The position numbers and the translations under genes were made by a program. DNA of 64,000 nt, taken from IMG/VR virus record IMGVR_UViG_2811995091_000109, positions 1-64,000 of that record. The stretch is one strand, 5' to 3'. The notes beneath the pieces were generated by a model. It had not been told where the DNA came from and searched no databases. It saw nothing but the letters and a program-made list of their open reading frames with translations. Shown one piece after another: positions 1 through 64,000 of this stretch. Source of the stretch: an uncultured virus (IMG/VR IMGVR_UViG_2811995091_000109) (taxonomy: Duplodnaviria > Heunggongvirae > Uroviricota > Caudoviricetes). The first letter of the stretch is position 1. Each line of letters starts with the position of its first letter.

Positions 1-439
1 CAGCGATACGAACCGTTGGGTTTGAGACAACCTCAAACTCAGGAACGGTCACGCGGTCACCAAAGACACGAGACTCAGGAGCAGCACCATTACTGGATAC
101 AACTACAGCCGCGACATCAATATCACGGTCGTACACCGGCAGAGCACCCTGAGGTAGAGGATCCACGACTAGGGCTTTGCGAGCAACTCCCTGATAATCG
201 AGGTTTCTACGGATTGGGTTAGCCATTGCCTGACCAAGAGCAATCTTGCCCTCTTGTGTCATCAAAGCCTGCTTAATCATCTCATCTCTCTGGCCGTCAT
301 TCAAGCCAGGCGCGGTGGCCTGAGCATTGCTTGATGGCTGAAGATCTTCGATAACCGAAGCATACTTAACTATCTGAGATAGCGCCTCCTGAACATTGGA
401 GGCATTAATTTCACCATGTGTGTTAAATAATGTAGACAT
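1..439 (-). CDS. Major capsid protein, N-terminal part (HK97-fold inferred; runs off the window edge)
   Basis: Not in the ORF track; translated by hand from ATG at 439 (RBS GGAGGG): MSTLFNTHGEINASNVQEALSQIVKYASVIEDLQ...ALGQAMANPIRRNLDYQGVARKALVVDPLPQGALPVYDRDIDVAAVVVSSNGAAPESRVFGDRVTVPEFEVVSNPTVRIA. Open to position 1, downstream of the protease/scaffold and decoration-like genes, and resembles large-phage MCP N-termini. Confidence 0.8.
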   Translation of the reverse strand, partial: MSTLFNTHGEINASNVQEALSQIVKYASVIEDLQPSSNAQATAPGLNDGQRDEMIKQALMTQEGKIALGQAMANPIRRNLDYQGVARKALVVDPLPQGALPVYDRDIDVAAVVVSSNGAAPESRVFGDRVTVPEFEVVSNPTVRIA

Positions 440-451
440 ATTCTTTCCCTC

Positions 452-1081
452 CTAGAGAAGTGCGTTACCCAAGAACCACACTGCGTGGTACTCTGTAGCT
501 GCGGCTAATCCGACCGCCGTGTTTGTAGTGGAGACAAGTGACGAATCTGTCACTTGTCCAACATAAATACCAAGCTGAATTCCACCGCCCACTGTGGTCA
601 AAAGACCTGCAGCGGTAGCTTCAACAGCCGCATTTACGGTTGACGTTGCAGCGCTAAGTGTATCGGCGGTATCATTAACTCCGTACAACCCAGCCTGCGC
701 CCAAACAGTCACCTTTCCAGAACCACGATTGGTCGCTGGTCCGATAACCACAGCGCCAGCAACATTCGTTGCCTGTCCTGCTGTCTGACCGATTAATGAT
801 CCAAAAAGTGTACCATAACCGCCAGATACTTCGCCACCGTCATCACTGAGTCCGCCTAAGCTTCCTGCTACACGCACCTTGCGTATGAAAGAAACACCTT
901 GTGGCACACCGGCCACAGGGGTGGGTCCAGAAGCAACATCTGCAGCATAACCTTCAGAACCGGGGCCGGTCATTGCGGCAAGCTCAACATATTCGCCGCC
1001 TTCAAGGGCTCCATTATCAGCGTCATCAAGGTCGAACTGCCCAAGAGGTCTTAAACCAGGATTTAATAGTTTTAAAGACAT
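452..1081 (-). CDS. Putative capsid decoration/cement protein
   Basis: 209 aa, Gly/Ala-rich, directly upstream of the MCP. Shares a GSG[KR]VT[VI]...G[LI]Y motif with 3907..4599. Confidence 0.5.
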   Translation of the reverse strand: MSLKLLNPGLRPLGQFDLDDADNGALEGGEYVELAAMTGPGSEGYAADVASGPTPVAGVPQGVSFIRKVRVAGSLGGLSDDGGEVSGGYGTLFGSLIGQTAGQATNVAGAVVIGPATNRGSGKVTVWAQAGLYGVNDTADTLSAATSTVNAAVEATAAGLLTTVGGGIQLGIYVGQVTDSSLVSTTNTAVGLAAATEYHAVWFLGNALL

Positions 1082-1112
1082 TTTTTATTCTCCTTATAAA
1101 AATTTTACATTA

Positions 1113-1137
1113 AATATATTCAACCATTGAATATATT
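1113..1137. promoter_or_regulatory. Perfect 11-bp inverted repeat upstream of the decoration/MCP genes
   Basis: AATATATTCAA-cca-TTGAATATATT in the intergenic gap. Confidence 0.4.
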
Positions 1138-1173
1138 GTCTAGGTTTATTCACTAACTTGAAATTTGATTATA

Positions 1174-3429
1174 TTAACTAGTTTTCTTAAGCGAGTTACG
1201 CAACCAAGCGTAATTTGCTCTGTAGTTTCCCGTTGGAGTGCTAAATGCCACATCCTGTGTTTGACGTTGTTGTTCTAATCCGTTTTCAACAAGCCCTCCT
1301 CTGCCAATAGAGTCTAAGACTACTATTGCCTTTGGATGAGCCGAGCTAACTAAATCAGCACCAGTTTCATCATGCACATTGTACAGGGTTTTATAATCAC
1401 CTTTCGGGGTTTCCGATTTTTCGTCGTACAGTCTACCTAGACCTGTAAAATATGATCGGAGATATTGGTCACTATTACTGAGATCTGTTACAGCATCCTT
1501 GTAATAGGCCTTCGAAAAATCATCAGCTTCCTTTAGAAGCCTTGAATTATCATCATTTAAATTGATATTAGTAGATTCGAGAGCTTCTGTAGCTAACTTT
1601 TTAATAGAATTAAATCTTTCTTTTCTGTTCATATTATTTTCCTCAAACATTTCTGAGTTTTTTAGTAAGCCCTCAAGCATTTCCGAAGCATTGGGAAATA
1701 GCTTTCTTCTCTTCTTTATTTGTTTATTTTGTAATTGTCTTTCTCTCCAGGTAAGCCTCTCTTGTCCTCTGGGATCAATGCCTGCTCCGGGTCTTCCTGG
1801 GATGTTTTTGTCTTTACGAATTCTTTTAGTTCTCCACTTTCCAGATCCAGGGCCTATTAGGCCCGACCCTAAGCTGTGATCCAAAATTAACTCGAAAGCT
1901 TCGTTCAGCACTCTTTGTCCGTCTGGAACATCTCGTGCAAAATCTTTAAGATTAAGATGTTGTCCTCCTAAGATTCCAGGGTTTTGATTGGCTGCTTCGT
2001 AAATCACCATATCCGATCCCCTGCTTTCTCGAAGAGTCTTCATAGCCAAACTTACGGCTCCTGCATTGTCTGCTTTCATAGCGTCTACAAAAACATAACG
2101 AATCTTTCCTCCTCCAAAATTATAAGGTCGATCTAGCCTAAGATAAGCATCTTTATTATAGACAAACCTCATAAGTCTTCTCAACGTGGCTTTTAATAAT
2201 TTTCTATCTCCAGACTCTTCAAGCTCTGCCAGCCTGTTATTCATCTCTATCCAATTACCATCTTCTGCTAAATCAGTAATCTCTTTGGTTGTAGGATGAA
2301 TAGTCTTTCTTCCGGGAGAAGCGCCACCATCATCTGGAAGTCCATCCCCATCATTATCGGGGCCAAATATATCATCTCTATATACATATGCTCCACCAGC
2401 GATTGCTGCCATCAAAGCTAAACCCTTATTCCTCCATATTCCTCTTGACATCTTCCAAAGAATAAACTCTCTATTAAGCGGGTTCATAAGCTTTAACCAT
2501 TTTCCGCCTGTTAATACATCAGCTGTTTGCATGATCTTAAGACGCTTTGCGGCGCTTAGTCCATCTAAAACCGTCTGTGTATGTACATCATCCATCTTTT
2601 TCAAAACTGCAACAGCATCATCTACATGCATATCTTCTACGGTTTTAACTGCTTTAGCTATATCTTCAGGCTTTCCGCTCTTTAATCCTTTGGCCAAATC
2701 ATCCGCAACTCTTTTTATCTCCTCTGGAGTCTTGAGAGAGCCTCCGGGGACTCCAGCATCTGGAGGCCTAGGGGTTGGCGTATCTGGAGGCCTCGGAGTG
2801 TCTGGAGGCCTCGGAGTGTCTGGAGGCCTCGGAGTGGGCGTATCTGGAAGCCTTCCTGCCGCACGATACTCATCCATAAGATCGTCTATTGATGTTGCGG
2901 TCGGAGGAGGCGGAGCGCTTGGATTTATTAGTCTGCCTTTCCTCATTTCCTTGATCATATCCTCAGCGACTGCCTTGTTTCCAGAGGATCCCATTGTGGC
3001 TACCATAAAATCCACAGTTTCTTTATTATTAGCGCGTGCGCCAGAAGGTCCGTACAAATGCCTTTGCATTGCCTTTACTAATTCTTCAGCGCAGTCTGCT
3101 GTACAGCCAGTAGCATACCTGCCTCCTGCATCAAGCTCCTTCAAAACCGTCTCGACATCGCCTGACATTCTATTGAATTTAGCAACCATATCCGCTTCAT
3201 CAGAAGCTCCAAGGAGAAGTTTTAAACCAGCCTTTGCTTCATCAGAGAACCTTGCTACATCTGCGCCTGCAAAGGCAGCTCTAGATGCAGCCATAACAGC
3301 ATCATCAATTTTAGGTGCCGCAAACTTTTCAAAGCCAGAACCAACAGAGTCTGCCTTCTTGTTGAAGTTAGACATAGTTTTGAAATATGAATCTAAAGAA
3401 CTATTGTCTGAAACTTTCTTTATTCGCAT
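1174..3429 (-). CDS. Head-associated protein with Pro-rich repeats and one hydrophobic segment (possible internal/ejection protein)
   Basis: 751 aa; PDTP(TP)RP repeats, hydrophobic GLALMAAIAGGAYVY, DNDGDG motif, several K-x-[AS] motifs; located in the head block. Confidence 0.45.
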   Translation of the reverse strand: MRIKKVSDNSSLDSYFKTMSNFNKKADSVGSGFEKFAAPKIDDAVMAASRAAFAGADVARFSDEAKAGLKLLLGASDEADMVAKFNRMSGDVETVLKELDAGGRYATGCTADCAEELVKAMQRHLYGPSGARANNKETVDFMVATMGSSGNKAVAEDMIKEMRKGRLINPSAPPPPTATSIDDLMDEYRAAGRLPDTPTPRPPDTPRPPDTPRPPDTPTPRPPDAGVPGGSLKTPEEIKRVADDLAKGLKSGKPEDIAKAVKTVEDMHVDDAVAVLKKMDDVHTQTVLDGLSAAKRLKIMQTADVLTGGKWLKLMNPLNREFILWKMSRGIWRNKGLALMAAIAGGAYVYRDDIFGPDNDGDGLPDDGGASPGRKTIHPTTKEITDLAEDGNWIEMNNRLAELEESGDRKLLKATLRRLMRFVYNKDAYLRLDRPYNFGGGKIRYVFVDAMKADNAGAVSLAMKTLRESRGSDMVIYEAANQNPGILGGQHLNLKDFARDVPDGQRVLNEAFELILDHSLGSGLIGPGSGKWRTKRIRKDKNIPGRPGAGIDPRGQERLTWRERQLQNKQIKKRRKLFPNASEMLEGLLKNSEMFEENNMNRKERFNSIKKLATEALESTNINLNDDNSRLLKEADDFSKAYYKDAVTDLSNSDQYLRSYFTGLGRLYDEKSETPKGDYKTLYNVHDETGADLVSSAHPKAIVVLDSIGRGGLVENGLEQQRQTQDVAFSTPTGNYRANYAWLRNSLKKTS
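2759..2848. repeat. Coding tandem repeat, 18-bp unit TCTGGAGGCCTCGGAGTG
   Basis: Three exact units at 2783-2836 plus degenerate flanks; encodes Pro-rich PDTPRP repeats. Confidence 0.9.
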
Positions 3430-3854
3430 GCTACATCCTGCTCTAGAATTTCGTCTATTGTTCTTTCTATTCTATAAGCTAATTTGACATTGTTTTCTTG
3501 AAGAGCCGCTTCAACCAAGCCTCTTAAGTCGTCAAGAACTTCATTTTGAAGCCCTACGTCATATGTGTCATCTTCAAGATCAAGACTATCTTCTGCAACC
3601 TCATCTGATACTTCATCGAAAGCATTATCGTCCATAGCGCCCAAGGCCGCCCCTGCTCCTTCGGGATCTCCAGGATAAGCATCTTTGACAGCCTTAACCG
3701 TATTTACATCTAATGCAGCTTTTTCAAGCGAATTTATTTTTGCTTGCAGTATTTCAGCTCTTTTTACAGTCTCAATGACTTTCTTTTCAAGCTCTTTAAA
3801 CACTTCACTGTTGTCAAAGTTAGCAAGGTCTTCTTTGCTCCATGAATTAATCAT
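3420..3854 (-). CDS. Hypothetical acidic helical protein (head block)
   Basis: 144-aa ORF with RBS AGGAG; overlaps the next gene start. Confidence 0.6.
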   Translation of the reverse strand: MINSWSKEDLANFDNSEVFKELEKKVIETVKRAEILQAKINSLEKAALDVNTVKAVKDAYPGDPEGAGAALGAMDDNAFDEVSDEVAEDSLDLEDDTYDVGLQNEVLDDLRGLVEAALQENNVKLAYRIERTIDEILEQDVACE

Positions 3855-3906
3855 TTGGATCTCCTAGAATATATACGTATATCATCACATTTTAAATAAT
3901 TAGTAG

Positions 3907-4599
3907 TTATAATAACATAAACTCTAATGTTCCAATAGACGCAGAAGGAGGCCCTGTACACAGAGCAACGCCCGGATGATTGTCTGTAGGCTGTTCAGAA
4001 GACAGCTTTCCATCTAATCCTATATATAAAGTACAATTAACTGGATAGATTTGAGTCGTGTCAAATTGATCAGTTGCATATATTCCTCGTTGATAATGAA
4101 TAGTTACACGGCCACTTCCAATGGTTGTGTCATCTCCAGGTTTTCCTGCAACTCTATAAATATAATTTACAATAACCCTAAAACTATCAAAGGTTCCGTC
4201 TCCGTCCGAATCATGATTCAATACTGTGCCAGAAGGAACTGTTATAACTCCATTTACAGTATTTAAAACAACAGAAACAGTAGAAGTAAAACTATTTTCA
4301 ATAACATTCGGAAACTCCAAAACTCCTGTAACATCAACCGAACCAACTCTATTCCCATTGCTGTCTATTTCGGATGACTGTGCATCAATAACTATAACCT
4401 CGTCTACTTGAGCTTTTGTAAACGCTGTTGTCCTTACATCATCAATAATGCCTAACGGAGCAGTTCCATCGCTTATGCTTGCAACTATATCATTACCAAT
4501 CAATCCAAGCTGAGCAAACATCCCTGGTTCAAACTCAGCAGTTGGATCAACTGGCAAACTCATCGGAAGAGCATTACCACTATGAATAACCTTCAGCAA
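3907..4599 (-). CDS. Putative capsid decoration/structural protein, paralogue of 452..1081
   Basis: 230 aa, TTG start with RBS GGGAG; beta-rich; DDTTIGSGRVTIHYQRGIYATDQFD motif; DSDGDG loop. Confidence 0.5.
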   Translation of the reverse strand: MLKVIHSGNALPMSLPVDPTAEFEPGMFAQLGLIGNDIVASISDGTAPLGIIDDVRTTAFTKAQVDEVIVIDAQSSEIDSNGNRVGSVDVTGVLEFPNVIENSFTSTVSVVLNTVNGVITVPSGTVLNHDSDGDGTFDSFRVIVNYIYRVAGKPGDDTTIGSGRVTIHYQRGIYATDQFDTTQIYPVNCTLYIGLDGKLSSEQPTDNHPGVALCTGPPSASIGTLEFMLL

Positions 4600-4624
4600 T
4601 CTTATCTCCCTAAGTAAAAATATT

Positions 4625-4655
4625 AAAAGGGAAGGAAAAAGCTTCCCTCCCTTTT
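4625..4655 (-). terminator. Rho-independent terminator-like hairpin
   Basis: AAAAGGGAAG...CTTCCCTCCCTTTT with A/T tracts on both sides, downstream of 4681..5265. Confidence 0.55.
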
Positions 4656-4680
4656 ATTTTACTATTAATAGTAAAAATTT

Positions 4681-5265
4681 TTAACTGCTGATTTTCCTAA
4701 TCGTGGCTTTAACCATGTCTGCAGCAAAGCCATCTCCACTATTTTGGAAGTCAGAAGCCATCTTATTAAGGACAGAAGCTATGTTTGATTTGCGACTTGC
4801 CTCCTTAGTAAGATCTTCTCTAATACTAAAGGCAGTAGCTTCTACAACATCTGCTGCAAATCCTTCATTTTTATTACGCAAACTGGCAGCAATCTTGCCT
4901 AGTCCGCTCATGATATAATGACCCAACGGATCATTAGAAGGTCTTGCTTTTGTCTTTCTTCTAGATTTACTAGTCTTCCTAGACCTATTAGTCTTCATAG
5001 AAGCTTCTTTTTTACTATCTTCATCATCATCTGCATAATCAGCATAATCGGCCATATCTTGCACTTGACTCTCCAAGTCAGCTACACTATCAGATTCTGC
5101 ATTATCAGATTCATCTTCAGCGTTAGAAACCAGCAAATCTTTTAGAACATCATCAGTTACGTTGCCTCCGCTGTCTTGAGCTGTTTTTACTATATTTTGA
5201 TTATTGCTCAAGAGTCTGTTAAACTCTTGAGCAATATTATCACCATTACGTCTAATGCTATACAT
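4681..5265 (-). CDS. Hypothetical head-associated protein with internal duplication
   Basis: Start moved to ATG 5265 (RBS AGGAG). Two copies of L-x-K-[IM]-A...GFAAD[VM]V[EK]AT. Confidence 0.6.
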   Translation of the reverse strand: MYSIRRNGDNIAQEFNRLLSNNQNIVKTAQDSGGNVTDDVLKDLLVSNAEDESDNAESDSVADLESQVQDMADYADYADDDEDSKKEASMKTNRSRKTSKSRRKTKARPSNDPLGHYIMSGLGKIAASLRNKNEGFAADVVEATAFSIREDLTKEASRKSNIASVLNKMASDFQNSGDGFAADMVKATIRKISS

Positions 5266-5276
5266 TATATTTTCTC

Positions 5277-8200
5277 CTATTCCCACATGGATGCTAAGGC
5301 ACCAGCCGACATCAATGTTGTGTTAGAGACAGGTTGAGAACCAGAATCGGACTCTACCCCAATGTTTAAACCGCCAAGGTCTGAAGCAATCTTAGTGTTT
5401 CTGACCGTGCGAGCATTACCAATGCTTCTCTTAAATGCTTCGAAAGCATTATTATCAAAAGACATTATCTCATCAACTTGGTTATCTAATGCAGTTTTGG
5501 TAGTAGACAAAAGTCCTTTTCTTTGCATTTCCAATCCAACATCATAGGCTCTGCGTAACTTAACTCTATAGCCCTCTCTTTCCTCATCTGCCTTCTTTGT
5601 TGCAATCTGAGTATTTAAAGATTCTTTTACAGCATTTGTCGCACGAGCTCTTGTAGACACGGGCTCTGCAGAAGCAGTTTTCACCGTTGCAGACTGCTTT
5701 TCAGTCTTTCTGTTAGAGGCACTTTGAGCAACAGATCTTTCAGCATTTCTCAACATTGCTGCTCTACTATTTGCGCGATCTTTTAGAATACGATCCTCTG
5801 CTTGCTTCAGAATTGAGTTGCGGCGGCCTCGTCTAAGGTTCATAGCTTCTGTTACCAGGCTATCAACAGCATCATCATCAGCTTCGTTTGCAACGCCCTG
5901 ATCATTAGCTTCGCTCTCATCAAAGGCTGCATCATCAGCTGCATCATCTTCGACATAATCAACAACCTCATTTGTTTCGCCTCCTGACTGAGCAGTTTTT
6001 GCAAGACCTACGAGAGCCTTTGTTTCGCCTGTGATTTGATCTGCATCTCTCAAGGCAGAACCGGCAAGCTTAACAAACTCTCTTCGCTGGGAATGAGAAA
6101 GCTTAGACATATTATCATATGTTTCTGCAACCATAGATAGTTCATCAGCAGAATCATCTAACTTACGATAAGCCCTCTTTAGGTTGGTGATTATGTGATT
6201 AGAGAGAGCTTCAAGCCCGCCCTCTTCCGCTCCAACTTCCTCTCCTGGTCCGCCCTTATCCTTTCCGGTAAAGACGTTTACATCAACATCTGCAAGTCTA
6301 TCGTCTTGCAATTGAGCCACTAGGTCTCTGACTTCATCAAGAAGCTGTTCAATTTCTGCAAGTCTATTATCAATAGCCTCTCCAGGCTCCTCCTCTGCGC
6401 CTTCCTCACCTTCTGCGCCTTCCTCATCCAGCGGTGGCAATCCACCTTCTTCATCTAATGGTGGCAGCTCAGGCAATCCACCTTCTGCGCCCGCCGGAGG
6501 TCCAGCTTCTGCACCCGCTGGAGCATCCAGAGGAGGAAGAGGAGGGAGTGCGTCAGGGGCTTCCTGTGCAGACTTTAAAAGATTAGAAACGTTATTTAAT
6601 CCAAAAGATCTAATCTGATCGCAAACTTCTTTGCCATATTCCTTACTCTTGAGCCAGTTCCAATTATTTCTTAGCTCTGGGCCAAAAATATCTCCAGCAG
6701 TAGCCGCTATAACTCGCTTGCTTCCTGAAAAAACTTCAAAAAGACTTCTGTTATGATCAACAGAACCATTTGAGTTACGACGAACGCTAAAGCGAGTACT
6801 TAAAGCTGGCCCGCTATAGGCCTGCTTTCTTAGGCCTCTGTTTGCATAAGAAGCTCTATGTAAATTCTCTTTTGCTTGAGAATCTCCAGGGAACATTCCT
6901 GACGTTCCGCCCATGTTTCCGGTTTGAAGCATGTGCTTATCTTGATTGTCTCGAACGTTTTTGTAATCTTCGTTCTTATATGTATTTGGCTCAACGCCAT
7001 CGGCTCCGCCCTGCATATAGGCCAATCTCTGCAACCTTCTTTCTTCAAGCTTGGCTCTGCTAAGCTTTTCCTTAGACTCTTTGTCTCCAGGGAACATGCC
7101 GTTATCGCCGCCCATGCCCTTGTCCTGTTGCATTTGCTTATCTTTATTAAAATCAAAGGTTTCACCCTTGTACGTATTTGGCTCTGCGCCATCAGATCCA
7201 CCTTGCATATATGCTACACGACGGCGAAGCTCTGCTCTTTTTCTTAATCTTGACTCATTCATGATATCCTCCACTATTGAATTTATTGAAAAGTCGTCCA
7301 CATAATCGCTATCATTGCCATTATTAGCTAATTTAATATTACGATTAGTGTTGTCCGTAGCAAGCTCCGTCAAAACTTCGCCGCCTGACGGAGATGGAAA
7401 GAGATCATCTTCCGGTGGAAAACCTTCTCTTTGTTCGGTTTGTCCACCACCTGCTAACCCCATCCTAGTACTTCCGCTCAACTCAGGTACATCTCCTGGC
7501 AGTCTAGAACCTTCTACATTTTCACCTGTAGTAAATTCTGTTCTAGGAGCTGGACCAACACCTGGTTTAGTTGTTACATTTAACTTGTTAATCAAACTGT
7601 TTATTACACTTTTAACATCATCGGTTACGCTTGGGTCTCCCAAAACATTTGTAGCCTCTGATACTGCAGACAAAGTTTCTGCTATATTTCTATCTCTTTC
7701 TGAATTATCGGTAAAGCCGCCAGCAGCTTTGAATAATCCATTGTTTTTTAAAAATCCTCTTACGATATTTCTTCTCTCATCTACCGAGCAACCGCCCTCT
7801 CCGCAGGCGGTTTTCATAATTCCTTCTAAGTGCTCTGCCTGTTTTAGGTTTAAGCCTCCAAGCATTCGATCTACATTGTCAACACCATAATTTATAAATT
7901 CATTCGAATATTCCTGAAGAGACGCTATACACTTTAAGAGTATAGCTCCTGGCTCAGCAGGCTGAACAACAAGGCTGTATTCTATTGGCTTTAATCCAAC
8001 ATTAACCTCCCCATGTGCTGTCTTGTTCATTATATGATTACAATATTCGTCTTGCGTTGTAGCTCGATTTCCACACTCAGAACAGATGGAGGTCTCAACT
8101 GCGGTACCCATTGACCCGTATCTTACAAGACCTGTCTCGACTTTTCTTGCCAACTCTGGATAATTAACCTTATCTAAAGCGCATAGCCCTACAATTTGTT

Positions 8201-8642
8201 TGAACTTCTCATCATAATGTGTATCTAGGATTATTCCTCTGATTCCATCAACAGAGCTTGATTCATGGTCTCTGCACAGAGGCAGTCCAATCCAGCTGTT
8301 TGCCGCCTTCTTTAGTTCCGATTCTGGAAATATATCTTTGTTATTATTTCTATGTGGCTGAATGTTTCCATTCCACTTCCAGTTTTCATCAAAAAAGCCC
8401 CAAGCGTTTTCTCCGCCTGAGACTTTTTTAAGGCCGCCTTTTTCGTCAAGCAATGCTGACTCTGCCGCCTTTAGGAAGACTATTGAAAAATAAAGAAAGT
8501 CATCAGACTTTGGTGCTATATTTTTTATGCTATTTGCTAGTTTTGTAAAACGTCGAATTAATTTTGGATTTGCAAGTATCTCTTGTTGATCATGAGTATC
8601 AACAATGTTATTTTCCGGAGAAAAGCATACTTTCTTGAACAT
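5277..8642 (-). CDS. Prohead protease fused to scaffolding protein
   Basis: N-terminal maturation-protease pattern: DH, GSMG, EYSLVVQPAEPGA, with a C-x2-C-x10-C-x-H insertion. C-terminal acidic/Pro-rich and coiled-coil region. Lies between portal and MCP. Confidence 0.8.
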   Translation of the reverse strand: MFKKVCFSPENNIVDTHDQQEILANPKLIRRFTKLANSIKNIAPKSDDFLYFSIVFLKAAESALLDEKGGLKKVSGGENAWGFFDENWKWNGNIQPHRNNNKDIFPESELKKAANSWIGLPLCRDHESSSVDGIRGIILDTHYDEKFKQIVGLCALDKVNYPELARKVETGLVRYGSMGTAVETSICSECGNRATTQDEYCNHIMNKTAHGEVNVGLKPIEYSLVVQPAEPGAILLKCIASLQEYSNEFINYGVDNVDRMLGGLNLKQAEHLEGIMKTACGEGGCSVDERRNIVRGFLKNNGLFKAAGGFTDNSERDRNIAETLSAVSEATNVLGDPSVTDDVKSVINSLINKLNVTTKPGVGPAPRTEFTTGENVEGSRLPGDVPELSGSTRMGLAGGGQTEQREGFPPEDDLFPSPSGGEVLTELATDNTNRNIKLANNGNDSDYVDDFSINSIVEDIMNESRLRKRAELRRRVAYMQGGSDGAEPNTYKGETFDFNKDKQMQQDKGMGGDNGMFPGDKESKEKLSRAKLEERRLQRLAYMQGGADGVEPNTYKNEDYKNVRDNQDKHMLQTGNMGGTSGMFPGDSQAKENLHRASYANRGLRKQAYSGPALSTRFSVRRNSNGSVDHNRSLFEVFSGSKRVIAATAGDIFGPELRNNWNWLKSKEYGKEVCDQIRSFGLNNVSNLLKSAQEAPDALPPLPPLDAPAGAEAGPPAGAEGGLPELPPLDEEGGLPPLDEEGAEGEEGAEEEPGEAIDNRLAEIEQLLDEVRDLVAQLQDDRLADVDVNVFTGKDKGGPGEEVGAEEGGLEALSNHIITNLKRAYRKLDDSADELSMVAETYDNMSKLSHSQRREFVKLAGSALRDADQITGETKALVGLAKTAQSGGETNEVVDYVEDDAADDAAFDESEANDQGVANEADDDAVDSLVTEAMNLRRGRRNSILKQAEDRILKDRANSRAAMLRNAERSVAQSASNRKTEKQSATVKTASAEPVSTRARATNAVKESLNTQIATKKADEEREGYRVKLRRAYDVGLEMQRKGLLSTTKTALDNQVDEIMSFDNNAFEAFKRSIGNARTVRNTKIASDLGGLNIGVESDSGSQPVSNTTLMSAGALASMWE
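6850..7225 (-). repeat. Tandem duplication of about 62 aa in the scaffold region
   Basis: Two copies of AYMQGG[SA]DG[AV]EPNTYK...DK[QH]M.Q...MGG..GMFPGD...KE.L.RA. Confidence 0.85.
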
Positions 8643-8743
8643 AGCAAACCCTTATGAATAATAAACAGAATAATTCAAACATTATATAAATATTAGTTTT
8701 TATATTTTTTGTGTAATTTTTTTTTGAATTACATAGTTTTTTG

Positions 8744-8923
8744 TTATTTATTTTCTTTTTTATTAGCAGAATGATGATCTTTCAAAGCCTTGATTCTTCT
8801 ATCATCTTCATCTTCTGAGTCTAAATAAATAGTATTTTCTTCTTGAATATCAATATCATCTGATTCTTCTTTTGAATTTTTAACTATGATTTTCTTCGTT
8901 TTATCACCAAATTTTATAAACAT
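8744..8923 (-). CDS. Small acidic protein (59 aa) missed by the ORF track
   Basis: Hand translation: MFIKFGDKTKKIIVKNSKEESDDIDIQEENTIYLDSEDEDDRRIKALKDHHSANKKENK*. RBS GGAG overlaps the end of the upstream gene. Confidence 0.65.
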   Translation of the reverse strand: MFIKFGDKTKKIIVKNSKEESDDIDIQEENTIYLDSEDEDDRRIKALKDHHSANKKENK

Positions 8924-8926
8924 TAA

Positions 8927-11197
8927 TTACTCCGATAAAATTAATATACCCAAAATGTCTGAATTTATATACTCTTTAGCTCTAGATAGAGCCATCTTTA
9001 AGTCGTCAATTACATTTTCTGAGTTTTGAGTTTTTTGCGTACATTGATTTATAAAATCATCGGTATCCAATATGTTTATTAAATCAAAAACTTCTTTAAC
9101 TGCTTCGGAAGAAGCCTTTGAGGAGTCTGCTATAATGTTGATTATTTCAGATGTTGTAGAAATATCTTTTATATCATTTAATATTTTAATTCCATTTTTA
9201 ATATTTATCAACATTCTTTTTGTAATTCTAGAATTTCTTTTTACAGACTGATTGTATTTTCCTTTGCTATTTGAAATAACATCTTTATTTCCTTGAACCT
9301 TTTCATATGCAGCAAGATTTTTATTAAAGTTTTCAATCAAAGTATCACACATATCTTTTGATCTATCGAAGTATCTTAAGGCATGCTTTGCCTTGCTCTT
9401 TATATCATCTGGAACAGGAATGCCTGCGGACTTGACTAAGGAGTCGCTATATAGCTCAATATTGTTTTCAGAATATTTTTCTTTTAATGCTTTAAATATA
9501 TCTTTTGAACCGTAATCTTCTGGCACTCGAACAAGATCGCTTGATATGGATGTTTTTAATCCTTTTTTGATTTCAATCTCTTTTTCAAGAAAATTTTCTA
9601 AAATTATTCTATCATTATTTTTTCTTGATACAAAAACTATGCGCTTTTTTGAGTCCAATGCAGTTTCACATATCTTCTCCAAAGCTTTGTCCCTCTCTTT
9701 GTTATCAATATCTGAATACCTCATAGATTCATTTGGAATCACAGAATAAGTTGAATTAATTTTTTCATAAAATCCTTTAGAAACAATATCAGACAAGTCT
9801 ACTTCTATAAAACTATTCTTATCTGCAGAAAAAACTTCATTGTGTAATCCTATAAAAATTCTTTTATCATCATCAGGTGCCGCATGTTTGTATAGTTTTA
9901 TTTTAAAATTATTATTTAAAAATAAATTATCAATATCAAAAGCAACTATTTTATTTTCACTTTCATAATTTAATGAAGCATTTTTAATTATTTGTGTAAC
10001 AGAATGTTGATTTTCATTATTATTTATAACATAAATTTTATTATTTAATATATTATAAAATCCAGATTTTAATACACTAGATCTTTTAAATATATATTTA
10101 TCAACTCCTGAATTTTTAATTGTGTTTGCTATTTTCAATAAATCATCATCAAAGTCTGCCCCTTGTTCTATATAAATAGAGTTTGACTCTTTGATTCCTA
10201 ATACATCAGATAGTCCGCCTGATATTTCCAAAACATATTTAACACCATGGCACCCGAAAACCTCTAAGGATCCAGGCTGAATATTTTTAGAAATCTTTTT
10301 GATTTTAAAATTTTCATTTATAAATATAATATCAATAGGATAGCTGACGCTTCCCATGTGATAAAAAACATCAGTAGGCCTATTATATGGAAATAACAAA
10401 CCAGATTCTTTGTCAAGACGAGAATAAGTCTGAAGTCCATCTACCTTTTCTCTAAATGATTTTGCTATATCACATCTAAAAACAACAGAAGCATCAACAT
10501 TATCTTCTTTATTATAACATCTAACTATAGCCGTTTTGTTTGAATCATTTTTTGAAACTAAATATTTTCCAACTTTATTTATATGTTTGTCTATAATTTT
10601 AAACCCTATTTTTTCTATATTAGAAGAAAAATCAGATGAATTTTTTAAAATTATCAACCCATTGCTTATGGGTCTTAAATGATTATAAATGTTATTTAAA
10701 ATAATCTCCAAAGAATCTCCGGCCGTTTGTGAGCTTGCTATGCAAAATCCATCAAATTTTCTTCTAAATGTATGAAACATTGGATCTCCATACTCTTGAT
10801 GAAATTTGTGTATATTTACTTTATTTGAAGCATCTTTTGACAAATTAATTAAATTATGTCCTTCTTTTAATATTATTGATGCAGATTTATCTGTTTGCTT
10901 TCCAACGCTTAAGATCGTAGATTCTTTTTTTATTAAATTTAAAAATCTTTTAGACATACTTTCTAAAGCAAAATATTCTTCTGAATCTATCTGATCCTGA
11001 AAAAGATCATCTACTGGAAACATCATTCCTTCCGAATATCCAGGCGGATCCTCCATAGTAAGCTCTTCTAATTCTTCTGAATCAGACGTTGTGCTTTTTC
11101 CCTCTCCAACAAAAGTGTCATAGTGGTTGGAGTCCATAGCTATGTCGTCTTCCATTAGATTTAAATCTGAATATGGTGGCCAAGATAATTTTTTCAC
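8927..11197 (-). CDS. Multidomain protein: degenerate SAM-methyltransferase-like + DUF192 + HAD-like + coiled coil
   Basis: DUF192-type segment GLQ...GLLFPY...YHMGSVSYPIDIIFI...YVLEISGG is clear. HAD-like KIVAFDID / IVFVSR / YSDS and MTase-like ILSVG...KFD...HLRP..NGLII...GFKII are weaker. Confidence 0.6.
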   Translation of the reverse strand: MKKLSWPPYSDLNLMEDDIAMDSNHYDTFVGEGKSTTSDSEELEELTMEDPPGYSEGMMFPVDDLFQDQIDSEEYFALESMSKRFLNLIKKESTILSVGKQTDKSASIILKEGHNLINLSKDASNKVNIHKFHQEYGDPMFHTFRRKFDGFCIASSQTAGDSLEIILNNIYNHLRPISNGLIILKNSSDFSSNIEKIGFKIIDKHINKVGKYLVSKNDSNKTAIVRCYNKEDNVDASVVFRCDIAKSFREKVDGLQTYSRLDKESGLLFPYNRPTDVFYHMGSVSYPIDIIFINENFKIKKISKNIQPGSLEVFGCHGVKYVLEISGGLSDVLGIKESNSIYIEQGADFDDDLLKIANTIKNSGVDKYIFKRSSVLKSGFYNILNNKIYVINNNENQHSVTQIIKNASLNYESENKIVAFDIDNLFLNNNFKIKLYKHAAPDDDKRIFIGLHNEVFSADKNSFIEVDLSDIVSKGFYEKINSTYSVIPNESMRYSDIDNKERDKALEKICETALDSKKRIVFVSRKNNDRIILENFLEKEIEIKKGLKTSISSDLVRVPEDYGSKDIFKALKEKYSENNIELYSDSLVKSAGIPVPDDIKSKAKHALRYFDRSKDMCDTLIENFNKNLAAYEKVQGNKDVISNSKGKYNQSVKRNSRITKRMLINIKNGIKILNDIKDISTTSEIINIIADSSKASSEAVKEVFDLINILDTDDFINQCTQKTQNSENVIDDLKMALSRAKEYINSDILGILILSE

Positions 11198-11241
11198 TTT
11201 AACTCCAAATAATCATATCTTATATTAAAAATAGCAGAATA

Positions 11242-11541
11242 TCAAAGCCTTATCATAAGCTCGCTTAAAACTACATTTATAAAATGTGGATCCTTTCCAT
11301 TTAATATATTTTTAATCAAACTAAGACTAACGCCTATTGCCGCACCACCTGGGGCACGCTTATTTGCAATCTCCATTACATTAAAATCCCGTAGTTTGTT
11401 TGAGACATTTTGATAAGACCTAGGGCGAGCCTCCACAGACATTCTGGATATCATAATTTTTATTACATTATGTAACTGTTCAGCTACATATATGGCATTC
11501 TGCTCAAGCAGTTGTGCATTTTTATCTAGATTCTTTGACAT
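11242..11541 (-). CDS. Hypothetical protein (head block)
   Basis: 99-aa ORF overlapping the upstream gene, with RBS. Confidence 0.6.
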   Translation of the reverse strand: MSKNLDKNAQLLEQNAIYVAEQLHNVIKIMISRMSVEARPRSYQNVSNKLRDFNVMEIANKRAPGGAAIGVSLSLIKNILNGKDPHFINVVLSELMIRL

Positions 11542-12085
11542 GTTCCTCTGCTTTCAAGGCGCTACCCTGATAAGCCTCTCTTTTGGAATCGGCTAAACTA
11601 TTTCCAAGATTAACATACATTTTTAATAATTCATTAAATTGTTTAGTTAATTTAATCAAAACCTCTTCTTGGTTTGTAATATCTGATTCCACAATCTTTA
11701 CAAGCAGGTCTCTAAATAATAAGGAATAATCTAATGATTTTTGGACTGCTATTTTTTTTATCAAAAAGTCTGCAAAATTTGCCAAAGCCATATCTTCTTG
11801 CTTGTCCATATCATCGGCCAAGTCAACAAGCAGACCTGTAAGTTCCTCATAGTCCATTTTTTCGGTATTCTTTGCTTTTGGCCTTTCTGGCAATACAGGT
11901 TCATCTTCTTTTTCGCTGTGTGTAGGAGGCCACACCGGATCTGCAGGAGAGGTAAACCCTCTGCCTACTCCAGCGCTGGTGTCTCCGGAAAGCCCTTCTT
12001 CGCCAACATGAGTGCTCGGCATATCTTTGGGATCAATCTTTGGCATCACTTCTGGTGCTTTATTTGTATAAGATATCTTCTTCAC
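11522..12085 (-). CDS. Hypothetical head-associated protein with LA..D...LA...D helical module
   Basis: 187 aa; LVDLADDMDKQEDMALANFADFLIKKIA. Confidence 0.6.
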   Translation of the reverse strand: MKKISYTNKAPEVMPKIDPKDMPSTHVGEEGLSGDTSAGVGRGFTSPADPVWPPTHSEKEDEPVLPERPKAKNTEKMDYEELTGLLVDLADDMDKQEDMALANFADFLIKKIAVQKSLDYSLLFRDLLVKIVESDITNQEEVLIKLTKQFNELLKMYVNLGNSLADSKREAYQGSALKAEEHVKESR

Positions 12086-12095
12086 TTTTTACTCT

Positions 12096-12347
12096 TTATT
12101 TTCTTTTTACTTTTCCAAAACTAGGAGACATAACCATATCAGATAATGATTTGCCCTTTCTTTTTTTTGGCTTAAATTTGTTTCCCTTTGAATCTTTTAT
12201 CTTTCCGCCACCGATAACCAAATCTGCCGGAGTAAACGAAACCTTTTCCTTAGTATGAGGAGAAATAGTTTCATACTTAGGAGTTGTCTCTGTTCCTCCG
12301 AAAATTCTTTTTAAGTCATCCAATAACTCTTTAGATATATCTTCCAT
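12096..12347 (-). CDS. Hypothetical basic protein
   Basis: 83 aa, Lys-rich C-terminus, directly after the portal gene. Confidence 0.55.
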   Translation of the reverse strand: MEDISKELLDDLKRIFGGTETTPKYETISPHTKEKVSFTPADLVIGGGKIKDSKGNKFKPKKRKGKSLSDMVMSPSFGKVKRK

Positions 12348-12353
12348 TTAATA

Positions 12354-14078
12354 TTAGCCACCCTCAGGCGGTCCTCCCGGCGGTGGCCCCGGTGGTGGCG
12401 GTCCTCCCGGCGGCGGTGCGCCAAGGCCTTCCATTCCGCCTCCTCCTAGAGGTGGAACCCCAGGGAGTCCTTCGGCTCCCGGAACCCCTCCAAGGCCCTC
12501 TGGTGGCTCAGAAATAGCCTTGCCTGGATCAAGTCCTAATAGCTCAGATAGCTTCATAGCTCCCAAGGCTTGTTGCTCTTTGGCAAAGATCTGTTCATCA
12601 ATCATTTCTTCTCTAATTCTACGACGCTCATCTTCATATCCAAGACCAAGACTGCGATGCAATGTTTGTAGAGAAATTTGCTTATTTCCAACAAATTGAG
12701 ATACTGACGTAATGAAGTCTGCCATATCATATAGATTCATATGATTAAAATCAATTGATGGAACCAGCAATCTTTTCTCTCCATCTTTGTATTCAAAAAA
12801 ATCTTGAATTTCGCATATTGGGGCAAAGATTTTTCTTTCGAGCCATTTTTTCATCATGTTTCTAAAAATATCATATCTTTGCCTAAGCACTTCCAGGCCA
12901 ACGGACGAACTTGCGTAGGTTGCCGACTCTTGATCCATCAATGCCTTTGGAGTCATAAGGCCTGCATATAAATTATTTGTTATGAGATCGATATCTGTAC
13001 CTATCTCTAAAACGCCTCCAGAAAAACCATTTCTCTCAATCTTGACTCCATTGTGAGTTACGATCTTAAAGTCTTTATCATATTGCGCTTCTTCTAGAAG
13101 ATCTTTAAAGGCTTCTATATCTGCTTGAGTAGGCCTATAATCGCCTTCTCCTCCCAAGGTAACCAAGGTGAGTGGATTTACCATGCCATCTGCTTGAGCA
13201 AACTTACTCTCTCTAAGCTTGTCGTAAAGCATTAAATCTTTATAAATAGAAACAATAACAGAGGTTCCTCTTACATCATAAGGTGAGCTTAAAAGCTTTA
13301 AATGAGCTATATTGAAAGCATCCAAAGGAATATTTTGACCTTTTCTAACATATTCTGTGATATGTTTTGGAATATATTTCCTTAAAGATAAGTCAGCAGG
13401 AGATGTTGAGTTGATGATTCTTTGAAGATTCGCATCTGGTCTAAGAGAAATTAATGTATGATTTCCTATAACAGACTTTTTAACATGTACATAATCTGGA
13501 TTTAATATTGTTATCCTATTCCAAGTTCCCAGGCTTTCATCTAACTCTGCATAGGGAAATGCTTCTCCCATCTTCCAGAATTCTAACGCAGCGCCATAAA
13601 CGACAGAATACAAATCAATCTTCTCTGCCATCTCCATAAAAAATTGTTGTACTTTTTTGTTTTTACAAGTTATGTTAATTTTGCTAATAGGATATGAAGC
13701 ATGAAGATTGATAGCATTTCTTACTATAGGGTGTGTATCGTAAAAGACGCGATTCCACGCGTTCATGGTTACGCGATCTCTGGGTAAGTTTAAGTTAGCT
13801 AGTTGGAATAGAGGAGAATAAATCTCGGGAGACATTCTGTCTGTTGAAGAAGAAGTGGTAGGGCTCGACATAGGCGAAGCTATAGACGCGTTCTTTATTA
13901 ATGTTAAACTATCTCTTCTGAAATTAGGGCTATGAGCAATTGAGCCGTAAATTCCAACTTCATTATCTTTATCCATCTGCTTGTTTGCAGCATCTGTTAT
14001 TTGGGCTCTTCTCACTTCTGAAATAGAGTTTGCTGCCTTTTTTGAAATTTTATTTTTCGGCCTATCAGTTCTTCTCAT
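12354..14078 (-). CDS. Portal protein
   Basis: 574 aa immediately downstream of TerL; HPIVRNAINLHA, GEAFPY, ILNPDYV and HLK...YDVRGTSVI patterns typical of phage portals; Pro/Gly-rich tail. Confidence 0.85.
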   Translation of the reverse strand: MRRTDRPKNKISKKAANSISEVRRAQITDAANKQMDKDNEVGIYGSIAHSPNFRRDSLTLIKNASIASPMSSPTTSSSTDRMSPEIYSPLFQLANLNLPRDRVTMNAWNRVFYDTHPIVRNAINLHASYPISKINITCKNKKVQQFFMEMAEKIDLYSVVYGAALEFWKMGEAFPYAELDESLGTWNRITILNPDYVHVKKSVIGNHTLISLRPDANLQRIINSTSPADLSLRKYIPKHITEYVRKGQNIPLDAFNIAHLKLLSSPYDVRGTSVIVSIYKDLMLYDKLRESKFAQADGMVNPLTLVTLGGEGDYRPTQADIEAFKDLLEEAQYDKDFKIVTHNGVKIERNGFSGGVLEIGTDIDLITNNLYAGLMTPKALMDQESATYASSSVGLEVLRQRYDIFRNMMKKWLERKIFAPICEIQDFFEYKDGEKRLLVPSIDFNHMNLYDMADFITSVSQFVGNKQISLQTLHRSLGLGYEDERRRIREEMIDEQIFAKEQQALGAMKLSELLGLDPGKAISEPPEGLGGVPGAEGLPGVPPLGGGGMEGLGAPPPGGPPPPGPPPGGPPEGG

Positions 14079-14080
14079 TT

Positions 14081-15853
14081 TTATACTCTCCTTTTAACAT
14101 TTGCCAATGTAGATCTTAAATAATTCGACTGTCTCTCTAAACCAGGTTTAATAGTAAAACCTTTTGTTATATCAAATTTATATGCAATATATGCATACAT
14201 AAGCGCCATAAGCCCATCATTTGGTGTCGATCCTTTTACAAATGTCTTTATAGGCTGTCCTCCTGAAATTCTAACTTTAGATTCCATAGATGTGCAATGA
14301 TCTATTAACCACTCTACGTGTTCATAACTTTTCCATGGAAATCTTATCTTTCCTTTTCTAAACAAGTCAAATAACTCATCAATTAAAAGATCTTTATTAT
14401 AAGAAATGATAAATTCATCTTCTCTATATTTTATAGGCTTTATCAGGCTGCCACTTCCTTGAGCGCCTAAGAATCTTTCTCTATAAATACTTTGTAAATC
14501 ATGTACAACATCTTGACCAAAAAACCAATCTGATACACCTCTATGCACGCCAAACCTTCTATACATTTCTTTTATAGTTTCTTTTTTAAAATTAAAATTA
14601 TTTTTTCGTAATTTATGCGCATGTTCAATCAAGAGCGTTCCATCTGGAGTTGCAGATAAAACAACTACGCAAGAATAAGATTGTCCTCCACGAGAATTCG
14701 GATCATCGTCTTTGCCTCCCCAATCTACTCCTAAATAAACAGTCTTATCCTTAGGCTTGATTTTCTTTGAAAAGCTTCTATCTGGATCTCTGCATAAATT
14801 ATATATCTCAGCCTTTGTCAAAGGAGATCCTGCCCCAGAATAAAACTCTCCAACTACTTCGTTTTGCCAAATTCTTTCTGTTTGAGCCGGATTATTTTCT
14901 GGCATTAATTTTTCAATATTCTCTTTTGTAAAATAAGGGATATATAATTGATTTACATGAAAGCCGACAAATTCGCTTTCCTCCAGGCCTCTTGCGCCTA
15001 CCCATTTGCCTCTTTCTGTTGCCTCAACTTTTTTTTGCTTTGTGCCGCACAGGGGACATTGTATTGTGTTTTCGTATAGCCATATAGATTTCCACCGATC
15101 ATCATTGGGAAGGTAAAATGGATATGTTTCATTACAATTAATGCAACCTAAATGATAATATCTTTGATCTGACATATCCCAAATGGTCGAAAAATAACTA
15201 CCCTTTTGTTTCGGGGTTCCAAAATAAACCTGTACTCCTTGACCTACAGGGCCATATTTTGCAGCTGTTAAAATTTTTGTTGCATTTCCAATAGCGTGAC
15301 CAAACATATCTTGCACTTCATCGAAAAATACAATATCAGCCGTCATACCACGGATTCTATCGCCATCTGAGCCAAGGCTGTCGATCCAAAGGGTGCCAGC
15401 ATTAAACTGCTTCATAGTCAAATTATCTACAGAGTTTGAGCTAATAAGTTTATTGCTATTGATAAAATCATTTTTTGCTGTCCTAATAAGGGTTTCGAGT
15501 TTATCTTGCGAAAACTTCTTAACCTGTCCTAAGGCTGGGAACAAATGAACAACTCTAATGTTTGGACTATTAAATAATCCACTATTTGTAAAAAATAAAT
15601 CAAGAGCGCCAGCCATTACCGTGGCTCCAACCTGACGACCCTTTTTTATAACTACTGGCTTGCCATCTTTTCTGGTTGCCTGCAACGCAATATATCTATA
15701 TATATCAGCCATAAACCTCCAGCCATTGTCCAAAACCTTAAACTCTGCTCCGTCTAGAGTTAGATTGTTTTGTACGAAATGGGCTGGGTCAAAATCTAAA
15801 AAACTTGTTTTAAGTTGTTTAAAAAGATTTTCTTGACTTTGTTTCTTTGGCAT
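14081..15853 (-). CDS. terL: Terminase large subunit
   Basis: Walker A-like KKGRQVGAT, Walker B VFFDEVQD, FGTP coupling motif, CxxC...CxxC, nuclease LGVDWG and C-terminal NDGLMA. Confidence 0.92.
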   Translation of the reverse strand: MPKKQSQENLFKQLKTSFLDFDPAHFVQNNLTLDGAEFKVLDNGWRFMADIYRYIALQATRKDGKPVVIKKGRQVGATVMAGALDLFFTNSGLFNSPNIRVVHLFPALGQVKKFSQDKLETLIRTAKNDFINSNKLISSNSVDNLTMKQFNAGTLWIDSLGSDGDRIRGMTADIVFFDEVQDMFGHAIGNATKILTAAKYGPVGQGVQVYFGTPKQKGSYFSTIWDMSDQRYYHLGCINCNETYPFYLPNDDRWKSIWLYENTIQCPLCGTKQKKVEATERGKWVGARGLEESEFVGFHVNQLYIPYFTKENIEKLMPENNPAQTERIWQNEVVGEFYSGAGSPLTKAEIYNLCRDPDRSFSKKIKPKDKTVYLGVDWGGKDDDPNSRGGQSYSCVVVLSATPDGTLLIEHAHKLRKNNFNFKKETIKEMYRRFGVHRGVSDWFFGQDVVHDLQSIYRERFLGAQGSGSLIKPIKYREDEFIISYNKDLLIDELFDLFRKGKIRFPWKSYEHVEWLIDHCTSMESKVRISGGQPIKTFVKGSTPNDGLMALMYAYIAYKFDITKGFTIKPGLERQSNYLRSTLANVKRRV

Positions 15854-15855
15854 TG

Positions 15856-16461
15856 TTATCCGGATGCGTGAGACATATAATCTGCTATATCATCGTCATA
15901 TGATGATGGCATATCTGCTTCAGACATATATTCTACTTTTTCCGGACTACTTTTGTGCTGTTTAAGTATCTTTTCAACTAATTTTCTAAATTTACTATGA
16001 TCTATTTTGCTTTCGACTTTATCAAATCCAAGCTTTGGATGCTCTCTGCAGTGCGTCATAACAGCTCCATAGCCTAAGTCTGCGCGATCTGATGCGAATG
16101 CTTGAATATATTCCAGAATGGTTCTAAGAACTTCTAATACTTCTCCACCATCCTCTTTCTTTGATTCGCATGTACCACACTTGCCTTTGCCAGCCTTTTC
16201 GTCGCAACATGTATCGCCACAACCAGCAGATTTTATGTTTTGATTATCTTTTGTATTTATATTCTTAATAAGATCAAAGCCAGCTCTTTCTTTTAGATCT
16301 GCCATTTTTTCTTCAATTGTAGAAAAGTCATTACGCTTTTTCATGACAGAACGAAGATTGCTGAGATAATCAGCATTCTTTTCTAAATTATTAGCAAAGT
16401 CATTAATCCAATCAACTGTTGTATTATATTCTTCGCTTAAAATTTGTCTTGTTACTTTCAT
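15856..16461 (-). CDS. Hypothetical protein with Cys cluster
   Basis: 201 aa; TIEEKMADLKERAG and C...CC...CxxC. Confidence 0.6.
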   Translation of the reverse strand: MKVTRQILSEEYNTTVDWINDFANNLEKNADYLSNLRSVMKKRNDFSTIEEKMADLKERAGFDLIKNINTKDNQNIKSAGCGDTCCDEKAGKGKCGTCESKKEDGGEVLEVLRTILEYIQAFASDRADLGYGAVMTHCREHPKLGFDKVESKIDHSKFRKLVEKILKQHKSSPEKVEYMSEADMPSSYDDDIADYMSHASG

Positions 16462-16470
16462 TGTTTATTA

Positions 16471-17001
16471 TTATTCTTCATCTTCTTGGTCGAATAGATT
16501 TAAATCTCCCAGAATATCTTTGCCTGTCTCGAAGACTTCTTTCACCTTCTCTTCCAAGTTGGGAAGCCTTGGCCCAGTGCCAACGTCAAGCTTTCCTTCT
16601 ATTGATTCGACCAATACCTCAACAGATTTCTTAACCCCGGCTAACACCTCGTCGGACAATCCGGTTTTATCGGCGCATATCATAAATTCTTTAAGTAAAT
16701 TCGTTGGAATCTCGTCTATAACCATGGGATTGGGGAATGCACATCTCAAAAGGTCGTTTATCATAAGATCGTCTACTCCTGCGGTGGATAAAATCCCTTT
16801 TAAGGCCGCCAACACATCGTCCCAGGACAAATCATTTACATTTGGCATATCTCCCGGCAGAATCGAACTGCCGCCATCTTGTGCTAACTTGTTTAATATT
16901 CTGTCAACAAAGTCGGCCTCTTTTGTTTTCTTTATTCCGTCCAAATGATTTGCCAATTTGACAAGATCTTTTTTAATATCTTCTAATCTAATATTATCCA
17001 T
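16471..17001 (-). CDS. Hypothetical protein with N-terminal LANHLD...EAD..D module
   Basis: 176 aa; LVKLANHLDGIKKTKEADFVDRILNKLAQ; RBS AGGAG. Confidence 0.65.
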   Translation of the reverse strand: MDNIRLEDIKKDLVKLANHLDGIKKTKEADFVDRILNKLAQDGGSSILPGDMPNVNDLSWDDVLAALKGILSTAGVDDLMINDLLRCAFPNPMVIDEIPTNLLKEFMICADKTGLSDEVLAGVKKSVEVLVESIEGKLDVGTGPRLPNLEEKVKEVFETGKDILGDLNLFDQEDEE

Positions 17002-17019
17002 TTTAAAATAACTCCTAAT

Positions 17020-18066
17020 TTATGCAAAATAATTTCTTAAAAAGTCAACGCCAGCCTTACCGTCAGACTTTTCTGAGTCAGCATTATTTGGCGAATATGT
17101 TCCACGATCCTTGAAGATATGAAATCCACTATCCATACAAAGCTGCATTATTGCAAGCTCTTCTCTGTCATCAATAGAATATTTATTGGATAGGAAATCA
17201 TAAACATCTTCTATAGAATGACCGCCTGAAATATGAGCATTTATCATTATTCCAGAAATTGCACGCTCGAAAGGAGAGACGGCTATAACTATATTATTGG
17301 GAGTAGAAGCTTCTTTCGTAAGCTCATCATAGTCTACCTCTCTGCCGGCTATGCTTGTCCATTTAGGAATGCCAAGAGAATCTAAAGATGCCTCCTTTGA
17401 ATGCTCTTCTTTGAATTTCTTCTTAAGCTTACCAAGATGGTCTTTTAAAACCAAGATATCTTTCATTATATTTACTCGAACATCTTCAAGCGCCTGTATA
17501 TCTAAAAGGTTATCACTATCTTCTCGGATAGCTCCTGAGATCTGTGTATTTAGTTTGTCAAGAAATGTTATAGCTTTTTCGCAACCAAGCATACTTCTTC
17601 CGTCATGCTGAGGAATATTGGCAGGGTATTGTCCTCCTACATACTCTACAAACTTACTTAAATCTCCATCATTTGCATAATCTGTCTCTTTGTCATTCGC
17701 GTCATCATCTAACTCTTCTGAGCTAATATCAGAACCAGGCAAAAGAACTGATGCAGGCTCGTCTCCATGTTCTTTTACAAGCTTGGTCAATTGTTTGTCC
17801 AAACCCTCTAGGTCTTCTCCCATATCTCCGAAGCTTCCCTCTCCCTCTGTAAAGGTGCTTAAAACGTCTTCTACAGTTGCTTCGCCGTCTTCCATCATGC
17901 CGTCCTCATCTTGGCCGACTGTTAGGCCAGCTCCAAAGATTTCTTCTGGCAACATGCCCTCAAAGCCATCTTCCGTATAGTTAACATGATCATCTTCTAA
18001 ATAAGAAACTGCTTCACTATAATTAGATTCTTTAAAAATTGTTGTTGTTTGTGAATTATTAGCCAT
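17020..18066 (-). CDS. Hypothetical acidic head-block protein
   Basis: 348-aa ORF with RBS AGGAG. Confidence 0.65.
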   Translation of the reverse strand: MANNSQTTTIFKESNYSEAVSYLEDDHVNYTEDGFEGMLPEEIFGAGLTVGQDEDGMMEDGEATVEDVLSTFTEGEGSFGDMGEDLEGLDKQLTKLVKEHGDEPASVLLPGSDISSEELDDDANDKETDYANDGDLSKFVEYVGGQYPANIPQHDGRSMLGCEKAITFLDKLNTQISGAIREDSDNLLDIQALEDVRVNIMKDILVLKDHLGKLKKKFKEEHSKEASLDSLGIPKWTSIAGREVDYDELTKEASTPNNIVIAVSPFERAISGIMINAHISGGHSIEDVYDFLSNKYSIDDREELAIMQLCMDSGFHIFKDRGTYSPNNADSEKSDGKAGVDFLRNYFA

Positions 18067-18074
18067 TTTGTCTC

Positions 18075-18509
18075 CTATCCTATTAAGCTATAAAGTCCAT
18101 AATATACGTTTCTACTTTCATTATTATCAGAATAATAATCTAACGGATAACCATATTGGGCTTCTGGCATGTTGCCAATCATAATATGAGGATATAATGG
18201 GCTTCCATTAAGTCCTACATTACCCGCAGGAATAGTAGATTGTCTTGGGTCGTGCTTGCAATCTACCGAGTCTTGTTCTTCGAAAATCATATCTGCAAAT
18301 GGACACTTTGAATGTTCGCTTATCATAAGCATCATTTCTAAATTATTATCCGCAATTTCCTTTGCCTCTTCTTTGTCTTCGGCTAACTCTAAAGGCGTCA
18401 TTTCAAAAATAACCGGGCGCTTGGAGCCCTCTTCGACTCCTCCTGCAATTTTGCAGCCGTCTGTCACCGGAAGTCCAAATGGACATTTGTTTAATTTACC
18501 TCTGATCAT
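18075..18509 (-). CDS. Cys-containing hypothetical protein
   Basis: 144 aa; two KCPF motifs, each followed by a further Cys. Confidence 0.6.
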   Translation of the reverse strand: MIRGKLNKCPFGLPVTDGCKIAGGVEEGSKRPVIFEMTPLELAEDKEEAKEIADNNLEMMLMISEHSKCPFADMIFEEQDSVDCKHDPRQSTIPAGNVGLNGSPLYPHIMIGNMPEAQYGYPLDYYSDNNESRNVYYGLYSLIG

Positions 18510-18550
18510 TATTGGTATATCCTATATAAATGAAAGAAATATTAGTAAGT

Positions 18551-19369
18551 TTAAAAATCTAATGTTTTTAACTTATACTCAGATAAATTAATTACATCAT
18601 CTAAATACTTATTAACGAGCCTTCTTTTAATAAGTTCTTCTTTAAAAACGCCAGACATAGGCACTGTTGGTAACAAATTCATTTCTTCTAAATAATACAT
18701 GGTTACATCAGGGTCATTATTTATAGCTTCTCCTATAATTGATGTCATGAAAGCTTCTTTTAAAATCCATTTGTTTTCTCCGGTAAATTTGTCTCTATTG
18801 TTTTTTACATAATCAATAATTTCACTATCTATCTTAAACCCAAAACGAGCAGCGAAACTAATCGCTCTATAAATACGTCTGAAATCATTATTTAAAGTTA
18901 TTCGGGCAGGAACCGGGGTTCTTAATATTTTATTATCTAAATCTTCTTTTCCCCTGTTTGTAAAGTCAAGAATTTCATCATCATAAAATCGCTTATGTAA
19001 AGTATTTATTGTAAAATCTCTACTATAAACTTCAAATAATTTTTCATCTTTAATATTTAATTCTTTTGTTATATAATCAACAGCTTCTTCGGATATAAAA
19101 TTACTCGAAAAATCAAGAATCATATTTTTTATATATATAGAAACGTGACCATCTTTTTGAAAAAATTTAAATCTTTCTCTAAGTTCATCAGCAGTAGTTA
19201 TAGCCAATCTCGTTATATCAGAATCATTTGTGGTTATATCTATATCTCTAGGGTCTTCATTTGAATTAAGATATAAGCTCCTAGGAATGCCTCCAACTAT
19301 GTATGGCTCAACTATATAATTATCTTTACATATCTCTAATATTTTTGAATATATATTTTCAAGATTCAT
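18551..19369 (-). CDS. Class II tRNA nucleotidyltransferase / poly(A) polymerase family protein (head+neck only, divergent motifs)
   Basis: YIVGGIPR...DID, SRDFTIN, GKEDLDNKILRT, DFRRIYRAISFAARFGFKID. Start moved to ATG 19369 (RBS AAGAGG). Confidence 0.85.
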   Translation of the reverse strand: MNLENIYSKILEICKDNYIVEPYIVGGIPRSLYLNSNEDPRDIDITTNDSDITRLAITTADELRERFKFFQKDGHVSIYIKNMILDFSSNFISEEAVDYITKELNIKDEKLFEVYSRDFTINTLHKRFYDDEILDFTNRGKEDLDNKILRTPVPARITLNNDFRRIYRAISFAARFGFKIDSEIIDYVKNNRDKFTGENKWILKEAFMTSIIGEAINNDPDVTMYYLEEMNLLPTVPMSGVFKEELIKRRLVNKYLDDVINLSEYKLKTLDF

Positions 19370-19393
19370 TTGAGCCTCTTTGAACAAAGTTAT

Positions 19394-20986
19394 TTACTCT
19401 GGAAGTTCTGGTGCGACTAGTTCTTCTTCTCCAACTTCTTGCTCAGGCGCTGGGACGACCTCTTCGGCTGGCTCTACCTCTTCTGTAGCTCCTGGGATAC
19501 CTGTTTGAGCCTTTACCAGGGTCTTCGCATTAGCAAGCTGTCCCATCATTTTTGTAACTCTGGTAAGGGCATATGAGTATGCATCAATCAATTTGCTTTG
19601 AGACTCTGCAAGCTCTGGAAACATAGAGGCTATGCCTAATTTATCAAGCATTATATCAAACTCAGCCAATTGTCTAATGATTCTTCTGTCTGCAAGCATG
19701 CCAGCTACTTCATCTAGCTTCGTAGCTGCATCATCAAGATTTATATCTCCAGCAAGCTCTTCATATTCTCCTGGCCTTGCTCCTGGAATTGGTTTAATAC
19801 TCTCAAGTGCAGCAGGCTCCACAGTATCAGACTTTGGAATTCCGCTAGTAGGGCTGGGCTCTTCCACCTCTGGCTCTGCTACTTCTTCCAAGGGCGCTTC
19901 AGCCTGCATAGCTCCCTCCTCTACTCCGGCAATAGGGGCTGCTGGAGCAACATTCTCTTCTCTTTCAAGCCTTGGATCAGGCCCTTGGTTCAAAGGCGGT
20001 TGTTCGGGAACCTCTTGAGCTATCTTTTTTAGAATTTCTGCGCCTTCTGTGTGGCCCAGCTTGGTAAATTTATTTGCAGCCTTATAGGTTACATCAGTTA
20101 TGGTATTTGCCAACTTTAATGTATGAACCTGCAGGCTAAGATTCATAAGGTTTTCTGCAAGATTTCTATATGTATCTGAATCCATATACCTATCTGTTCT
20201 TAAAAGCTTGTCTATACGTCTAATTGCAGTATGAAGCTTTCCTTTCCAATTACTAAAGACATCTTTATCCTCAACAGCTTTATTAGCATTTGATGATACA
20301 TGATCAAAAAGATGCTGATCAAGACTGTCTCCAGGCATATTATATCCCGTGTTTTCTCCTAGGTATGCGCTACCTCCTCCGGAATAATAAGGACTATTAC
20401 CTTGTCCCATATCGCTAATGTAAACAGCTTTCTTTTTCATATCTTCATCCTCTTTTGAGCTATATTTTAAGTGTTCTCCATCACTATAATATTTAAACCA
20501 TTTTTTAAACTTTTCATCTTCATCTTCTTCTATATTTAAAAAATTACTATAATAATCTAAAGCATTTTGTTTTGTCATCTCTTTGTTTGCAACAGAATCA
20601 TAAATTAAATGAACAACCTTTAACCAATTATTAACATTAAACTCATTTTCAATATCATCTCTGTATCCAAATGTATTGGGATAAGCAACTTTTTTAATAT
20701 TATTTTTTTGAGCTTTCATTCTAACTATATTATAATAAGCATCATTTATGTTGTTTATCTTAAGGTTTAATAATTCTTTATTTTCTTCGAAAGAAAGTTT
20801 TGCCCCGATGCTTTTTGCTGCTGATTTTAAAATAAAATATTTTTTAAATTTTTCATCACTATCAATGCCCACGCCTGATAAATCAATAGATTTTTTCATA
20901 AGCTGATCGAACGTGTGCGTCTTTGCGCTCACTGGCAAGCGGGACAATTTCTTTGTAAAATAATTATTTATCTTATCTTTGCTCAT
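19394..20986 (-). CDS. Hypothetical head-associated protein
   Basis: 530 aa; many K-x-A motifs, Pro/Glu-rich linker, helical C-terminal domain RRIIRQLAEFDIMLDKLG. Confidence 0.65.
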   Translation of the reverse strand: MSKDKINNYFTKKLSRLPVSAKTHTFDQLMKKSIDLSGVGIDSDEKFKKYFILKSAAKSIGAKLSFEENKELLNLKINNINDAYYNIVRMKAQKNNIKKVAYPNTFGYRDDIENEFNVNNWLKVVHLIYDSVANKEMTKQNALDYYSNFLNIEEDEDEKFKKWFKYYSDGEHLKYSSKEDEDMKKKAVYISDMGQGNSPYYSGGGSAYLGENTGYNMPGDSLDQHLFDHVSSNANKAVEDKDVFSNWKGKLHTAIRRIDKLLRTDRYMDSDTYRNLAENLMNLSLQVHTLKLANTITDVTYKAANKFTKLGHTEGAEILKKIAQEVPEQPPLNQGPDPRLEREENVAPAAPIAGVEEGAMQAEAPLEEVAEPEVEEPSPTSGIPKSDTVEPAALESIKPIPGARPGEYEELAGDINLDDAATKLDEVAGMLADRRIIRQLAEFDIMLDKLGIASMFPELAESQSKLIDAYSYALTRVTKMMGQLANAKTLVKAQTGIPGATEEVEPAEEVVPAPEQEVGEEELVAPELPE

Positions 20987-21258
20987 ACGGGTTCTTTTCT
21001 TCTATATTTTCTCAAACTTTTTTCTTCCGGACCAAGTATTCCTCTTATTTCTGTATCCCATTCATTTCGAACCTCTCCATCTATTTCAGAAAGTTTTGGA
21101 ATAATATATTCTGTTAAAAAAGTCCTTATATCTTTATCAGAAACATCTTTTTTTTCATGATATAAACTTAAGTTTTTTACAAGCCAATCTCTGAAAGAAA
21201 TATCACTATTTAAATCTTCAAGATTAAGAATCGCATGCACTCGTCCATCAATTAACAT
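20983..21258 (-). CDS. Hypothetical protein
   Basis: 91 aa, RBS GAGG, overlaps both neighbours. Confidence 0.55.
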   Translation of the reverse strand: MLIDGRVHAILNLEDLNSDISFRDWLVKNLSLYHEKKDVSDKDIRTFLTEYIIPKLSEIDGEVRNEWDTEIRGILGPEEKSLRKYRRKEPV

Positions 21259-21934
21259 CTATTACCTCTCCCTGAATATGACCTATGTTTTCTCCATTTA
21301 ATTGTTTCGTCTTTATGTCAAGCTTATCTACAAAAATCGGAATAAGATTTGGACTTAATTCTTGCAACACTTCCAAAACAGCCTCCTTCAAAACTCTTGC
21401 CTGTTCATTTACTACACTAATATTAATATTATGTTCAATCTTTTTATCTGCAACACCTTCAATATACTTCTTCCAGTCTTGCATTAGCGTCTTCATAGTA
21501 TTTATATATTCAATGAAAATCTTATCCTCCCTAAGAGAGCCTCCCTCTTGTAACAGATTATAATAGTATTCTATTCTTGAATTTATAAGACTATCTAGCT
21601 CAAGGAGTCTTTTTGCAACATCTAATTCGGATGTTGCAATCTCTTCAATCTTCTGCTGATATGAAGAAGAAGCCTTTATGATCATGCGAGCCTCTGCCTC
21701 TGTGGCTTCTTTGTCTATTTCGCCTCTTCTGTTCTTGATGTCATCTAAAACTTCACCCTTTAGATTTAAGTGTTCCCCTCTAAATTTTTGCAAGGTCATA
21801 TAGGAAATATGAAGGCGTCTAGTTCTTGGATATTTCTCCTTAAGCCAACGCTCAACCTCTTTAACGGAGTCGCCCTCTAATAGCTTTTTTATAACCTCTT
21901 CTTTGTCTGGATGATTTAAAATTTTCTTACTCAT
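21248..21934 (-). CDS. HTH + coiled-coil protein, candidate terminase small subunit
   Basis: N-terminal HTH-like segment (EVIKKLLEGDSVKEVERWL), helical middle, IEHNINI beta tail; upstream of TerL in the same block. Confidence 0.4.
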   Translation of the reverse strand: MSKKILNHPDKEEVIKKLLEGDSVKEVERWLKEKYPRTRRLHISYMTLQKFRGEHLNLKGEVLDDIKNRRGEIDKEATEAEARMIIKASSSYQQKIEEIATSELDVAKRLLELDSLINSRIEYYYNLLQEGGSLREDKIFIEYINTMKTLMQDWKKYIEGVADKKIEHNINISVVNEQARVLKEAVLEVLQELSPNLIPIFVDKLDIKTKQLNGENIGHIQGEVIDVN

Positions 21935-21949
21935 ATTTACCTCTAAAAT

Positions 21950-21983
21950 AAAAAGTCCTAGCCTTATATTACTAAGCTAGGAC
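21950..21983 (-). terminator. Rho-independent terminator
   Basis: GTCCTAGC...GCTAGGAC stem followed by a U-tract on the minus strand. Confidence 0.7.
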
Positions 21984-22028
21984 ATTAATATTTAATTTAG
22001 TTAAGTTTAGACTAAGACAAGCAAAAAA

Positions 22029-22868
22029 CTATTTTCCCTTTACTAATCGGTCTAAATAATCAGCCTCTTTAATAAGACCAATTTTATCTAAATGATTAGA
22101 TAAAGTCATCAAGTCATGTGCAAAGTCTTGATTGAGAGGATCAGGATCAAGCTCCCACTCATCAGCGCCTGAATTGCACCACCAAGAATTGTCCTCCTTC
22201 TGAATAAGGTCTGCTCCGGGAGGACACCCTCCTGGAGGCTCGTCAGAAGCTCCGGGAGATGCTTCTAACTCTGGCTCTGTCCATATAATTCCATGTTCAT
22301 CTACGCTGCCGACATCCATGCTTTCTATATTAACATCTTCTGTATCAGCCCTTTTTAATAAAGCATCTAAATAATTTGCCTCTTTTATAAGGCCTGTTTT
22401 GTCTAAATGATTTGCCAAATGCATCATGCTAGATTGCAACGCAGCACCTCCGCCAGGAAATGTTCTGCCATCTTCTGCTTTGAAGCCATCATTATAATCA
22501 TAAACCTTGTTAGTATAGGGATCTTGAAATACCCCATCAGAAACCCTCATGGCCTGGACTCCTACTCGATCCGGCGAATAACGCGTAGAAAGGTGAGGAG
22601 CCGGAAATTCAGTTGGAACATAAGAATCTTCATGATCTGGAGTTATTCCGTATAGACTATTTGTATCTCTGCCTAAAAGCTCTCCACCCCTAGTTGCTAA
22701 GTATCTATCACGAGTTGCGTATTCTGCCACATTTGATTGAAAATGTTGAAAAGCACCGTGTTGATCTCCGAGGGCTTGCTTTTGAAGTCCTTCGATCTTA
22801 CTTGTTCTGCCTTGCTGTCTTTCAGAGTTTCCCAAAAAACCTTTTATATTTTCAAATCTATTGCTCAT
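22029..22868 (-). CDS. Head-associated protein with two L[AS]NHLDK.GLIKEA.YLD modules
   Basis: 279 aa; HLSTRYSPDRVG domain plus a duplicated helical module. Confidence 0.65.
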   Translation of the reverse strand: MSNRFENIKGFLGNSERQQGRTSKIEGLQKQALGDQHGAFQHFQSNVAEYATRDRYLATRGGELLGRDTNSLYGITPDHEDSYVPTEFPAPHLSTRYSPDRVGVQAMRVSDGVFQDPYTNKVYDYNDGFKAEDGRTFPGGGAALQSSMMHLANHLDKTGLIKEANYLDALLKRADTEDVNIESMDVGSVDEHGIIWTEPELEASPGASDEPPGGCPPGADLIQKEDNSWWCNSGADEWELDPDPLNQDFAHDLMTLSNHLDKIGLIKEADYLDRLVKGK

Positions 22869-22878
22869 ATTAAATTCC

Positions 22879-24438
22879 TTATGATATTGTAACTCTTGAG
22901 GATGATATCATTGCTCCAAGGTTATCAAGGCTATTCTTTTGAGCATTTCTATGCATCGGAAAGGGTCTGCCTTTTTCATCAAAATCTACCTTGCTAACAG
23001 GAAGGCCTAATTTTGGACAATAAGGCTGTACAGAAGATGGAACCCTGATTAGATCTCCATTCTCTAGAGCTTTCTTTATCATAGCCTCTCTCTCTGTTCC
23101 GCTTGAAGAATGCTTTAAAAGCTTTGTAAACTTATCGAGTGCAGCTAGATATTGTGTTCCATCAAATTTTTCATTAATGGTGTTTAAAGCGTCTTCTGCT
23201 TGTCTGTAGTCCGTTCTAGATACACCGTCTATCATTCTGTCAATAAGCTGGCCATATGAAAGCCTTGACATTTCAACAACTTCTCTTGAAACCTTGTTTA
23301 GATCGTCAATATGATCGGCAGCCTTCAAAATAACTCTAAGACCAGCCTCATTCAGTCTATAGCTAGTGCCATTGACCAAGAAATTATTAGGAATAACGGG
23401 CCGGCCATTTGGCATGTCAACAGGAATATTGACCTCAACTCTTCCGCGAGGAGTTGGGATATCTGCAGCAAAAGTGAGAATCTTATTTGTCGATCCGCAC
23501 ACACGCACCTGCGGATTTGGAACTCCAAGGCCGGCAAGCTCTGCTACCACGACACTAGACGCAACCTTTATCTGCTCTCTGTTAAAAGATGCCATAGAGG
23601 CTACTAGATCGTTCTCTAAATCTGCAAATTTTTCCAAACTAGCAGGAACAACTGGAGTGTCAACCTTGAAGTCTCTAATGCTCCTCTGTTCTGCAAACTT
23701 ACTTGCTGCCGTTTTCTTTATAAAATTATCCTTGTCCTTTATAAAGACATAAACATTTTCTTTGTTTAACTTAACAAGGTTGTCGCCTTGAATAAAATGT
23801 TTTGGAAGGGATGGAATTCCGTTTGTCACCTGGACTGGAATTGGTATATTTACTTGTGTAAAACTAGATGTATCAACGGAAGCACTACAAAGAATAAAAT
23901 GATCATTTGATCGAATAGCCTTTACCTCTTGTGGAACACATCCTACTGAAATCAATTGTAATCTTGCAAACTTTTCAGCCTTTTTAACAGAATCATTAGA
24001 AAGAGCAGAGAAAGAAGCCTGCTTGTCTAAAGAGAAAACTCCGGCCAATTCTTTGGAGAGTTCATTTTCTTCAAACAAAGGAGAGATCTTTTCTTCGTAA
24101 GGAATTCTGGCACTTGCCGCGCCTTTCTCTTCCAATTTTAAAATTGCATGCTTATCAAGAAGTAAGTCTCCAAGTTCTTTTCTGAAATTAGACCTTCCTC
24201 CGGATAGCCCATAAAGGTGATCATAAATTTCAACCATTTCTTTTTGGGTAATATACTGTTGCTTACTAACCTTGCTCGCGACCACATCGCGAGCATGACA
24301 GATTAATATATCTCTAGAGTTGTTGGTGGCAGCATTATTCAGACGATTAAAAACATATTTGGTTGTAAATGTTTTTCCATTCTCTATTTTGTCTAGAGCC
24401 TTTTTTGCTTGAGCTACAATATGTTTTATTTCATTCAT
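22879..24438 (-). CDS. Hypothetical (probably virion) protein with internal duplication
   Basis: 519 aa; repeated VNIP[IV]..(T/P)NG.P.[LI]P..F motif; many K-x-A motifs. Confidence 0.65.
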   Translation of the reverse strand: MNEIKHIVAQAKKALDKIENGKTFTTKYVFNRLNNAATNNSRDILICHARDVVASKVSKQQYITQKEMVEIYDHLYGLSGGRSNFRKELGDLLLDKHAILKLEEKGAASARIPYEEKISPLFEENELSKELAGVFSLDKQASFSALSNDSVKKAEKFARLQLISVGCVPQEVKAIRSNDHFILCSASVDTSSFTQVNIPIPVQVTNGIPSLPKHFIQGDNLVKLNKENVYVFIKDKDNFIKKTAASKFAEQRSIRDFKVDTPVVPASLEKFADLENDLVASMASFNREQIKVASSVVVAELAGLGVPNPQVRVCGSTNKILTFAADIPTPRGRVEVNIPVDMPNGRPVIPNNFLVNGTSYRLNEAGLRVILKAADHIDDLNKVSREVVEMSRLSYGQLIDRMIDGVSRTDYRQAEDALNTINEKFDGTQYLAALDKFTKLLKHSSSGTEREAMIKKALENGDLIRVPSSVQPYCPKLGLPVSKVDFDEKGRPFPMHRNAQKNSLDNLGAMISSSRVTIS

Positions 24439-24452
24439 TATTCATTCCTCAT

Positions 24453-24929
24453 CTAATTAGATTTTAATATTTCTGGAAAAAGATTCTTGATAACCTCTGC
24501 TTTTGCAGATGGCTGGCTAGCAACAACCTTTTTGATAAACTCTTTATCTGAACTAACAACTTCTAACAATGCTGATTTAAACGTAAAAATATCATCTCCA
24601 GAAAATCCATATTCGTCTGATGAAAATCCACAAATAGGAACATTTTTATAAGAAAGAGTTACATGATTATAATCATAATTACTAGAAGCGCTCCAATCTC
24701 CACCTTCTTTGGTTTGATATTTTGGATCTGAACTTCTAATTAAAAAGTTTGAGCCATCAATTTCTTCAACTTTCCATAGATCATCATATTGATCGCCCAT
24801 AACTTTATACATATCAAAGGCAACCTTCTTGATCTTCAAGTTTTTAGTTAAAGGAATTTTGTCTTTAACAGAAACATCAGATGATTGGTTTTTAAAAAAA
24901 TTAATCAGAACATCATCTAATTCAGACAT
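24453..24929 (-). CDS. Hypothetical protein, first gene of the head block
   Basis: ATG 24929 preferred on RBS spacing (AAGGAG); IKKVAFD...DDLWKV. Confidence 0.6.
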   Translation of the reverse strand: MSELDDVLINFFKNQSSDVSVKDKIPLTKNLKIKKVAFDMYKVMGDQYDDLWKVEEIDGSNFLIRSSDPKYQTKEGGDWSASSNYDYNHVTLSYKNVPICGFSSDEYGFSGDDIFTFKSALLEVVSSDKEFIKKVVASQPSAKAEVIKNLFPEILKSN

Positions 24930-25045
24930 GAACACTCTCCTTGCTGTAAAATTTATCTTTATTAATAGAAATATATTTTCTTAAACTTATGATAAACACT
25001 GCTAATTATCTATAAATAAAATATTAATAAAAATACTTTTTATAG

Positions 25046-25483
25046 TTACTCAGGATCTCCATAATTAATTTTGGCTATTTCTTCTAAAATTTCATTTATT
25101 CGAGAATGTGTTTTGCATATTTTTTGTAACTTTTTAACGATACCGCCATACCGCTTCTTTTGATTTTTGTAATCTATGTTTCCATGCATGGCTTTATGTA
25201 CAGCAGATTGAGTTATGCCTAAATGATCAGCAATTTCATTTTGAGTCTTTCCCATAAGTCTCATAAACAATATTTTCTTCTGATGCTCAGTTAGATATTC
25301 TCCATTTACTATATCATATATTTCGTCTAATAATTCTTCTTTTAGATCGGCAACCCTTTCGTCGCTAGCATTGTCCATTAAGACCTGACTTATGCCACGT
25401 TCTGTTGAAAAATTATTTAATTTTGCAGACTCAAAAGATATTTCTACAATCTTATATTGATATGATTTGCTTTTTCTGCCCAC
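25046..25483 (-). CDS. Sigma-70 region-4-like HTH protein
   Basis: LTEHQKKILFMRLMGKTQNEIADHLGITQSAVHK; no region 2. Confidence 0.75.
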   Translation of the reverse strand: MGRKSKSYQYKIVEISFESAKLNNFSTERGISQVLMDNASDERVADLKEELLDEIYDIVNGEYLTEHQKKILFMRLMGKTQNEIADHLGITQSAVHKAMHGNIDYKNQKKRYGGIVKKLQKICKTHSRINEILEEIAKINYGDPE

Positions 25484-25488
25484 TTACC

Positions 25489-26247
25489 CTACCATGTCTC
25501 TGGAATTATTTGTTTAAAATCTTTAATAAATGTATCTTTATTATTTTTTGGATCAGAAAAGTATTCATCAACATCTTTGTATGAATCTGGTACCTTGAGA
25601 AATCTTAATTTAATTCCTCGATTTATATATTTAGAATATATTCTTTGTACAGATTTTGTTCCAGCATCATCTGAGTCCAATATAAAAGTTATTCTGTCTG
25701 TATATCTAGCAAGCTTTAAAAAATGCCCTTGAGAAAAGGCAGTTCCACAGATAGCCACAGAATTTGAAAAACCATTCTTTTCCATAGAAAGCTGATCAAA
25801 ATAGCCTTCTACAACGTATGCATTATCTGCTTTTAATATATGTTGTTTTGAAAAATTTAATCCATATAAAATATTAGCTTTTTTATAAGATGAATTTTTA
25901 TATTTTGGAATACCCAAGATACTCCTATCGCTATCGTCAAGCAGCGTTCTACCGCTTATGCCGATTGGCTCATCGTATTCTGAATAAATAGGAAATATTA
26001 TAAAAAAGTAATTAGAAAAATCACTTCCTTTAGAATAATTTAATATATTTAATTTATTTAACAAGTCTTCTGATACGTATTTAGTTAAAATTCCTGGATT
26101 TTGTGGAAAAAATCCTATTTTATTGTTAACAATGGAGTCCTTTGTTAACAAGCGTTCTTTAACTAAATATTGCAAACATTTTTTAGAATTCTTTAAATTG
26201 CTATGACAAATATCTACTAACTTATTTAACTCTTCACTCTGATTCAT
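25489..26247 (-). CDS. dnaG: DnaG-type primase catalytic core (Toprim), lacking the zinc-binding domain
   Basis: IIFPI...SGR, PKYKNS, LYGL, VVEGYFD, CGTAF, LDSDDAG, KDVDE. Confidence 0.9.
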   Translation of the reverse strand: MNQSEELNKLVDICHSNLKNSKKCLQYLVKERLLTKDSIVNNKIGFFPQNPGILTKYVSEDLLNKLNILNYSKGSDFSNYFFIIFPIYSEYDEPIGISGRTLLDDSDRSILGIPKYKNSSYKKANILYGLNFSKQHILKADNAYVVEGYFDQLSMEKNGFSNSVAICGTAFSQGHFLKLARYTDRITFILDSDDAGTKSVQRIYSKYINRGIKLRFLKVPDSYKDVDEYFSDPKNNKDTFIKDFKQIIPETW

Positions 26248-26602
26248 CGGCCTCTACCTTCTCTAATCTATTTTGAGTTTCCTCTATGGCCTTAACCATG
26301 TGTTCTGTTACATTGATTTTGCATCCAACCTGATTATTTGAGCATGCCTTTCCGACCAATACTCCGTTTACAAATTGTGCTTCAACATTTGTGTCACATG
26401 TTTGACACGGAAACATAAATGCCTTTCTATTTTTTGACCTTATAATGTCTCCAGTTGTTTTCATAGAAAGCTTTGCATAAGATGATACTGATTTAAGTAT
26501 ATCTCCACATTCATTGCATACAACTTCATTTGAATCTACGTCTAAAGAACCGTCTGTAAATCCATCGCTGTTTTTACATTTTGGATTACATCTTACAATC
26601 AT
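26234..26602 (-). CDS. Double zinc-ribbon-like protein
   Basis: 122 aa with 8 Cys (CNPKC, CNEC, CQTC, C..C); overlaps the primase start. Confidence 0.6.
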   Translation of the reverse strand: MIVRCNPKCKNSDGFTDGSLDVDSNEVVCNECGDILKSVSSYAKLSMKTTGDIIRSKNRKAFMFPCQTCDTNVEAQFVNGVLVGKACSNNQVGCKINVTEHMVKAIEETQNRLEKVEADESE

Positions 26603-26610
26603 ACTTTCTC

Positions 26611-27759
26611 CTATTCGATAGCATCTATTAATGGGTTGCTTTCTTCTGTTATATCTTCAATATTAGCTACTGGCTCTTCATCTCCTAAATAAATGCTTCT
26701 TATTTTTTGATCATAAGAAGCTACTATAGATGGATCGCTTGAAAAAGTCCTTATAGCATTATCTCTTCCTCTTATCTTTTCATCATTCACAAGATAACTT
26801 TGATTAGTAGGCCTGTGTATAAGTCCATATTTTACAGCTAAATCAAAAATTTCTTCATTAGCATTTACTATTCCTTTTGTATATTTTACCTTATACTCTG
26901 CCTGACGAAAGGGTGCTCCAACTTTATTTTTCTGAATTTTTGCACGAACCGTGTGTCCAATTTTTTCACCAGAATCATTTTTTATTACTGAATCTGAACC
27001 AAATACTGTGCCCATATTTATCATTAAACTGCATGCGTGTTTAAGAGCCTTTCCTCCCGGAGAAGTTGTGGGGTCTCCAAACATCTGGCCTAAGTTTACA
27101 CGAACCTGATTAATGCCAACGAAAGCAACATTAGCTTGGGCAACAACCGGCGTAAGTTTTTTTAGCTCTGTTGATAGAAATCGAGGAATTGGAGCCATAT
27201 TTGCCTTGCCTATATCTGCGGCAATCTCCAAAGGAGTATTCAAAACAGCTATAGAGTCAAGAACTATTATTCCTAAATCTTTAAACCTTGGATCTACACC
27301 TTCTATGATATGATCTAAGATTCCTTTCATTTTCTTTGAAACCTTTTTAGTGTTTGAATTAACACTAGTTATCCCAATAAGCCCTTGAAATATTGCTTTT
27401 GCATCATTAGTCTTTATAACCATAACCCTAGATATGTCAATGCCCTGACTCTTTGCCCACTCTGGATCATAAGTATATTCAGCATCAATAAAAAGAGCTG
27501 TATTTTCAGGATTTTGGTCTAAATAGCTCTTTATACAAGATAAGGCTAACATGGTCTTTCCAGAACTTTCTTGTCCGGCGAGTTGCGTGATTCTGCCCAT
27601 AGGTATTCCGCCTATGCCTATTGCTTCATCCAGCTTTGGACTTCCAGTGCTTATTGCATCATATCTTGTAGATATATTCCCATCAAAGAAGATGGTGTCC
27701 TCTCCAAAAAATTTAATGACTTCTCTTTCAGCCTCGGTGGCTGACATCTTTTTCGACAT
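26611..27759 (-). CDS. recA: RecA recombinase
   Basis: ISTGS..LDEAIGIGGIPMGRI, GQESSGKT, FIDAE, VLDSIA, INQVR, PGGKALKH, KNKVGAPFR. Start moved to ATG 27759 (RBS AGGAG). Confidence 0.95.
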   Translation of the reverse strand: MSKKMSATEAEREVIKFFGEDTIFFDGNISTRYDAISTGSPKLDEAIGIGGIPMGRITQLAGQESSGKTMLALSCIKSYLDQNPENTALFIDAEYTYDPEWAKSQGIDISRVMVIKTNDAKAIFQGLIGITSVNSNTKKVSKKMKGILDHIIEGVDPRFKDLGIIVLDSIAVLNTPLEIAADIGKANMAPIPRFLSTELKKLTPVVAQANVAFVGINQVRVNLGQMFGDPTTSPGGKALKHACSLMINMGTVFGSDSVIKNDSGEKIGHTVRAKIQKNKVGAPFRQAEYKVKYTKGIVNANEEIFDLAVKYGLIHRPTNQSYLVNDEKIRGRDNAIRTFSSDPSIVASYDQKIRSIYLGDEEPVANIEDITEESNPLIDAIE

Positions 27760-27770
27760 ACCTAACTCCT

Positions 27771-29423
27771 TTAATATTTGTGTACTAAGGTGCCTTCTTC
27801 TGGAGGTCGCCATCCAGCAGGAGGTTGCCAGCTAGATGGATTCTCGGCTTGTTCTGACACAATAGCTTCTGTATTTATCAGCAGCAATGAAATACTAGCA
27901 GCATTTTGAAGGGCTGTTCTCGTAACTTTCTTTGGATCAATAACACCGGCTACAACTAAATCCTCAAATTTGCCATTTGCAGCATTATATCCAAAATTTA
28001 TATTTTTCGAACCCAAAACCTTCTTTATTATTTTACCGGAATCCTCAAATGCATTTTCAACAATTTGAGTAATCGGACGCACACACGCGTCCAAGAGCAC
28101 CTTTGCGGCCGGGGCTAATTCTTTGTCTAAAGAGGACAAATCAACTTTATTTGCAGCCCTAAGCAATGCTATCCCACCTCCTGCAACATAGCCCTCTTCA
28201 ATTGCGGCTCTTGTTGCACAAATGGCATCATCAACTCTGTCGCCTTTTTCTCTAAGCTCAAGCTCTGTAGAGTACCCAACAGACAATATGGCTGCTTTGT
28301 TTTTAAGAAACGATATTCTGTTATTTACATCCAAACGTTCTGAATCGCCTATAAGTTTGTCTAAGTCTTTTCTATATGCAGAAAGCTTATCCTTCATCCT
28401 GGACTCATCTTTGCTTCCTTCAAATATCTTGGTTAAGAATCTGTTTACAACTACCTTTTTGGCAAAGCCTAAATCGTCAACTGTAGCGCTAGACAGGGCG
28501 CTTCCCCCGTCAGCCCCAAAGACCCTGGTTCCAACCAGCGCAGAGAGCGCCTCAAGCCACTCTAACCTGCCACTAACACCAATGCCCATAGGAGGTATGT
28601 TAACAGCAACAACTTTTAATCTTCCAAGCTTATTGTTTGTAACGAATGTAGCCAAAGCTTCTTGTTTTACGGCTCTGGCTAAAACCAAAACTGGAAGATT
28701 TTTGTTTGATAAATCATTAAGCAAGTTAAAGCAAGAAGTTAGAGAAGTTATCTCCTCATCACATATTAAAATATTACAATTATCTATAATAATATCCGAA
28801 TGATCTTCTGTTAAAAAGGCCGGAGTTACATATCCAGCCTTTAACTCTACTCCGTCAACAAATCTAACAGAGGTTTCTGGCCCTGGGCACGCCTCTGCAG
28901 TAACAGCTCCCTCTAATCCAATTGTGTCAAATGCCTCTGCTATTTTATAGCCAATATCTTCATCGTTATTAGCAGAGATTGTTGCAATATTTTGAAGAGA
29001 ACTGAGCCCATCAATGTCCGTTGCCATACCATTTAAGTTATTAACGACTTGGTCTACCGCCCATTCTACGCCTCGTTTAAAATTAAGAGGACTATAATTA
29101 GTATTTATTAATTCATTTCCTCTCTTAAAAATTTCATGAGCTAAAACTGTTGCGGTAGTTGTTCCATCTCCAGCTACAGCCGCAGTTCTGCCTGCCGCCT
29201 CTTTTATTAACTGACACGCTAATTCTTCAATTGGATCTTCAAGAGTAACTTCTCTTGCTACGGTTACACCGTCTTTGGTCAAAACTGGCGAGCCCACGAA
29301 CTTCCCCAAAATAACATTTTTACCTTGAGGCCCCATTGTGACGCCAACTGTCTTAGCCAGCTTCTCTGCTCCAGACAGAAGAGTTGCTCTAGCCTCTTCG
29401 CTGTAAGTTAAATCTTTAGCCAT
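27771..29423 (-). CDS. groEL: GroEL-like chaperonin
   Basis: MGPQGKNV, TKDGVTVA, GDGTTTA, ATISAN, DRVDDA, GGGIAL, GVIDP.KV. Confidence 0.95.
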   Translation of the reverse strand: MAKDLTYSEEARATLLSGAEKLAKTVGVTMGPQGKNVILGKFVGSPVLTKDGVTVAREVTLEDPIEELACQLIKEAAGRTAAVAGDGTTTATVLAHEIFKRGNELINTNYSPLNFKRGVEWAVDQVVNNLNGMATDIDGLSSLQNIATISANNDEDIGYKIAEAFDTIGLEGAVTAEACPGPETSVRFVDGVELKAGYVTPAFLTEDHSDIIIDNCNILICDEEITSLTSCFNLLNDLSNKNLPVLVLARAVKQEALATFVTNNKLGRLKVVAVNIPPMGIGVSGRLEWLEALSALVGTRVFGADGGSALSSATVDDLGFAKKVVVNRFLTKIFEGSKDESRMKDKLSAYRKDLDKLIGDSERLDVNNRISFLKNKAAILSVGYSTELELREKGDRVDDAICATRAAIEEGYVAGGGIALLRAANKVDLSSLDKELAPAAKVLLDACVRPITQIVENAFEDSGKIIKKVLGSKNINFGYNAANGKFEDLVVAGVIDPKKVTRTALQNAASISLLLINTEAIVSEQAENPSSWQPPAGWRPPEEGTLVHKY

Positions 29424-29434
29424 TGTATCTTTCC

Positions 29435-29968
29435 TTATCTTTCTTTTAAAATATATGTTAATGCAACCGCAATTGCGTCTGCTTCATCATAGCATTCTTT
29501 AGATATTTTACCATTTTTATTATTTCTTAAACTAAAAGAAGAAAAGTATTTTTTTATAAAATCAAAACAATCTTCTTTTGAAGATATCCTGTATCCAGCA
29601 AACTTAGAAAGCATGGATCTGATGGTTGAAACAGCATATCTGTTTGGTTCATATCCCAAGCTCTTTAAGCAAGCCATAGAGGTCAATTCGTTAAAAACAG
29701 ATAATACTATTATGGTTCTTGCAGTGCTTCTTCCTGCCGGAAACTTATTAGCATAAGCCTCCGAAGCAACAATGTCAGGACGTTTTTCTTGAAAAAAATC
29801 ATAAAGCTCATCATATGCAGCGCTAACCCTAAAAGTCAGCGAGCCCTTGGTGCTTTTTGGCGGCTTTATGTTTCCATACTCTTTTAATACAATGTTATTG
29901 TCATCATATTCGAGTATTGACCAACCAATTGTGCTTGATGATATGTCTAATCCTAGTATTGTTTTCAT
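29435..29968 (-). CDS. ruvC: RuvC-like Holliday junction resolvase
   Basis: ILGLDISSSTIGW, PDIVASE, DEADAIAVA. Confidence 0.8.
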   Translation of the reverse strand: MKTILGLDISSSTIGWSILEYDDNNIVLKEYGNIKPPKSTKGSLTFRVSAAYDELYDFFQEKRPDIVASEAYANKFPAGRSTARTIIVLSVFNELTSMACLKSLGYEPNRYAVSTIRSMLSKFAGYRISSKEDCFDFIKKYFSSFSLRNNKNGKISKECYDEADAIAVALTYILKER

Positions 29969-29971
29969 AAT

Positions 29972-30007
29972 AAAAAAGGCGTATAGAGATTTTACTCTAT
30001 ACGCCTT
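29972..30007 (-). terminator. Rho-independent terminator after ssb
   Basis: 13-bp perfect stem AAGGCGTATAGAG/CTCTATACGCCTT with a U-tract on the minus strand. Confidence 0.8.
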
Positions 30008-30025
30008 AAATTATCTTACAGAAAC

Positions 30026-30637
30026 TTATTCAAAATCAAAGTCAAAGTCTTCATCTGTTGCTGTATCAGTACTCGTTGCGCTAACCTCGTCAACGCTCCA
30101 AGACATAACCTCACAAACCTCAGTTGAGCTGGAAGGAGAAATCAACTTTTCGACATTCACTCTGTCATTGAAATCTACAAACCGAGCCTTAAAGTCTGAG
30201 GACAATGGCTCCTTTGGATTCGGAGTAACACTGTAAAGAGGCTGCGAACCCTTTGGCCCCTTGCTTACGGTTAAATCATAAGCAGTAACCTTTCCCCACC
30301 GACTGTTGTTATATAGAGCCTTAACTCCATTATAAATTTGAGGGCCGACTTCGAGGATTCTAAACTCATCATCTGTTCGATCCAGCACCTTGATCAACCA
30401 CCTTGGTTGACGACGAAAGCCGGAATCTTCGAGCCTGCGAACAAGCTCTGGGTGATCAACAGGGCTATTAACCTTGCGCCTAGAGCCATCGGGAGTTACT
30501 ACCCAATGAATATAAAACTGGACCGGATTGCCCATGACGCGAACTGTGTTCTCGCCTTCTTCTAACCGCATAAAATCAGACTTAGTTCCTGAGTCTGCGG
30601 CATTCCAATCAACTTCACCAAATACCATACTTGTCAT
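30026..30637 (-). CDS. Phage single-stranded DNA-binding protein (gp32-like)
   Basis: FMRLEEGENTVRV, YDLTVSK...YSVTP, acidic-aromatic tail DEDFDFDFE; replication context. Confidence 0.7.
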   Translation of the reverse strand: MTSMVFGEVDWNAADSGTKSDFMRLEEGENTVRVMGNPVQFYIHWVVTPDGSRRKVNSPVDHPELVRRLEDSGFRRQPRWLIKVLDRTDDEFRILEVGPQIYNGVKALYNNSRWGKVTAYDLTVSKGPKGSQPLYSVTPNPKEPLSSDFKARFVDFNDRVNVEKLISPSSSTEVCEVMSWSVDEVSATSTDTATDEDFDFDFE

Positions 30638-30719
30638 TTTTTTCTCCTATCTATATGTGACTTTGTCACGATTGTGGCCTAACCGCTGAATTGCGGATTG
30701 TTGCCAAATTTATTAAGAA

Positions 30720-31277
30720 TTAACCCCAATCAATGTCATCGATATCACCACCGAAATCATCAACCTTGGTTGACTTTGTGGGGAAGGGTTGACTTTCGCC
30801 AACACTACTATTATACCCAACGCTACTTGCGTTTTCAACAGAATAATCTCTACGCAAAAAGGTTTTTAATGCATAATGCCAACCAGAAAAATAACTGGTT
30901 TTATTTTCTAACCATTTTTTACAAGCCTTTGCCAATGAAAGCTGATTGCAGGATTCTATATAATCATCATCAGCTTGAGCATGCCACTCTTTATCTTTTA
31001 CCGTTTTAAAACCAGCATCTTTTGCTTTGTGCAAAGCAGCTTTTGACCAAGCTTTGTTTTTTTCTGATTCTAAAAAATTTATCCATCTATCAATCTGAAC
31101 AATCTTTTCTTGGCAAAGATTCTGGCCCTCCAATGTGTGCAACAAACCTCTTTCTGCTATGTTGGCATCCACAATACCATTTGTAGGCAACGAGCTAACA
31201 ACACTTTCTATTCCAGATATATCGATATCTTCGATAGAAAATGTGTTTATTGAAATTTTCTCATGAAGCTTTGACAC
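30720..31277 (-). CDS. Helical protein, possible UvsY-like recombination mediator
   Basis: Coiled-coil KDKEWHAQADDDY...KKWLE pattern, acidic tail DDIDWG, adjacent to SSB. Confidence 0.35.
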   Translation of the reverse strand: MSKLHEKISINTFSIEDIDISGIESVVSSLPTNGIVDANIAERGLLHTLEGQNLCQEKIVQIDRWINFLESEKNKAWSKAALHKAKDAGFKTVKDKEWHAQADDDYIESCNQLSLAKACKKWLENKTSYFSGWHYALKTFLRRDYSVENASSVGYNSSVGESQPFPTKSTKVDDFGGDIDDIDWG

Positions 31278-31298
31278 AACTTCTCCTAAATTATTATT

Positions 31299-31625
31299 CT
31301 ATTTTTGCTCTAATTTTTCTATCCGCTCAACAATATTATTCACCTGGAAAAAATTGTCAACTTTTATTTCAAGGTCCAAAACTTTATTTATCTTCTTGTC
31401 CAAGACCCTTATTCTTTGATTCATCATAACATTTAACAGGAAAAAAATTACGCCGAGAGGAACATTCTTATTTACCGGAGGATTAATAAAAGTTATTATT
31501 CCATTTTTATCTGTTTTGAACAAACCGATAAACTCAGAGCCTCCAAACTGCTCTTTCAGAGAGCAGTAATATTCAAACTCACTGTCACTTAACTCAAGTC
31601 GCTTATTTCCAACGGCTCGTATCAA
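31299..31625 (-). CDS. Hypothetical protein
   Basis: 108-aa ORF overlapping the upstream gene. Confidence 0.55.
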   Translation of the reverse strand: MIRAVGNKRLELSDSEFEYYCSLKEQFGGSEFIGLFKTDKNGIITFINPPVNKNVPLGVIFFLLNVMMNQRIRVLDKKINKVLDLEIKVDNFFQVNNIVERIEKLEQK

Positions 31626-32089
31626 TCCGAAACCCTCCTAACTGTTGGCCCAGAATTCTTAACCTTGCTTTCTTTTGCTATTCTTTTTAACCTTGCAACC
31701 TTTAAATCTTCATCAGCATTTTCTAACGCATCTTCCATATCTGTTAATGCTTCACTTCTAATCTCTTCTCTAATATTGTCATAGCTCTCTTCTTTAAACT
31801 CTTCTACGGCAACAAGGCTCTCGTCAACCGGAATAGACTCCTCTTCATTAGTAGCTTCTGTATTAACAGGAAAAAACTCTGACATTATAAATAATGATAA
31901 ATCAAAAATTAATTCATTATTTAATTCCTGCGAAAACTCTTGTTCCAATATTCTTTGTTTCATAAGATCTAGTCTGCGAGAATGAAGATCTCCCAAAAGA
32001 GCCGAGCCACAACTAGGGCAGCAATTCTTCATCAAAGAATGTCTCATTGATGTATTAACTTCAAATTCACAATTTTTACAAACTATCAT
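31622..32089 (-). CDS. Zinc-ribbon protein
   Basis: CKNC...CCPSCG at the N-terminus; overlaps the dnaE stop. Confidence 0.6.
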   Translation of the reverse strand: MIVCKNCEFEVNTSMRHSLMKNCCPSCGSALLGDLHSRRLDLMKQRILEQEFSQELNNELIFDLSLFIMSEFFPVNTEATNEEESIPVDESLVAVEEFKEESYDNIREEIRSEALTDMEDALENADEDLKVARLKRIAKESKVKNSGPTVRRVSD

Positions 32090-35000
32090 ATATCTCTCCC
32101 ATAAATTCTCTCCAGAGCGGAAAGCGCTAAATCTTTTTGATCTAAATAACTATTCACTTTACATATAGCCTTAATAGGTAGGCCGTCTTTAAGCATCGAC
32201 TTATATTTTTCATAATCCTCTGCCCAAAGAGTTAGCCCACAAGTGTCTCCATTAATATCTTCTATAAGATATTTTGCAAACTTCTTACCTATATTCTTCC
32301 CATTTTTAATTTTAAATTCTTTTATCTTTGTTTTTATTATAGCTTCAACTTTTATTCTTGTTCCGCTATTTAAAACACTAACTTGCGAAAGCGGAGTAAC
32401 GAGAGAGCCTCCTGTGAAAAAGCTTTTAAATACTTCGTGAAGATTGCCGCTTAATGATCTGCCCAAAACTTCTCTTTCAAATAATAAAATATTTTTCCTA
32501 TCCCATTCTTCCTCTGAATCACCAAATTCTAGCTCATCTATTATCTTACGAAATTCATCAGAATTTTTTAAGATAGAATGCTTTTCAAAGAGTACATCTC
32601 TTTGGTCCTTTGGAACCTTTTTCATAGTTGGGTTTGCAGCAAAAATCTTTGATTCAATAGCTTTTTTGATTGCATTTTTAGCCTTTGATCTATATTTTTG
32701 ATAGTTATCATGCATATCCTGCCTAGTTCTGTCGAAGCAATCTAAGGCTCCTGCTTTTGACAAAGACTGTATGATTGTCTTTCCAACTGTTCTGCTATCG
32801 TTTCTTGCTAAAAAGTCTGGATAGTTTTTATAAGGCTGATTTTCTATAATGCTTATTATAGCCTTATCTCCAACACCTTTTATGGCAGATGTTCCAGTGG
32901 ATATATTTCCGTCTTCTAGAATTGTATATCTACCAGCACTATAATTAACATTCGGAGGCAGAACTTCTATGCCCATCTTTCTACATTCATCAAGATACTC
33001 TTGAGCCTTATCACTATTGGGATCTTCTGAGTTTATTAAGGCACACATAAATTCAGATGGATAGTGGTGCTTTAACCATGCTGTATAAAAGGATATAATT
33101 GAATAAGAAATAGAATGAGATTTATTGAACGCATATCCGCCTAATGGTTCTATATACGTCTTCCATATTTTACATGCCACTTCATATGTCATATCGCTAT
33201 AATTCATGCAATCTTTTACGAAATTTGTTTCTGTGCGCAAAACAAGCTTTGGATCCTTGCCTTTTAGCTTGCTAATCTTTCTCAAAGCATCTGCTTGATT
33301 CAGGTCCCAACCAGCACAATCTTGAGCGATAATCATGGCTTGCTCTTCGTACACTAAAACTCCATAAGTTTTCTCCAAAGCCCGCTCAAGATTTGGATGT
33401 TCATATACAGTTTTTTCTAATCCAAGTCTTCGTTTGGCATATCTTCTTCTCTCTGCAGGCTTGCAGGAGGGTCTTCCAATGGCATTGATAGCAGATATAT
33501 CCTCTATGCTTTTTGGCTTTAGTTTTATACAAAACGGAGTTAAAGAGGACTCTAGCTGAAACAAGCCTATAGTCTTTCCTCGACCTATCATATCATAAAC
33601 CTTCTGATCCTTCATATCTATATCGTCTACGGTCAAGTCTTTTCCGGTAGAATTCTTTATAAGCTTAAAGGCATCGTCTATAACCGTTAGAGTTTTTAGG
33701 CCCAAGAGATCCATTTTAATGAGACCGTTTTCTTCACACCTAGTCTTTTCCCATTGAGTTATAATGTGGCCCTCTTTATCTATTCTTAAAGGAACAGACT
33801 CGCAAAGAGCGCCTTCTCCAATGACTATGCCTGCAGCATGCATAGACCAGTTTCTGGTAAGGTTTTGCAGCTTAGAAGCATACTCGTATAATTCTGGATA
33901 TTGATTCATATACACACACAGCTGTGTGCTTTCGTTCATGGCCTTGCTCAAAGTATCTGCATCAGGCATAATAGAAGTTATAGTATTCGCTATTTTAAAG
34001 GCAGAAGATTTATCTCCACCAAGCCTAAGACTTCTTGCTACATCTTTTATAACAACCCTGGGAGATAAAGTGCTCCAATTAGATATAGAGGCAACACGCT
34101 CTGCGCCATACTTGTCTTTAATATAGTTTTTTACCAATCCAGGATCAGAAAAATCAGAATCAATATCTGGAAAGGATTTCTTTTTATTATTGTGAAATCT
34201 TTCAAAGATTAAATCATATTCTATTGGATCTACATTTGTTATGCCTGTCAAATATGCAACCAGAGAGCCTGCGGCAGACCCCCTTGCTGGACCAACAGGC
34301 ATCCTTTTCTTTGCCCAATTAACATAATCTGAAACAATCAACATATAAGAAGAAAAATTCTTTTCCTCTAAGACAGAAAGCTCTGCTTTAACTCTGTCCC
34401 AATACTCTTCCTTGTCATCTTTGTCCAAGTGAGTCAGCTTCTCTTTAAACCCCTCTACGCACTTATATCTAAGATAAGATTTATCATCAGGGATTGTTGA
34501 TTTAATTTTGCTCTTCCACTCTAAAAACTCTTTATAATCTGGCTCTTCAGATACAGAGAAAGAAGGAAGCATTGCCCCTTTAGGTTTGATATATGATGGT
34601 TCTGCGCATTCATTCATAATCTTTATAGAATTCTGCATACCAATATTTGCAACCTTGGGTCCAAAGAAATCAATAACTTCTTCATGAGTTTTCAAATACA
34701 TGTCTTGAACGCCATAGCGAAATCTATCTGGATCATCTACGGCTTTCTTGTCTTTTATGGCAAGCATAAAATCATGATATTTTGCATGCTCCTTATCCCT
34801 ATAATGAGCATCACACGTTATAACATATGGAATTCCAAAATCATTAGATATTCTCAAAAGAGAATCATTTAGCTTTTGTTGATTAACTTCTCGTCCGTTT
34901 TTGTTTACGTCATATAAAGCATGAGGCTGTAACTCTAAAAACAATCTATCCTTAAATATCTCATGCAGCCTGTTTATATGGCACAATGCTTTTTCTTCAT

Positions 35001-35457
35001 CATTATCTGTTATAAGAGTTTTTGCTATCAAACCATTGCTACATGCAGTGAGGGCAAAGACTCCTTCGTTATAAGCCTCTATGTGCTCCCAGGAGATCCT
35101 GGGAGTTTTCTTTCCCATATATCCAGAAACTTGATTTTGATATGAATGATAATTTAACTTAAGAATATTTCTATACCCTATTTCATTCTTGGCCAAAAGC
35201 ACTAAATGGTAAGACTTTCTGCTAGATAAATCATCTGCAAAATAAGCTTCTATTCCAGGTATTAGCTTAACACCAGTTTCTTGACTGGCCTTCCAAGCGT
35301 CATATAGAGCAGTTAGGGTTCCGTGATCTGTCACGGCTACTGCCGGATGATCAACCTCTTTGGCTCTACGAAACAAATCATAGGTATCATTCATGCCGTC
35401 CAAAGGGCTTCCTAATTCAGTATGATTATGCAGCGATACAAAAGGACCTTTTGTCAT
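32086..35457 (-). CDS. dnaE: DNA polymerase III alpha subunit (family C)
   Basis: PHP domain (LHNHT, TDHG, GIEAY, DAHY), RGSAAGSLVAY, FERF...PDIDSD, KMDLLGL, YAFNKSH, HhH IKGVG, C-terminal OB fold. Confidence 0.97.
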   Translation of the reverse strand: MTKGPFVSLHNHTELGSPLDGMNDTYDLFRRAKEVDHPAVAVTDHGTLTALYDAWKASQETGVKLIPGIEAYFADDLSSRKSYHLVLLAKNEIGYRNILKLNYHSYQNQVSGYMGKKTPRISWEHIEAYNEGVFALTACSNGLIAKTLITDNDEEKALCHINRLHEIFKDRLFLELQPHALYDVNKNGREVNQQKLNDSLLRISNDFGIPYVITCDAHYRDKEHAKYHDFMLAIKDKKAVDDPDRFRYGVQDMYLKTHEEVIDFFGPKVANIGMQNSIKIMNECAEPSYIKPKGAMLPSFSVSEEPDYKEFLEWKSKIKSTIPDDKSYLRYKCVEGFKEKLTHLDKDDKEEYWDRVKAELSVLEEKNFSSYMLIVSDYVNWAKKRMPVGPARGSAAGSLVAYLTGITNVDPIEYDLIFERFHNNKKKSFPDIDSDFSDPGLVKNYIKDKYGAERVASISNWSTLSPRVVIKDVARSLRLGGDKSSAFKIANTITSIMPDADTLSKAMNESTQLCVYMNQYPELYEYASKLQNLTRNWSMHAAGIVIGEGALCESVPLRIDKEGHIITQWEKTRCEENGLIKMDLLGLKTLTVIDDAFKLIKNSTGKDLTVDDIDMKDQKVYDMIGRGKTIGLFQLESSLTPFCIKLKPKSIEDISAINAIGRPSCKPAERRRYAKRRLGLEKTVYEHPNLERALEKTYGVLVYEEQAMIIAQDCAGWDLNQADALRKISKLKGKDPKLVLRTETNFVKDCMNYSDMTYEVACKIWKTYIEPLGGYAFNKSHSISYSIISFYTAWLKHHYPSEFMCALINSEDPNSDKAQEYLDECRKMGIEVLPPNVNYSAGRYTILEDGNISTGTSAIKGVGDKAIISIIENQPYKNYPDFLARNDSRTVGKTIIQSLSKAGALDCFDRTRQDMHDNYQKYRSKAKNAIKKAIESKIFAANPTMKKVPKDQRDVLFEKHSILKNSDEFRKIIDELEFGDSEEEWDRKNILLFEREVLGRSLSGNLHEVFKSFFTGGSLVTPLSQVSVLNSGTRIKVEAIIKTKIKEFKIKNGKNIGKKFAKYLIEDINGDTCGLTLWAEDYEKYKSMLKDGLPIKAICKVNSYLDQKDLALSALERIYGRDI

Positions 35458-35521
35458 GAAAACCTCAATGCTTTAATTTCTAATTTATATAGGCCAGCAA
35501 GAACGCTGGCCTTCAATAATA

Positions 35522-35549
35522 ATTGTAGTCACGAAAAATTAAATTTCAA
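35522..35549 (-). promoter_or_regulatory. Sigma-70-like promoter upstream of dnaE
   Basis: TTGAAA-N16-TACAAT on the minus strand, followed by an 8-bp hairpin at 35491-35512 in the leader. Confidence 0.45.
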
Positions 35550-35560
35550 CAGAATCTAAT

Positions 35561-35842
35561 CTAATCAACAAACATATCAGATATGTTGTCATAAATCTCG
35601 TTTACAATATCCATATCTAAATCTTTTTTAGCAGCACTTAGCGCCTGCGTTAACTCTTTCTTTGGAATACTTTTTTGGTCCAGAAAATCTGCAGACCATT
35701 CTCTTCTAGAGTCCTGCAGATCTTTAATCTGTAATTCATAAACCAAGTATTGCTTAACATATTCTTTGACATCTTCTGTTGACCAAGTGGTATTTTCGTC
35801 TTGCTTTCCATCAGATTCATTAAAAATTTTTACAATATTCAT
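35561..35842 (-). CDS. Small helical protein, possibly DUF2312/GapR or T4 DsbA-like dsDNA-binding protein
   Basis: 93 aa; VKEYVKQY...QIKDLQDSRREW...IPKKELTQAL pattern; RBS AGGAG. Confidence 0.35.
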   Translation of the reverse strand: MNIVKIFNESDGKQDENTTWSTEDVKEYVKQYLVYELQIKDLQDSRREWSADFLDQKSIPKKELTQALSAAKKDLDMDIVNEIYDNISDMFVD

Positions 35843-35857
35843 TGTTTGCTCCTAGTT

Positions 35858-38800
35858 TCAGTTAGTTAAAAATTTCCACAAAGTATAAAGCTTTGCATTT
35901 TTTATTATACCGTTGCGATATATATCTTTCTTTAATTTTTTAGAATATTTTATCTTGTTAAATTTATATACGCCTTCCTTGTTGAGGCTTGAAAATAAAT
36001 CTTCTGTTATGTATTCTATCAGATATTCGCTAATAGCTTCAGCGTGTCTCTGTACAGAAATATGCCTAACTTTTGAAAGCTTTTCTAGATATTTTTTAAC
36101 TTCATCTGGATTTTTTGGAACAGGATAATATTGAACATCTGTGCCTTCACCGCTAATAATGGAATGAGAATAAAGATCTTTTACATTTAAAATATCTGGA
36201 GATTCAGAATCCCTCACTCTCTTCATTCTCTCTCTAGGAGTCATTTTGTCATCTTTTCCAAGTTTGTTGGACGGAAAAATAACATTCATTATTTTAATAT
36301 AAGCATGTGGATCACCAGTGACAGAGTCGGTTTCGTCTTTTGTGCCTATTGGATAATAGGTATTTGTACCCTTAACCCATCTGCCAAAATGTTTAAACAT
36401 TTTTTGTCCAGCGTCACTAGATATATCTCTTCTAGACTCTGGCCTCAAACGCATCCAAGGAGTTCCATCATCAGTTGTAAAGGTATCTTTTCCTATTTCA
36501 TAATCAAAAAGATCCCTACACTCTTGAGGGGTAATAACTCCCCTCTTAAAAAGTCTTTCATCAGGGTTTAAAAGATCTGTAGGGTCAATGTATGTTGTTC
36601 CACGCTCGACGCCCCTCACTCTATCTAGTCGCTCCCCAATCAAAACTGATAACTTATCTAATCCATGAACATTTATTATAAATTGTTCTATAGATTCTTT
36701 TCGCTCATTAACAGTTTCGTCTCCATCTTCTTCCTCCCAAAGCTGATGACCTCCCCAGCTTGGTCCAAACTGTTCTCCAAATATCATTTTGTGCATTGTT
36801 ACCCAATCGACAAGAGGAATATAAGAAGACACTCTTGGAGAGTACTTATAAGCCTGATCAGACGCCGACGTAGTGGCCGCTACAGCCTCTTCAGGAGTAT
36901 CTCCAAACCTGTAACCACTCTTCTTTCTTTCGCGCTTTGTACCACTCTTTGCGTTGGCAATGTAATATGGAAGACCTCTATAAGAAGAGAATAATCCAGA
37001 TATTATCTTTCTATATCTATCTTTTATCTTGGTCTGATGTGTCGTAGTAGCGCCACCTGATATAGCTTGTTTTAAATCTACTTTATATGTTTGATAAACA
37101 GCGCCTATCCTTCTGAGTATGCTCAACGCTGTTTCTGGAGGATCTCTCATTAAAAGGTCTGATATATCTAACTCTATTGGAACCCCAGGAACTGAAGTTG
37201 GTAAAGATATTGGTATTCTAGACCCAACTACAGGAAAGAGTTTTCGTGACGCCCTAAGCTTATCTGAGTCTAAGTTTTCATAATCTAAGGGGATTGGTAT
37301 GCCAACATCGCTTATTCCATCTAGAGGGCTTGGAGGAAAAAGATTATCCTTTCCATCCCTCATGGCTAATGATCCAAGGTGTATAGCCTGAGAAGAATCA
37401 AATTGGAATTCATCATTTCTATATCCAATAACGTCCTCGGATCCGTCTGGAACAACCCTGCCTGTGGCAGGATGATATATTAGGCTAATGCCTTTTTTGA
37501 AGCCTTCATTTTTAGACCCCTTTGCCAAAGAGTACTCATCTTTTTGTCGCCCAAGGTTGACGCTGTAGATTTTCCATCCATTTTTCTGATATACTTCTGG
37601 CAATCTATCATAAATATCTTCAAGCTCTATTGCGTTTGGCAACTCTTTGGATGATAAAACATATAATCCCTTTACCATAATAGGCTCTGGAATATTTATA
37701 TCAAAATTATGATACACATTACCCTTTCCGGTAAGGGCAAATATTGGATAATAATCTCCTCCGCCATTATAGTCCACTAAGTATGTTCCAAATAATGGCA
37801 TAATACTATGGGCGTCTTGAGGGGGGATTAGCTCTTTGTTGTTCCCGCTGCCTCCAAAGAACTTCCTATACTTTCCGCTTGGTGATAAGTCTACTGTAGT
37901 AAAAGGCTCATTGGTCAAAACCTTATTAACAACATCTTTTGCCCTCTGCAAATCCTCTGATGGCTCAGAGGCTTCTAGCTTGTCTATTAACTCATTAAAG
38001 TGATTATTTATATAATCTATAGCTTTATTCATATACTTAGAAGAAGTACACGCCGTTCTCAATAAGAACATTTCATTTTTAATAAGCTCTACACAATCAG
38101 CTATATTGTCAAAATATAATTCATAAAAAATTTGAGCATTATCATCGATCTTCTCTGCGGTAACCCTATCAACGCCTACTGTTATTTGACCCGTATCTCC
38201 TCGGCTTAATGCCAAAACTTTATCCGAACTAGATAGATCCACCCCAATATCATAACCTATATATTCTCTTGATTTAGAGTCTCTCATATGAAAATTATAA
38301 ATATAAGATATAGCGTCTGCAAGATACAAAGCGGAAGATGCAGACAAGACTCTCGCCATGAAATGCTTTCCTTTCATTTTAGCAATTTTATCGGTTATCC
38401 CTTCGCCCTTTTGAGGGACGCCCTCTTGATAATACTGTTTATCAACTCCAGCTCCTTTTTGCTTCACGGCCAATGGATCGTATAAAATTCTCCTTGCCCC
38501 CTCGCGTCCTAGGTCTGGAATAAGACTTGCTTTGAATTGTTCTAATAAGCTAGAAAAATCTTTACCAGCATATTCTAATGATAATATATTTTCGACATCT
38601 ATCTTGTTTGTATTATGCTCAAAAAGAAATTCTCTATATGCGGATAAAGCAGTAGCGTTTCCTTCATCCATTGCTCCGAAATACTCCCCTATAGCGCTCA
38701 TTATAGAAGAGGCAATATTCTTTAGGATTCTTTCATTAAGAGGCCTTCCTATCGAGCTCAGTAATCTTACATCGACATTCTCTAACGCCAAAAGATAATC

Positions 38801-41800
38801 TGTTTCAAATTTTGAAATAGCCAAATTGATAATGCTTAAAGAGTCCTCGGAAAGGATTTGGCCCTCCTCATCTTCTTCCTCAACAGCTCTTACGACTATT
38901 TCTACCATAGATTTGGCAAGACTCGACATGCTTATACTGCCAGCGGGGCCATCTTCGGCATCCAGAAACTCCTTTGAAAACGGAATAGGTCTTCCCGTCA
39001 AGGATCCTCTTATCTCCAAAGTAGTTGATATATCTAGCCAATCTTGTATAGTCTCTACAAAAGATTTGAGCATCATTCCTACCGGAGTTGTTGCTCGAAT
39101 AATTCCTTCGGATCCACCATAATCGCTGCGTCCTCCCATGATAGATGGACCGCTTGTTTCAAAGTTTTTCTTTGCCGCCTTTGTTCCGGCATCAACCCCC
39201 TTCGGCTTTCCTTCAGCATCATTTTTAGACCCACCTAATGCGCCTTCGCTATTATTTTCGATTTCCAATATCGTATCTACGTCACGCGCTTCTCTCTGTC
39301 TTGCAGAACTTAAGTCATAAGATTCCTCAGACCCCCAAATATAATTCTTAGGAACTGATCCAAAGCTATAAAAGGCATTAGGTTTTTCTGGATCTTTAAA
39401 TATAATCCTTCCTACATCATCTACTCTTCCGACCCATTCTTCATAATTATATTTTATTTCCTCTTCGCTGCCAAACATTGAGCTTTCTTCTACCGGGACA
39501 ATGTATCTATCTCCATTCTTGCTTAATAGCTTGATTGTTCTTCCAAAGTTATCTGCGCCCTCTGACGTGAGTATTCCAGAATTAACAATATCATCTAATA
39601 AGTATCTAGATCTTCTTTTGTTTCTAATGTTAATACCAGTATGTGTTTTAGCAAAATAAACAGAGTCTCTGATTGTAAACTTATGATTATGGGAACAGAC
39701 CAGCTTTATGTCTCCTAATAAGTCCATACGATTAAAGCTAGCACCACTAAGGCTTATTTCTAAATTCACAGGGGCTGCCATAGCCAAGGCTAAGATATGT
39801 GATATCTTGCTAAGTCTTCCAGACTCTTCTAGCTCGGCAATTGCAACTTCTGGGCTCAATATATTTGAGATAAAAGGAGAAACATCACTAATGTCTACCC
39901 CAAGAGAAAAGAGGGTTTCGACTAAATTCAGCATCTTTTCGCCAAGAAGCGGATCATCTTTTGCCTGTTCCATTAAAGTTTTAAGAATTCTAGGCAGGGA
40001 GCCTTCTTCGTTTAAATCTCTAGAGAAAGACGACAAACTTGTTTGAGATCCGCACACTAAATACGACATTGTTCCAGGAGTTAACTCTGCATGTGACCCA
40101 TCGGCATTAACTGGAGGATATGTTTGTGGCAAATTACCCCTGATTGGAGCAAGGCGCTCTTCTGATGCCGGCCCAGCTATAGGGCTTGCGATGTAAGAAT
40201 ATTTTTTCAAAAACTCTTTTGCTATAATTCGCTCTAATGCAGACTTCGTAGTATCTTCTACTTCTGATCGAGGGCCTGCTGTTGCCACAGCAGCTGCTAT
40301 TTCAGACGCAGGTATTCTTGTGGGACAATTAAAATATTTGTTTGAGAACTTCCAGCCTCCACCTCTTCTTTTTTCAAGCTCCCTCAAAAACTCTTGCTTC
40401 CTGCCCTCCTCAAGAAAGCCTCCCTTTACAGCTTCGTCTAATTTTAATTCAAATAATTCATTTGGACTTATATCTTTCGTTTCTGCGCGAACAGCTTGCA
40501 AGCTTGCGGGAGAGACATTCGCACTGCCTTCTTGAAGAAGGGGGGTGGGGTCCAGAAAGAGACCGCATTCAAAATCTGACTTTCCCTTATTAAGCCTTTG
40601 CAATGATTGAGGTCTATCCAAAACTTTCGTATACGGACATTTAAACTTGATGTTAGAAACTTGACCAGTTCTCGTAGGAACCTTCCTGGCCCCAAGCTGC
40701 CTCAAGGCCCAGGCTCGTCGCTGGATGCCCTCTATATGCTCCCCCTTGGCCCCGGAATGCACCAATGCTTCGATCTCATCCCAAGTTTTGCCGCCAGCTT
40801 CTTCTTTTGCAGACAACGTAGGAGGGGTGTCAAACACTCTCAGTGTCGCCCCGTCATCCTCTAATCTTAGTTCTTCGTTTGTTATAAGGCTTCCATCCTT
40901 TCTGAACAAGCTGTAAATATCTGTTTGATACTCAGAATAATCTTGTATACGGATAGGCTCTCTTCTTCCTGAGCCTCTTGGCGTATCTTGACGCTTTCTT
41001 GTATATATGTTTTTTCCGCAAACAGAGCAAGAAGCATAATTCCAACTAGTAGTTACTATATTAAATCCTTTTTGATATGCTGCTTCTTGCAAGGTCTTTC
41101 TTCGAATAGACCCAGCTAAATAATAACAAAAAGAAGCCTTAGACCAGCCTCCGCTCTTCTTCTTGTTAAAGAACATTTTTATTTTATTTTTTAACTGTCT
41201 ATGAAAAATATCTTCAAACGTATCTCTTAAGCGGGTATCGTAATTCTCAAAGAATTTTTTATCGACACCATATCCAAATTGATGAATATCTCCTTCTACA
41301 TCTACAAATACAATAGATTTAGCCAAACCAAATAAGAGCTTAAATATTTGTGAGTTTTCATCTCTGACAACTCTTGATAATTCGTATGCTTTTCTCGCAA
41401 CAGGATCTGAAGCAACAAACCCTTGTTTCATCAAGTCATAAACCAAAGCAGTTAAATAATCATCTCTTTTTTTAATGGCAGAAACAATGTCGTCCAAAGC
41501 ATTAGCAAAGGCTCTTCTGTGCCTTTCGTATCCATCTATTTTTTCGTCAACTTGTTCGACGGCTATATTAAAAAGAGAACCTTTGCTTTTGGCAACAGCA
41601 TCATCCAATGCTTGTAATCGACTCACAATCGTTTCTCTCACTATATTTAAATTATTTACAGCCAATACAAGCTGCGGAGGATTAGTGGAGTCATCTATCT
41701 CAAAACCTCTTGCTTTCTCTCCAAGCCTTTTAAAGACTTCATGAAAATTTAAAGCAGTAACTGTATCATCTTCTTCCTGGCTTTTTAGCAATCTTTCTGA

Positions 41801-42490
41801 ATAAGTTAGCTCTGAATCTTCGCTTTCGAAAAATTCTTGAGATATGTTCATGTTGTTATATATGTTTTGATCTAAATTAAGTTTATCTAAAATCCTAAAA
41901 GTCTTTCTTTTTATAGGACCAGAGATAGGCTCTATCTCTAAACCTTTTTCTTGAGGCCCAGGCTTATCTGTCGGGCCTGACAAGGCAGCAGAAATACTTA
42001 AAAACTTATCTTCGACAAACTCTATAAATCCATATTCTTTAATAAAGAATTCTGCTTGAACGCTGAAAGGCTCAAGGCTTTGAAGGTTTAATCTAGACTC
42101 ACCAATTAACTGCACCAGAGCTTGGTCTACGCCTGATAATCCATTAGCATCAAAAGATGCTTTCAACGAATCAGTCAAACTCTTAATGGGGGATTCGTCT
42201 AAAGGGCTTTCGGATTCTTCTGTTTGAAAGGCATCTTCGTCAAAATCATCGCCTTCTTCTTCAAATATGACTCCACCAAAAAGGTCTTCACCAAGTTCTT
42301 TTGGACCTTCGTCTTCATAGCCCTCGTCAACCTCTCCCTCTTCTTGATCTCCTGAGACCATTAGAGACGCCAACTCTATTACAGATTTTAGATTAGAATG
42401 CAAGTTTCCCAAAACAACAGAAAATTCATCTAAAGCTTCTTCTTTTATTCCTAAATCTTTTTTGATTTCATGAATTTTATTAACGTCCAT
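35858..42490 (-). CDS. Giant hypothetical protein (2210 aa) with dispersed Cys motifs
   Basis: Uninterrupted 6.6 kb ORF; CSVC, KCPY, ECG, NCP, VCG, CSHNH. Confidence 0.75.
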   Translation of the reverse strand: MDVNKIHEIKKDLGIKEEALDEFSVVLGNLHSNLKSVIELASLMVSGDQEEGEVDEGYEDEGPKELGEDLFGGVIFEEEGDDFDEDAFQTEESESPLDESPIKSLTDSLKASFDANGLSGVDQALVQLIGESRLNLQSLEPFSVQAEFFIKEYGFIEFVEDKFLSISAALSGPTDKPGPQEKGLEIEPISGPIKRKTFRILDKLNLDQNIYNNMNISQEFFESEDSELTYSERLLKSQEEDDTVTALNFHEVFKRLGEKARGFEIDDSTNPPQLVLAVNNLNIVRETIVSRLQALDDAVAKSKGSLFNIAVEQVDEKIDGYERHRRAFANALDDIVSAIKKRDDYLTALVYDLMKQGFVASDPVARKAYELSRVVRDENSQIFKLLFGLAKSIVFVDVEGDIHQFGYGVDKKFFENYDTRLRDTFEDIFHRQLKNKIKMFFNKKKSGGWSKASFCYYLAGSIRRKTLQEAAYQKGFNIVTTSWNYASCSVCGKNIYTRKRQDTPRGSGRREPIRIQDYSEYQTDIYSLFRKDGSLITNEELRLEDDGATLRVFDTPPTLSAKEEAGGKTWDEIEALVHSGAKGEHIEGIQRRAWALRQLGARKVPTRTGQVSNIKFKCPYTKVLDRPQSLQRLNKGKSDFECGLFLDPTPLLQEGSANVSPASLQAVRAETKDISPNELFELKLDEAVKGGFLEEGRKQEFLRELEKRRGGGWKFSNKYFNCPTRIPASEIAAAVATAGPRSEVEDTTKSALERIIAKEFLKKYSYIASPIAGPASEERLAPIRGNLPQTYPPVNADGSHAELTPGTMSYLVCGSQTSLSSFSRDLNEEGSLPRILKTLMEQAKDDPLLGEKMLNLVETLFSLGVDISDVSPFISNILSPEVAIAELEESGRLSKISHILALAMAAPVNLEISLSGASFNRMDLLGDIKLVCSHNHKFTIRDSVYFAKTHTGINIRNKRRSRYLLDDIVNSGILTSEGADNFGRTIKLLSKNGDRYIVPVEESSMFGSEEEIKYNYEEWVGRVDDVGRIIFKDPEKPNAFYSFGSVPKNYIWGSEESYDLSSARQREARDVDTILEIENNSEGALGGSKNDAEGKPKGVDAGTKAAKKNFETSGPSIMGGRSDYGGSEGIIRATTPVGMMLKSFVETIQDWLDISTTLEIRGSLTGRPIPFSKEFLDAEDGPAGSISMSSLAKSMVEIVVRAVEEEDEEGQILSEDSLSIINLAISKFETDYLLALENVDVRLLSSIGRPLNERILKNIASSIMSAIGEYFGAMDEGNATALSAYREFLFEHNTNKIDVENILSLEYAGKDFSSLLEQFKASLIPDLGREGARRILYDPLAVKQKGAGVDKQYYQEGVPQKGEGITDKIAKMKGKHFMARVLSASSALYLADAISYIYNFHMRDSKSREYIGYDIGVDLSSSDKVLALSRGDTGQITVGVDRVTAEKIDDNAQIFYELYFDNIADCVELIKNEMFLLRTACTSSKYMNKAIDYINNHFNELIDKLEASEPSEDLQRAKDVVNKVLTNEPFTTVDLSPSGKYRKFFGGSGNNKELIPPQDAHSIMPLFGTYLVDYNGGGDYYPIFALTGKGNVYHNFDINIPEPIMVKGLYVLSSKELPNAIELEDIYDRLPEVYQKNGWKIYSVNLGRQKDEYSLAKGSKNEGFKKGISLIYHPATGRVVPDGSEDVIGYRNDEFQFDSSQAIHLGSLAMRDGKDNLFPPSPLDGISDVGIPIPLDYENLDSDKLRASRKLFPVVGSRIPISLPTSVPGVPIELDISDLLMRDPPETALSILRRIGAVYQTYKVDLKQAISGGATTTHQTKIKDRYRKIISGLFSSYRGLPYYIANAKSGTKRERKKSGYRFGDTPEEAVAATTSASDQAYKYSPRVSSYIPLVDWVTMHKMIFGEQFGPSWGGHQLWEEEDGDETVNERKESIEQFIINVHGLDKLSVLIGERLDRVRGVERGTTYIDPTDLLNPDERLFKRGVITPQECRDLFDYEIGKDTFTTDDGTPWMRLRPESRRDISSDAGQKMFKHFGRWVKGTNTYYPIGTKDETDSVTGDPHAYIKIMNVIFPSNKLGKDDKMTPRERMKRVRDSESPDILNVKDLYSHSIISGEGTDVQYYPVPKNPDEVKKYLEKLSKVRHISVQRHAEAISEYLIEYITEDLFSSLNKEGVYKFNKIKYSKKLKKDIYRNGIIKNAKLYTLWKFLTN

Positions 42491-42497
42491 AAATCTA

Positions 42498-43850
42498 TTA
42501 TCCCTTGATATCCCTGACTCTATTCATTCTATATTCTCTTTCCTTATCTTTTAAAGTAATAGGAGAAAAAATATCTTTATAATCATTTTTTATTTCTTTT
42601 ATTAGTAACTCTATCCATTCATAAGCTTCTTTTATATGTTCAGATTCAGACCTAGTTGCAGAAATAAAAATCTTACTTGATTCAGAGCAAATAGAAATAT
42701 TGCCTTTTTCTGATTTATTTATACTATCTAAAATGATTGGATCATCAAAATCAATCTCATCAACCAGGGAAGACTGGTCGAGTTCCAGCATAGACAAGAC
42801 TTCTCTTAGAAGAAATTTATTATTTATATTTTCATTAAATGTCCATATTGGCTTTGTTGAAATTGTCTTAAAATATTTGCCATTAAGATTATAATTAAAA
42901 AAATCTTTTTCCATAATAGATCTTATTGAAATGCCACTATCTGTCCATAGGTCTAAATATAATAAAGTTATGGATTCATTTCCTGTTCGCTCCATCGGGG
43001 TAATAATTCCAAACCCTCTCTTCACAAACTTTTTATTTATAAAAGCTTTATTCTTTTTGAAAAATAATTTATCACTCTGCAATATTCGTTTAACAAAATA
43101 ATTGCCAGGATATTTGTCCATCAAGTTTACCAGAGGATAAATTGTATGTACAAAGTTATTATGCCCCAACGTGCCATTGATCAATAAGGGAACTTCTTTT
43201 ATTCCATTATTATAATGTTTATAAATATTATGATTAATATCTACAAATAAATTATCTAAAATTTTTCTTATATTTTCATAAGACTCAAAGGAAGAATCCT
43301 TAAAATCATATGTATCATTTATCTTCTTTATTTCGTGATAAATAAATCTAGATAAACAGTACGTAAGAATTTGAATTCTTGCTCGCTTCTTTGCAAGATG
43401 AACACCTTCGGCCTCTGTCAGGCTGTCTATGCCTATAGATAGATCTTTTTTATTATTACTTTTTAGTTTTGACTTTATATATTCATCTTGCAATAAATTA
43501 ATTTTTTTTATTTTAACATCTAAAAGATATTTATATAAATCTTCATAATATTTTATTTTTTTCTTTAAGATTAAAATTTGTTGANTAGAAACTGCAATNG
43601 TTTTAAAAACACTATTTTTTGCAAATCTTTTTTCGAATTGCCCTCNATCTGTTTTGAACANAGAAATNGCATCNCTAAGTCCNTNTANGTCTTTAAANTC
43701 AATTTTTTCAAAAGGATATTCTAAAAAATCTTTTTCAATAGAAATAAGCCTGTATGTATAATTTTTGTTTGGTCTTTTTTCTAAAACAGAAATTTTATAT
43801 CTAGAAATATCTTTTTCATTTTTTATATATTTTATAAAATTATCATTCAT
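42498..43850 (-). CDS. Hypothetical protein (Lys/Ile-rich)
   Basis: 450-aa ORF, very AT-rich, contains ambiguous bases. Confidence 0.6.
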   Translation of the reverse strand: MNDNFIKYIKNEKDISRYKISVLEKRPNKNYTYRLISIEKDFLEYPFEKIXFKDXXGLXDXISXFKTDXGQFEKRFAKNSVFKXIAVSXQQILILKKKIKYYEDLYKYLLDVKIKKINLLQDEYIKSKLKSNNKKDLSIGIDSLTEAEGVHLAKKRARIQILTYCLSRFIYHEIKKINDTYDFKDSSFESYENIRKILDNLFVDINHNIYKHYNNGIKEVPLLINGTLGHNNFVHTIYPLVNLMDKYPGNYFVKRILQSDKLFFKKNKAFINKKFVKRGFGIITPMERTGNESITLLYLDLWTDSGISIRSIMEKDFFNYNLNGKYFKTISTKPIWTFNENINNKFLLREVLSMLELDQSSLVDEIDFDDPIILDSINKSEKGNISICSESSKIFISATRSESEHIKEAYEWIELLIKEIKNDYKDIFSPITLKDKEREYRMNRVRDIKG

Positions 43851-43852
43851 TT

Positions 43853-44650
43853 TTATTTAAGATAATCAGATAATAAATCATTTATTATTTTATACCTATT
43901 AAGCTTCTTTAGTCTCATGCTTGCAGCCCAACCTGTAAGGCCAACTTCTTTTGCTGCATCTTTTATAGAGTGCCCTTCTAGACACACCATTTTTAATATT
44001 ATATAAGTTTTTTCATCAATTATTTTTGATAGCTTTTCNATTGTAAGCTCTAAATCAATTCTNTCAAGNGCTGANCCTCCNTTNNNATANAGATTATCAG
44101 CATTAGANAGNCCATTNTCAAACTCAGCATACTCNTCTCCGCTNNTTGGATCNGTCTTAGGCATTGCGCTAAAAACAAGTTCCTCTCTTGACTTTCTATA
44201 ATTTGGCTTATATTCTTTCTCACATTGTTCACAACCATATCTTGTAATTAGAGAATTGTTTTCTGGGCATCTTTTTTTGGAAAACGATATAAGTCCACCA
44301 CATTCACACATTTCAGACTCTGCTTTTTCATAAAGACTATAGGCATCATTTGAAAGCTTGTTAACGCTTTTTATTTTGGAGACCAATTTATTTCTAAGAT
44401 GAGTGTGCAAAAAGGTGCTAAGTTTAACTTTCTTTTCTGGATCATAAGCATTAACTCCTTCAATTATAATAAGAGCCAATTCTTGCTTTATGTCTTCAAA
44501 GTTATATCCTGGCATATATGTTTTGGAGGCCCACTTGCATAACAATGGGTCAATACGCTCAAGAACTCTAGCGTAACCTTCTTTTGTTTGAGTGTTTATA
44601 TAAACATCTTCATCATACATTCTTACGACACCCTCAAAAACATCTTTCAT
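43853..44650 (-). CDS. RNA polymerase sigma-70-family factor with Cys-rich insertion
   Basis: Region 2: EDIKQE...AYDPEKKVKLSTFLHTHLRNKL. Region 4: LEGHSIKDAAKEVGLT. Insert CECG..C..CEQC. Start moved to ATG 44650 (RBS AGGAGG). Confidence 0.85.
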   Translation of the reverse strand: MKDVFEGVVRMYDEDVYINTQTKEGYARVLERIDPLLCKWASKTYMPGYNFEDIKQELALIIIEGVNAYDPEKKVKLSTFLHTHLRNKLVSKIKSVNKLSNDAYSLYEKAESEMCECGGLISFSKKRCPENNSLITRYGCEQCEKEYKPNYRKSREELVFSAMPKXDPXSGXEYAEFXNXXSNADNXYXXGXSXLXRIDLELTXEKLSKIIDEKTYIILKMVCLEGHSIKDAAKEVGLTGWAASMRLKKLNRYKIINDLLSDYLK

Positions 44651-44658
44651 ATTTCCTC

Positions 44659-45423
44659 CTATTCTGCCCAAGCATCTTGACATATTGGTTTATAGTCACA
44701 CCATTGACAAAGTATCGATGGCTTTTTAACCCAGGTTGTATCTATGTCAATAAAACCTGCTTTTTTTGTAATTAATTTTTTACAATTATCTAAATCATTT
44801 AATGTAAAAGTATAATCATATGATTTGCAGTTATGCTTAAGCATAACATATGATCCATGAATAACCTCTGCATCTTTATAAACTCTTCTTAAAGCTTCGG
44901 AATAAACAAGGAGTTGAAAATCTGATAAATACTTGGCACTCTTGCTAGTCTTGTAATCAACAACTCTATACTCTTTTGGGCCAACCTTATCGACTCTGTC
45001 TATAAAGCCCCTTACCAGAGTGTCTTTATTTATTTTAAAGTTGAATGGAAGCTCCACTCCAAGAACATTTGGCATGCCCTCTCTTCTAACCTTATCTAAG
45101 TAGACTTGCATAATATCTCTTAAACAAAGCAAACCTGGCATCTCCCCATTCGGAGTCCACACAGGCTCTTCTAAAATCTTTATGTCGAATTTTTTAACAG
45201 CATTCTTAAAACACTCTTTCATCAATATTGAATATTGATTTTCTGGAATATTTTTGGAAATTAGTTCTTTATGAAAAAGCTCTAAAACCATATGGGCGCA
45301 TGACCCGAATTCTGTAAAGCCCCACGTATTCTTTTGAACATCGGGCTTTTCTATATATCTATAATGATATTTCTTAGGACACTTTTCATAGGTATCCATT
45401 GATGATACTGATAACTTTAACAA
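44659..45423 (-). CDS. PD-(D/E)XK nuclease, RecB/AddB/Cas4-like with four-Cys (Fe-S) staple
   Basis: LSVS..TYEKCP, GFIDRVD, VVDYKT, QLLVY, C-x2-C-x5-C. Confidence 0.88.
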   Translation of the reverse strand: MLKLSVSSMDTYEKCPKKYHYRYIEKPDVQKNTWGFTEFGSCAHMVLELFHKELISKNIPENQYSILMKECFKNAVKKFDIKILEEPVWTPNGEMPGLLCLRDIMQVYLDKVRREGMPNVLGVELPFNFKINKDTLVRGFIDRVDKVGPKEYRVVDYKTSKSAKYLSDFQLLVYSEALRRVYKDAEVIHGSYVMLKHNCKSYDYTFTLNDLDNCKKLITKKAGFIDIDTTWVKKPSILCQWCDYKPICQDAWAE

Positions 45424-45444
45424 AACAAACTCCTTAAACGGATA

Positions 45445-46320
45445 TTAAAATAACTGACTCAAAGCCCTATCTTGTATCCATCTAAAAACAAATGGATGGA
45501 CCATAGTAGGGCCAATGCTTAGTGTTTCTTTGTCTATTTTCTGAACAGACTTTATCCATCTAGACTCTAGGTTTTCCCAATAATAAGAAATATACAGACC
45601 ATTAACTGGGTTGTAAAAACTTCTTACATAGTTCCCCGTAACGATAGGCTCTTTCTCTCCAAGCCTTTCGTTATAAAATTTGCTAACTGGATCAAAAGTA
45701 TTATAAGGCCGATTAACTATTTTGACAACCTGATTTTCGAAAGCCTCATCGGTAGAGCCGTCTATTATAATAAACTTTGCAGAAGGATCAAATTCTACAT
45801 TATCGTTTGGTGTTGATTGAATCGTCTCCGCATCTTGGGCTGGACTCTCAGCAAAATTAACAAACGAAGCAGATGTCTTTTTAGGGTCTAACATAACCCC
45901 TCCAGAGTCTGTTCTTGAGGCTTTTATTTCTAAGTCAGAAAGCTCAACGGCTGTCTCTTGTGCGTCATCACCTTCTGAGTCAANGGATAAACTATCTACA
46001 ATATCTGCTCCATAAGGAATAACCACAATGCCTTCATCCCCAAGGTGCCTTGGTCTATCTAGACTTGTTGAGTCTGTATTATATTCTGTCTCAAGAACTG
46101 ATGATGCATCATCGGAAGATATGGCTATAGCCTTAACGGATATTGAAGATCCGCTTGTCGGCAAATAAACATTTCCAACTGCAATCAAAGAGTCTTCATC
46201 AGGAGTTGTTCCATCCAATGTGTAATAAACCGTAGCTGGCTTGCTCACAGAGAATGTCAAATATTTTGGAAACCCTGATATATATTCTTCAGAACTCTCT
46301 TCCAATGTTAAAACTATCAT
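45445..46320 (-). CDS. Fn3-associated/chitobiase-C-like domain protein (possibly structural)
   Basis: ATVYYTLDGTTP...VKAIAI motif at the N-terminus. Confidence 0.6.
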   Translation of the reverse strand: MIVLTLEESSEEYISGFPKYLTFSVSKPATVYYTLDGTTPDEDSLIAVGNVYLPTSGSSISVKAIAISSDDASSVLETEYNTDSTSLDRPRHLGDEGIVVIPYGADIVDSLSXDSEGDDAQETAVELSDLEIKASRTDSGGVMLDPKKTSASFVNFAESPAQDAETIQSTPNDNVEFDPSAKFIIIDGSTDEAFENQVVKIVNRPYNTFDPVSKFYNERLGEKEPIVTGNYVRSFYNPVNGLYISYYWENLESRWIKSVQKIDKETLSIGPTMVHPFVFRWIQDRALSQLF

Positions 46321-46355
46321 GATTACCTCGTAGCCTAATTAAAAAAATTAGCATA

Positions 46356-48461
46356 CTATCTAGTGATAAACTCAAGTTCGCTCTCTCCATTTACCTTGGT
46401 AATGTTTATTACATTATCAAACTTTTCTTTTAAAGATTCATCATGTGTAATGACTAATATTTTATATTTATCTTCTAATGACTTAATTACATTTATAAAT
46501 AATGTNTCTACACCAAACCTATCTAATGGAGAATTTACCTCATCCATAAGAAGAAACTCTAAAGATGATCCTCCATATCTGCTTGATATATCACTAAGAG
46601 CTATTCTTAGCGCCAGAGAAATTCTAAACTTTTCCCCTCCACTTAAGGACTTAAAGTTTTGCAGATGACCATCTTTTCTTACTTTCAAATCTAAAGTCTC
46701 AATAATAGATGAGCCATCTGCTCCCAACCTTTGAGTTTCTAATACAATAATTGCTGGCTCATTACAAATTGACGCCAAAATATTGTTAGCAGACTTTTCA
46801 AGATCCTCGATAACAGCGTCTAAAAGAATTGCCTGTATCCCACCTTTCCCGAATATTTTAGATAGCTTGTCGAACAAAGAGGCCTTCTCTAGTTTTTTGG
46901 ATATTTGTTTCTTATCAGCCTTCATCTTAGACTCTTGGCCCTCAAGCAAAGACACCCTCTCTGTCAATCTTCCTATCCTTTTATCTTCTTCTGATATCTT
47001 TTTAACAACTTTATCTTTTTCTTCATTTAAAGATTTTAATTTTTTTCTTAAACTTTGAAAGTCTTCATTTTTAATAGACTCTAAAATTTCTAAATTAGTT
47101 TTCAAACTAAACTCAACCTCCTGTAAGGAGGTTTCTAATTCGAGCAAGACATTTTCCGAAGTTTTTAAACTAGTTAAAATTAAATCTAATTTATAATTTA
47201 ATGATTCTACATTCAAATTAATATCTTTTAATTCATTATTGTCTTTTCTTATAGAAATCCATTTGTCAACTTCTTTTTCTAAAATTAAAACTTCTTTATT
47301 AGAATCTTTTATTTGATCTTTATATTGACCAATTTTATTATTATGCTCTTTCTTTAATCGCTTAAACAAACTATCGTCAATCTCTTGATTACAAACATAA
47401 CATTCATCAGAAGTTATATTTATATCATTAAGCGAACTAATAAGTTCTTCGGATGAGGACTTCTTAGTTTTATAATGAGAAAGCTGAGACCTAAGATCTT
47501 CTATCTTTCCTTCGGGAATATCTATTATAGACCTTCCCTTTATCTTTTTTATTAAAGCCTTTAATTTTTTATTTATATCTTTTTGATCTATATTATATTT
47601 AACTACAACATCCTTGCTAGATTTTATCTTTCCTTCGTAAAGCTCTTTGTCTTGCTTTAAAGACTTAATCTGTTCAATAACTCTATCATATGTATCTGTA
47701 TCTAAGGATTTCTTTATAACTGTATACTTTCTGCTTAACGAATCAATCTCAGAAAATAAACTCTTTTTTCTCAAGATAAGAGAATCTGATTGAATCTTTG
47801 CTTCTTTTATTTCTATTTTTGAAACTTGAAGCTTTTCAAGCACAGCATCATACTCTTCAACAGACTTCTTTAAAACTTTGCAATCCATATTTATATCTCT
47901 AGACTTCTTTCTAGAGGCCTTTTCGTAATCATCCCAACGTGATATGTCTACTATAGATTTAAGAATGTCCTTCTTTTTAGAAGGCTCGGACTCTGCAAAT
48001 TCAGAGATATCATTTTGTCTGAAATAAACTGAATTTATAAAAGTTTTGCTGTCTAACTTTATTGTTGATTCTATCTTTTCGTTTGTATCTCCCGAAGTAG
48101 AGCAAGATATATCTTGCCACTCACCTGCTTTGTCCAGGATAAAGAATTCAACAACAGATGTCGAGTTCATTCTGCATCTGGTTCTATTGACCATATAGCT
48201 TGAATCGCCATGCTTAAACTCTAAAGTGACAGAACAAGATGTTTCTCCCCATCTTATTATATCATCCATCATTGCGGCTCTTGACTTATTAAACAAGCAC
48301 CACAAAACCCCTTCAAAGATTGCGCTCTTACCGGATCCATTTGACTTTCTGTAATCGCCTTCTGTATTTCCAATGAGAAGGGCAGAGCTAAATTTTGAAA
48401 AATCTATTTCACTATCTTTGTGAGAAAAGAAGTTTTTCATTTTAAGATTAGAAGGTATCAT
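46356..48461 (-). CDS. sbcC: SbcC/Rad50-like SMC ATPase
   Basis: NFFSH, NGSGKS, coiled coils with CYVC zinc hook, LSGGE, LLMDE, ITH. Confidence 0.93.
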   Translation of the reverse strand: MIPSNLKMKNFFSHKDSEIDFSKFSSALLIGNTEGDYRKSNGSGKSAIFEGVLWCLFNKSRAAMMDDIIRWGETSCSVTLEFKHGDSSYMVNRTRCRMNSTSVVEFFILDKAGEWQDISCSTSGDTNEKIESTIKLDSKTFINSVYFRQNDISEFAESEPSKKKDILKSIVDISRWDDYEKASRKKSRDINMDCKVLKKSVEEYDAVLEKLQVSKIEIKEAKIQSDSLILRKKSLFSEIDSLSRKYTVIKKSLDTDTYDRVIEQIKSLKQDKELYEGKIKSSKDVVVKYNIDQKDINKKLKALIKKIKGRSIIDIPEGKIEDLRSQLSHYKTKKSSSEELISSLNDINITSDECYVCNQEIDDSLFKRLKKEHNNKIGQYKDQIKDSNKEVLILEKEVDKWISIRKDNNELKDINLNVESLNYKLDLILTSLKTSENVLLELETSLQEVEFSLKTNLEILESIKNEDFQSLRKKLKSLNEEKDKVVKKISEEDKRIGRLTERVSLLEGQESKMKADKKQISKKLEKASLFDKLSKIFGKGGIQAILLDAVIEDLEKSANNILASICNEPAIIVLETQRLGADGSSIIETLDLKVRKDGHLQNFKSLSGGEKFRISLALRIALSDISSRYGGSSLEFLLMDEVNSPLDRFGVXTLFINVIKSLEDKYKILVITHDESLKEKFDNVINITKVNGESELEFITR

Positions 48462-49627
48462 ACTTCTCCCATTATTATTTTAGCCTCTTTTAAGAGGGAC
48501 TTTTTATAGTCACTATCTATGTCTTGAGAGTTAACAAACGCCTTAAACATAGAGAAATCATCTTTTTTATTTAATATAGAATTATCTCTAACAATTCTTT
48601 TTGTTATGGCCTCTATAGATATTCTCGAAACATGAAAGGCTCCAAGGCTGTAAAGGCTAGACTCAATAGATGCCTTGTCTATTGCCGGCAAGACCTTTTC
48701 ATCTATTAGAATCTTGAATCTAACAATTCTATCTTTCAAATCATATTCTTCCAAAGCATCTTCTAAGACTTTGCCTACATCTGCGAAACCAACGCCTGAT
48801 AAATCAATTGACTCATCTAATAAATCTCTTATAGGAAATTTGCAAAATTTTGCTTTCTTCTTTGAAATGTCATAATCTACAAAATATTTCTCAACATTTG
48901 TATCACCAAAATTTGATCGCTCCATAGAACCCGTATATACACATACTGGTGCGTGTTTCCGCAAGACCCTAAACTGATGCAGATGCCCCATCATAGTTAT
49001 GTCACAACCCTCAAAGGCCGATGGGCTTGCCATAATTTCGGTTCCACCATAATCTGTATAGCTTCCTTCGTAAAAAAAGTTATGACCAACCGCCAGGATT
49101 GGGGCTCCATCTGTGGAGGCTGCAATCATTTCTTTAACATGCAAATCATAGTTCTTAGATTGTTCAACCACGCTTGTTCCTTCATACATCTTCCTATCTC
49201 TATAAGGGAGAAGCAGAAGGTTGACCTTCTCATTCTTTGCATTACAAACTTGCACAACCTCTGGTTCAAGCAACATTCTTACATTAGGATATTCTGTTGC
49301 AGAAAGAGAAACTATAGAGCTTGTAAAACTAGATCCGCTCTTTTTGTAATCATGATTTCCCATAATAACAAAAGTTGCAATATTCGCATTAGATAATCGC
49401 TTTAACGCCTTATCTACAATGCTCATATGTTCAACGCTTGGATCTCTATATTCAAAGATATCACCTGTTTGAACAAAAATATCAGCCTTTGTCTTTATGG
49501 TATAGTCAATTACATGATTAAGAGTCTTCTCATAATCATCAACCCTTGTATTTCCGCCTTTACCATTAGCTCTGCCAAGGCCAAAGACGGCACCAATATG
49601 TGTATCTCCACAAACAATTATTCTCAT
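48458..49627 (-). CDS. sbcD: SbcD/Mre11 metallophosphoesterase nuclease
   Basis: GDTHIG, GDIF, GNHD, GH, MGHLH, YTGS; overlaps the sbcC start. Confidence 0.92.
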   Translation of the reverse strand: MRIIVCGDTHIGAVFGLGRANGKGGNTRVDDYEKTLNHVIDYTIKTKADIFVQTGDIFEYRDPSVEHMSIVDKALKRLSNANIATFVIMGNHDYKKSGSSFTSSIVSLSATEYPNVRMLLEPEVVQVCNAKNEKVNLLLLPYRDRKMYEGTSVVEQSKNYDLHVKEMIAASTDGAPILAVGHNFFYEGSYTDYGGTEIMASPSAFEGCDITMMGHLHQFRVLRKHAPVCVYTGSMERSNFGDTNVEKYFVDYDISKKKAKFCKFPIRDLLDESIDLSGVGFADVGKVLEDALEEYDLKDRIVRFKILIDEKVLPAIDKASIESSLYSLGAFHVSRISIEAITKRIVRDNSILNKKDDFSMFKAFVNSQDIDSDYKKSLLKEAKIIMGEV

Positions 49628-50181
49628 TTGTTTGAATACCTCCTATTTATAGCATCTTTTATTTTTCGCAATAATGCTTTTGTGCGATGTACATCGTACC
49701 TATCAACTTCTTTTATATATCCATCTGTCTTCTTCATAAGCCTTTCTATCCAAGCAGCATCATCAGGATGTTGTTTTTGAGCATCCCTAAAACAATTAGA
49801 TATTTGCAAAAGCTGTGAAAAATTCATAGCCTTTCTTTCCTTGGAAGCTTTCCCAATTTTCGTTGGATCAACAAACTCTGATAAATCATATATCGCTGTA
49901 GAAAAGTCTACAGCTTTACATAATATGTAAAAGTCAATAGCATTGTTAGACGCTCCGCATCCAAAGCAATAAAAATTATTATTTACATCATCAATATATA
50001 AAGACCCTGTTCTTTCAGAGCCATTCTTGTGTTCTGCAGATGGGCATTTACACCTGTGTGTAAAGTTCCCACTGTTTATCTGCTCCAATGATATTGAAAA
50101 CTTAGAAGCTAAACTGGTTATTGTTACAGTTTTTATTATTTCTTCTTTTGAATATCTAATCAAGATAGTAACCTGTCCCAA
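49624..50181 (-). CDS. Stand-alone CHC2-type (primase) zinc-finger protein
   Basis: CPSAEH...ERTGSLYI...FYCFGCG..NAIDF...DFSTAI. Start uncertain (TTG at 50163 is possible). Confidence 0.8.
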   Translation of the reverse strand: MGQVTILIRYSKEEIIKTVTITSLASKFSISLEQINSGNFTHRCKCPSAEHKNGSERTGSLYIDDVNNNFYCFGCGASNNAIDFYILCKAVDFSTAIYDLSEFVDPTKIGKASKERKAMNFSQLLQISNCFRDAQKQHPDDAAWIERLMKKTDGYIKEVDRYDVHRTKALLRKIKDAINRRYSNK

Positions 50182-51251
50182 AAGGATTTCTTTTTAACTG
50201 CTGGTTTAATTTGACTTAACTCTCTTTGAACATCCTTTGCGAATGGTGCTCTAAAAAGTTTTGGTTTTGATAATGTTCCGTCCAAATACAATCCCGTTCC
50301 AACGTCTGTTATTTTCTCTGCGCCGCCGCGATCCAATATAACTCTGCTGTCAACAGCTGACGCCACCTTTAAAGCTATACGGCCTGAAAAATTTGATTTA
50401 ATCAAACCAGATATTACTCTACAAGAAGGCCTTTGTGTTGCCAAGATTATTGATACCCCCGCTGCTCTGCCTTTCTGCGCAACAAGACATAATGTTTTTT
50501 GAACATCTTTATCTTGCAAGACTATATCTGCCCATTCATCTACGATGATTACAATCGGTTGCATTCTGCTTCTTGAGCTTATACGCTTATTATATTCTAT
50601 AACGCTTCTGCATCCAGCTTTATGAAGAATGGAAAATCTAGACTCCATAATAAGCCTAACTTCTTCTATAACAAGTCCTGCATCTTCTGCTGAATTAACA
50701 ATAGACTTAACCGAAGAGAAGTCAGAATATACTCCAAACTCTACCATCTTTGGATCAATAAGATATAACAATGCATCAGACCCTATTAAGGATAGAACAA
50801 AGCTATGCAGCAAAACGCTTTTTCCAGATCCAGTAGTTCCTCCTACTAACAAGTTTGGCAAATCATTCAAATCAATAGATAGAAGCTCTCCCAAAGAATC
50901 TATCCCTAATGCAATTGGTGCATAATGATTCTTCGCAAAAGAGTTATAAACCTGTCCGAACAAAGGCGGCTCTATCTCTTCTCTTTGAATCTCTATTCTA
51001 TAGATTCCATCCTTCATAATCGGATGACCATTAGGATGAGAGTAAGACGACATAGCCATGCCTATATCTACCAAAACTCTATCCAGTCTTGACGACCTGA
51101 CTCCATTGGCTAATTTTACATCATAAATATCAAAAAATCTTTTTTTATTTAGCTTAACAGAGTTGGCTTTGATTCCGAAAGATTTGAGCAGTCTAAAAAG
51201 TTTTTCTTCCTTGTTTGGCTCAAATATCTCTATTACTTCGCTCGTTTTCAT
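50160..51251 (-). CDS. FtsK/SpoIIIE-family ATPase (motor domain only)
   Basis: LPNLLVGGTTGSGKS, LIDPKMVE, IIVDEWAD, GRAAGVSIILATQRP, DSRVILD..GAE. Confidence 0.92.
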   Translation of the reverse strand: MKTSEVIEIFEPNKEEKLFRLLKSFGIKANSVKLNKKRFFDIYDVKLANGVRSSRLDRVLVDIGMAMSSYSHPNGHPIMKDGIYRIEIQREEIEPPLFGQVYNSFAKNHYAPIALGIDSLGELLSIDLNDLPNLLVGGTTGSGKSVLLHSFVLSLIGSDALLYLIDPKMVEFGVYSDFSSVKSIVNSAEDAGLVIEEVRLIMESRFSILHKAGCRSVIEYNKRISSRSRMQPIVIIVDEWADIVLQDKDVQKTLCLVAQKGRAAGVSIILATQRPSCRVISGLIKSNFSGRIALKVASAVDSRVILDRGGAEKITDVGTGLYLDGTLSKPKLFRAPFAKDVQRELSQIKPAVKKKSFWDRLLS

Positions 51252-51438
51252 TCATGCTCCTTATTTCAGATAATATATCTTGCAGGGCCTCGCGGTATCC
51301 TACCAATCCAGTATAGACACCGTTGGCGTCTGGAGCAACAGAAAATTTCTTGGATTCATCTTCCAGGTATCTTATCTTCTTTTTAACTTCCGATATCTGA
51401 TCCAAAATAAGATTTATAACCTTATTTTTAAAAGTCAT
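51220..51438 (-). CDS. Hypothetical protein
   Basis: 72-aa ORF overlapping both neighbours. Confidence 0.5.
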   Translation of the reverse strand: MTFKNKVINLILDQISEVKKKIRYLEDESKKFSVAPDANGVYTGLVGYREALQDILSEIRSMNENERSNRDI

Positions 51439-51788
51439 TTTACCTTCTGATTTTTCTTAAGTCTATTTATCTCTAGCTTCAAATCTCTTAGTTCTACTTC
51501 TAATTTTGTATTATCATCTCTTAGTTTCAAACAAGACCTTAGGGCCAATACTATTAATCCGAAGATTCCTTCTCCAGGGTTTATTCCGTCTAATTCGTCT
51601 GCAGAAACAAGAAGTCTATTAAGAGTAGATATAACATTATTGTGATAAGCTGGAGTTTGATTGTCTGGATGAGTCTTGTCTGATAACAGCTTTTTGAAAT
51701 CATTAAAAGCATTTTCTATGTTATCTTTGTTTTGTTTTTTAGAATCCATATACTTATTATTTTTCGGTAACTTTAAATCACTCATCAC
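51435..51788 (-). CDS. Hypothetical protein with C-terminal coiled coil
   Basis: 117-aa ORF with RBS GAGG. Confidence 0.55.
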   Translation of the reverse strand: MMSDLKLPKNNKYMDSKKQNKDNIENAFNDFKKLLSDKTHPDNQTPAYHNNVISTLNRLLVSADELDGINPGEGIFGLIVLALRSCLKLRDDNTKLEVELRDLKLEINRLKKNQKVK

Positions 51789-52110
51789 AATCCTCTTTTG
51801 AAGTCAACATAACATACAGGCCGCACATTTTATGCATCCTTATAAATGCTTGTACTTTGTGTAATCCGTCTTCATCTATAATACTAAATTGTCTATACAA
51901 AAAATTGACAATATTGACGCACTTGTTGTAGTCATAGCAGGGTGCGTCAAATAAACCACATGCATTTTCTAGAAAATTAAAAACCTTTTCTTTATCTTCT
52001 GAATTTATATTTGATAAATCCACTATTGGATTTGCAACAGAATCGCAATATATAAAACTATCGGAATCTTTAAATCCATTACAACCTAATAAAAGATAAG
52101 TATTCAACAT
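51778..52110 (-). CDS. Hypothetical protein
   Basis: 110-aa ORF with RBS GAGG. Confidence 0.55.
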   Translation of the reverse strand: MLNTYLLLGCNGFKDSDSFIYCDSVANPIVDLSNINSEDKEKVFNFLENACGLFDAPCYDYNKCVNIVNFLYRQFSIIDEDGLHKVQAFIRMHKMCGLYVMLTSKEDCDE

Positions 52111-52128
52111 AATCCTCGATTATAATCT

Positions 52129-55100
52129 CTATGTCAATATAAGTATTGGGTTATATACGCCGCCCATCGGTTCGCTATGAGACTTGCAATACGCCCAAAC
52201 CTGATATGCAACCGGAGCATCTTGTGGGTCCAAAGGAGGCTCGAACAATAAATAGCCATCATTTCCAGGAGTTCCTATCGAAGTGCAGAAATATTCTGAG
52301 GGACTATCTGCGTTTCTAGTAAACAACAACTTGTGCCCTCCCTCTGCAAGAGATGCATGAGTCTGATCGAATAGGTATGGAACTCCGCCGTGCATTACTG
52401 GGGCTTGTTCTTGATTGCCGTTGAATACAAACTTATCATTTGGAACCTCAACTAGAATGGGGCTTCCTACTACTGCAAACTTCTTTTCAACTGGGGCGCT
52501 CCATGCGCCATCGTTATCAGAAACTCTTACCCTCCAATACTCATATCCTGGCCCATCTTGAGCTTGTCTTATAACAGCTGATGTAGCCTGGGTCTGTTCC
52601 CAAATGGCATTGCCTCCAAAAGCATCTAGTCTAGTGAATTCATAGTTAGCAATTGAACCATCAGTATCGGAGCTATCAGAAGCATCTACACAATACTGTT
52701 GACCCGCTGGAATATACACCTTCTCTACAACCCCTTCTTGGTCGGCAAACTTGAACGAAGCAGTCGGGGCTTCATTCGATGCCACTGCAACTGATATATC
52801 CGCTGTAACCTTATTGCTTGCAAGATCATGCTCATCTGTAACTATTAATCCGATTGTATAAGCTCCTTCTACATCTGGAGTGAATGTCGCAGAAGTATCT
52901 GTTCCAAGGCTTTCTGTAGGAACCGCGCTGCCAACGGCCACAGAGTCCAATGTCCAAGCATATGTAAGATCATCCCCGTTTGGATCGCTGCTGTTTGCTC
53001 CAGAAGCACTGACTGCAGATCCGGCTTCTGGGCTTGCTGTTATGCCATCTATTACTGCAGTAGGCTGCTGATTAGCTGCCGTAACAACTATGCCTGCTGT
53101 AACCTTATCACTTGCAAGTCCATGTTCATCCGTAACTATTAATCCAACAGTATATGTTCCCGCTTTATCTGGAGTAAATGTCGCAGTCGATTCTGTTCCA
53201 AGGCTTTCTGTAGGAACACTGCTGCCAACGGCCACAGAGTCCATTGTCCAAGCATATGTAAGATCATCCCCGTTTGGATCGCTGCTGGTCACGCCAGAAA
53301 CAGTGATTTCAGAACCTGTCTCAGGGCCGTCTGGCAAGCCGCTTATTGCTGCAGCAGGTTGCTGATTAGCTGCTGCAGCAACTAAAGTTGCCGAAGCTTG
53401 AGTGCTAGCATATCCATGCTCATCCGTAACTGTAAGATAGATAGTATATGCTCCCTCCGCATCTGGAGTGAATGTTTGAATTGATGCATCGCTTGCTGGA
53501 TTTAAAGCATTATCATTAGTTAAGCTGCTTCCATCTGGAATTGTGCCGAAGGTCCAAGCATATGTGATTGAATCACCATCTGGATCACTGCTGCCGGAGC
53601 CATCTGCCGTCACAAGAACTCCAACCTCTCCTACGTTTCCTGCAAAAGATGCTACTATTGAAGCAGCAGGCTGCTGATTTGCAGCAGAAAGAGTAAGGTC
53701 GTGTTCAGCCCATGCGGTCTCTCCATCATCATCTGTTACAGTCAGCCTAAGAGTATAATCTCCTACCGTACCTGCAGTGAACACGGCTTCTTTTATTGCG
53801 GCATCTACAAAGCTTGCGGTATCTCCAGGTTGAGTCGTCACAGTCCAAGCATAAGTTTCAATTGTCCCATCTGCATCACCTGCTGTAGCATCCATAGTAA
53901 TGCTTTCGCCTGTTTCGAGGGTTCCTGATGTTCCTTCAATAGATACGGTAGGTGCCAGATTTGCAGCAGCAACGTCTATGCTTGCCGAAGCTGGAGTGCT
54001 AGCATATCCATGCTCATCCGTAACTGTAAGACTTATAGTGTATGCTCCTGCTACATCTGGAGTCCACGTTTGAGATGATGCATCACCTGCTGGATCTAAA
54101 TCATCATCAGTAGTGATACTGCTTCCGCCTGGAACTTCGCTAAATGTCCAAACATATGTGAGTGAACCACCATCTGGATCGTTGGTACCAGTATCAACTG
54201 CCGTTATAAGATCTCCAACCTCTCCGTTGCCTGCAATTGATATTACTACTGCAGCAATGGGTTGCTGGTTGGCCGCAACAACATTAAACGTCTTAGATAT
54301 TTCTGCGCTATCAATACTTCCATCATTAACCTTAAGTTTAACAACAACAGCTTGACCTGTAAGATCTGCAGTAGCGATTGTAAATGTGTCAACATCTCCT
54401 TCATCATCCTGCACTTCGCCACCTATAGACCAAGTCCATATCTTCTGCAGAACATCTCCATCAACATCGGCTGATCCAGAGCCATCAACTGTGACTGTTT
54501 CAGAGACAGTAACATCATCACCATCATTAACTGCAACGCCTCCATCCTGTATGCTCAATTGAATATCTGGAACTCCAGCATTGTTAGACGCCTGCTCTTG
54601 CCCTGACTGAGCTGCACCTCCACAACAAGCGATAACAAACCACTCATTTGGTTCTCCAAGGCCTCCTTTTAAGCATGTAAGATGATAAGAAGCACCATAT
54701 TCTATAGTCAAATCATCCGTATCTCCATCTATTTGAGTTCCTGGAGCAGTTTGGTCTGGCTTCAAAGCAATTGAAACTTCTTCGTTTGAACCATCCTTGG
54801 ACATATTTTTTATCCAAAAATTGTTACCATCATCCCATTCAGTTGGATTTCCCGGAGCGGTTGGAAGAAGAACCTTTCCAGGCCCACCGGCCTGAGGCCC
54901 ATTCTGCCCATGAATAACCAGCAACTTACCATGATCTGCTTTTTCTATAAGAATGTCTGGCGTACCATTCTGCCAATTTGTTTTCTTTGGCTGAACATTA
55001 TTTGTTATTGTATCATCATAATAAACATCTCCAGTGGCATCTTCCCACACCATAACATAGCCAGTTTTTTTGGTTAAATCATTAAGACGAAGAGGGGGAT

Positions 55101-56718
55101 CTCCAGTTTCCCTGGCGTGTGCAACATGAAGCCTTCTTTGCGGCTCAGTCCCCGCATAAGTCGCAGAGGGGTCCATAATTCCCGTCCACCCTTCTTCGTT
55201 TACCATTATTACTTTGCGAGGTCCAGCGCCTGCGCTATCATTGACATATAATTTTACCTGACCTTTATCATCTAGGCCCGAACCTTTATGTGATACTTCT
55301 AGCTTCGCCAGAGTTCCAGAAGCTCCAGTGGAGTCATGCCCCTCAAAAGATATCTCGGTTTTTCTTTCATCGTCATAATCTGTATTGTTTTGATTAGACA
55401 ATGTTACAGCAGGATGATTACCTCCGGTTCCGTCATCTTTGTTATATAAAAATCCATCATTTCCATTAAACGATCCAGAGTCATTAAACTGAACGTTGGT
55501 ATCAGCACCGCCTGGAGAGCCTCCTGGTGATCCAGTCAACCACCCTTGTCCAGCAGAGTATAAGATCGTGTCCCCTGTACCGACACTGGCTGTATCTACA
55601 TCATTTAAGTCATTGAGAGCTAGGTCGATGACAGGCTCTAGCAAGTCTACAACGCTTCCATTGGAATCTTTAAAGTATGGATGGCCCGCATTAGTAGCAG
55701 GGCTTGTCCCATTTGATATAAAATAAGCGCCAGCGCCAGCTTCGCCCGTTGGAATGTTTGCCGGATCTTCTGGAGTTAGAACCAATCCAGTTGGATCTAT
55801 TAAGCCTGTGACTGTTAGCTTTCCATTTATATAAGCATCTCCCTCTACATAAAGAAGCTCAGTGCCCGTAGGGGTTGTTGCCCCTATTCCAACAAAGCCG
55901 TCGCCATCAATCGTAAGGCTCGGCCATGCCGAAGAGTCTTCTCCGTCTGGTTGAGTATAAAAGTATAAAGTAGAACCACTGTCTGTGTCTGTAGTGTCCC
56001 AATCACCATGTGCTACCGCACTAATAAAAGCTGCATTATAATCATATGTAGCTCCATCATCCGTAGAGCCTCCAAACGCAATCTTACCAATTGTGGTTCC
56101 GTCAGAAAATAAGGCAGGACTTTCAACTTTTCTTGTAAATTGTAAAGTTACTTTGTTATCACCCTCTATATGCAGCAGGGTCGCCGGAACCGCCTCACCA
56201 TCATAAGGAGCATCTGTTCCTATTCCAACTCTTATATTTTCATAATCATAAACAAAATTAGCATCGCCGCCAAACTCGCCATCTTTATTGTATTGAATGT
56301 GAGTATCTTCGCCACCGATTGTCATAGACAGATCTAAGTAATAACACCTCTCTCCGCCTGACTCTGTGTACTCAGGTATTGTGAGTTGTTCTGTATGCTC
56401 TGAGGGTTTATTATATATACTCTCTGAATAACATTGTATGTTATCTACCTGAACGGCTGGAGTTGTTCCGTCATATCCTCCAAGATTCTTGTGAGCTAAC
56501 TGCCCTCTTACGTGTTCACCGTTCGTTAAATAGACCTTAGATGCGTGACCATCTGTGTGCGCACCATCATGCACATGCCCATAGACAACAGGATCATATT
56601 CATCTGCCGTTGTGTTATAACCATACTCTCCACCATATAAGGCGTTCATAACTTCGGCTGTAACAACCGTTACAGCGGATGTATATCTAGTCAGTTTTGT
56701 ATCACTATCTGTCGCCAT
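52129..56718 (-). CDS. Tail-fibre-like adhesin with about 7 PKD/Ig-like repeats
   Basis: N.QP.A...S.DPDGD.LTYAWT...FTPD..G.YT..L.VTD repeats; RVGIGT and QYN.DG.FGG fibre motifs; N-terminus shared with 56732..59782. Confidence 0.75.
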   Translation of the reverse strand: MATDSDTKLTRYTSAVTVVTAEVMNALYGGEYGYNTTADEYDPVVYGHVHDGAHTDGHASKVYLTNGEHVRGQLAHKNLGGYDGTTPAVQVDNIQCYSESIYNKPSEHTEQLTIPEYTESGGERCYYLDLSMTIGGEDTHIQYNKDGEFGGDANFVYDYENIRVGIGTDAPYDGEAVPATLLHIEGDNKVTLQFTRKVESPALFSDGTTIGKIAFGGSTDDGATYDYNAAFISAVAHGDWDTTDTDSGSTLYFYTQPDGEDSSAWPSLTIDGDGFVGIGATTPTGTELLYVEGDAYINGKLTVTGLIDPTGLVLTPEDPANIPTGEAGAGAYFISNGTSPATNAGHPYFKDSNGSVVDLLEPVIDLALNDLNDVDTASVGTGDTILYSAGQGWLTGSPGGSPGGADTNVQFNDSGSFNGNDGFLYNKDDGTGGNHPAVTLSNQNNTDYDDERKTEISFEGHDSTGASGTLAKLEVSHKGSGLDDKGQVKLYVNDSAGAGPRKVIMVNEEGWTGIMDPSATYAGTEPQRRLHVAHARETGDPPLRLNDLTKKTGYVMVWEDATGDVYYDDTITNNVQPKKTNWQNGTPDILIEKADHGKLLVIHGQNGPQAGGPGKVLLPTAPGNPTEWDDGNNFWIKNMSKDGSNEEVSIALKPDQTAPGTQIDGDTDDLTIEYGASYHLTCLKGGLGEPNEWFVIACCGGAAQSGQEQASNNAGVPDIQLSIQDGGVAVNDGDDVTVSETVTVDGSGSADVDGDVLQKIWTWSIGGEVQDDEGDVDTFTIATADLTGQAVVVKLKVNDGSIDSAEISKTFNVVAANQQPIAAVVISIAGNGEVGDLITAVDTGTNDPDGGSLTYVWTFSEVPGGSSITTDDDLDPAGDASSQTWTPDVAGAYTISLTVTDEHGYASTPASASIDVAAANLAPTVSIEGTSGTLETGESITMDATAGDADGTIETYAWTVTTQPGDTASFVDAAIKEAVFTAGTVGDYTLRLTVTDDDGETAWAEHDLTLSAANQQPAASIVASFAGNVGEVGVLVTADGSGSSDPDGDSITYAWTFGTIPDGSSLTNDNALNPASDASIQTFTPDAEGAYTIYLTVTDEHGYASTQASATLVAAAANQQPAAAISGLPDGPETGSEITVSGVTSSDPNGDDLTYAWTMDSVAVGSSVPTESLGTESTATFTPDKAGTYTVGLIVTDEHGLASDKVTAGIVVTAANQQPTAVIDGITASPEAGSAVSASGANSSDPNGDDLTYAWTLDSVAVGSAVPTESLGTDTSATFTPDVEGAYTIGLIVTDEHDLASNKVTADISVAVASNEAPTASFKFADQEGVVEKVYIPAGQQYCVDASDSSDTDGSIANYEFTRLDAFGGNAIWEQTQATSAVIRQAQDGPGYEYWRVRVSDNDGAWSAPVEKKFAVVGSPILVEVPNDKFVFNGNQEQAPVMHGGVPYLFDQTHASLAEGGHKLLFTRNADSPSEYFCTSIGTPGNDGYLLFEPPLDPQDAPVAYQVWAYCKSHSEPMGGVYNPILILT
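52780..54290 (-). repeat. Tandem PKD-like domain repeats (about 294-310 bp period)
   Basis: Near-identical DNA at ~52898-52993 and ~53192-53287, offset 294 bp. Confidence 0.85.
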
Positions 56719-56731
56719 TACTTAAACCTCA

Positions 56732-59700
56732 TCATGGTGGTCCCGCTGAGTGCATCGCTAAGTGAAGAGCATTTTCTACGACTTCAACTCTGGCAACAAT
56801 GCACTCTCCGACCCAATTTGCTGGATCATTGTTTATAACAACAGCAAATAAACCAGGAAGCTCTCCTGAGTTTGCGACAATCCATCCGTCAAGATCTCCC
56901 CAACTTCCATCATTTGCAGGAGCTGTAATGCTATGTGTAAAAAATATTTCAAAATCAGTTCCAGCGGTTGGAGTATTAGGGTTAGATATTGTAGCTACAG
57001 AAGAATTAAAACTTACTGCCATAGGGATTTCATTACTAGAATAAGCAAACCTTCCATCTGGGTAAGTAATTATGCCTCCAGACATCTTAAATGCAATACA
57101 GTGAGGAATGCTTCCAGCCCCACCGTTAACCTCTGAAAACCTTAAAATGCAATCAAGAGAATAAGAGTAAGAGCTGTTGGGCCTCGGAACAAGCTTTTCC
57201 CCTCGAAAGCCGAAGTGACCCAACGTTGCGCCATCCAAATAAGCCCCAAACTTTTGAGGAGAAGCGGGTGGAAATACTGCATTTATATCTGGATAGTCCC
57301 AGTGTCCAGAGAATGTAAGAACGAATGTTTGAGATGAGCCCGTAGGGTATTCTGCCGGAAGTAAATCCAAAGCCCAAATCCCAGGCCCTCCTCCTATATC
57401 ATAGTCCTCTAAAACAGCATCGCCGGTAATCGCAAAAGCATGAGATGCCTGGGAAGTTTGGCCTCTTAAATATGAAAATGAAGATAAACCAAAAGCGGTT
57501 GAATAATGACCAGAGGTTGTATCCATCCCTCCTTTTATTAAATTGCCTTCCCCTCCTAAGACGGATGAGTGTTCAACAGCGGAAATGCTGTTATCACTTC
57601 CACAAAGAACGGCAGAAGCTTTTGACGCCTGCAAAATAAGATTGGTCTTACCAGAGCCTATAAAGCTATGATCAGAACCGTCTGAAACCTGATTACCTTG
57701 TCCGCACACTATTGAGGAGTAATCAACCTCATTCATTATGCAGAATTCTCCCGCACCAATGAAGTTAACGCCAAATCCATCTCCGGTTATCTCATTTGCA
57801 CTTCCACAAACTATAGCTGTATATGGACTTACTGCAAGAATCTTATTAAGCTTTCCTCCTCCTACGAAACCCCCTGGGCTTCCGCTTCCTCCTGATCCGA
57901 CAAAGTTTTCTTCGCCACCGCCAATGAAGGACGCCCATGAGTCTACTATTGAATTTAATTTTCCTGATGCAATTCCGCTATTGGTAGCAGCGTTTATAGA
58001 AGATCGTTCTCCCGCTCCAATAAATGACAAACCTGATGTGCCATCAATTACATTTCCAATCCCTCCAACAATAGTTGATGTTGTGCTGTCAGCAATACGG
58101 TTAGCATCGCCACCGCCAGGACCTCCTCCTCCTCCAATAAAGGAGTAGCCAGAGGTTGTAATGCTATTATCTTTTCCGCCACAAATTGCAGAATAGCTAG
58201 AGCTTTGATATATATTTATACCTTCTCCACCAAGTATTGACGAAGAAGGGGATTCCACCTTATTGGTTGAGCCTCCTCCGACAACGGCATGATCAGAGGT
58301 CATTTCAATAGAGTTAGATTCGCCTCCTCCAACAACAGAGTAAGGAGAAGTGGCTTCCACCTTATTGGTTGAGCCTCCTCCAATAAAAGAGTATTCTGAA
58401 CTCTCTATAATCTTGTTTGATCCGCCTCCTGTTATCGTAGAGGCTGTGCATGGAAATGAAACACCTGTGTTTTGTTCTCCAATCTCATTCGCTGCGCCAC
58501 CGCCGACAAACGACCAACCAGAGCCATCATAAACTTTATTAAGATTTCCACCCCCAATAACAGAGTATTCGCATGAAGCTGTAATCGCCGGAGCAACAAC
58601 TGTTGTTCCAATTTCGTTTCCAAGTCCACCGCTGATCGTAGAGGCTTGCGATCCGTCTAACACTTTATTGGCTGAGCCACCAGATACAGTTGAGTAATCA
58701 GATCCTTCTTTTGCTTCATTGCTTAGACCGCCTGAGATTACCGAGTATTGATCGCCTACAGTATTGGTACTTCCCCCGCCAATTGCAGTATAGTCAGCAG
58801 AGGCTTGATTGCTAGCCCCGCCAGATACAGTTGACCAGCCTCCAGAAGCTGTAATTTGACTGCCTCCAGATGCGGTTGAGTAATCTCCAGAAGCTGTAAC
58901 TTGATTGCCTCCAGATACCACGGCAGCCTCTCCGCTTGCAGTGTTTTCAAAGCCGCCGCCAACAGTGGCCTTTATTGTATCGGCTGTATTATCATATCCA
59001 CCGCCAACTGTTGTGTTTGCAGCCGAGGCTTCATTACTCTGCCCGCCGGAGACAACAGCGTTTAAAGACGAAGCCTCATTTCCTCTACCTCCAGAAACAG
59101 TCGAGGAGCTTCCAGACGCAGTTGTGTTTACTCCAAACGCAGTAGAGTAGTCCCCCCTGTTAGCCTCATCCCATTGATCCGAGTCAACAGAGCCTGCTCT
59201 AAAGGCGGCTTTGTCTCTATCATAGAGAAGCCTATTGTCTCCAGAGGTTCCAAATGCTAAGTCGTCTAATGAATTAGATCCAAATACAAAGTCATACCCG
59301 CTGTCTTCAAAGGATAGGCCATCATCGTCTTCTCTCTGTCTTATTAATTTTGTTTCCAAACCAGGAGCAAGGCCACGCTCTAAGGAGGGGTCTTCAATCT
59401 CGTGGAATGTAAAGTCTGAACGAATAATTCTTAGATCGAGGTAATAATATATATCTCCATCTACATCTTCATACTCTGGAATTACCTCATCTTGATAAAC
59501 AGAGTCATAAACATTATTCTTCATTACTGCATCATCACCCAGGTTGGCATGAACCAGTACGCCTCTTACATGAAAGGGGTCTGACAAGCTTACTCTTGAC
59601 GCGTGTCCGTCTACGTGTTCTCCGTCATGTACGTGTCCGTGCGCGAGTGGATGATAGGAGTCCAAAGACGATACTTCGCTCGTTCCATACAGTCCCCCAA

Positions 59701-59782
59701 AAAGAGAATTAGCTAAGTCTGCAGTAACTACGGTAACTGCAGATTCAAATTTTGTAAGCTTGCCATCGCTGTCTGTCGCCAT
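56732..59782 (-). CDS. Tail-fibre/spike-like protein with beta-roll repeats
   Basis: Dozens of S.[IV].GG..N repeats of about 14-16 aa (YadA-head-like); AFRAG...WD..N.G.YSTAFG motif. Confidence 0.75.
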   Translation of the reverse strand: MATDSDGKLTKFESAVTVVTADLANSLFGGLYGTSEVSSLDSYHPLAHGHVHDGEHVDGHASRVSLSDPFHVRGVLVHANLGDDAVMKNNVYDSVYQDEVIPEYEDVDGDIYYYLDLRIIRSDFTFHEIEDPSLERGLAPGLETKLIRQREDDDGLSFEDSGYDFVFGSNSLDDLAFGTSGDNRLLYDRDKAAFRAGSVDSDQWDEANRGDYSTAFGVNTTASGSSSTVSGGRGNEASSLNAVVSGGQSNEASAANTTVGGGYDNTADTIKATVGGGFENTASGEAAVVSGGNQVTASGDYSTASGGSQITASGGWSTVSGGASNQASADYTAIGGGSTNTVGDQYSVISGGLSNEAKEGSDYSTVSGGSANKVLDGSQASTISGGLGNEIGTTVVAPAITASCEYSVIGGGNLNKVYDGSGWSFVGGGAANEIGEQNTGVSFPCTASTITGGGSNKIIESSEYSFIGGGSTNKVEATSPYSVVGGGESNSIEMTSDHAVVGGGSTNKVESPSSSILGGEGINIYQSSSYSAICGGKDNSITTSGYSFIGGGGGPGGGDANRIADSTTSTIVGGIGNVIDGTSGLSFIGAGERSSINAATNSGIASGKLNSIVDSWASFIGGGEENFVGSGGSGSPGGFVGGGKLNKILAVSPYTAIVCGSANEITGDGFGVNFIGAGEFCIMNEVDYSSIVCGQGNQVSDGSDHSFIGSGKTNLILQASKASAVLCGSDNSISAVEHSSVLGGEGNLIKGGMDTTSGHYSTAFGLSSFSYLRGQTSQASHAFAITGDAVLEDYDIGGGPGIWALDLLPAEYPTGSSQTFVLTFSGHWDYPDINAVFPPASPQKFGAYLDGATLGHFGFRGEKLVPRPNSSYSYSLDCILRFSEVNGGAGSIPHCIAFKMSGGIITYPDGRFAYSSNEIPMAVSFNSSVATISNPNTPTAGTDFEIFFTHSITAPANDGSWGDLDGWIVANSGELPGLFAVVINNDPANWVGECIVARVEVVENALHLAMHSAGPP

Positions 59783-59791
59783 TATAATCCT

Positions 59792-60082
59792 TTATTTTAA
59801 ATTTTTAAAATGCTTTTTAATCTTATCACTTACTTTAAACTTAACAGATTTATAAGGCTTTAACGCCATCTCCTCTTGTGTCTTTGGGTTTCTGACAGGG
59901 CGAGAGGCATGGGTGTATAGATAATACTTTCCAAACCCAACTATAGATACCTCGCCATCTTCTTCTAACGATTCAATTATTGTATCAATTAATTCGTCTA
60001 TAACCTGTAGAGCTTCTTTTTGAGACAAGAGTGTTTTCGCCGCGACCTTTTTTGCCAAATCTTTTTTATTTACCATATTCAT
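59792..60082 (-). CDS. hup: HU/IHF-family DNA-binding protein
   Basis: NKKDLAKKVA, VSIVGFGKY, RNPKT, VKFKVS. Confidence 0.9.
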   Translation of the reverse strand: MNMVNKKDLAKKVAAKTLLSQKEALQVIDELIDTIIESLEEDGEVSIVGFGKYYLYTHASRPVRNPKTQEEMALKPYKSVKFKVSDKIKKHFKNLK

Positions 60083-60140
60083 AACCCTTCAACACAAACG
60101 TGTGCGTGCATATAACGATACAATCTCGAATATTAATAGC

Positions 60141-60359
60141 TCATATAATATCATCGTCATCAAATTGTCCAATGTATTTCTTAGACTTTTCGTAATCATC
60201 ATCTAACTCTTCTTTTCTATCAAAATAGTGCCTATACACTCTAGCGATATCTCCTTCGTCTATCCTGTCCACAGCTATGCCGTAGTTCTCATACATCTTA
60301 TCAACTTTGTTTTTTATCTTTTCCACTTCTGCTTCTATCAATGTTCTTTTAGACGACAC
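60141..60359 (-). CDS. Hypothetical protein
   Basis: 72 aa, GTG start with RBS GGAGGAG. Confidence 0.55.
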   Translation of the reverse strand: MSSKRTLIEAEVEKIKNKVDKMYENYGIAVDRIDEGDIARVYRHYFDRKEELDDDYEKSKKYIGQFDDDDII

Positions 60360-60379
60360 AGCTCCTCCACTACAAACTA

Positions 60380-60760
60380 CTAAACACCATCAGCTTTTTT
60401 AACTATATGTCTGCATACGTTAATCATCTCTTTCTTTGACATTTTTAACTTCAATGCGTTCACACAGTAAGCGCACCATACAATATTCCCCTTTACATAT
60501 CCTAAGTCTGGAATAACGCAGTCTAAAGACATTTTAAACGGATCATGTGTACGGTCCTTATTCTTTTTTACAATATTTAATTTCATATCAGAATAGAAAC
60601 ATCTTCCATCCTGTTTTTCAAACAGTTCTAATATATATTCTTTTGTTAATTCAAAAGGTATATTCTTTTTCCTTGCTCTGTTTCGAGCATTCTGAATAGC
60701 TCTTCCAAACATAATGCTTGGATAGTCTAAACATTTTTGTCTCCAACTGGTAACAGTCAT
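60380..60760 (-). CDS. HNH-like (His-Me finger) endonuclease-family protein
   Basis: QDGRCFYS...SLDCVIPDLGYVKGNIVWCAYCVNALK. Start moved to ATG 60760. Confidence 0.65.
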   Translation of the reverse strand: MTVTSWRQKCLDYPSIMFGRAIQNARNRARKKNIPFELTKEYILELFEKQDGRCFYSDMKLNIVKKNKDRTHDPFKMSLDCVIPDLGYVKGNIVWCAYCVNALKLKMSKKEMINVCRHIVKKADGV

Positions 60761-60764
60761 AAAT

Positions 60765-61022
60765 TTACTCCAAGGGTTTATTAAACACATTAATCATAAT
60801 CTTCTCACCATTCTTTGCGCCAGCTGCTTTTGCAACTGTTCTTAAGGCACTAGCAATTCTTCCTTGCTTTCCAATGACCTTTCCAACATCATCTTTTCCA
60901 ACCTTTATTTCAAAAAGTCTTCCTTCTTTTTCTGTTTCAGCCTCTTGAACACTTACTGACTCTACATCATCAACAATACTTGTAACCATTGTGTTTAATA
61001 GTAATTCAATACTTGTACTCAT
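60765..61022 (-). CDS. khpA: KhpA-type single-KH-domain RNA-binding protein
   Basis: 85 aa; IVDDVESVSV...DDVGKVIGKQGRIASALRTV with an intact GxxG loop. Confidence 0.88.
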   Translation of the reverse strand: MSTSIELLLNTMVTSIVDDVESVSVQEAETEKEGRLFEIKVGKDDVGKVIGKQGRIASALRTVAKAAGAKNGEKIMINVFNKPLE

Positions 61023-61023
61023 T

Positions 61024-61542
61024 TTACCTCTCCCTTATATCAATAGATATCATTTCTTCTTCTTCTTTCTTTGGAACCAAAACTTCAAGCAATCCATTTT
61101 CCATAGAAGCTTGAACCTTTGTCAAATCAAAAGAAGGATTTATAAAATATTTTGTTTTAAAGTTTCTTCTTGCGATACCTCTAACAATCATCCCCTGTTG
61201 AACCCCAATCTTCGGAACCTTTAATGGATAATCATCTTCCTCGTCACCTGCCGCAACTTGATCATTAGAGCCTTCTAACTTGCTTCCGATTCCACTTATA
61301 AATAACTCATTATTTTTAACATCAACAGTAACGTCTTTGGGCGAATACCCGGCCAATGCAAAGGCCATATGAAAACCAGTCTCATCACACCACTGGTCGC
61401 ACCTTGGAAACTTTCCAGCAGAAGTTATTTTTTTATGAGAAGAAACATCTCTAAAAAATTCATCATCAGCCCACAATAAATCTACTACCCTACCCGGTAT
61501 AGATATTCTATTCAACGTGTCCTTCATTATCTTCTTCTCCAT
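61024..61542 (-). CDS. Small heat-shock protein (Hsp20/IbpA-like)
   Basis: FALAGYS..DV.V...NELFISG, RGIARRNF, ASMENGLLEV, C-terminal IxI. Start may be ATG 61527. Confidence 0.9.
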   Translation of the reverse strand: MEKKIMKDTLNRISIPGRVVDLLWADDEFFRDVSSHKKITSAGKFPRCDQWCDETGFHMAFALAGYSPKDVTVDVKNNELFISGIGSKLEGSNDQVAAGDEEDDYPLKVPKIGVQQGMIVRGIARRNFKTKYFINPSFDLTKVQASMENGLLEVLVPKKEEEEMISIDIRER

Positions 61543-61840
61543 TTTCTAACATTGTGTCAAAATATACACCTATTGCAAAAATAGATTCTACAATATTTGA
61601 GATACTCCAGCTAAACAAACTAGATACAGCAGCTCCCCATATGGGGTTTACTCCTGTTAGCAAGGCTGCAACAAGCCCAACCCAAAAGCCCGAGCACATA
61701 GTGCAATTAATTAATTTACCTAAGAAAGTTGACTTTGAAGTTACAAAGTCTCTAACAGGTTCCAAGACGGAGCTTGATACAAGGATTATTGTAAGTCCTG
61801 CACAACCAAATGTAAAAAGAAACAAATCAACTATACTCAT
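61508..61840 (-). CDS. Membrane protein with CxxC (DUF1360-like)
   Basis: Hydrophobic helices; FLGKLINCTMCSGFWVG. Confidence 0.6.
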   Translation of the reverse strand: MSIVDLFLFTFGCAGLTIILVSSSVLEPVRDFVTSKSTFLGKLINCTMCSGFWVGLVAALLTGVNPIWGAAVSSLFSWSISNIVESIFAIGVYFDTMLENGEEDNEGHVE

Positions 61841-61951
61841 AGTATTACTCCAGCTAAGTTATATATACTTAAAAATCATATTAATATCAATTAATTTTTG
61901 GATATAACCCCTTGCAAATTTCTGTGAAGTTTTTGCCCGAAGGGGTTTAAT

Positions 61952-62674
61952 TTAGTCGCAGCAAATATTAGCACAGAGACTGCTTCTATAAGCACCGACA
62001 GTTATCGGCCATAACTCATAGGCTATACCCAGGCAAGCTTCCGCAACCTTTTGCGTTTCCCACTGTGCTCCTTCGTGAATTCTTAAGTCTATAAACTTCA
62101 AAAGATTACTCAGGTTTACAGTTCCATAATATTCTGTATACATATTTTGAGGAAGAACCCCTCGGGCCTGCTCTCTACACACGCCAGCTTCAACTAGTCT
62201 TTCGTATAAAGTCAAACTTATCTTATTATGTTCTTTGATAGCATCAGAAGATACCATCGCAGCATAATGTTGTCTCGGATAAGAAATCAATGGGTTGGCT
62301 TTATCTGTATTGCTTGCTTGCCTATTTGACTTATGCTGTGTCCTAAAAGATTCAGGTTCATAAAACTTAATATCTACATCGGTATATCTTCTGGATATTT
62401 CATTATATGACCAAGTTCTATGACGATGATGTTGACTTCGCACAAACAATGGTACGCAAAAACGAAAGGTAACAACATTATGCTCTAATGTTGAAGTATG
62501 TTTATTTTGAATCAAATACTTTATTAGTCGCTTATCTTTATCGTCTAAATCTTCTTTGGTCTTTCCAAAGCTGACTCTAGCACTATTTACCACAGTGAGG
62601 TCCGAACCCATGTACTCCACAAGCTCTACCGCCCCAATACCATCGTCATATAGCTCAACCCTGTTGGGCTTCAT
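61952..62674 (-). CDS. thyX: FAD-dependent thymidylate synthase
   Basis: NSARVS, HTSTLEH, RHRTWSYNEISRRY, EQARGVLP, LR.HEGAQWE. Confidence 0.96.
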   Translation of the reverse strand: MKPNRVELYDDGIGAVELVEYMGSDLTVVNSARVSFGKTKEDLDDKDKRLIKYLIQNKHTSTLEHNVVTFRFCVPLFVRSQHHRHRTWSYNEISRRYTDVDIKFYEPESFRTQHKSNRQASNTDKANPLISYPRQHYAAMVSSDAIKEHNKISLTLYERLVEAGVCREQARGVLPQNMYTEYYGTVNLSNLLKFIDLRIHEGAQWETQKVAEACLGIAYELWPITVGAYRSSLCANICCD

Positions 62675-63866
62675 CGCTCCCCCTACACACAGTTAACAGC
62701 TGTCTATCTTCATCAAAGATTAAATTCGCTACATCAATAATATCCTGCCTTGTTACAGATTCAATATTATTCATGTACTCGTCTATTGCTGGTATGTCAA
62801 ACAGCCTTCTCTTTGTCTCCCAATAGGCAATACTATAACTGTCCTCTATTGCTGCATAAAAAGATGATCTTATTTTATTTTTAGCGCGTTGGACTTCTTC
62901 TTCTGTCGGCATACTTGTTTTAATCATTTTCAGCTCTTTGTCAACAGTTTCTAATGTTTCCTCTATATTCTCTTCTCTTGTAGAGAATTCTATCATACTT
63001 AACCCGCCATGTTGCCAATCGCTATAGTTGGCAGATATACCATATACTAAACCAAGCTTTTCTCGAACCTCTGTAAACAGCCTACAATCCATTCCTCTTC
63101 CTAAGATAGTTATGAGCAACTGTATTGCTCCATCCCACTTTGAGGCCATGTTTACGGCTGGCATACCCATCCATAAGTAAGTATGTTCAAGGTCTCCTTT
63201 CGTAAGCTCTAAATATCTAGAGTCTAAATAGTTTGAATCTTTAAACTTATATGATTTCTTAATCTTTCCATTTTGCTTTCCAAAATACTTATTAAGAAGC
63301 TCTTTAACATCTTTCTTTTTTAAGACACTACAAACAGATACTATTGCATCTTTTCTTTGACAAAATTGAGAATGAAACCTTCTAACTTCATCGTTAGTAA
63401 AGTTAGAGATAGTTTCTTGCGTTCCAAGCACTGGTTCTGCCAAATAATTATCAAAGAATTCTTCAGAAAAATTTCTCCATATATACATTGTAGGATCATC
63501 TTTTGAAGAGGCTTCTTCTTCTTTTACAACTTCTTTTTCTTTTAAAAATTCATCCTCTGGAAACACAGGATTAAAAACCATATCTGAAAGAATATCCATA
63601 CACGGTTCTAAATTTTCATAAGGAACAGTTATATAATATGCAACAGATTCATGCGATGTAAAAGCATTTGAATGACCCCCAAGAAAGGCTATCTCTCTTT
63701 GTATTTGAACGCTGTCTCTTGTGGCGGTTCCTTTGAACAAAGAATGCTCAAGCATATGGGCAATACCAGGGTTATATCCGCCTATCGCCTCAACCCTTGC
63801 GCCTGCATTGAAAGCAACTATTATAGTCGCTATTCTGCTGTGTGTTTTGGATATTACATGAATCAC
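62655..63866 (-). CDS. M16 (pitrilysin/insulinase-family) zinc peptidase
   Basis: GIAHMLEH..FKGT (inverted HxxEH), NAFTS, EKEVVKEE, RLFTEVREKLGLVY. Confidence 0.93.
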   Translation of the reverse strand: MIHVISKTHSRIATIIVAFNAGARVEAIGGYNPGIAHMLEHSLFKGTATRDSVQIQREIAFLGGHSNAFTSHESVAYYITVPYENLEPCMDILSDMVFNPVFPEDEFLKEKEVVKEEEASSKDDPTMYIWRNFSEEFFDNYLAEPVLGTQETISNFTNDEVRRFHSQFCQRKDAIVSVCSVLKKKDVKELLNKYFGKQNGKIKKSYKFKDSNYLDSRYLELTKGDLEHTYLWMGMPAVNMASKWDGAIQLLITILGRGMDCRLFTEVREKLGLVYGISANYSDWQHGGLSMIEFSTREENIEETLETVDKELKMIKTSMPTEEEVQRAKNKIRSSFYAAIEDSYSIAYWETKRRLFDIPAIDEYMNNIESVTRQDIIDVANLIFDEDRQLLTVCRGSDEAQQG

Positions 63867-63884
63867 TGATTAACCCCTAAAGAT

Positions 63885-63919
63885 AAAAAAAGGGTAGAGG
63901 CACAAAGCCTCTACCCTTT
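63885..63919 (-). terminator. Rho-independent terminator
   Basis: 13-bp stem AAAGGGTAGAGGC/GCCTCTACCCTTT with a U-tract. Confidence 0.8.
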
Positions 63920-63922
63920 ATA

Positions 63923-64000
63923 CTACCGATTTTTTTGTTCGATAACTACCTTCTTTCCATAAGGAAACTCTACATCCTTATCTTGGTCACAGACGGCCCA
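63923..64000 (-). CDS. C-terminal end of a gene entering the window (possibly VWA-like/DUF2201)
   Basis: ...WAVCDQDKDVEFPYGKKVVIEQKNR*, followed by the terminator. Only 25 aa are visible. Confidence 0.4.
   Translation of the reverse strand, partial: WAVCDQDKDVEFPYGKKVVIEQKNR

Follow-up and report, generated by a model that had tools for sequence, protein, structure and literature searches.

The window, a 64,000-nucleotide stretch of the uncultured virus record IMGVR_UViG_2811995091_000109, belongs to a jumbo phage that has Bacillus phage G among its relatives; contigs of the relatives reach 332 kb. The 24 minus-strand ORFs in positions 1-24,935 (8045 aa in total) were treated as the head block, and the other 32 ORFs (replication/tail block; 12,646 aa) served as the comparison set. 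ORFs are named below by their first coordinate. The head block includes the MCP (2..439; phrog_2522, E 5e-25), of which the N-terminal 146 aa are present, the gene leaving the contig end, a protease-scaffold fusion (5277..8642) and the portal protein (12354..14078; phrog_16240, E 2e-52). The initial annotation had regarded 1-25 kb as a pure head block, which was too generous: TerL, a tRNA nucleotidyltransferase (18551..19387) and ORFs 18075, 20983 and 21248 carry no conserved site of the motif described here.

The fusion (1121 aa) matches phrog_18299 'head maturation protease' (E 4e-13) and is 35% identical to phage G gp19, with aa 1026-1080 38% identical to phage G gp21. In an AF2 model built with a 68-sequence alignment, a propeptide helix precedes an assemblin-fold protease domain and a long helical/disordered scaffold part that includes a small alpha/beta domain (aa 610-690). 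The protease domain (aa 45-240; 7923..8510) has a pLDDT above 90, and its best Foldseek matches are herpesvirus proteases and T4 gp21. In VIA-align the fold matched T4 gp21 (Z 10.3, 128 aligned residues) and herpesvirus proteases (Z 9.2-10.7); the alignment to 5jbl_A (Z 10.3, rmsd 3.2, 128 residues) covered model positions 39..227, and 4v08_A gave Z 9.7. His126 (8265-8267) and Ser177 (8112-8114) are invariant across the 68 sequences, and an insert containing C187, C190 and C201 is Cys-rich and resembles a zinc ribbon. The sequence link to characterised proteases is weak: a Pfam search with the fusion protease returned no match, and hhalign against T4 gp21 gave a probability of 3%. Judged from the model, 5277..8642 encodes an assemblin-fold serine protease joined to a scaffold in one chain, as in herpesvirus pUL26. 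The prohead protease assigned here by the initial annotation is confirmed, and the scaffold that it listed as a separate protein is really the C-terminal 840 residues of this ORF.

Pentapeptides with a hydrophobic residue, Lys and Ala or Ser at alternating positions had been proposed as a cleavage code of this protease, and all 27 cited examples were found in their ORFs. We scored a relaxed motif, [LIFMV]-x-K-x-[AS], and a strict motif, [LI]-x-K-x-A. In composition-matched shuffles the predicted enrichment of the relaxed motif was borne out in the head block (77 observed vs an average of 23.8, sd 4.7, over 2000 shuffles, none of which reached 77), and there was no excess in the other 32 ORFs (40 vs 37.9, sd 6.1, p 0.39). 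The strict motif is enriched about 7-fold in the head block (45 vs 6.0 expected; Poisson P ~2.5e-24), compared with 10 vs 8.5 expected in the other 32 ORFs. The claim that most head-block proteins carry the motif holds for its relaxed form (20 of 24 ORFs) but discriminates poorly, as 18 of the 32 others carry it too.

An unbiased scan of every gapped residue pair at spacings 1-6 gave K+2A as the top head-block pair (91 vs 41.5, z 7.7); L+2K (z 4.7) and also I+2K (z 3.6) were enriched, and all three are absent from the top 25 pairs of the other 32 ORFs. When the same scan was applied to T4 gp67/68/21/22 as a positive control, I+2E (15/5.8, observed/expected) and L+2E (16/6.9) ranked as the top two pairs. 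These correspond to the known gp21 I/L-x-E code, so the statistic recovers a known cleavage code. Codes of the T4/phiKZ type are not enriched in the head block ([LI]xE 107/89.2, [SAG]xE 131/124.9), and we found no published description of a Lys-x-Ala cleavage code.

Residue preferences are narrower than first proposed. At the first position Leu (30/3.6) and Ile (15/2.4) predominate and some Phe, Met and also Thr are tolerated, whereas Val, originally included, is not (V-x-K-x-A, 1 vs 2.4 expected). At the last position Ala is strongly preferred (45/6.0) and Ser far less favoured (17/7.0), other residues all staying within about twice expectation. Ala is frequently followed by S, Q, D, N, A or G, a loose constraint that counts against a cleavage reading. 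At the nucleotide level, AAR-NNN-GCN occurs 3.76 times per kb in the coding frame vs 0.8 per kb out of frame; all synonymous codons occur in the matches, and the excess is confined to the coding frame. The motif is a real, conserved protein-level signal limited to the head block.

A structural habit of helical Lys-/Ala-rich proteins (capping or packing), inherited and with no signalling role, is an improbable source of this signal, even though Leu at i and Ala at i+4 share one helix face, many sites lie in predicted helices and some head-block proteins have modules in common. Shuffles preserving local composition in blocks of 10 or 20 residues do not reproduce the excess (strict motif 7.2 ± 2.7 and 6.4 ± 2.3; none of 1000 reached 45). 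Neither other spacings nor replacement of Lys by Glu, Arg, Gln or Asp gave comparable enrichment in the head block (middle position of [LI]x?xA: K 45/6.0 vs E 11/6.0, D 10/6.3, R 7/3.8), and an SbcC-like Lys-rich coiled-coil protein and a 2210-aa protein of the same phage have no excess of the strict motif.

Conservation among relatives bears on the same question. The motif is in 2.5- to 7-fold excess in each of the 33 related loci that are 15 kb or longer, and [LI]xExA is not. Among 130 diverse fusion proteins, the tails hold 504 motifs vs 143 expected. Family-wide counts overstate the support because homologous proteins are not independent samples. Phage G itself, a cultured Bacillus phage, has a weak excess (17/5.1) partly common to the next 37 genes (8/3.6). 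The homologue check called for by the initial annotation came out in favour of a signal: of the 40 strict sites, 16 are retained by 80% or more of the orthologs (mean retention over all 40, 0.59), while x positions and flanks drift, which speaks against a structural habit. Six of seven control patterns have a retention of 0.35-0.56, with 0-20% of their sites kept. The seventh, [LI]xRxA, is better retained (4 of its 5 sites; mean 0.79) and counts against the motif, although all five sites lie in conserved domain cores. The other 24 strict sites are poorly conserved, as expected of a structural habit, and likewise count against cleavage.

The fusion carries 14 relaxed sites vs 2.5 expected, and in the model they bracket the protease domain, with several ending helices ahead of disordered linkers. 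FTKLA (aa 32-36; 8535..8549), a candidate N-terminal propeptide site in the helix immediately ahead of the protease domain, is kept in 24/24 close orthologs and 114/126 distant homologues and aligns with LVKTA (aa 41) of phage G gp19. Directly after the domain, the candidate release site IMKTA (aa 275-279; 7806..7820; 21/24 orthologs) closes helix 266-278 and leads into coil; the equivalent C-terminal tail of gp19 has LEKVA and LLKIA. LFKAA (aa 303-307; 7722..7736) ends a helix ahead of a disordered stretch, with Leu in 24/24 and Lys in 21/24 orthologs but the full motif in just 5/24. Further along, LLKSA-Q (aa 688-693; 6567..6581; 22/24 orthologs) closes the folded 610-690 domain and precedes a Pro-rich disordered linker (693-749); LLKSA is present in 91/113 distant homologues at a flank identity of 0.30, with Gln after Ala in 86/95. 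FVKLA (aa 856; 20/24 close orthologs) and LAKTA-Q (aa 880) together span 5991..6077; the first lies inside helix 850-886 and the second at its end, ahead of disorder (889-924). The LAKTA column is occupied in 85/108 distant homologues at a flank identity of 0.14, but in only 1/24 close orthologs. Three fusion sites are thus found in 79-90% of ~110-126 distant homologues at flank identities of 0.14-0.34. LRKRA (aa 466-470; 7233..7247; 22/24 orthologs) lies in the middle of helix 449-480, and ILKQA (aa 944-948; 5799..5813) is kept in 19/24 orthologs; the sites at aa 466, 856 and 944, all predicted mid-helix, are not obviously accessible substrates and count against cleavage.

Across the head block, the fusion included, at least one site is kept in at least 80% of orthologs in 11 of the 24 ORFs; about 11 proteins are therefore well-supported candidate substrates, and the earlier figure of 15 or more processed proteins was overstated. 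Directly downstream of the protease gene, the 201-aa protein 4681..5286 has 5 relaxed sites vs 0.8 expected; it keeps IVKTA-Q (5179-5193; 14/18 orthologs), LTKEA (4798-4812; 17/18) and LNKMA (4756-4770; 18/18), with an x-position identity of 0.17-0.53. The 756-aa DUF192-domain protein 8927..11197 (PF02643, E 2e-19; 11 relaxed sites vs 3.4 expected) conserves IIKNA (9977-9991; 19/25 orthologs, flank identity 0.22) and LVKSA (9425-9439; 22/25, 0.44). Single conserved sites occur in the 99-aa protein 11242..11541 (LDKNA, aa 5, 11515-11529; 25/25, x-position identity 0.12), the 187-aa protein 11522..12085 (IKKIA, aa 109, 11747-11761; 25/25), the 201-aa protein 15856..16461 (LEKNA, aa 26, 16372-16386; 23/25) and the 348-aa protein 17020..18066 (LTKEA, aa 249, 17308-17322; 26/27, flank identity 0.44). 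The 530-aa protein 19394..20986, for which family searches gave no match, has IKKVA (20684-20698; 26/26), MKKKA (20426-20440; 24/26) and LKKIA-Q (20018-20032; 25/26). In the 279-aa protein 22029..22868, LQKQA (aa 28, 22773-22787; 18/18) and LIKEA (aa 160, 22377-22391; 17/18) are kept, and identity is 0.14 with 44% gaps upstream of aa 28 vs 0.63 over the following 40 aa. The 519-aa protein 22879..24438 (8 relaxed sites vs 2.1 expected) keeps LLKHS (23107-23121; 18/18) and MIKKA (23068-23082; 16/18), the remaining six sites being found in 2-8 of 18 orthologs, and the 160-aa protein 24453..24935 keeps IKKVA (24819-24833) and TFKSA (24570-24584), each in 9/9.

The portal, the MCP, 1174, 16471 and 3420 are possible substrates, on weak evidence. 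ISKKA (14034-14048) and LIKNA (13887-13901) in the N-terminal extension of the portal are kept in 17/27 and 13/27 orthologs, Lys of LIKNA being present in 27/27; in phage G the portal carries MAKQA (aa 16). IVKYA-S of the MCP (aa 23-27; 359-373) occurs in 5/5 relatives, one with K to R, a retention that carries no information because these MCPs are 82-99% identical. The MCP is 58% identical to phage G gp27 starting only at aa 46, so its first ~42 aa are an extension absent in G. Across the block, a strict site lies within the first 60 residues of 11/24 ORFs vs 1/32 others, and in 22029, 11242, 24453, 19394 and 5277 conservation is lower upstream of the first conserved site than after it.

Some sites belong to a helix-turn-helix-like module of ~30 residues (L-x-K-L-A-N-x-L-D ... 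E-A-D-x-L-D-x-L-L-K-x-A), which could be a binding element. It forms the N-terminus of the 176-aa protein 16471..17001 (2 orthologs in the loci), flanked by LVKLA (16951-16965) and LNKLA-Q (16882-16896) and followed by a Gly-rich linker. Two copies, one C-terminal, lie in 22029, another in contig ORF 74954..75862, and a weak copy (module HMM E 3.6e-4) is terminated by IKKIA in 11522. Protein 4681 ends in a similar helix-Gly-helix that looks scaffold-like and is reminiscent of the C-terminus with which the P22 scaffolding protein binds coat. Such recurrence, together with conserved sites inside predicted helices, would suit a binding or targeting motif that stays uncut and brings proteins into the prohead, partly as a module end docking on scaffold, portal or capsid shell. 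We consider this unlikely: the four clear copies and one weak copy explain at most ~10 of the 45 strict sites, the sites bracket the protease domain and occupy helix-to-disorder junctions, and a cleavage code yields exactly such statistics, as the T4 control demonstrates. T4 targeting peptides, moreover, end in a cleavage motif, so targeting and cutting are compatible.

A second peptidase is encoded in the window. ORF 62655..63866 (minus strand) has both M16 zinc peptidase domains (PF00675, E 3e-28; PF05193, E 9e-28) and an H-x-x-E-H motif, is apparently active, and is 28% identical to phage G gp2, the neighbour of a terminase gene. If it cut the motif, the cut might for instance fall between x and Ala, leaving Lys two residues upstream, much as mitochondrial processing peptidases do. 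All 5/5 relatives searched encode the enzyme (two of these genomes are 94% and 99% complete), but it and the assemblin-like protease always occur together, so co-occurrence cannot discriminate. That the M16 enzyme cuts the motif appears very doubtful: it lies ~54 kb from the head genes in the window, amid nucleotide-metabolism genes, and we know of no phage whose head is matured by an M16 peptidase. The motif instead brackets the assemblin-like protease domain, the pattern expected for self-processing.

We therefore favour, with moderate confidence, the reading that the motif sites are cleavage sites of the 5277..8642 protease. The motif would be cut, this protease would do the cutting, and the cut would probably fall after Ala, not Lys. 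A spacing of i, i+2, i+4 fits side chains on the same face of an extended substrate, at P5, P3 and P1. Inside the prohead, the protease may free itself at aa 32-36 plus 275-279 or 303-307 and cut up its own scaffold part where helices meet linkers (aa 688, ~856/880 and 944). It may also trim or cut about ten more proteins whose genes lie around those for the portal and terminase, and possibly the N-termini of the portal and capsid protein as well.

Ala at P1 has a precedent in herpesvirus assemblins, the other branch of this fold, for which R and M sites ending in Ala are given (YLQA-T and VQA-S in PrV; PMC4498786). Among giant phages studied to date the cut follows glutamate, and the candidate Leu/Ile-x-Lys-x-Ala rule differs from theirs. 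If it holds, this phage would possess a head-maturation protease with a cleavage rule unlike that of those giant phages.

The long ORFs of the window all lie on the minus strand. From the 97 ORFs listed after mechanical ORF calling, 56 non-overlapping minus-strand ORFs were taken; plus-strand ORFs, every one of which falls inside a longer minus-strand ORF, were left out. Gene identities were obtained from PHROG and Pfam scans. The gene order on the minus strand is large terminase (TerL; 14081..15853), portal (12354..14078), a 1121-aa protein with a head-maturation-protease domain (5277..8642) and the N-terminal 146 aa of the major capsid protein (MCP; 2..439), whose gene continues beyond the contig end, with the protease gene situated between those for portal and MCP. 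A tRNA nucleotidyltransferase gene is located at 18551..19387 (minus strand), and a replication and recombination block, also on the minus strand, extends from about 25 kb and includes genes for a primase, RecA, GroEL, RuvC, DnaE, SbcCD, ThyX and an M16 peptidase. The initial annotation had described 1-25 kb as a head block. We keep this term for the 24 minus-strand ORFs in 1-24,935, although the segment also holds genes for non-head components.

The contig carrying the window measures 76,075 bases. A portal scan identified 313 relatives in viral contigs, and 80 loci were kept (portal identity 52-98%, contigs up to 332 kb); two relative records are 94% and 99% complete. Bacillus phage G (Donellivirus) is the closest cultured phage.

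The distribution of a strict motif, [LI]xKxA, and a relaxed motif, [LIFMV]xKx[AS], was evaluated as observed over expected counts. All pentapeptides quoted in the initial annotation are present, and the enrichment it had proposed is borne out against composition-matched shuffles: the relaxed motif occurs 77 times in the head block (8045 aa) versus 23.8 ± 4.7 in shuffled sequences, a number equalled in 0 of 2000 shuffles, whereas the other 32 ORFs (12,646 aa) contain 40 sites versus 37.9 ± 6.1. For the strict motif, the excess is sharper in the head block (45/6.0, Poisson ~2.5e-24) and close to absent in the rest (10/8.5). In an unbiased residue-pair scan with spacings of 1-6, K+2A is the top pair of the head block (91/41.5, z 7.7) and L+2K and I+2K also rank high, while none of the three is among the top 25 pairs of the other 32 ORFs. 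When local composition was kept by shuffling in blocks of 10 or 20 residues, 7.2 ± 2.7 and 6.4 ± 2.3 strict sites were obtained, respectively, and the observed 45 were never equalled in 1000 trials. Each position of the pattern is selective. At the middle position Lys (45/6.0) stands against Glu (11/6.0), Asp (10/6.3), Arg (7/3.8) and Gln (7/2.4), and at the last position Ala (45/6.0) against Ser (17/7.0). The first position is mainly Leu (30/3.6) or Ile (15/2.4), with Phe, Met and Thr mildly raised and Val at 1/2.4. Composition or helix periodicity was rejected as an explanation, as the excess is not reproduced by shuffling whole proteins or blocks, by swapping residues or by changing the spacing. 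A DNA-level motif was rejected as well: the motif occurs 3.76 times per kb in the coding frame versus about 0.8 per kb in the other frames and all Lys and Ala codons are represented, indicating a protein-level signal.

Of the 24 head-block ORFs, 11 have a strict site within their first 60 residues versus 1 of 32 in the rest. The contig ends, beyond the window, with two ORFs (72700..75045 and 74954..75862) that carry strict sites at 3/0.8 and 3/0.19, suggesting that substrates may not be confined to the 1-25 kb block.

Several features of the remaining window were recorded alongside. A 2210-aa ORF inside the replication block (35858-42490) shows no enrichment of the relaxed motif (6/6.4) and gave no match in PHROG and Pfam scans. 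Two adjacent giant proteins of 1529 and 1016 aa (52129-56718 and 56732-59782) have nearly identical N-termini and are probably tail fibres; the former carries PKD/Ig-like repeats, and they contain one and no relaxed sites, respectively. Besides DnaE, the phage encodes a GroEL-type chaperonin, an Hsp20 and a bacterial-type RecA (27771-29423, 61024-61542 and 26611-27813). Across 42498..46506, 28 ambiguous bases (N) are scattered, mostly at single positions, which points to a polymorphic or low-quality stretch of metagenome assembly; the stretch 43585-46506 was flagged.

As a positive control, the same pair scan was applied to gp67, gp68, gp21 and gp22 of phage T4 (702 aa). In T4, the gp21 protease acts on (L/I)-x-E sites in gp22, gp67, gp68, gp23, gp24 and internal proteins. 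The top two pairs, I+2E (15/5.8) and L+2E (16/6.9), are this experimentally known code, so a prohead-protease code does leave exactly such a statistical footprint. Counts of [LI]xE (107/89.2) and [SAG]xE (131/124.9) in the head block are flat and these pairs fall outside its top 25 gapped pairs, giving no indication of a T4- or phiKZ-type code there. In phage G, the products gp1-gp28 show K+2A at 61/36.1 (z 4.2) and [LI]xKxA at 17/5.1, compared with 23/20.8 and 8/3.6 for the next 37 genes; the sites include N-terminal ones in gp9, gp13, gp14 and gp20 and others in the gp19 C-tail.

Among the uncultured relatives, the strict motif is 2.5- to 7-fold above expectation in each of the 33 related loci that measure 15 kb or more (13/5.3 to 41/6.1), and [LI]xExA is close to expectation in the same loci. 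Conservation of individual sites was assessed by aligning each window protein with its best match per locus, leaving out exact duplicates and matches with a query coverage below one half; the analysis took in proteins represented in at least 8 loci, and 9-27 orthologs per protein remained. Positional conservation in homologues, a point raised in the initial annotation, holds for part of the sites: 16 of 40 strict sites are retained in at least 80% of orthologs (mean retention 0.59), the others falling below 80%. In the same alignments, six of seven control patterns have retentions of 0.35-0.56, and 0-20% of their sites are kept. For the seventh, [LI]xRxA, 4 of 5 sites are kept, all five lying in conserved domain cores.

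At many sites, the three motif residues are kept while the x positions and flanks vary. In the following, ORFs are named by their start coordinate and sites by their first residue. Site 5 of ORF 11242 is kept in 25/25 orthologs with an x-position identity of 0.12, and site 28 of ORF 22029 (22029..22868) in 18/18 with 0.06. Complete or nearly complete retention is also seen at site 173 of ORF 4681 (4681..5286; 18/18), site 109 of ORF 11522 (25/25), site 249 of ORF 17020 (26/27), site 26 of ORF 15856 (23/25), sites 97, 183 and 319 of ORF 19394 (26/26, 24/26 and 25/26), two sites of ORF 24453 (9/9 each), two of ORF 22879 (18/18 and 16/18), and seven of the protease protein 5277 (19-24 of 24). For ORF 8927, two sites are kept in 19/25 and 22/25; its 756-aa product (8927-11197), encoded between the portal and protease genes, contains a DUF192 domain (aa 241-341) together with these two well-conserved sites. 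The 530-aa product of ORF 19394 (19394..20986) yielded no usable match in an ESM Atlas search. Altogether, 11 ORFs (4681, 5277, 8927, 11242, 11522, 15856, 17020, 19394, 22029, 22879 and 24453) contain one or more sites with a retention of at least 80% among orthologs, a count that leaves out MCP, 1174 and 16471. The figure of 15 or more processed proteins given in the initial annotation is therefore best read as an upper estimate. Portal sites are intermediate (17/27 and 13/27) and ORF 3420 is weak (6/12); in TerL, the tRNA nucleotidyltransferase, 20983 and 21248, sites are not conserved in the ortholog alignments.

In 22029, 11242, 24453, 19394 and the protease protein, conservation is lower in the stretch ahead of the first conserved site than in the one behind it. 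In 22029, for example, identity is 0.14 with 44% gaps upstream versus 0.63 downstream. This weaker upstream conservation is absent in 4681, 15856, 17020 and the portal. The capsid protein has an N-terminal extension of about 42 residues with IVKYA-S at residues 23-28. Conservation of the MCP N-terminus carries little information, given the 82-99% identity of the five relatives. One might read the motif as a purely structural habit of helical proteins, but the residue controls, the spacing controls and this pattern of conservation argue against it.

The enzyme to which the initial annotation had ascribed the motif is the 1121-aa product of 5277..8642. In an AF2 model of the full-length protein, built with 68 diverse sequences, residues 45-240 have a pLDDT above 90; this model superseded one of aa 1-300 with 21 close sequences (mean pLDDT 48.9). 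The first ten Foldseek matches are without exception herpesvirus proteases or T4 gp21 (top matches 1o6e, 1vzv, 2wpo, 1at3, 2pbk and 4v07) at probabilities of 0.80-0.99; the length of the query, 1121 aa, accounts for their weak E-values (3.9e-3 to 0.09). Structural alignment with VIA-align gave Z 10.3 against T4 gp21 (5jbl_A; rmsd 3.2, 128/165 residues aligned, 19% identity, model 39..227), Z 9.7 against 4v08_A (rmsd 2.8, 120 aligned) and Z 9.2-10.7 against pseudorabies and varicella-zoster proteases (10.7 for 1vzv). The candidate catalytic residues, His126 in a D-H motif and Ser177 in G-S-M-G, are invariant in the 68 sequences; a 130-sequence alignment shows no variation at Ser177 and at least 90% conservation of His126. 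At the sequence level, PHROGs returned phrog_18299, 'head maturation protease' (E 4.1e-13), and tblastn matched annotated prohead or capsid maturation protease genes of Rhodococcus phage E3, BcepSaruman and Gordonia phages. No Pfam family was found at E up to 10 with the protease domain and 21 orthologs, no relevant match among PDB sequences emerged from phmmer or hmmsearch, and hhalign against T4 gp21 reached a probability of 3%, aligning only a 24-residue N-x-N...F/Y-P...L-x-K-A stretch. The domain, as modelled, is thus an assemblin-fold protease that apparently falls outside the curated families; its PHROGs label is head maturation protease. Inserted in the domain is an invariant Cys cluster (8040-8084, aa 187-201; C187, C190 and C201, with H or C at 204) that looks like a zinc ribbon; we know of no such element in T4 gp21 or the herpesvirus enzymes.

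The approximately 840 residues after the protease domain are modelled as long helices and disordered linkers, with a small alpha/beta domain in mid-scaffold (6573-6815, aa 610-690; pLDDT ~90). VIA-align searches with the helical part 748-889 returned generic helical bundles only and are uninformative. On this model, the protein is a protease-scaffold chain with a pUL26-like architecture. A profile search with the protease region retrieved 1884 representatives (50% identity) at E up to 1e-3, 200 of them at E up to 1e-30, and most of the best 150 of the 1884 are fusions of 1000-1600 aa. Beyond residue 300, 130 long representatives contain the strict motif at 504/143 and its Arg form at 171/54, counts that are not independent as the sequences are homologous; the median is 6 sites per protein versus 1.6 expected.

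In the 130-sequence alignment of this fusion, site 32 is kept in 114/126, site 688 in 91/113 and site 880 in 85/108 sequences, the last with a flank identity of only 0.14. Site 32 lies in the helix right before the protease domain and aligns with LVKTA of phage G gp19. Site 275 is at the end of the helix after the protease domain, and aa 275-279, kept in 21/24 orthologs, are a candidate release site on the modelled structure. Sites 303, 688 and 880 are predicted at helix ends leading into disorder, and sites 466, 856 and 944 inside helices. Site 688 is followed by a Pro-rich linker of about 55 residues, and Gln follows its Ala in 86/95 sequences, which agrees with the K-x-A-Q examples singled out in the initial annotation.

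The motif could instead be a targeting or binding signal that is not cleaved. A helix-turn-helix-like module of about 30 residues, L-x-K-L-A-N-x-L-D-x-x-G ... E-A-D-x-L-D-x-L-L-K-x-A, carries the motif at one or both ends and is similar to the coat-binding end of the scaffolding protein of P22. It occurs in four proteins as four clear copies and a weak one, at 16882-16965, twice in 22029-22868 (aa 146-179 and 251-277), at 11747-11830 (ORF 11522, the weak copy) and in the contig ORF 74954..75862 beyond the window; one copy is located at a C-terminus and two lie at an N-terminus. The module may be a capsid-targeting or scaffold-binding element, or a targeting element ending in a cut site. With so few copies, however, it covers at most about 10 of the 45 strict sites and was rejected as the whole explanation.

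A second question is which enzyme would cut. The phage M16 peptidase (62655..63866) is a rival candidate: both its domains score above cut-offs (PF00675, 99 bits; PF05193, 97.7 bits), the zinc motif H-x-x-E-H is intact in its N-terminal sequence as H-M-L-E-H, and the gene is present in 5/5 relatives and in phage G (homologue gp2). This same ubiquity means that co-occurrence does not discriminate. The neighbouring contig ORF of the M16 gene is 63923..65056, and relatives G002 and G005 each show one in-frame TGA in the matching M16 frame.

Of the readings considered, the best supported takes [L/I]-x-K-x-A to be the signal at which the fused assemblin-like protease cleaves. The observation behind the initial annotation's inference of a cleavage code thus stands, and the direction of that inference is the best available reading. 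A cut after Ala is favoured over the alternative, a cut after Lys, which in the T4 register would correspond to L-x-K. Small or polar residues predominate at the position following Ala (S 14, D 10, N 9, A 8 and Q 8 of 91), and the residue between Lys and Ala is freely variable, often bulky or charged; moreover, in an extended substrate the positions i, i+2 and i+4 would match P5, P3 and P1. Herpesvirus assemblin sites, too, are described as ending in Ala, followed by Ser or Thr in those of pseudorabies virus (YLQA-T, VQA-S; passages of PMC4498786).

Herpesvirus pUL26 is described as a protease-scaffold fusion with release (R) and maturational (M) sites (PMC4498786). The window protein shares with pUL26 the fold, the in-frame fusion of an N-terminal protease to a scaffold and sites that end in Ala, the putative P1 here. 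The two differ in the number of sites, dozens of candidates here as opposed to two to a few in one or two herpesvirus proteins. In herpesvirus sites, Lys is not required and P3 is hydrophobic. With T4 gp21 it shares the fold and a gene position between portal and capsid genes, and the T4 motif likewise has a hydrophobic residue two positions ahead of the key residue, extends over many head proteins and is revealed by the same statistic. Unlike in T4, the key residues are Lys and Ala instead of Glu, the motif is five residues long, a scaffold part of about 840 residues is joined to the protease and no common sequence-family membership is detectable. For the jumbo phages phiKZ and SPN3US, passages of PMC5694885 and PMC10052503 report (S/A/G)-x-E and A-x-E sites for gp175 and gp245, one protease processing many head and internal proteins, mostly by N-terminal propeptide removal, and cutting its own C-terminus. 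The present phage differs from them in its motif, [SAG]xE showing no enrichment, and in a phage G-like lineage of capsid, portal and protease. Capsid protein gp27 of phage G is 58% identical from residue 46, protease gp19 35%, portal gp14 32% and M16 peptidase gp2 28%, and the C-terminal end of the fusion is 38% identical to gp21 over 55 residues. In phage G, by contrast, protease gp19 and scaffold-like gp21 are encoded by separate genes, the capsid protein lacks the N-terminal extension and motif enrichment is weaker.

A literature search, in a scope set apart from structural work on the phage G capsid, found no prohead-protease motif of the K-x-A (Lys/Ala) type, and the portions of the phage G multi-omics paper that mention the protease give no cleavage sites (PMC12484599). 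In large phages, the prohead protease determines the final protein content of the capsid and the form that these proteins take. To our knowledge, the only giant-phage codes worked out so far are the cut-after-glutamate rules of T4, phiKZ and SPN3US, and Glu specificity is that of every phage assemblin-fold protease characterized to date. We tentatively propose, as a possibility that we would not yet call probable, that phage-G-like jumbo phages, a very large clade, mature their heads with a herpesvirus-style protease-scaffold polyprotein that cuts after Ala in [L/I]-x-K-x-A, combining an assemblin-like P1-Ala with Lys and Leu/Ile subsites instead of Glu, the motif serving as an address label. 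Such a second, unrelated Lys/Ala code would show evolution of specificity within the assemblin fold common to phages and herpesviruses, and it would be directly testable because the cultured Bacillus phage G has the same protease lineage and a weaker signal. If the proposal is true, the motif would make the proteins that enter the head and are trimmed inside it predictable from the sequence alone. It would allow candidate head-internal or ejected proteins to be listed in a clade that is almost wholly metagenomic, thereby revealing, for thousands of uncultured giant phages, the cargo proteome that is packaged.
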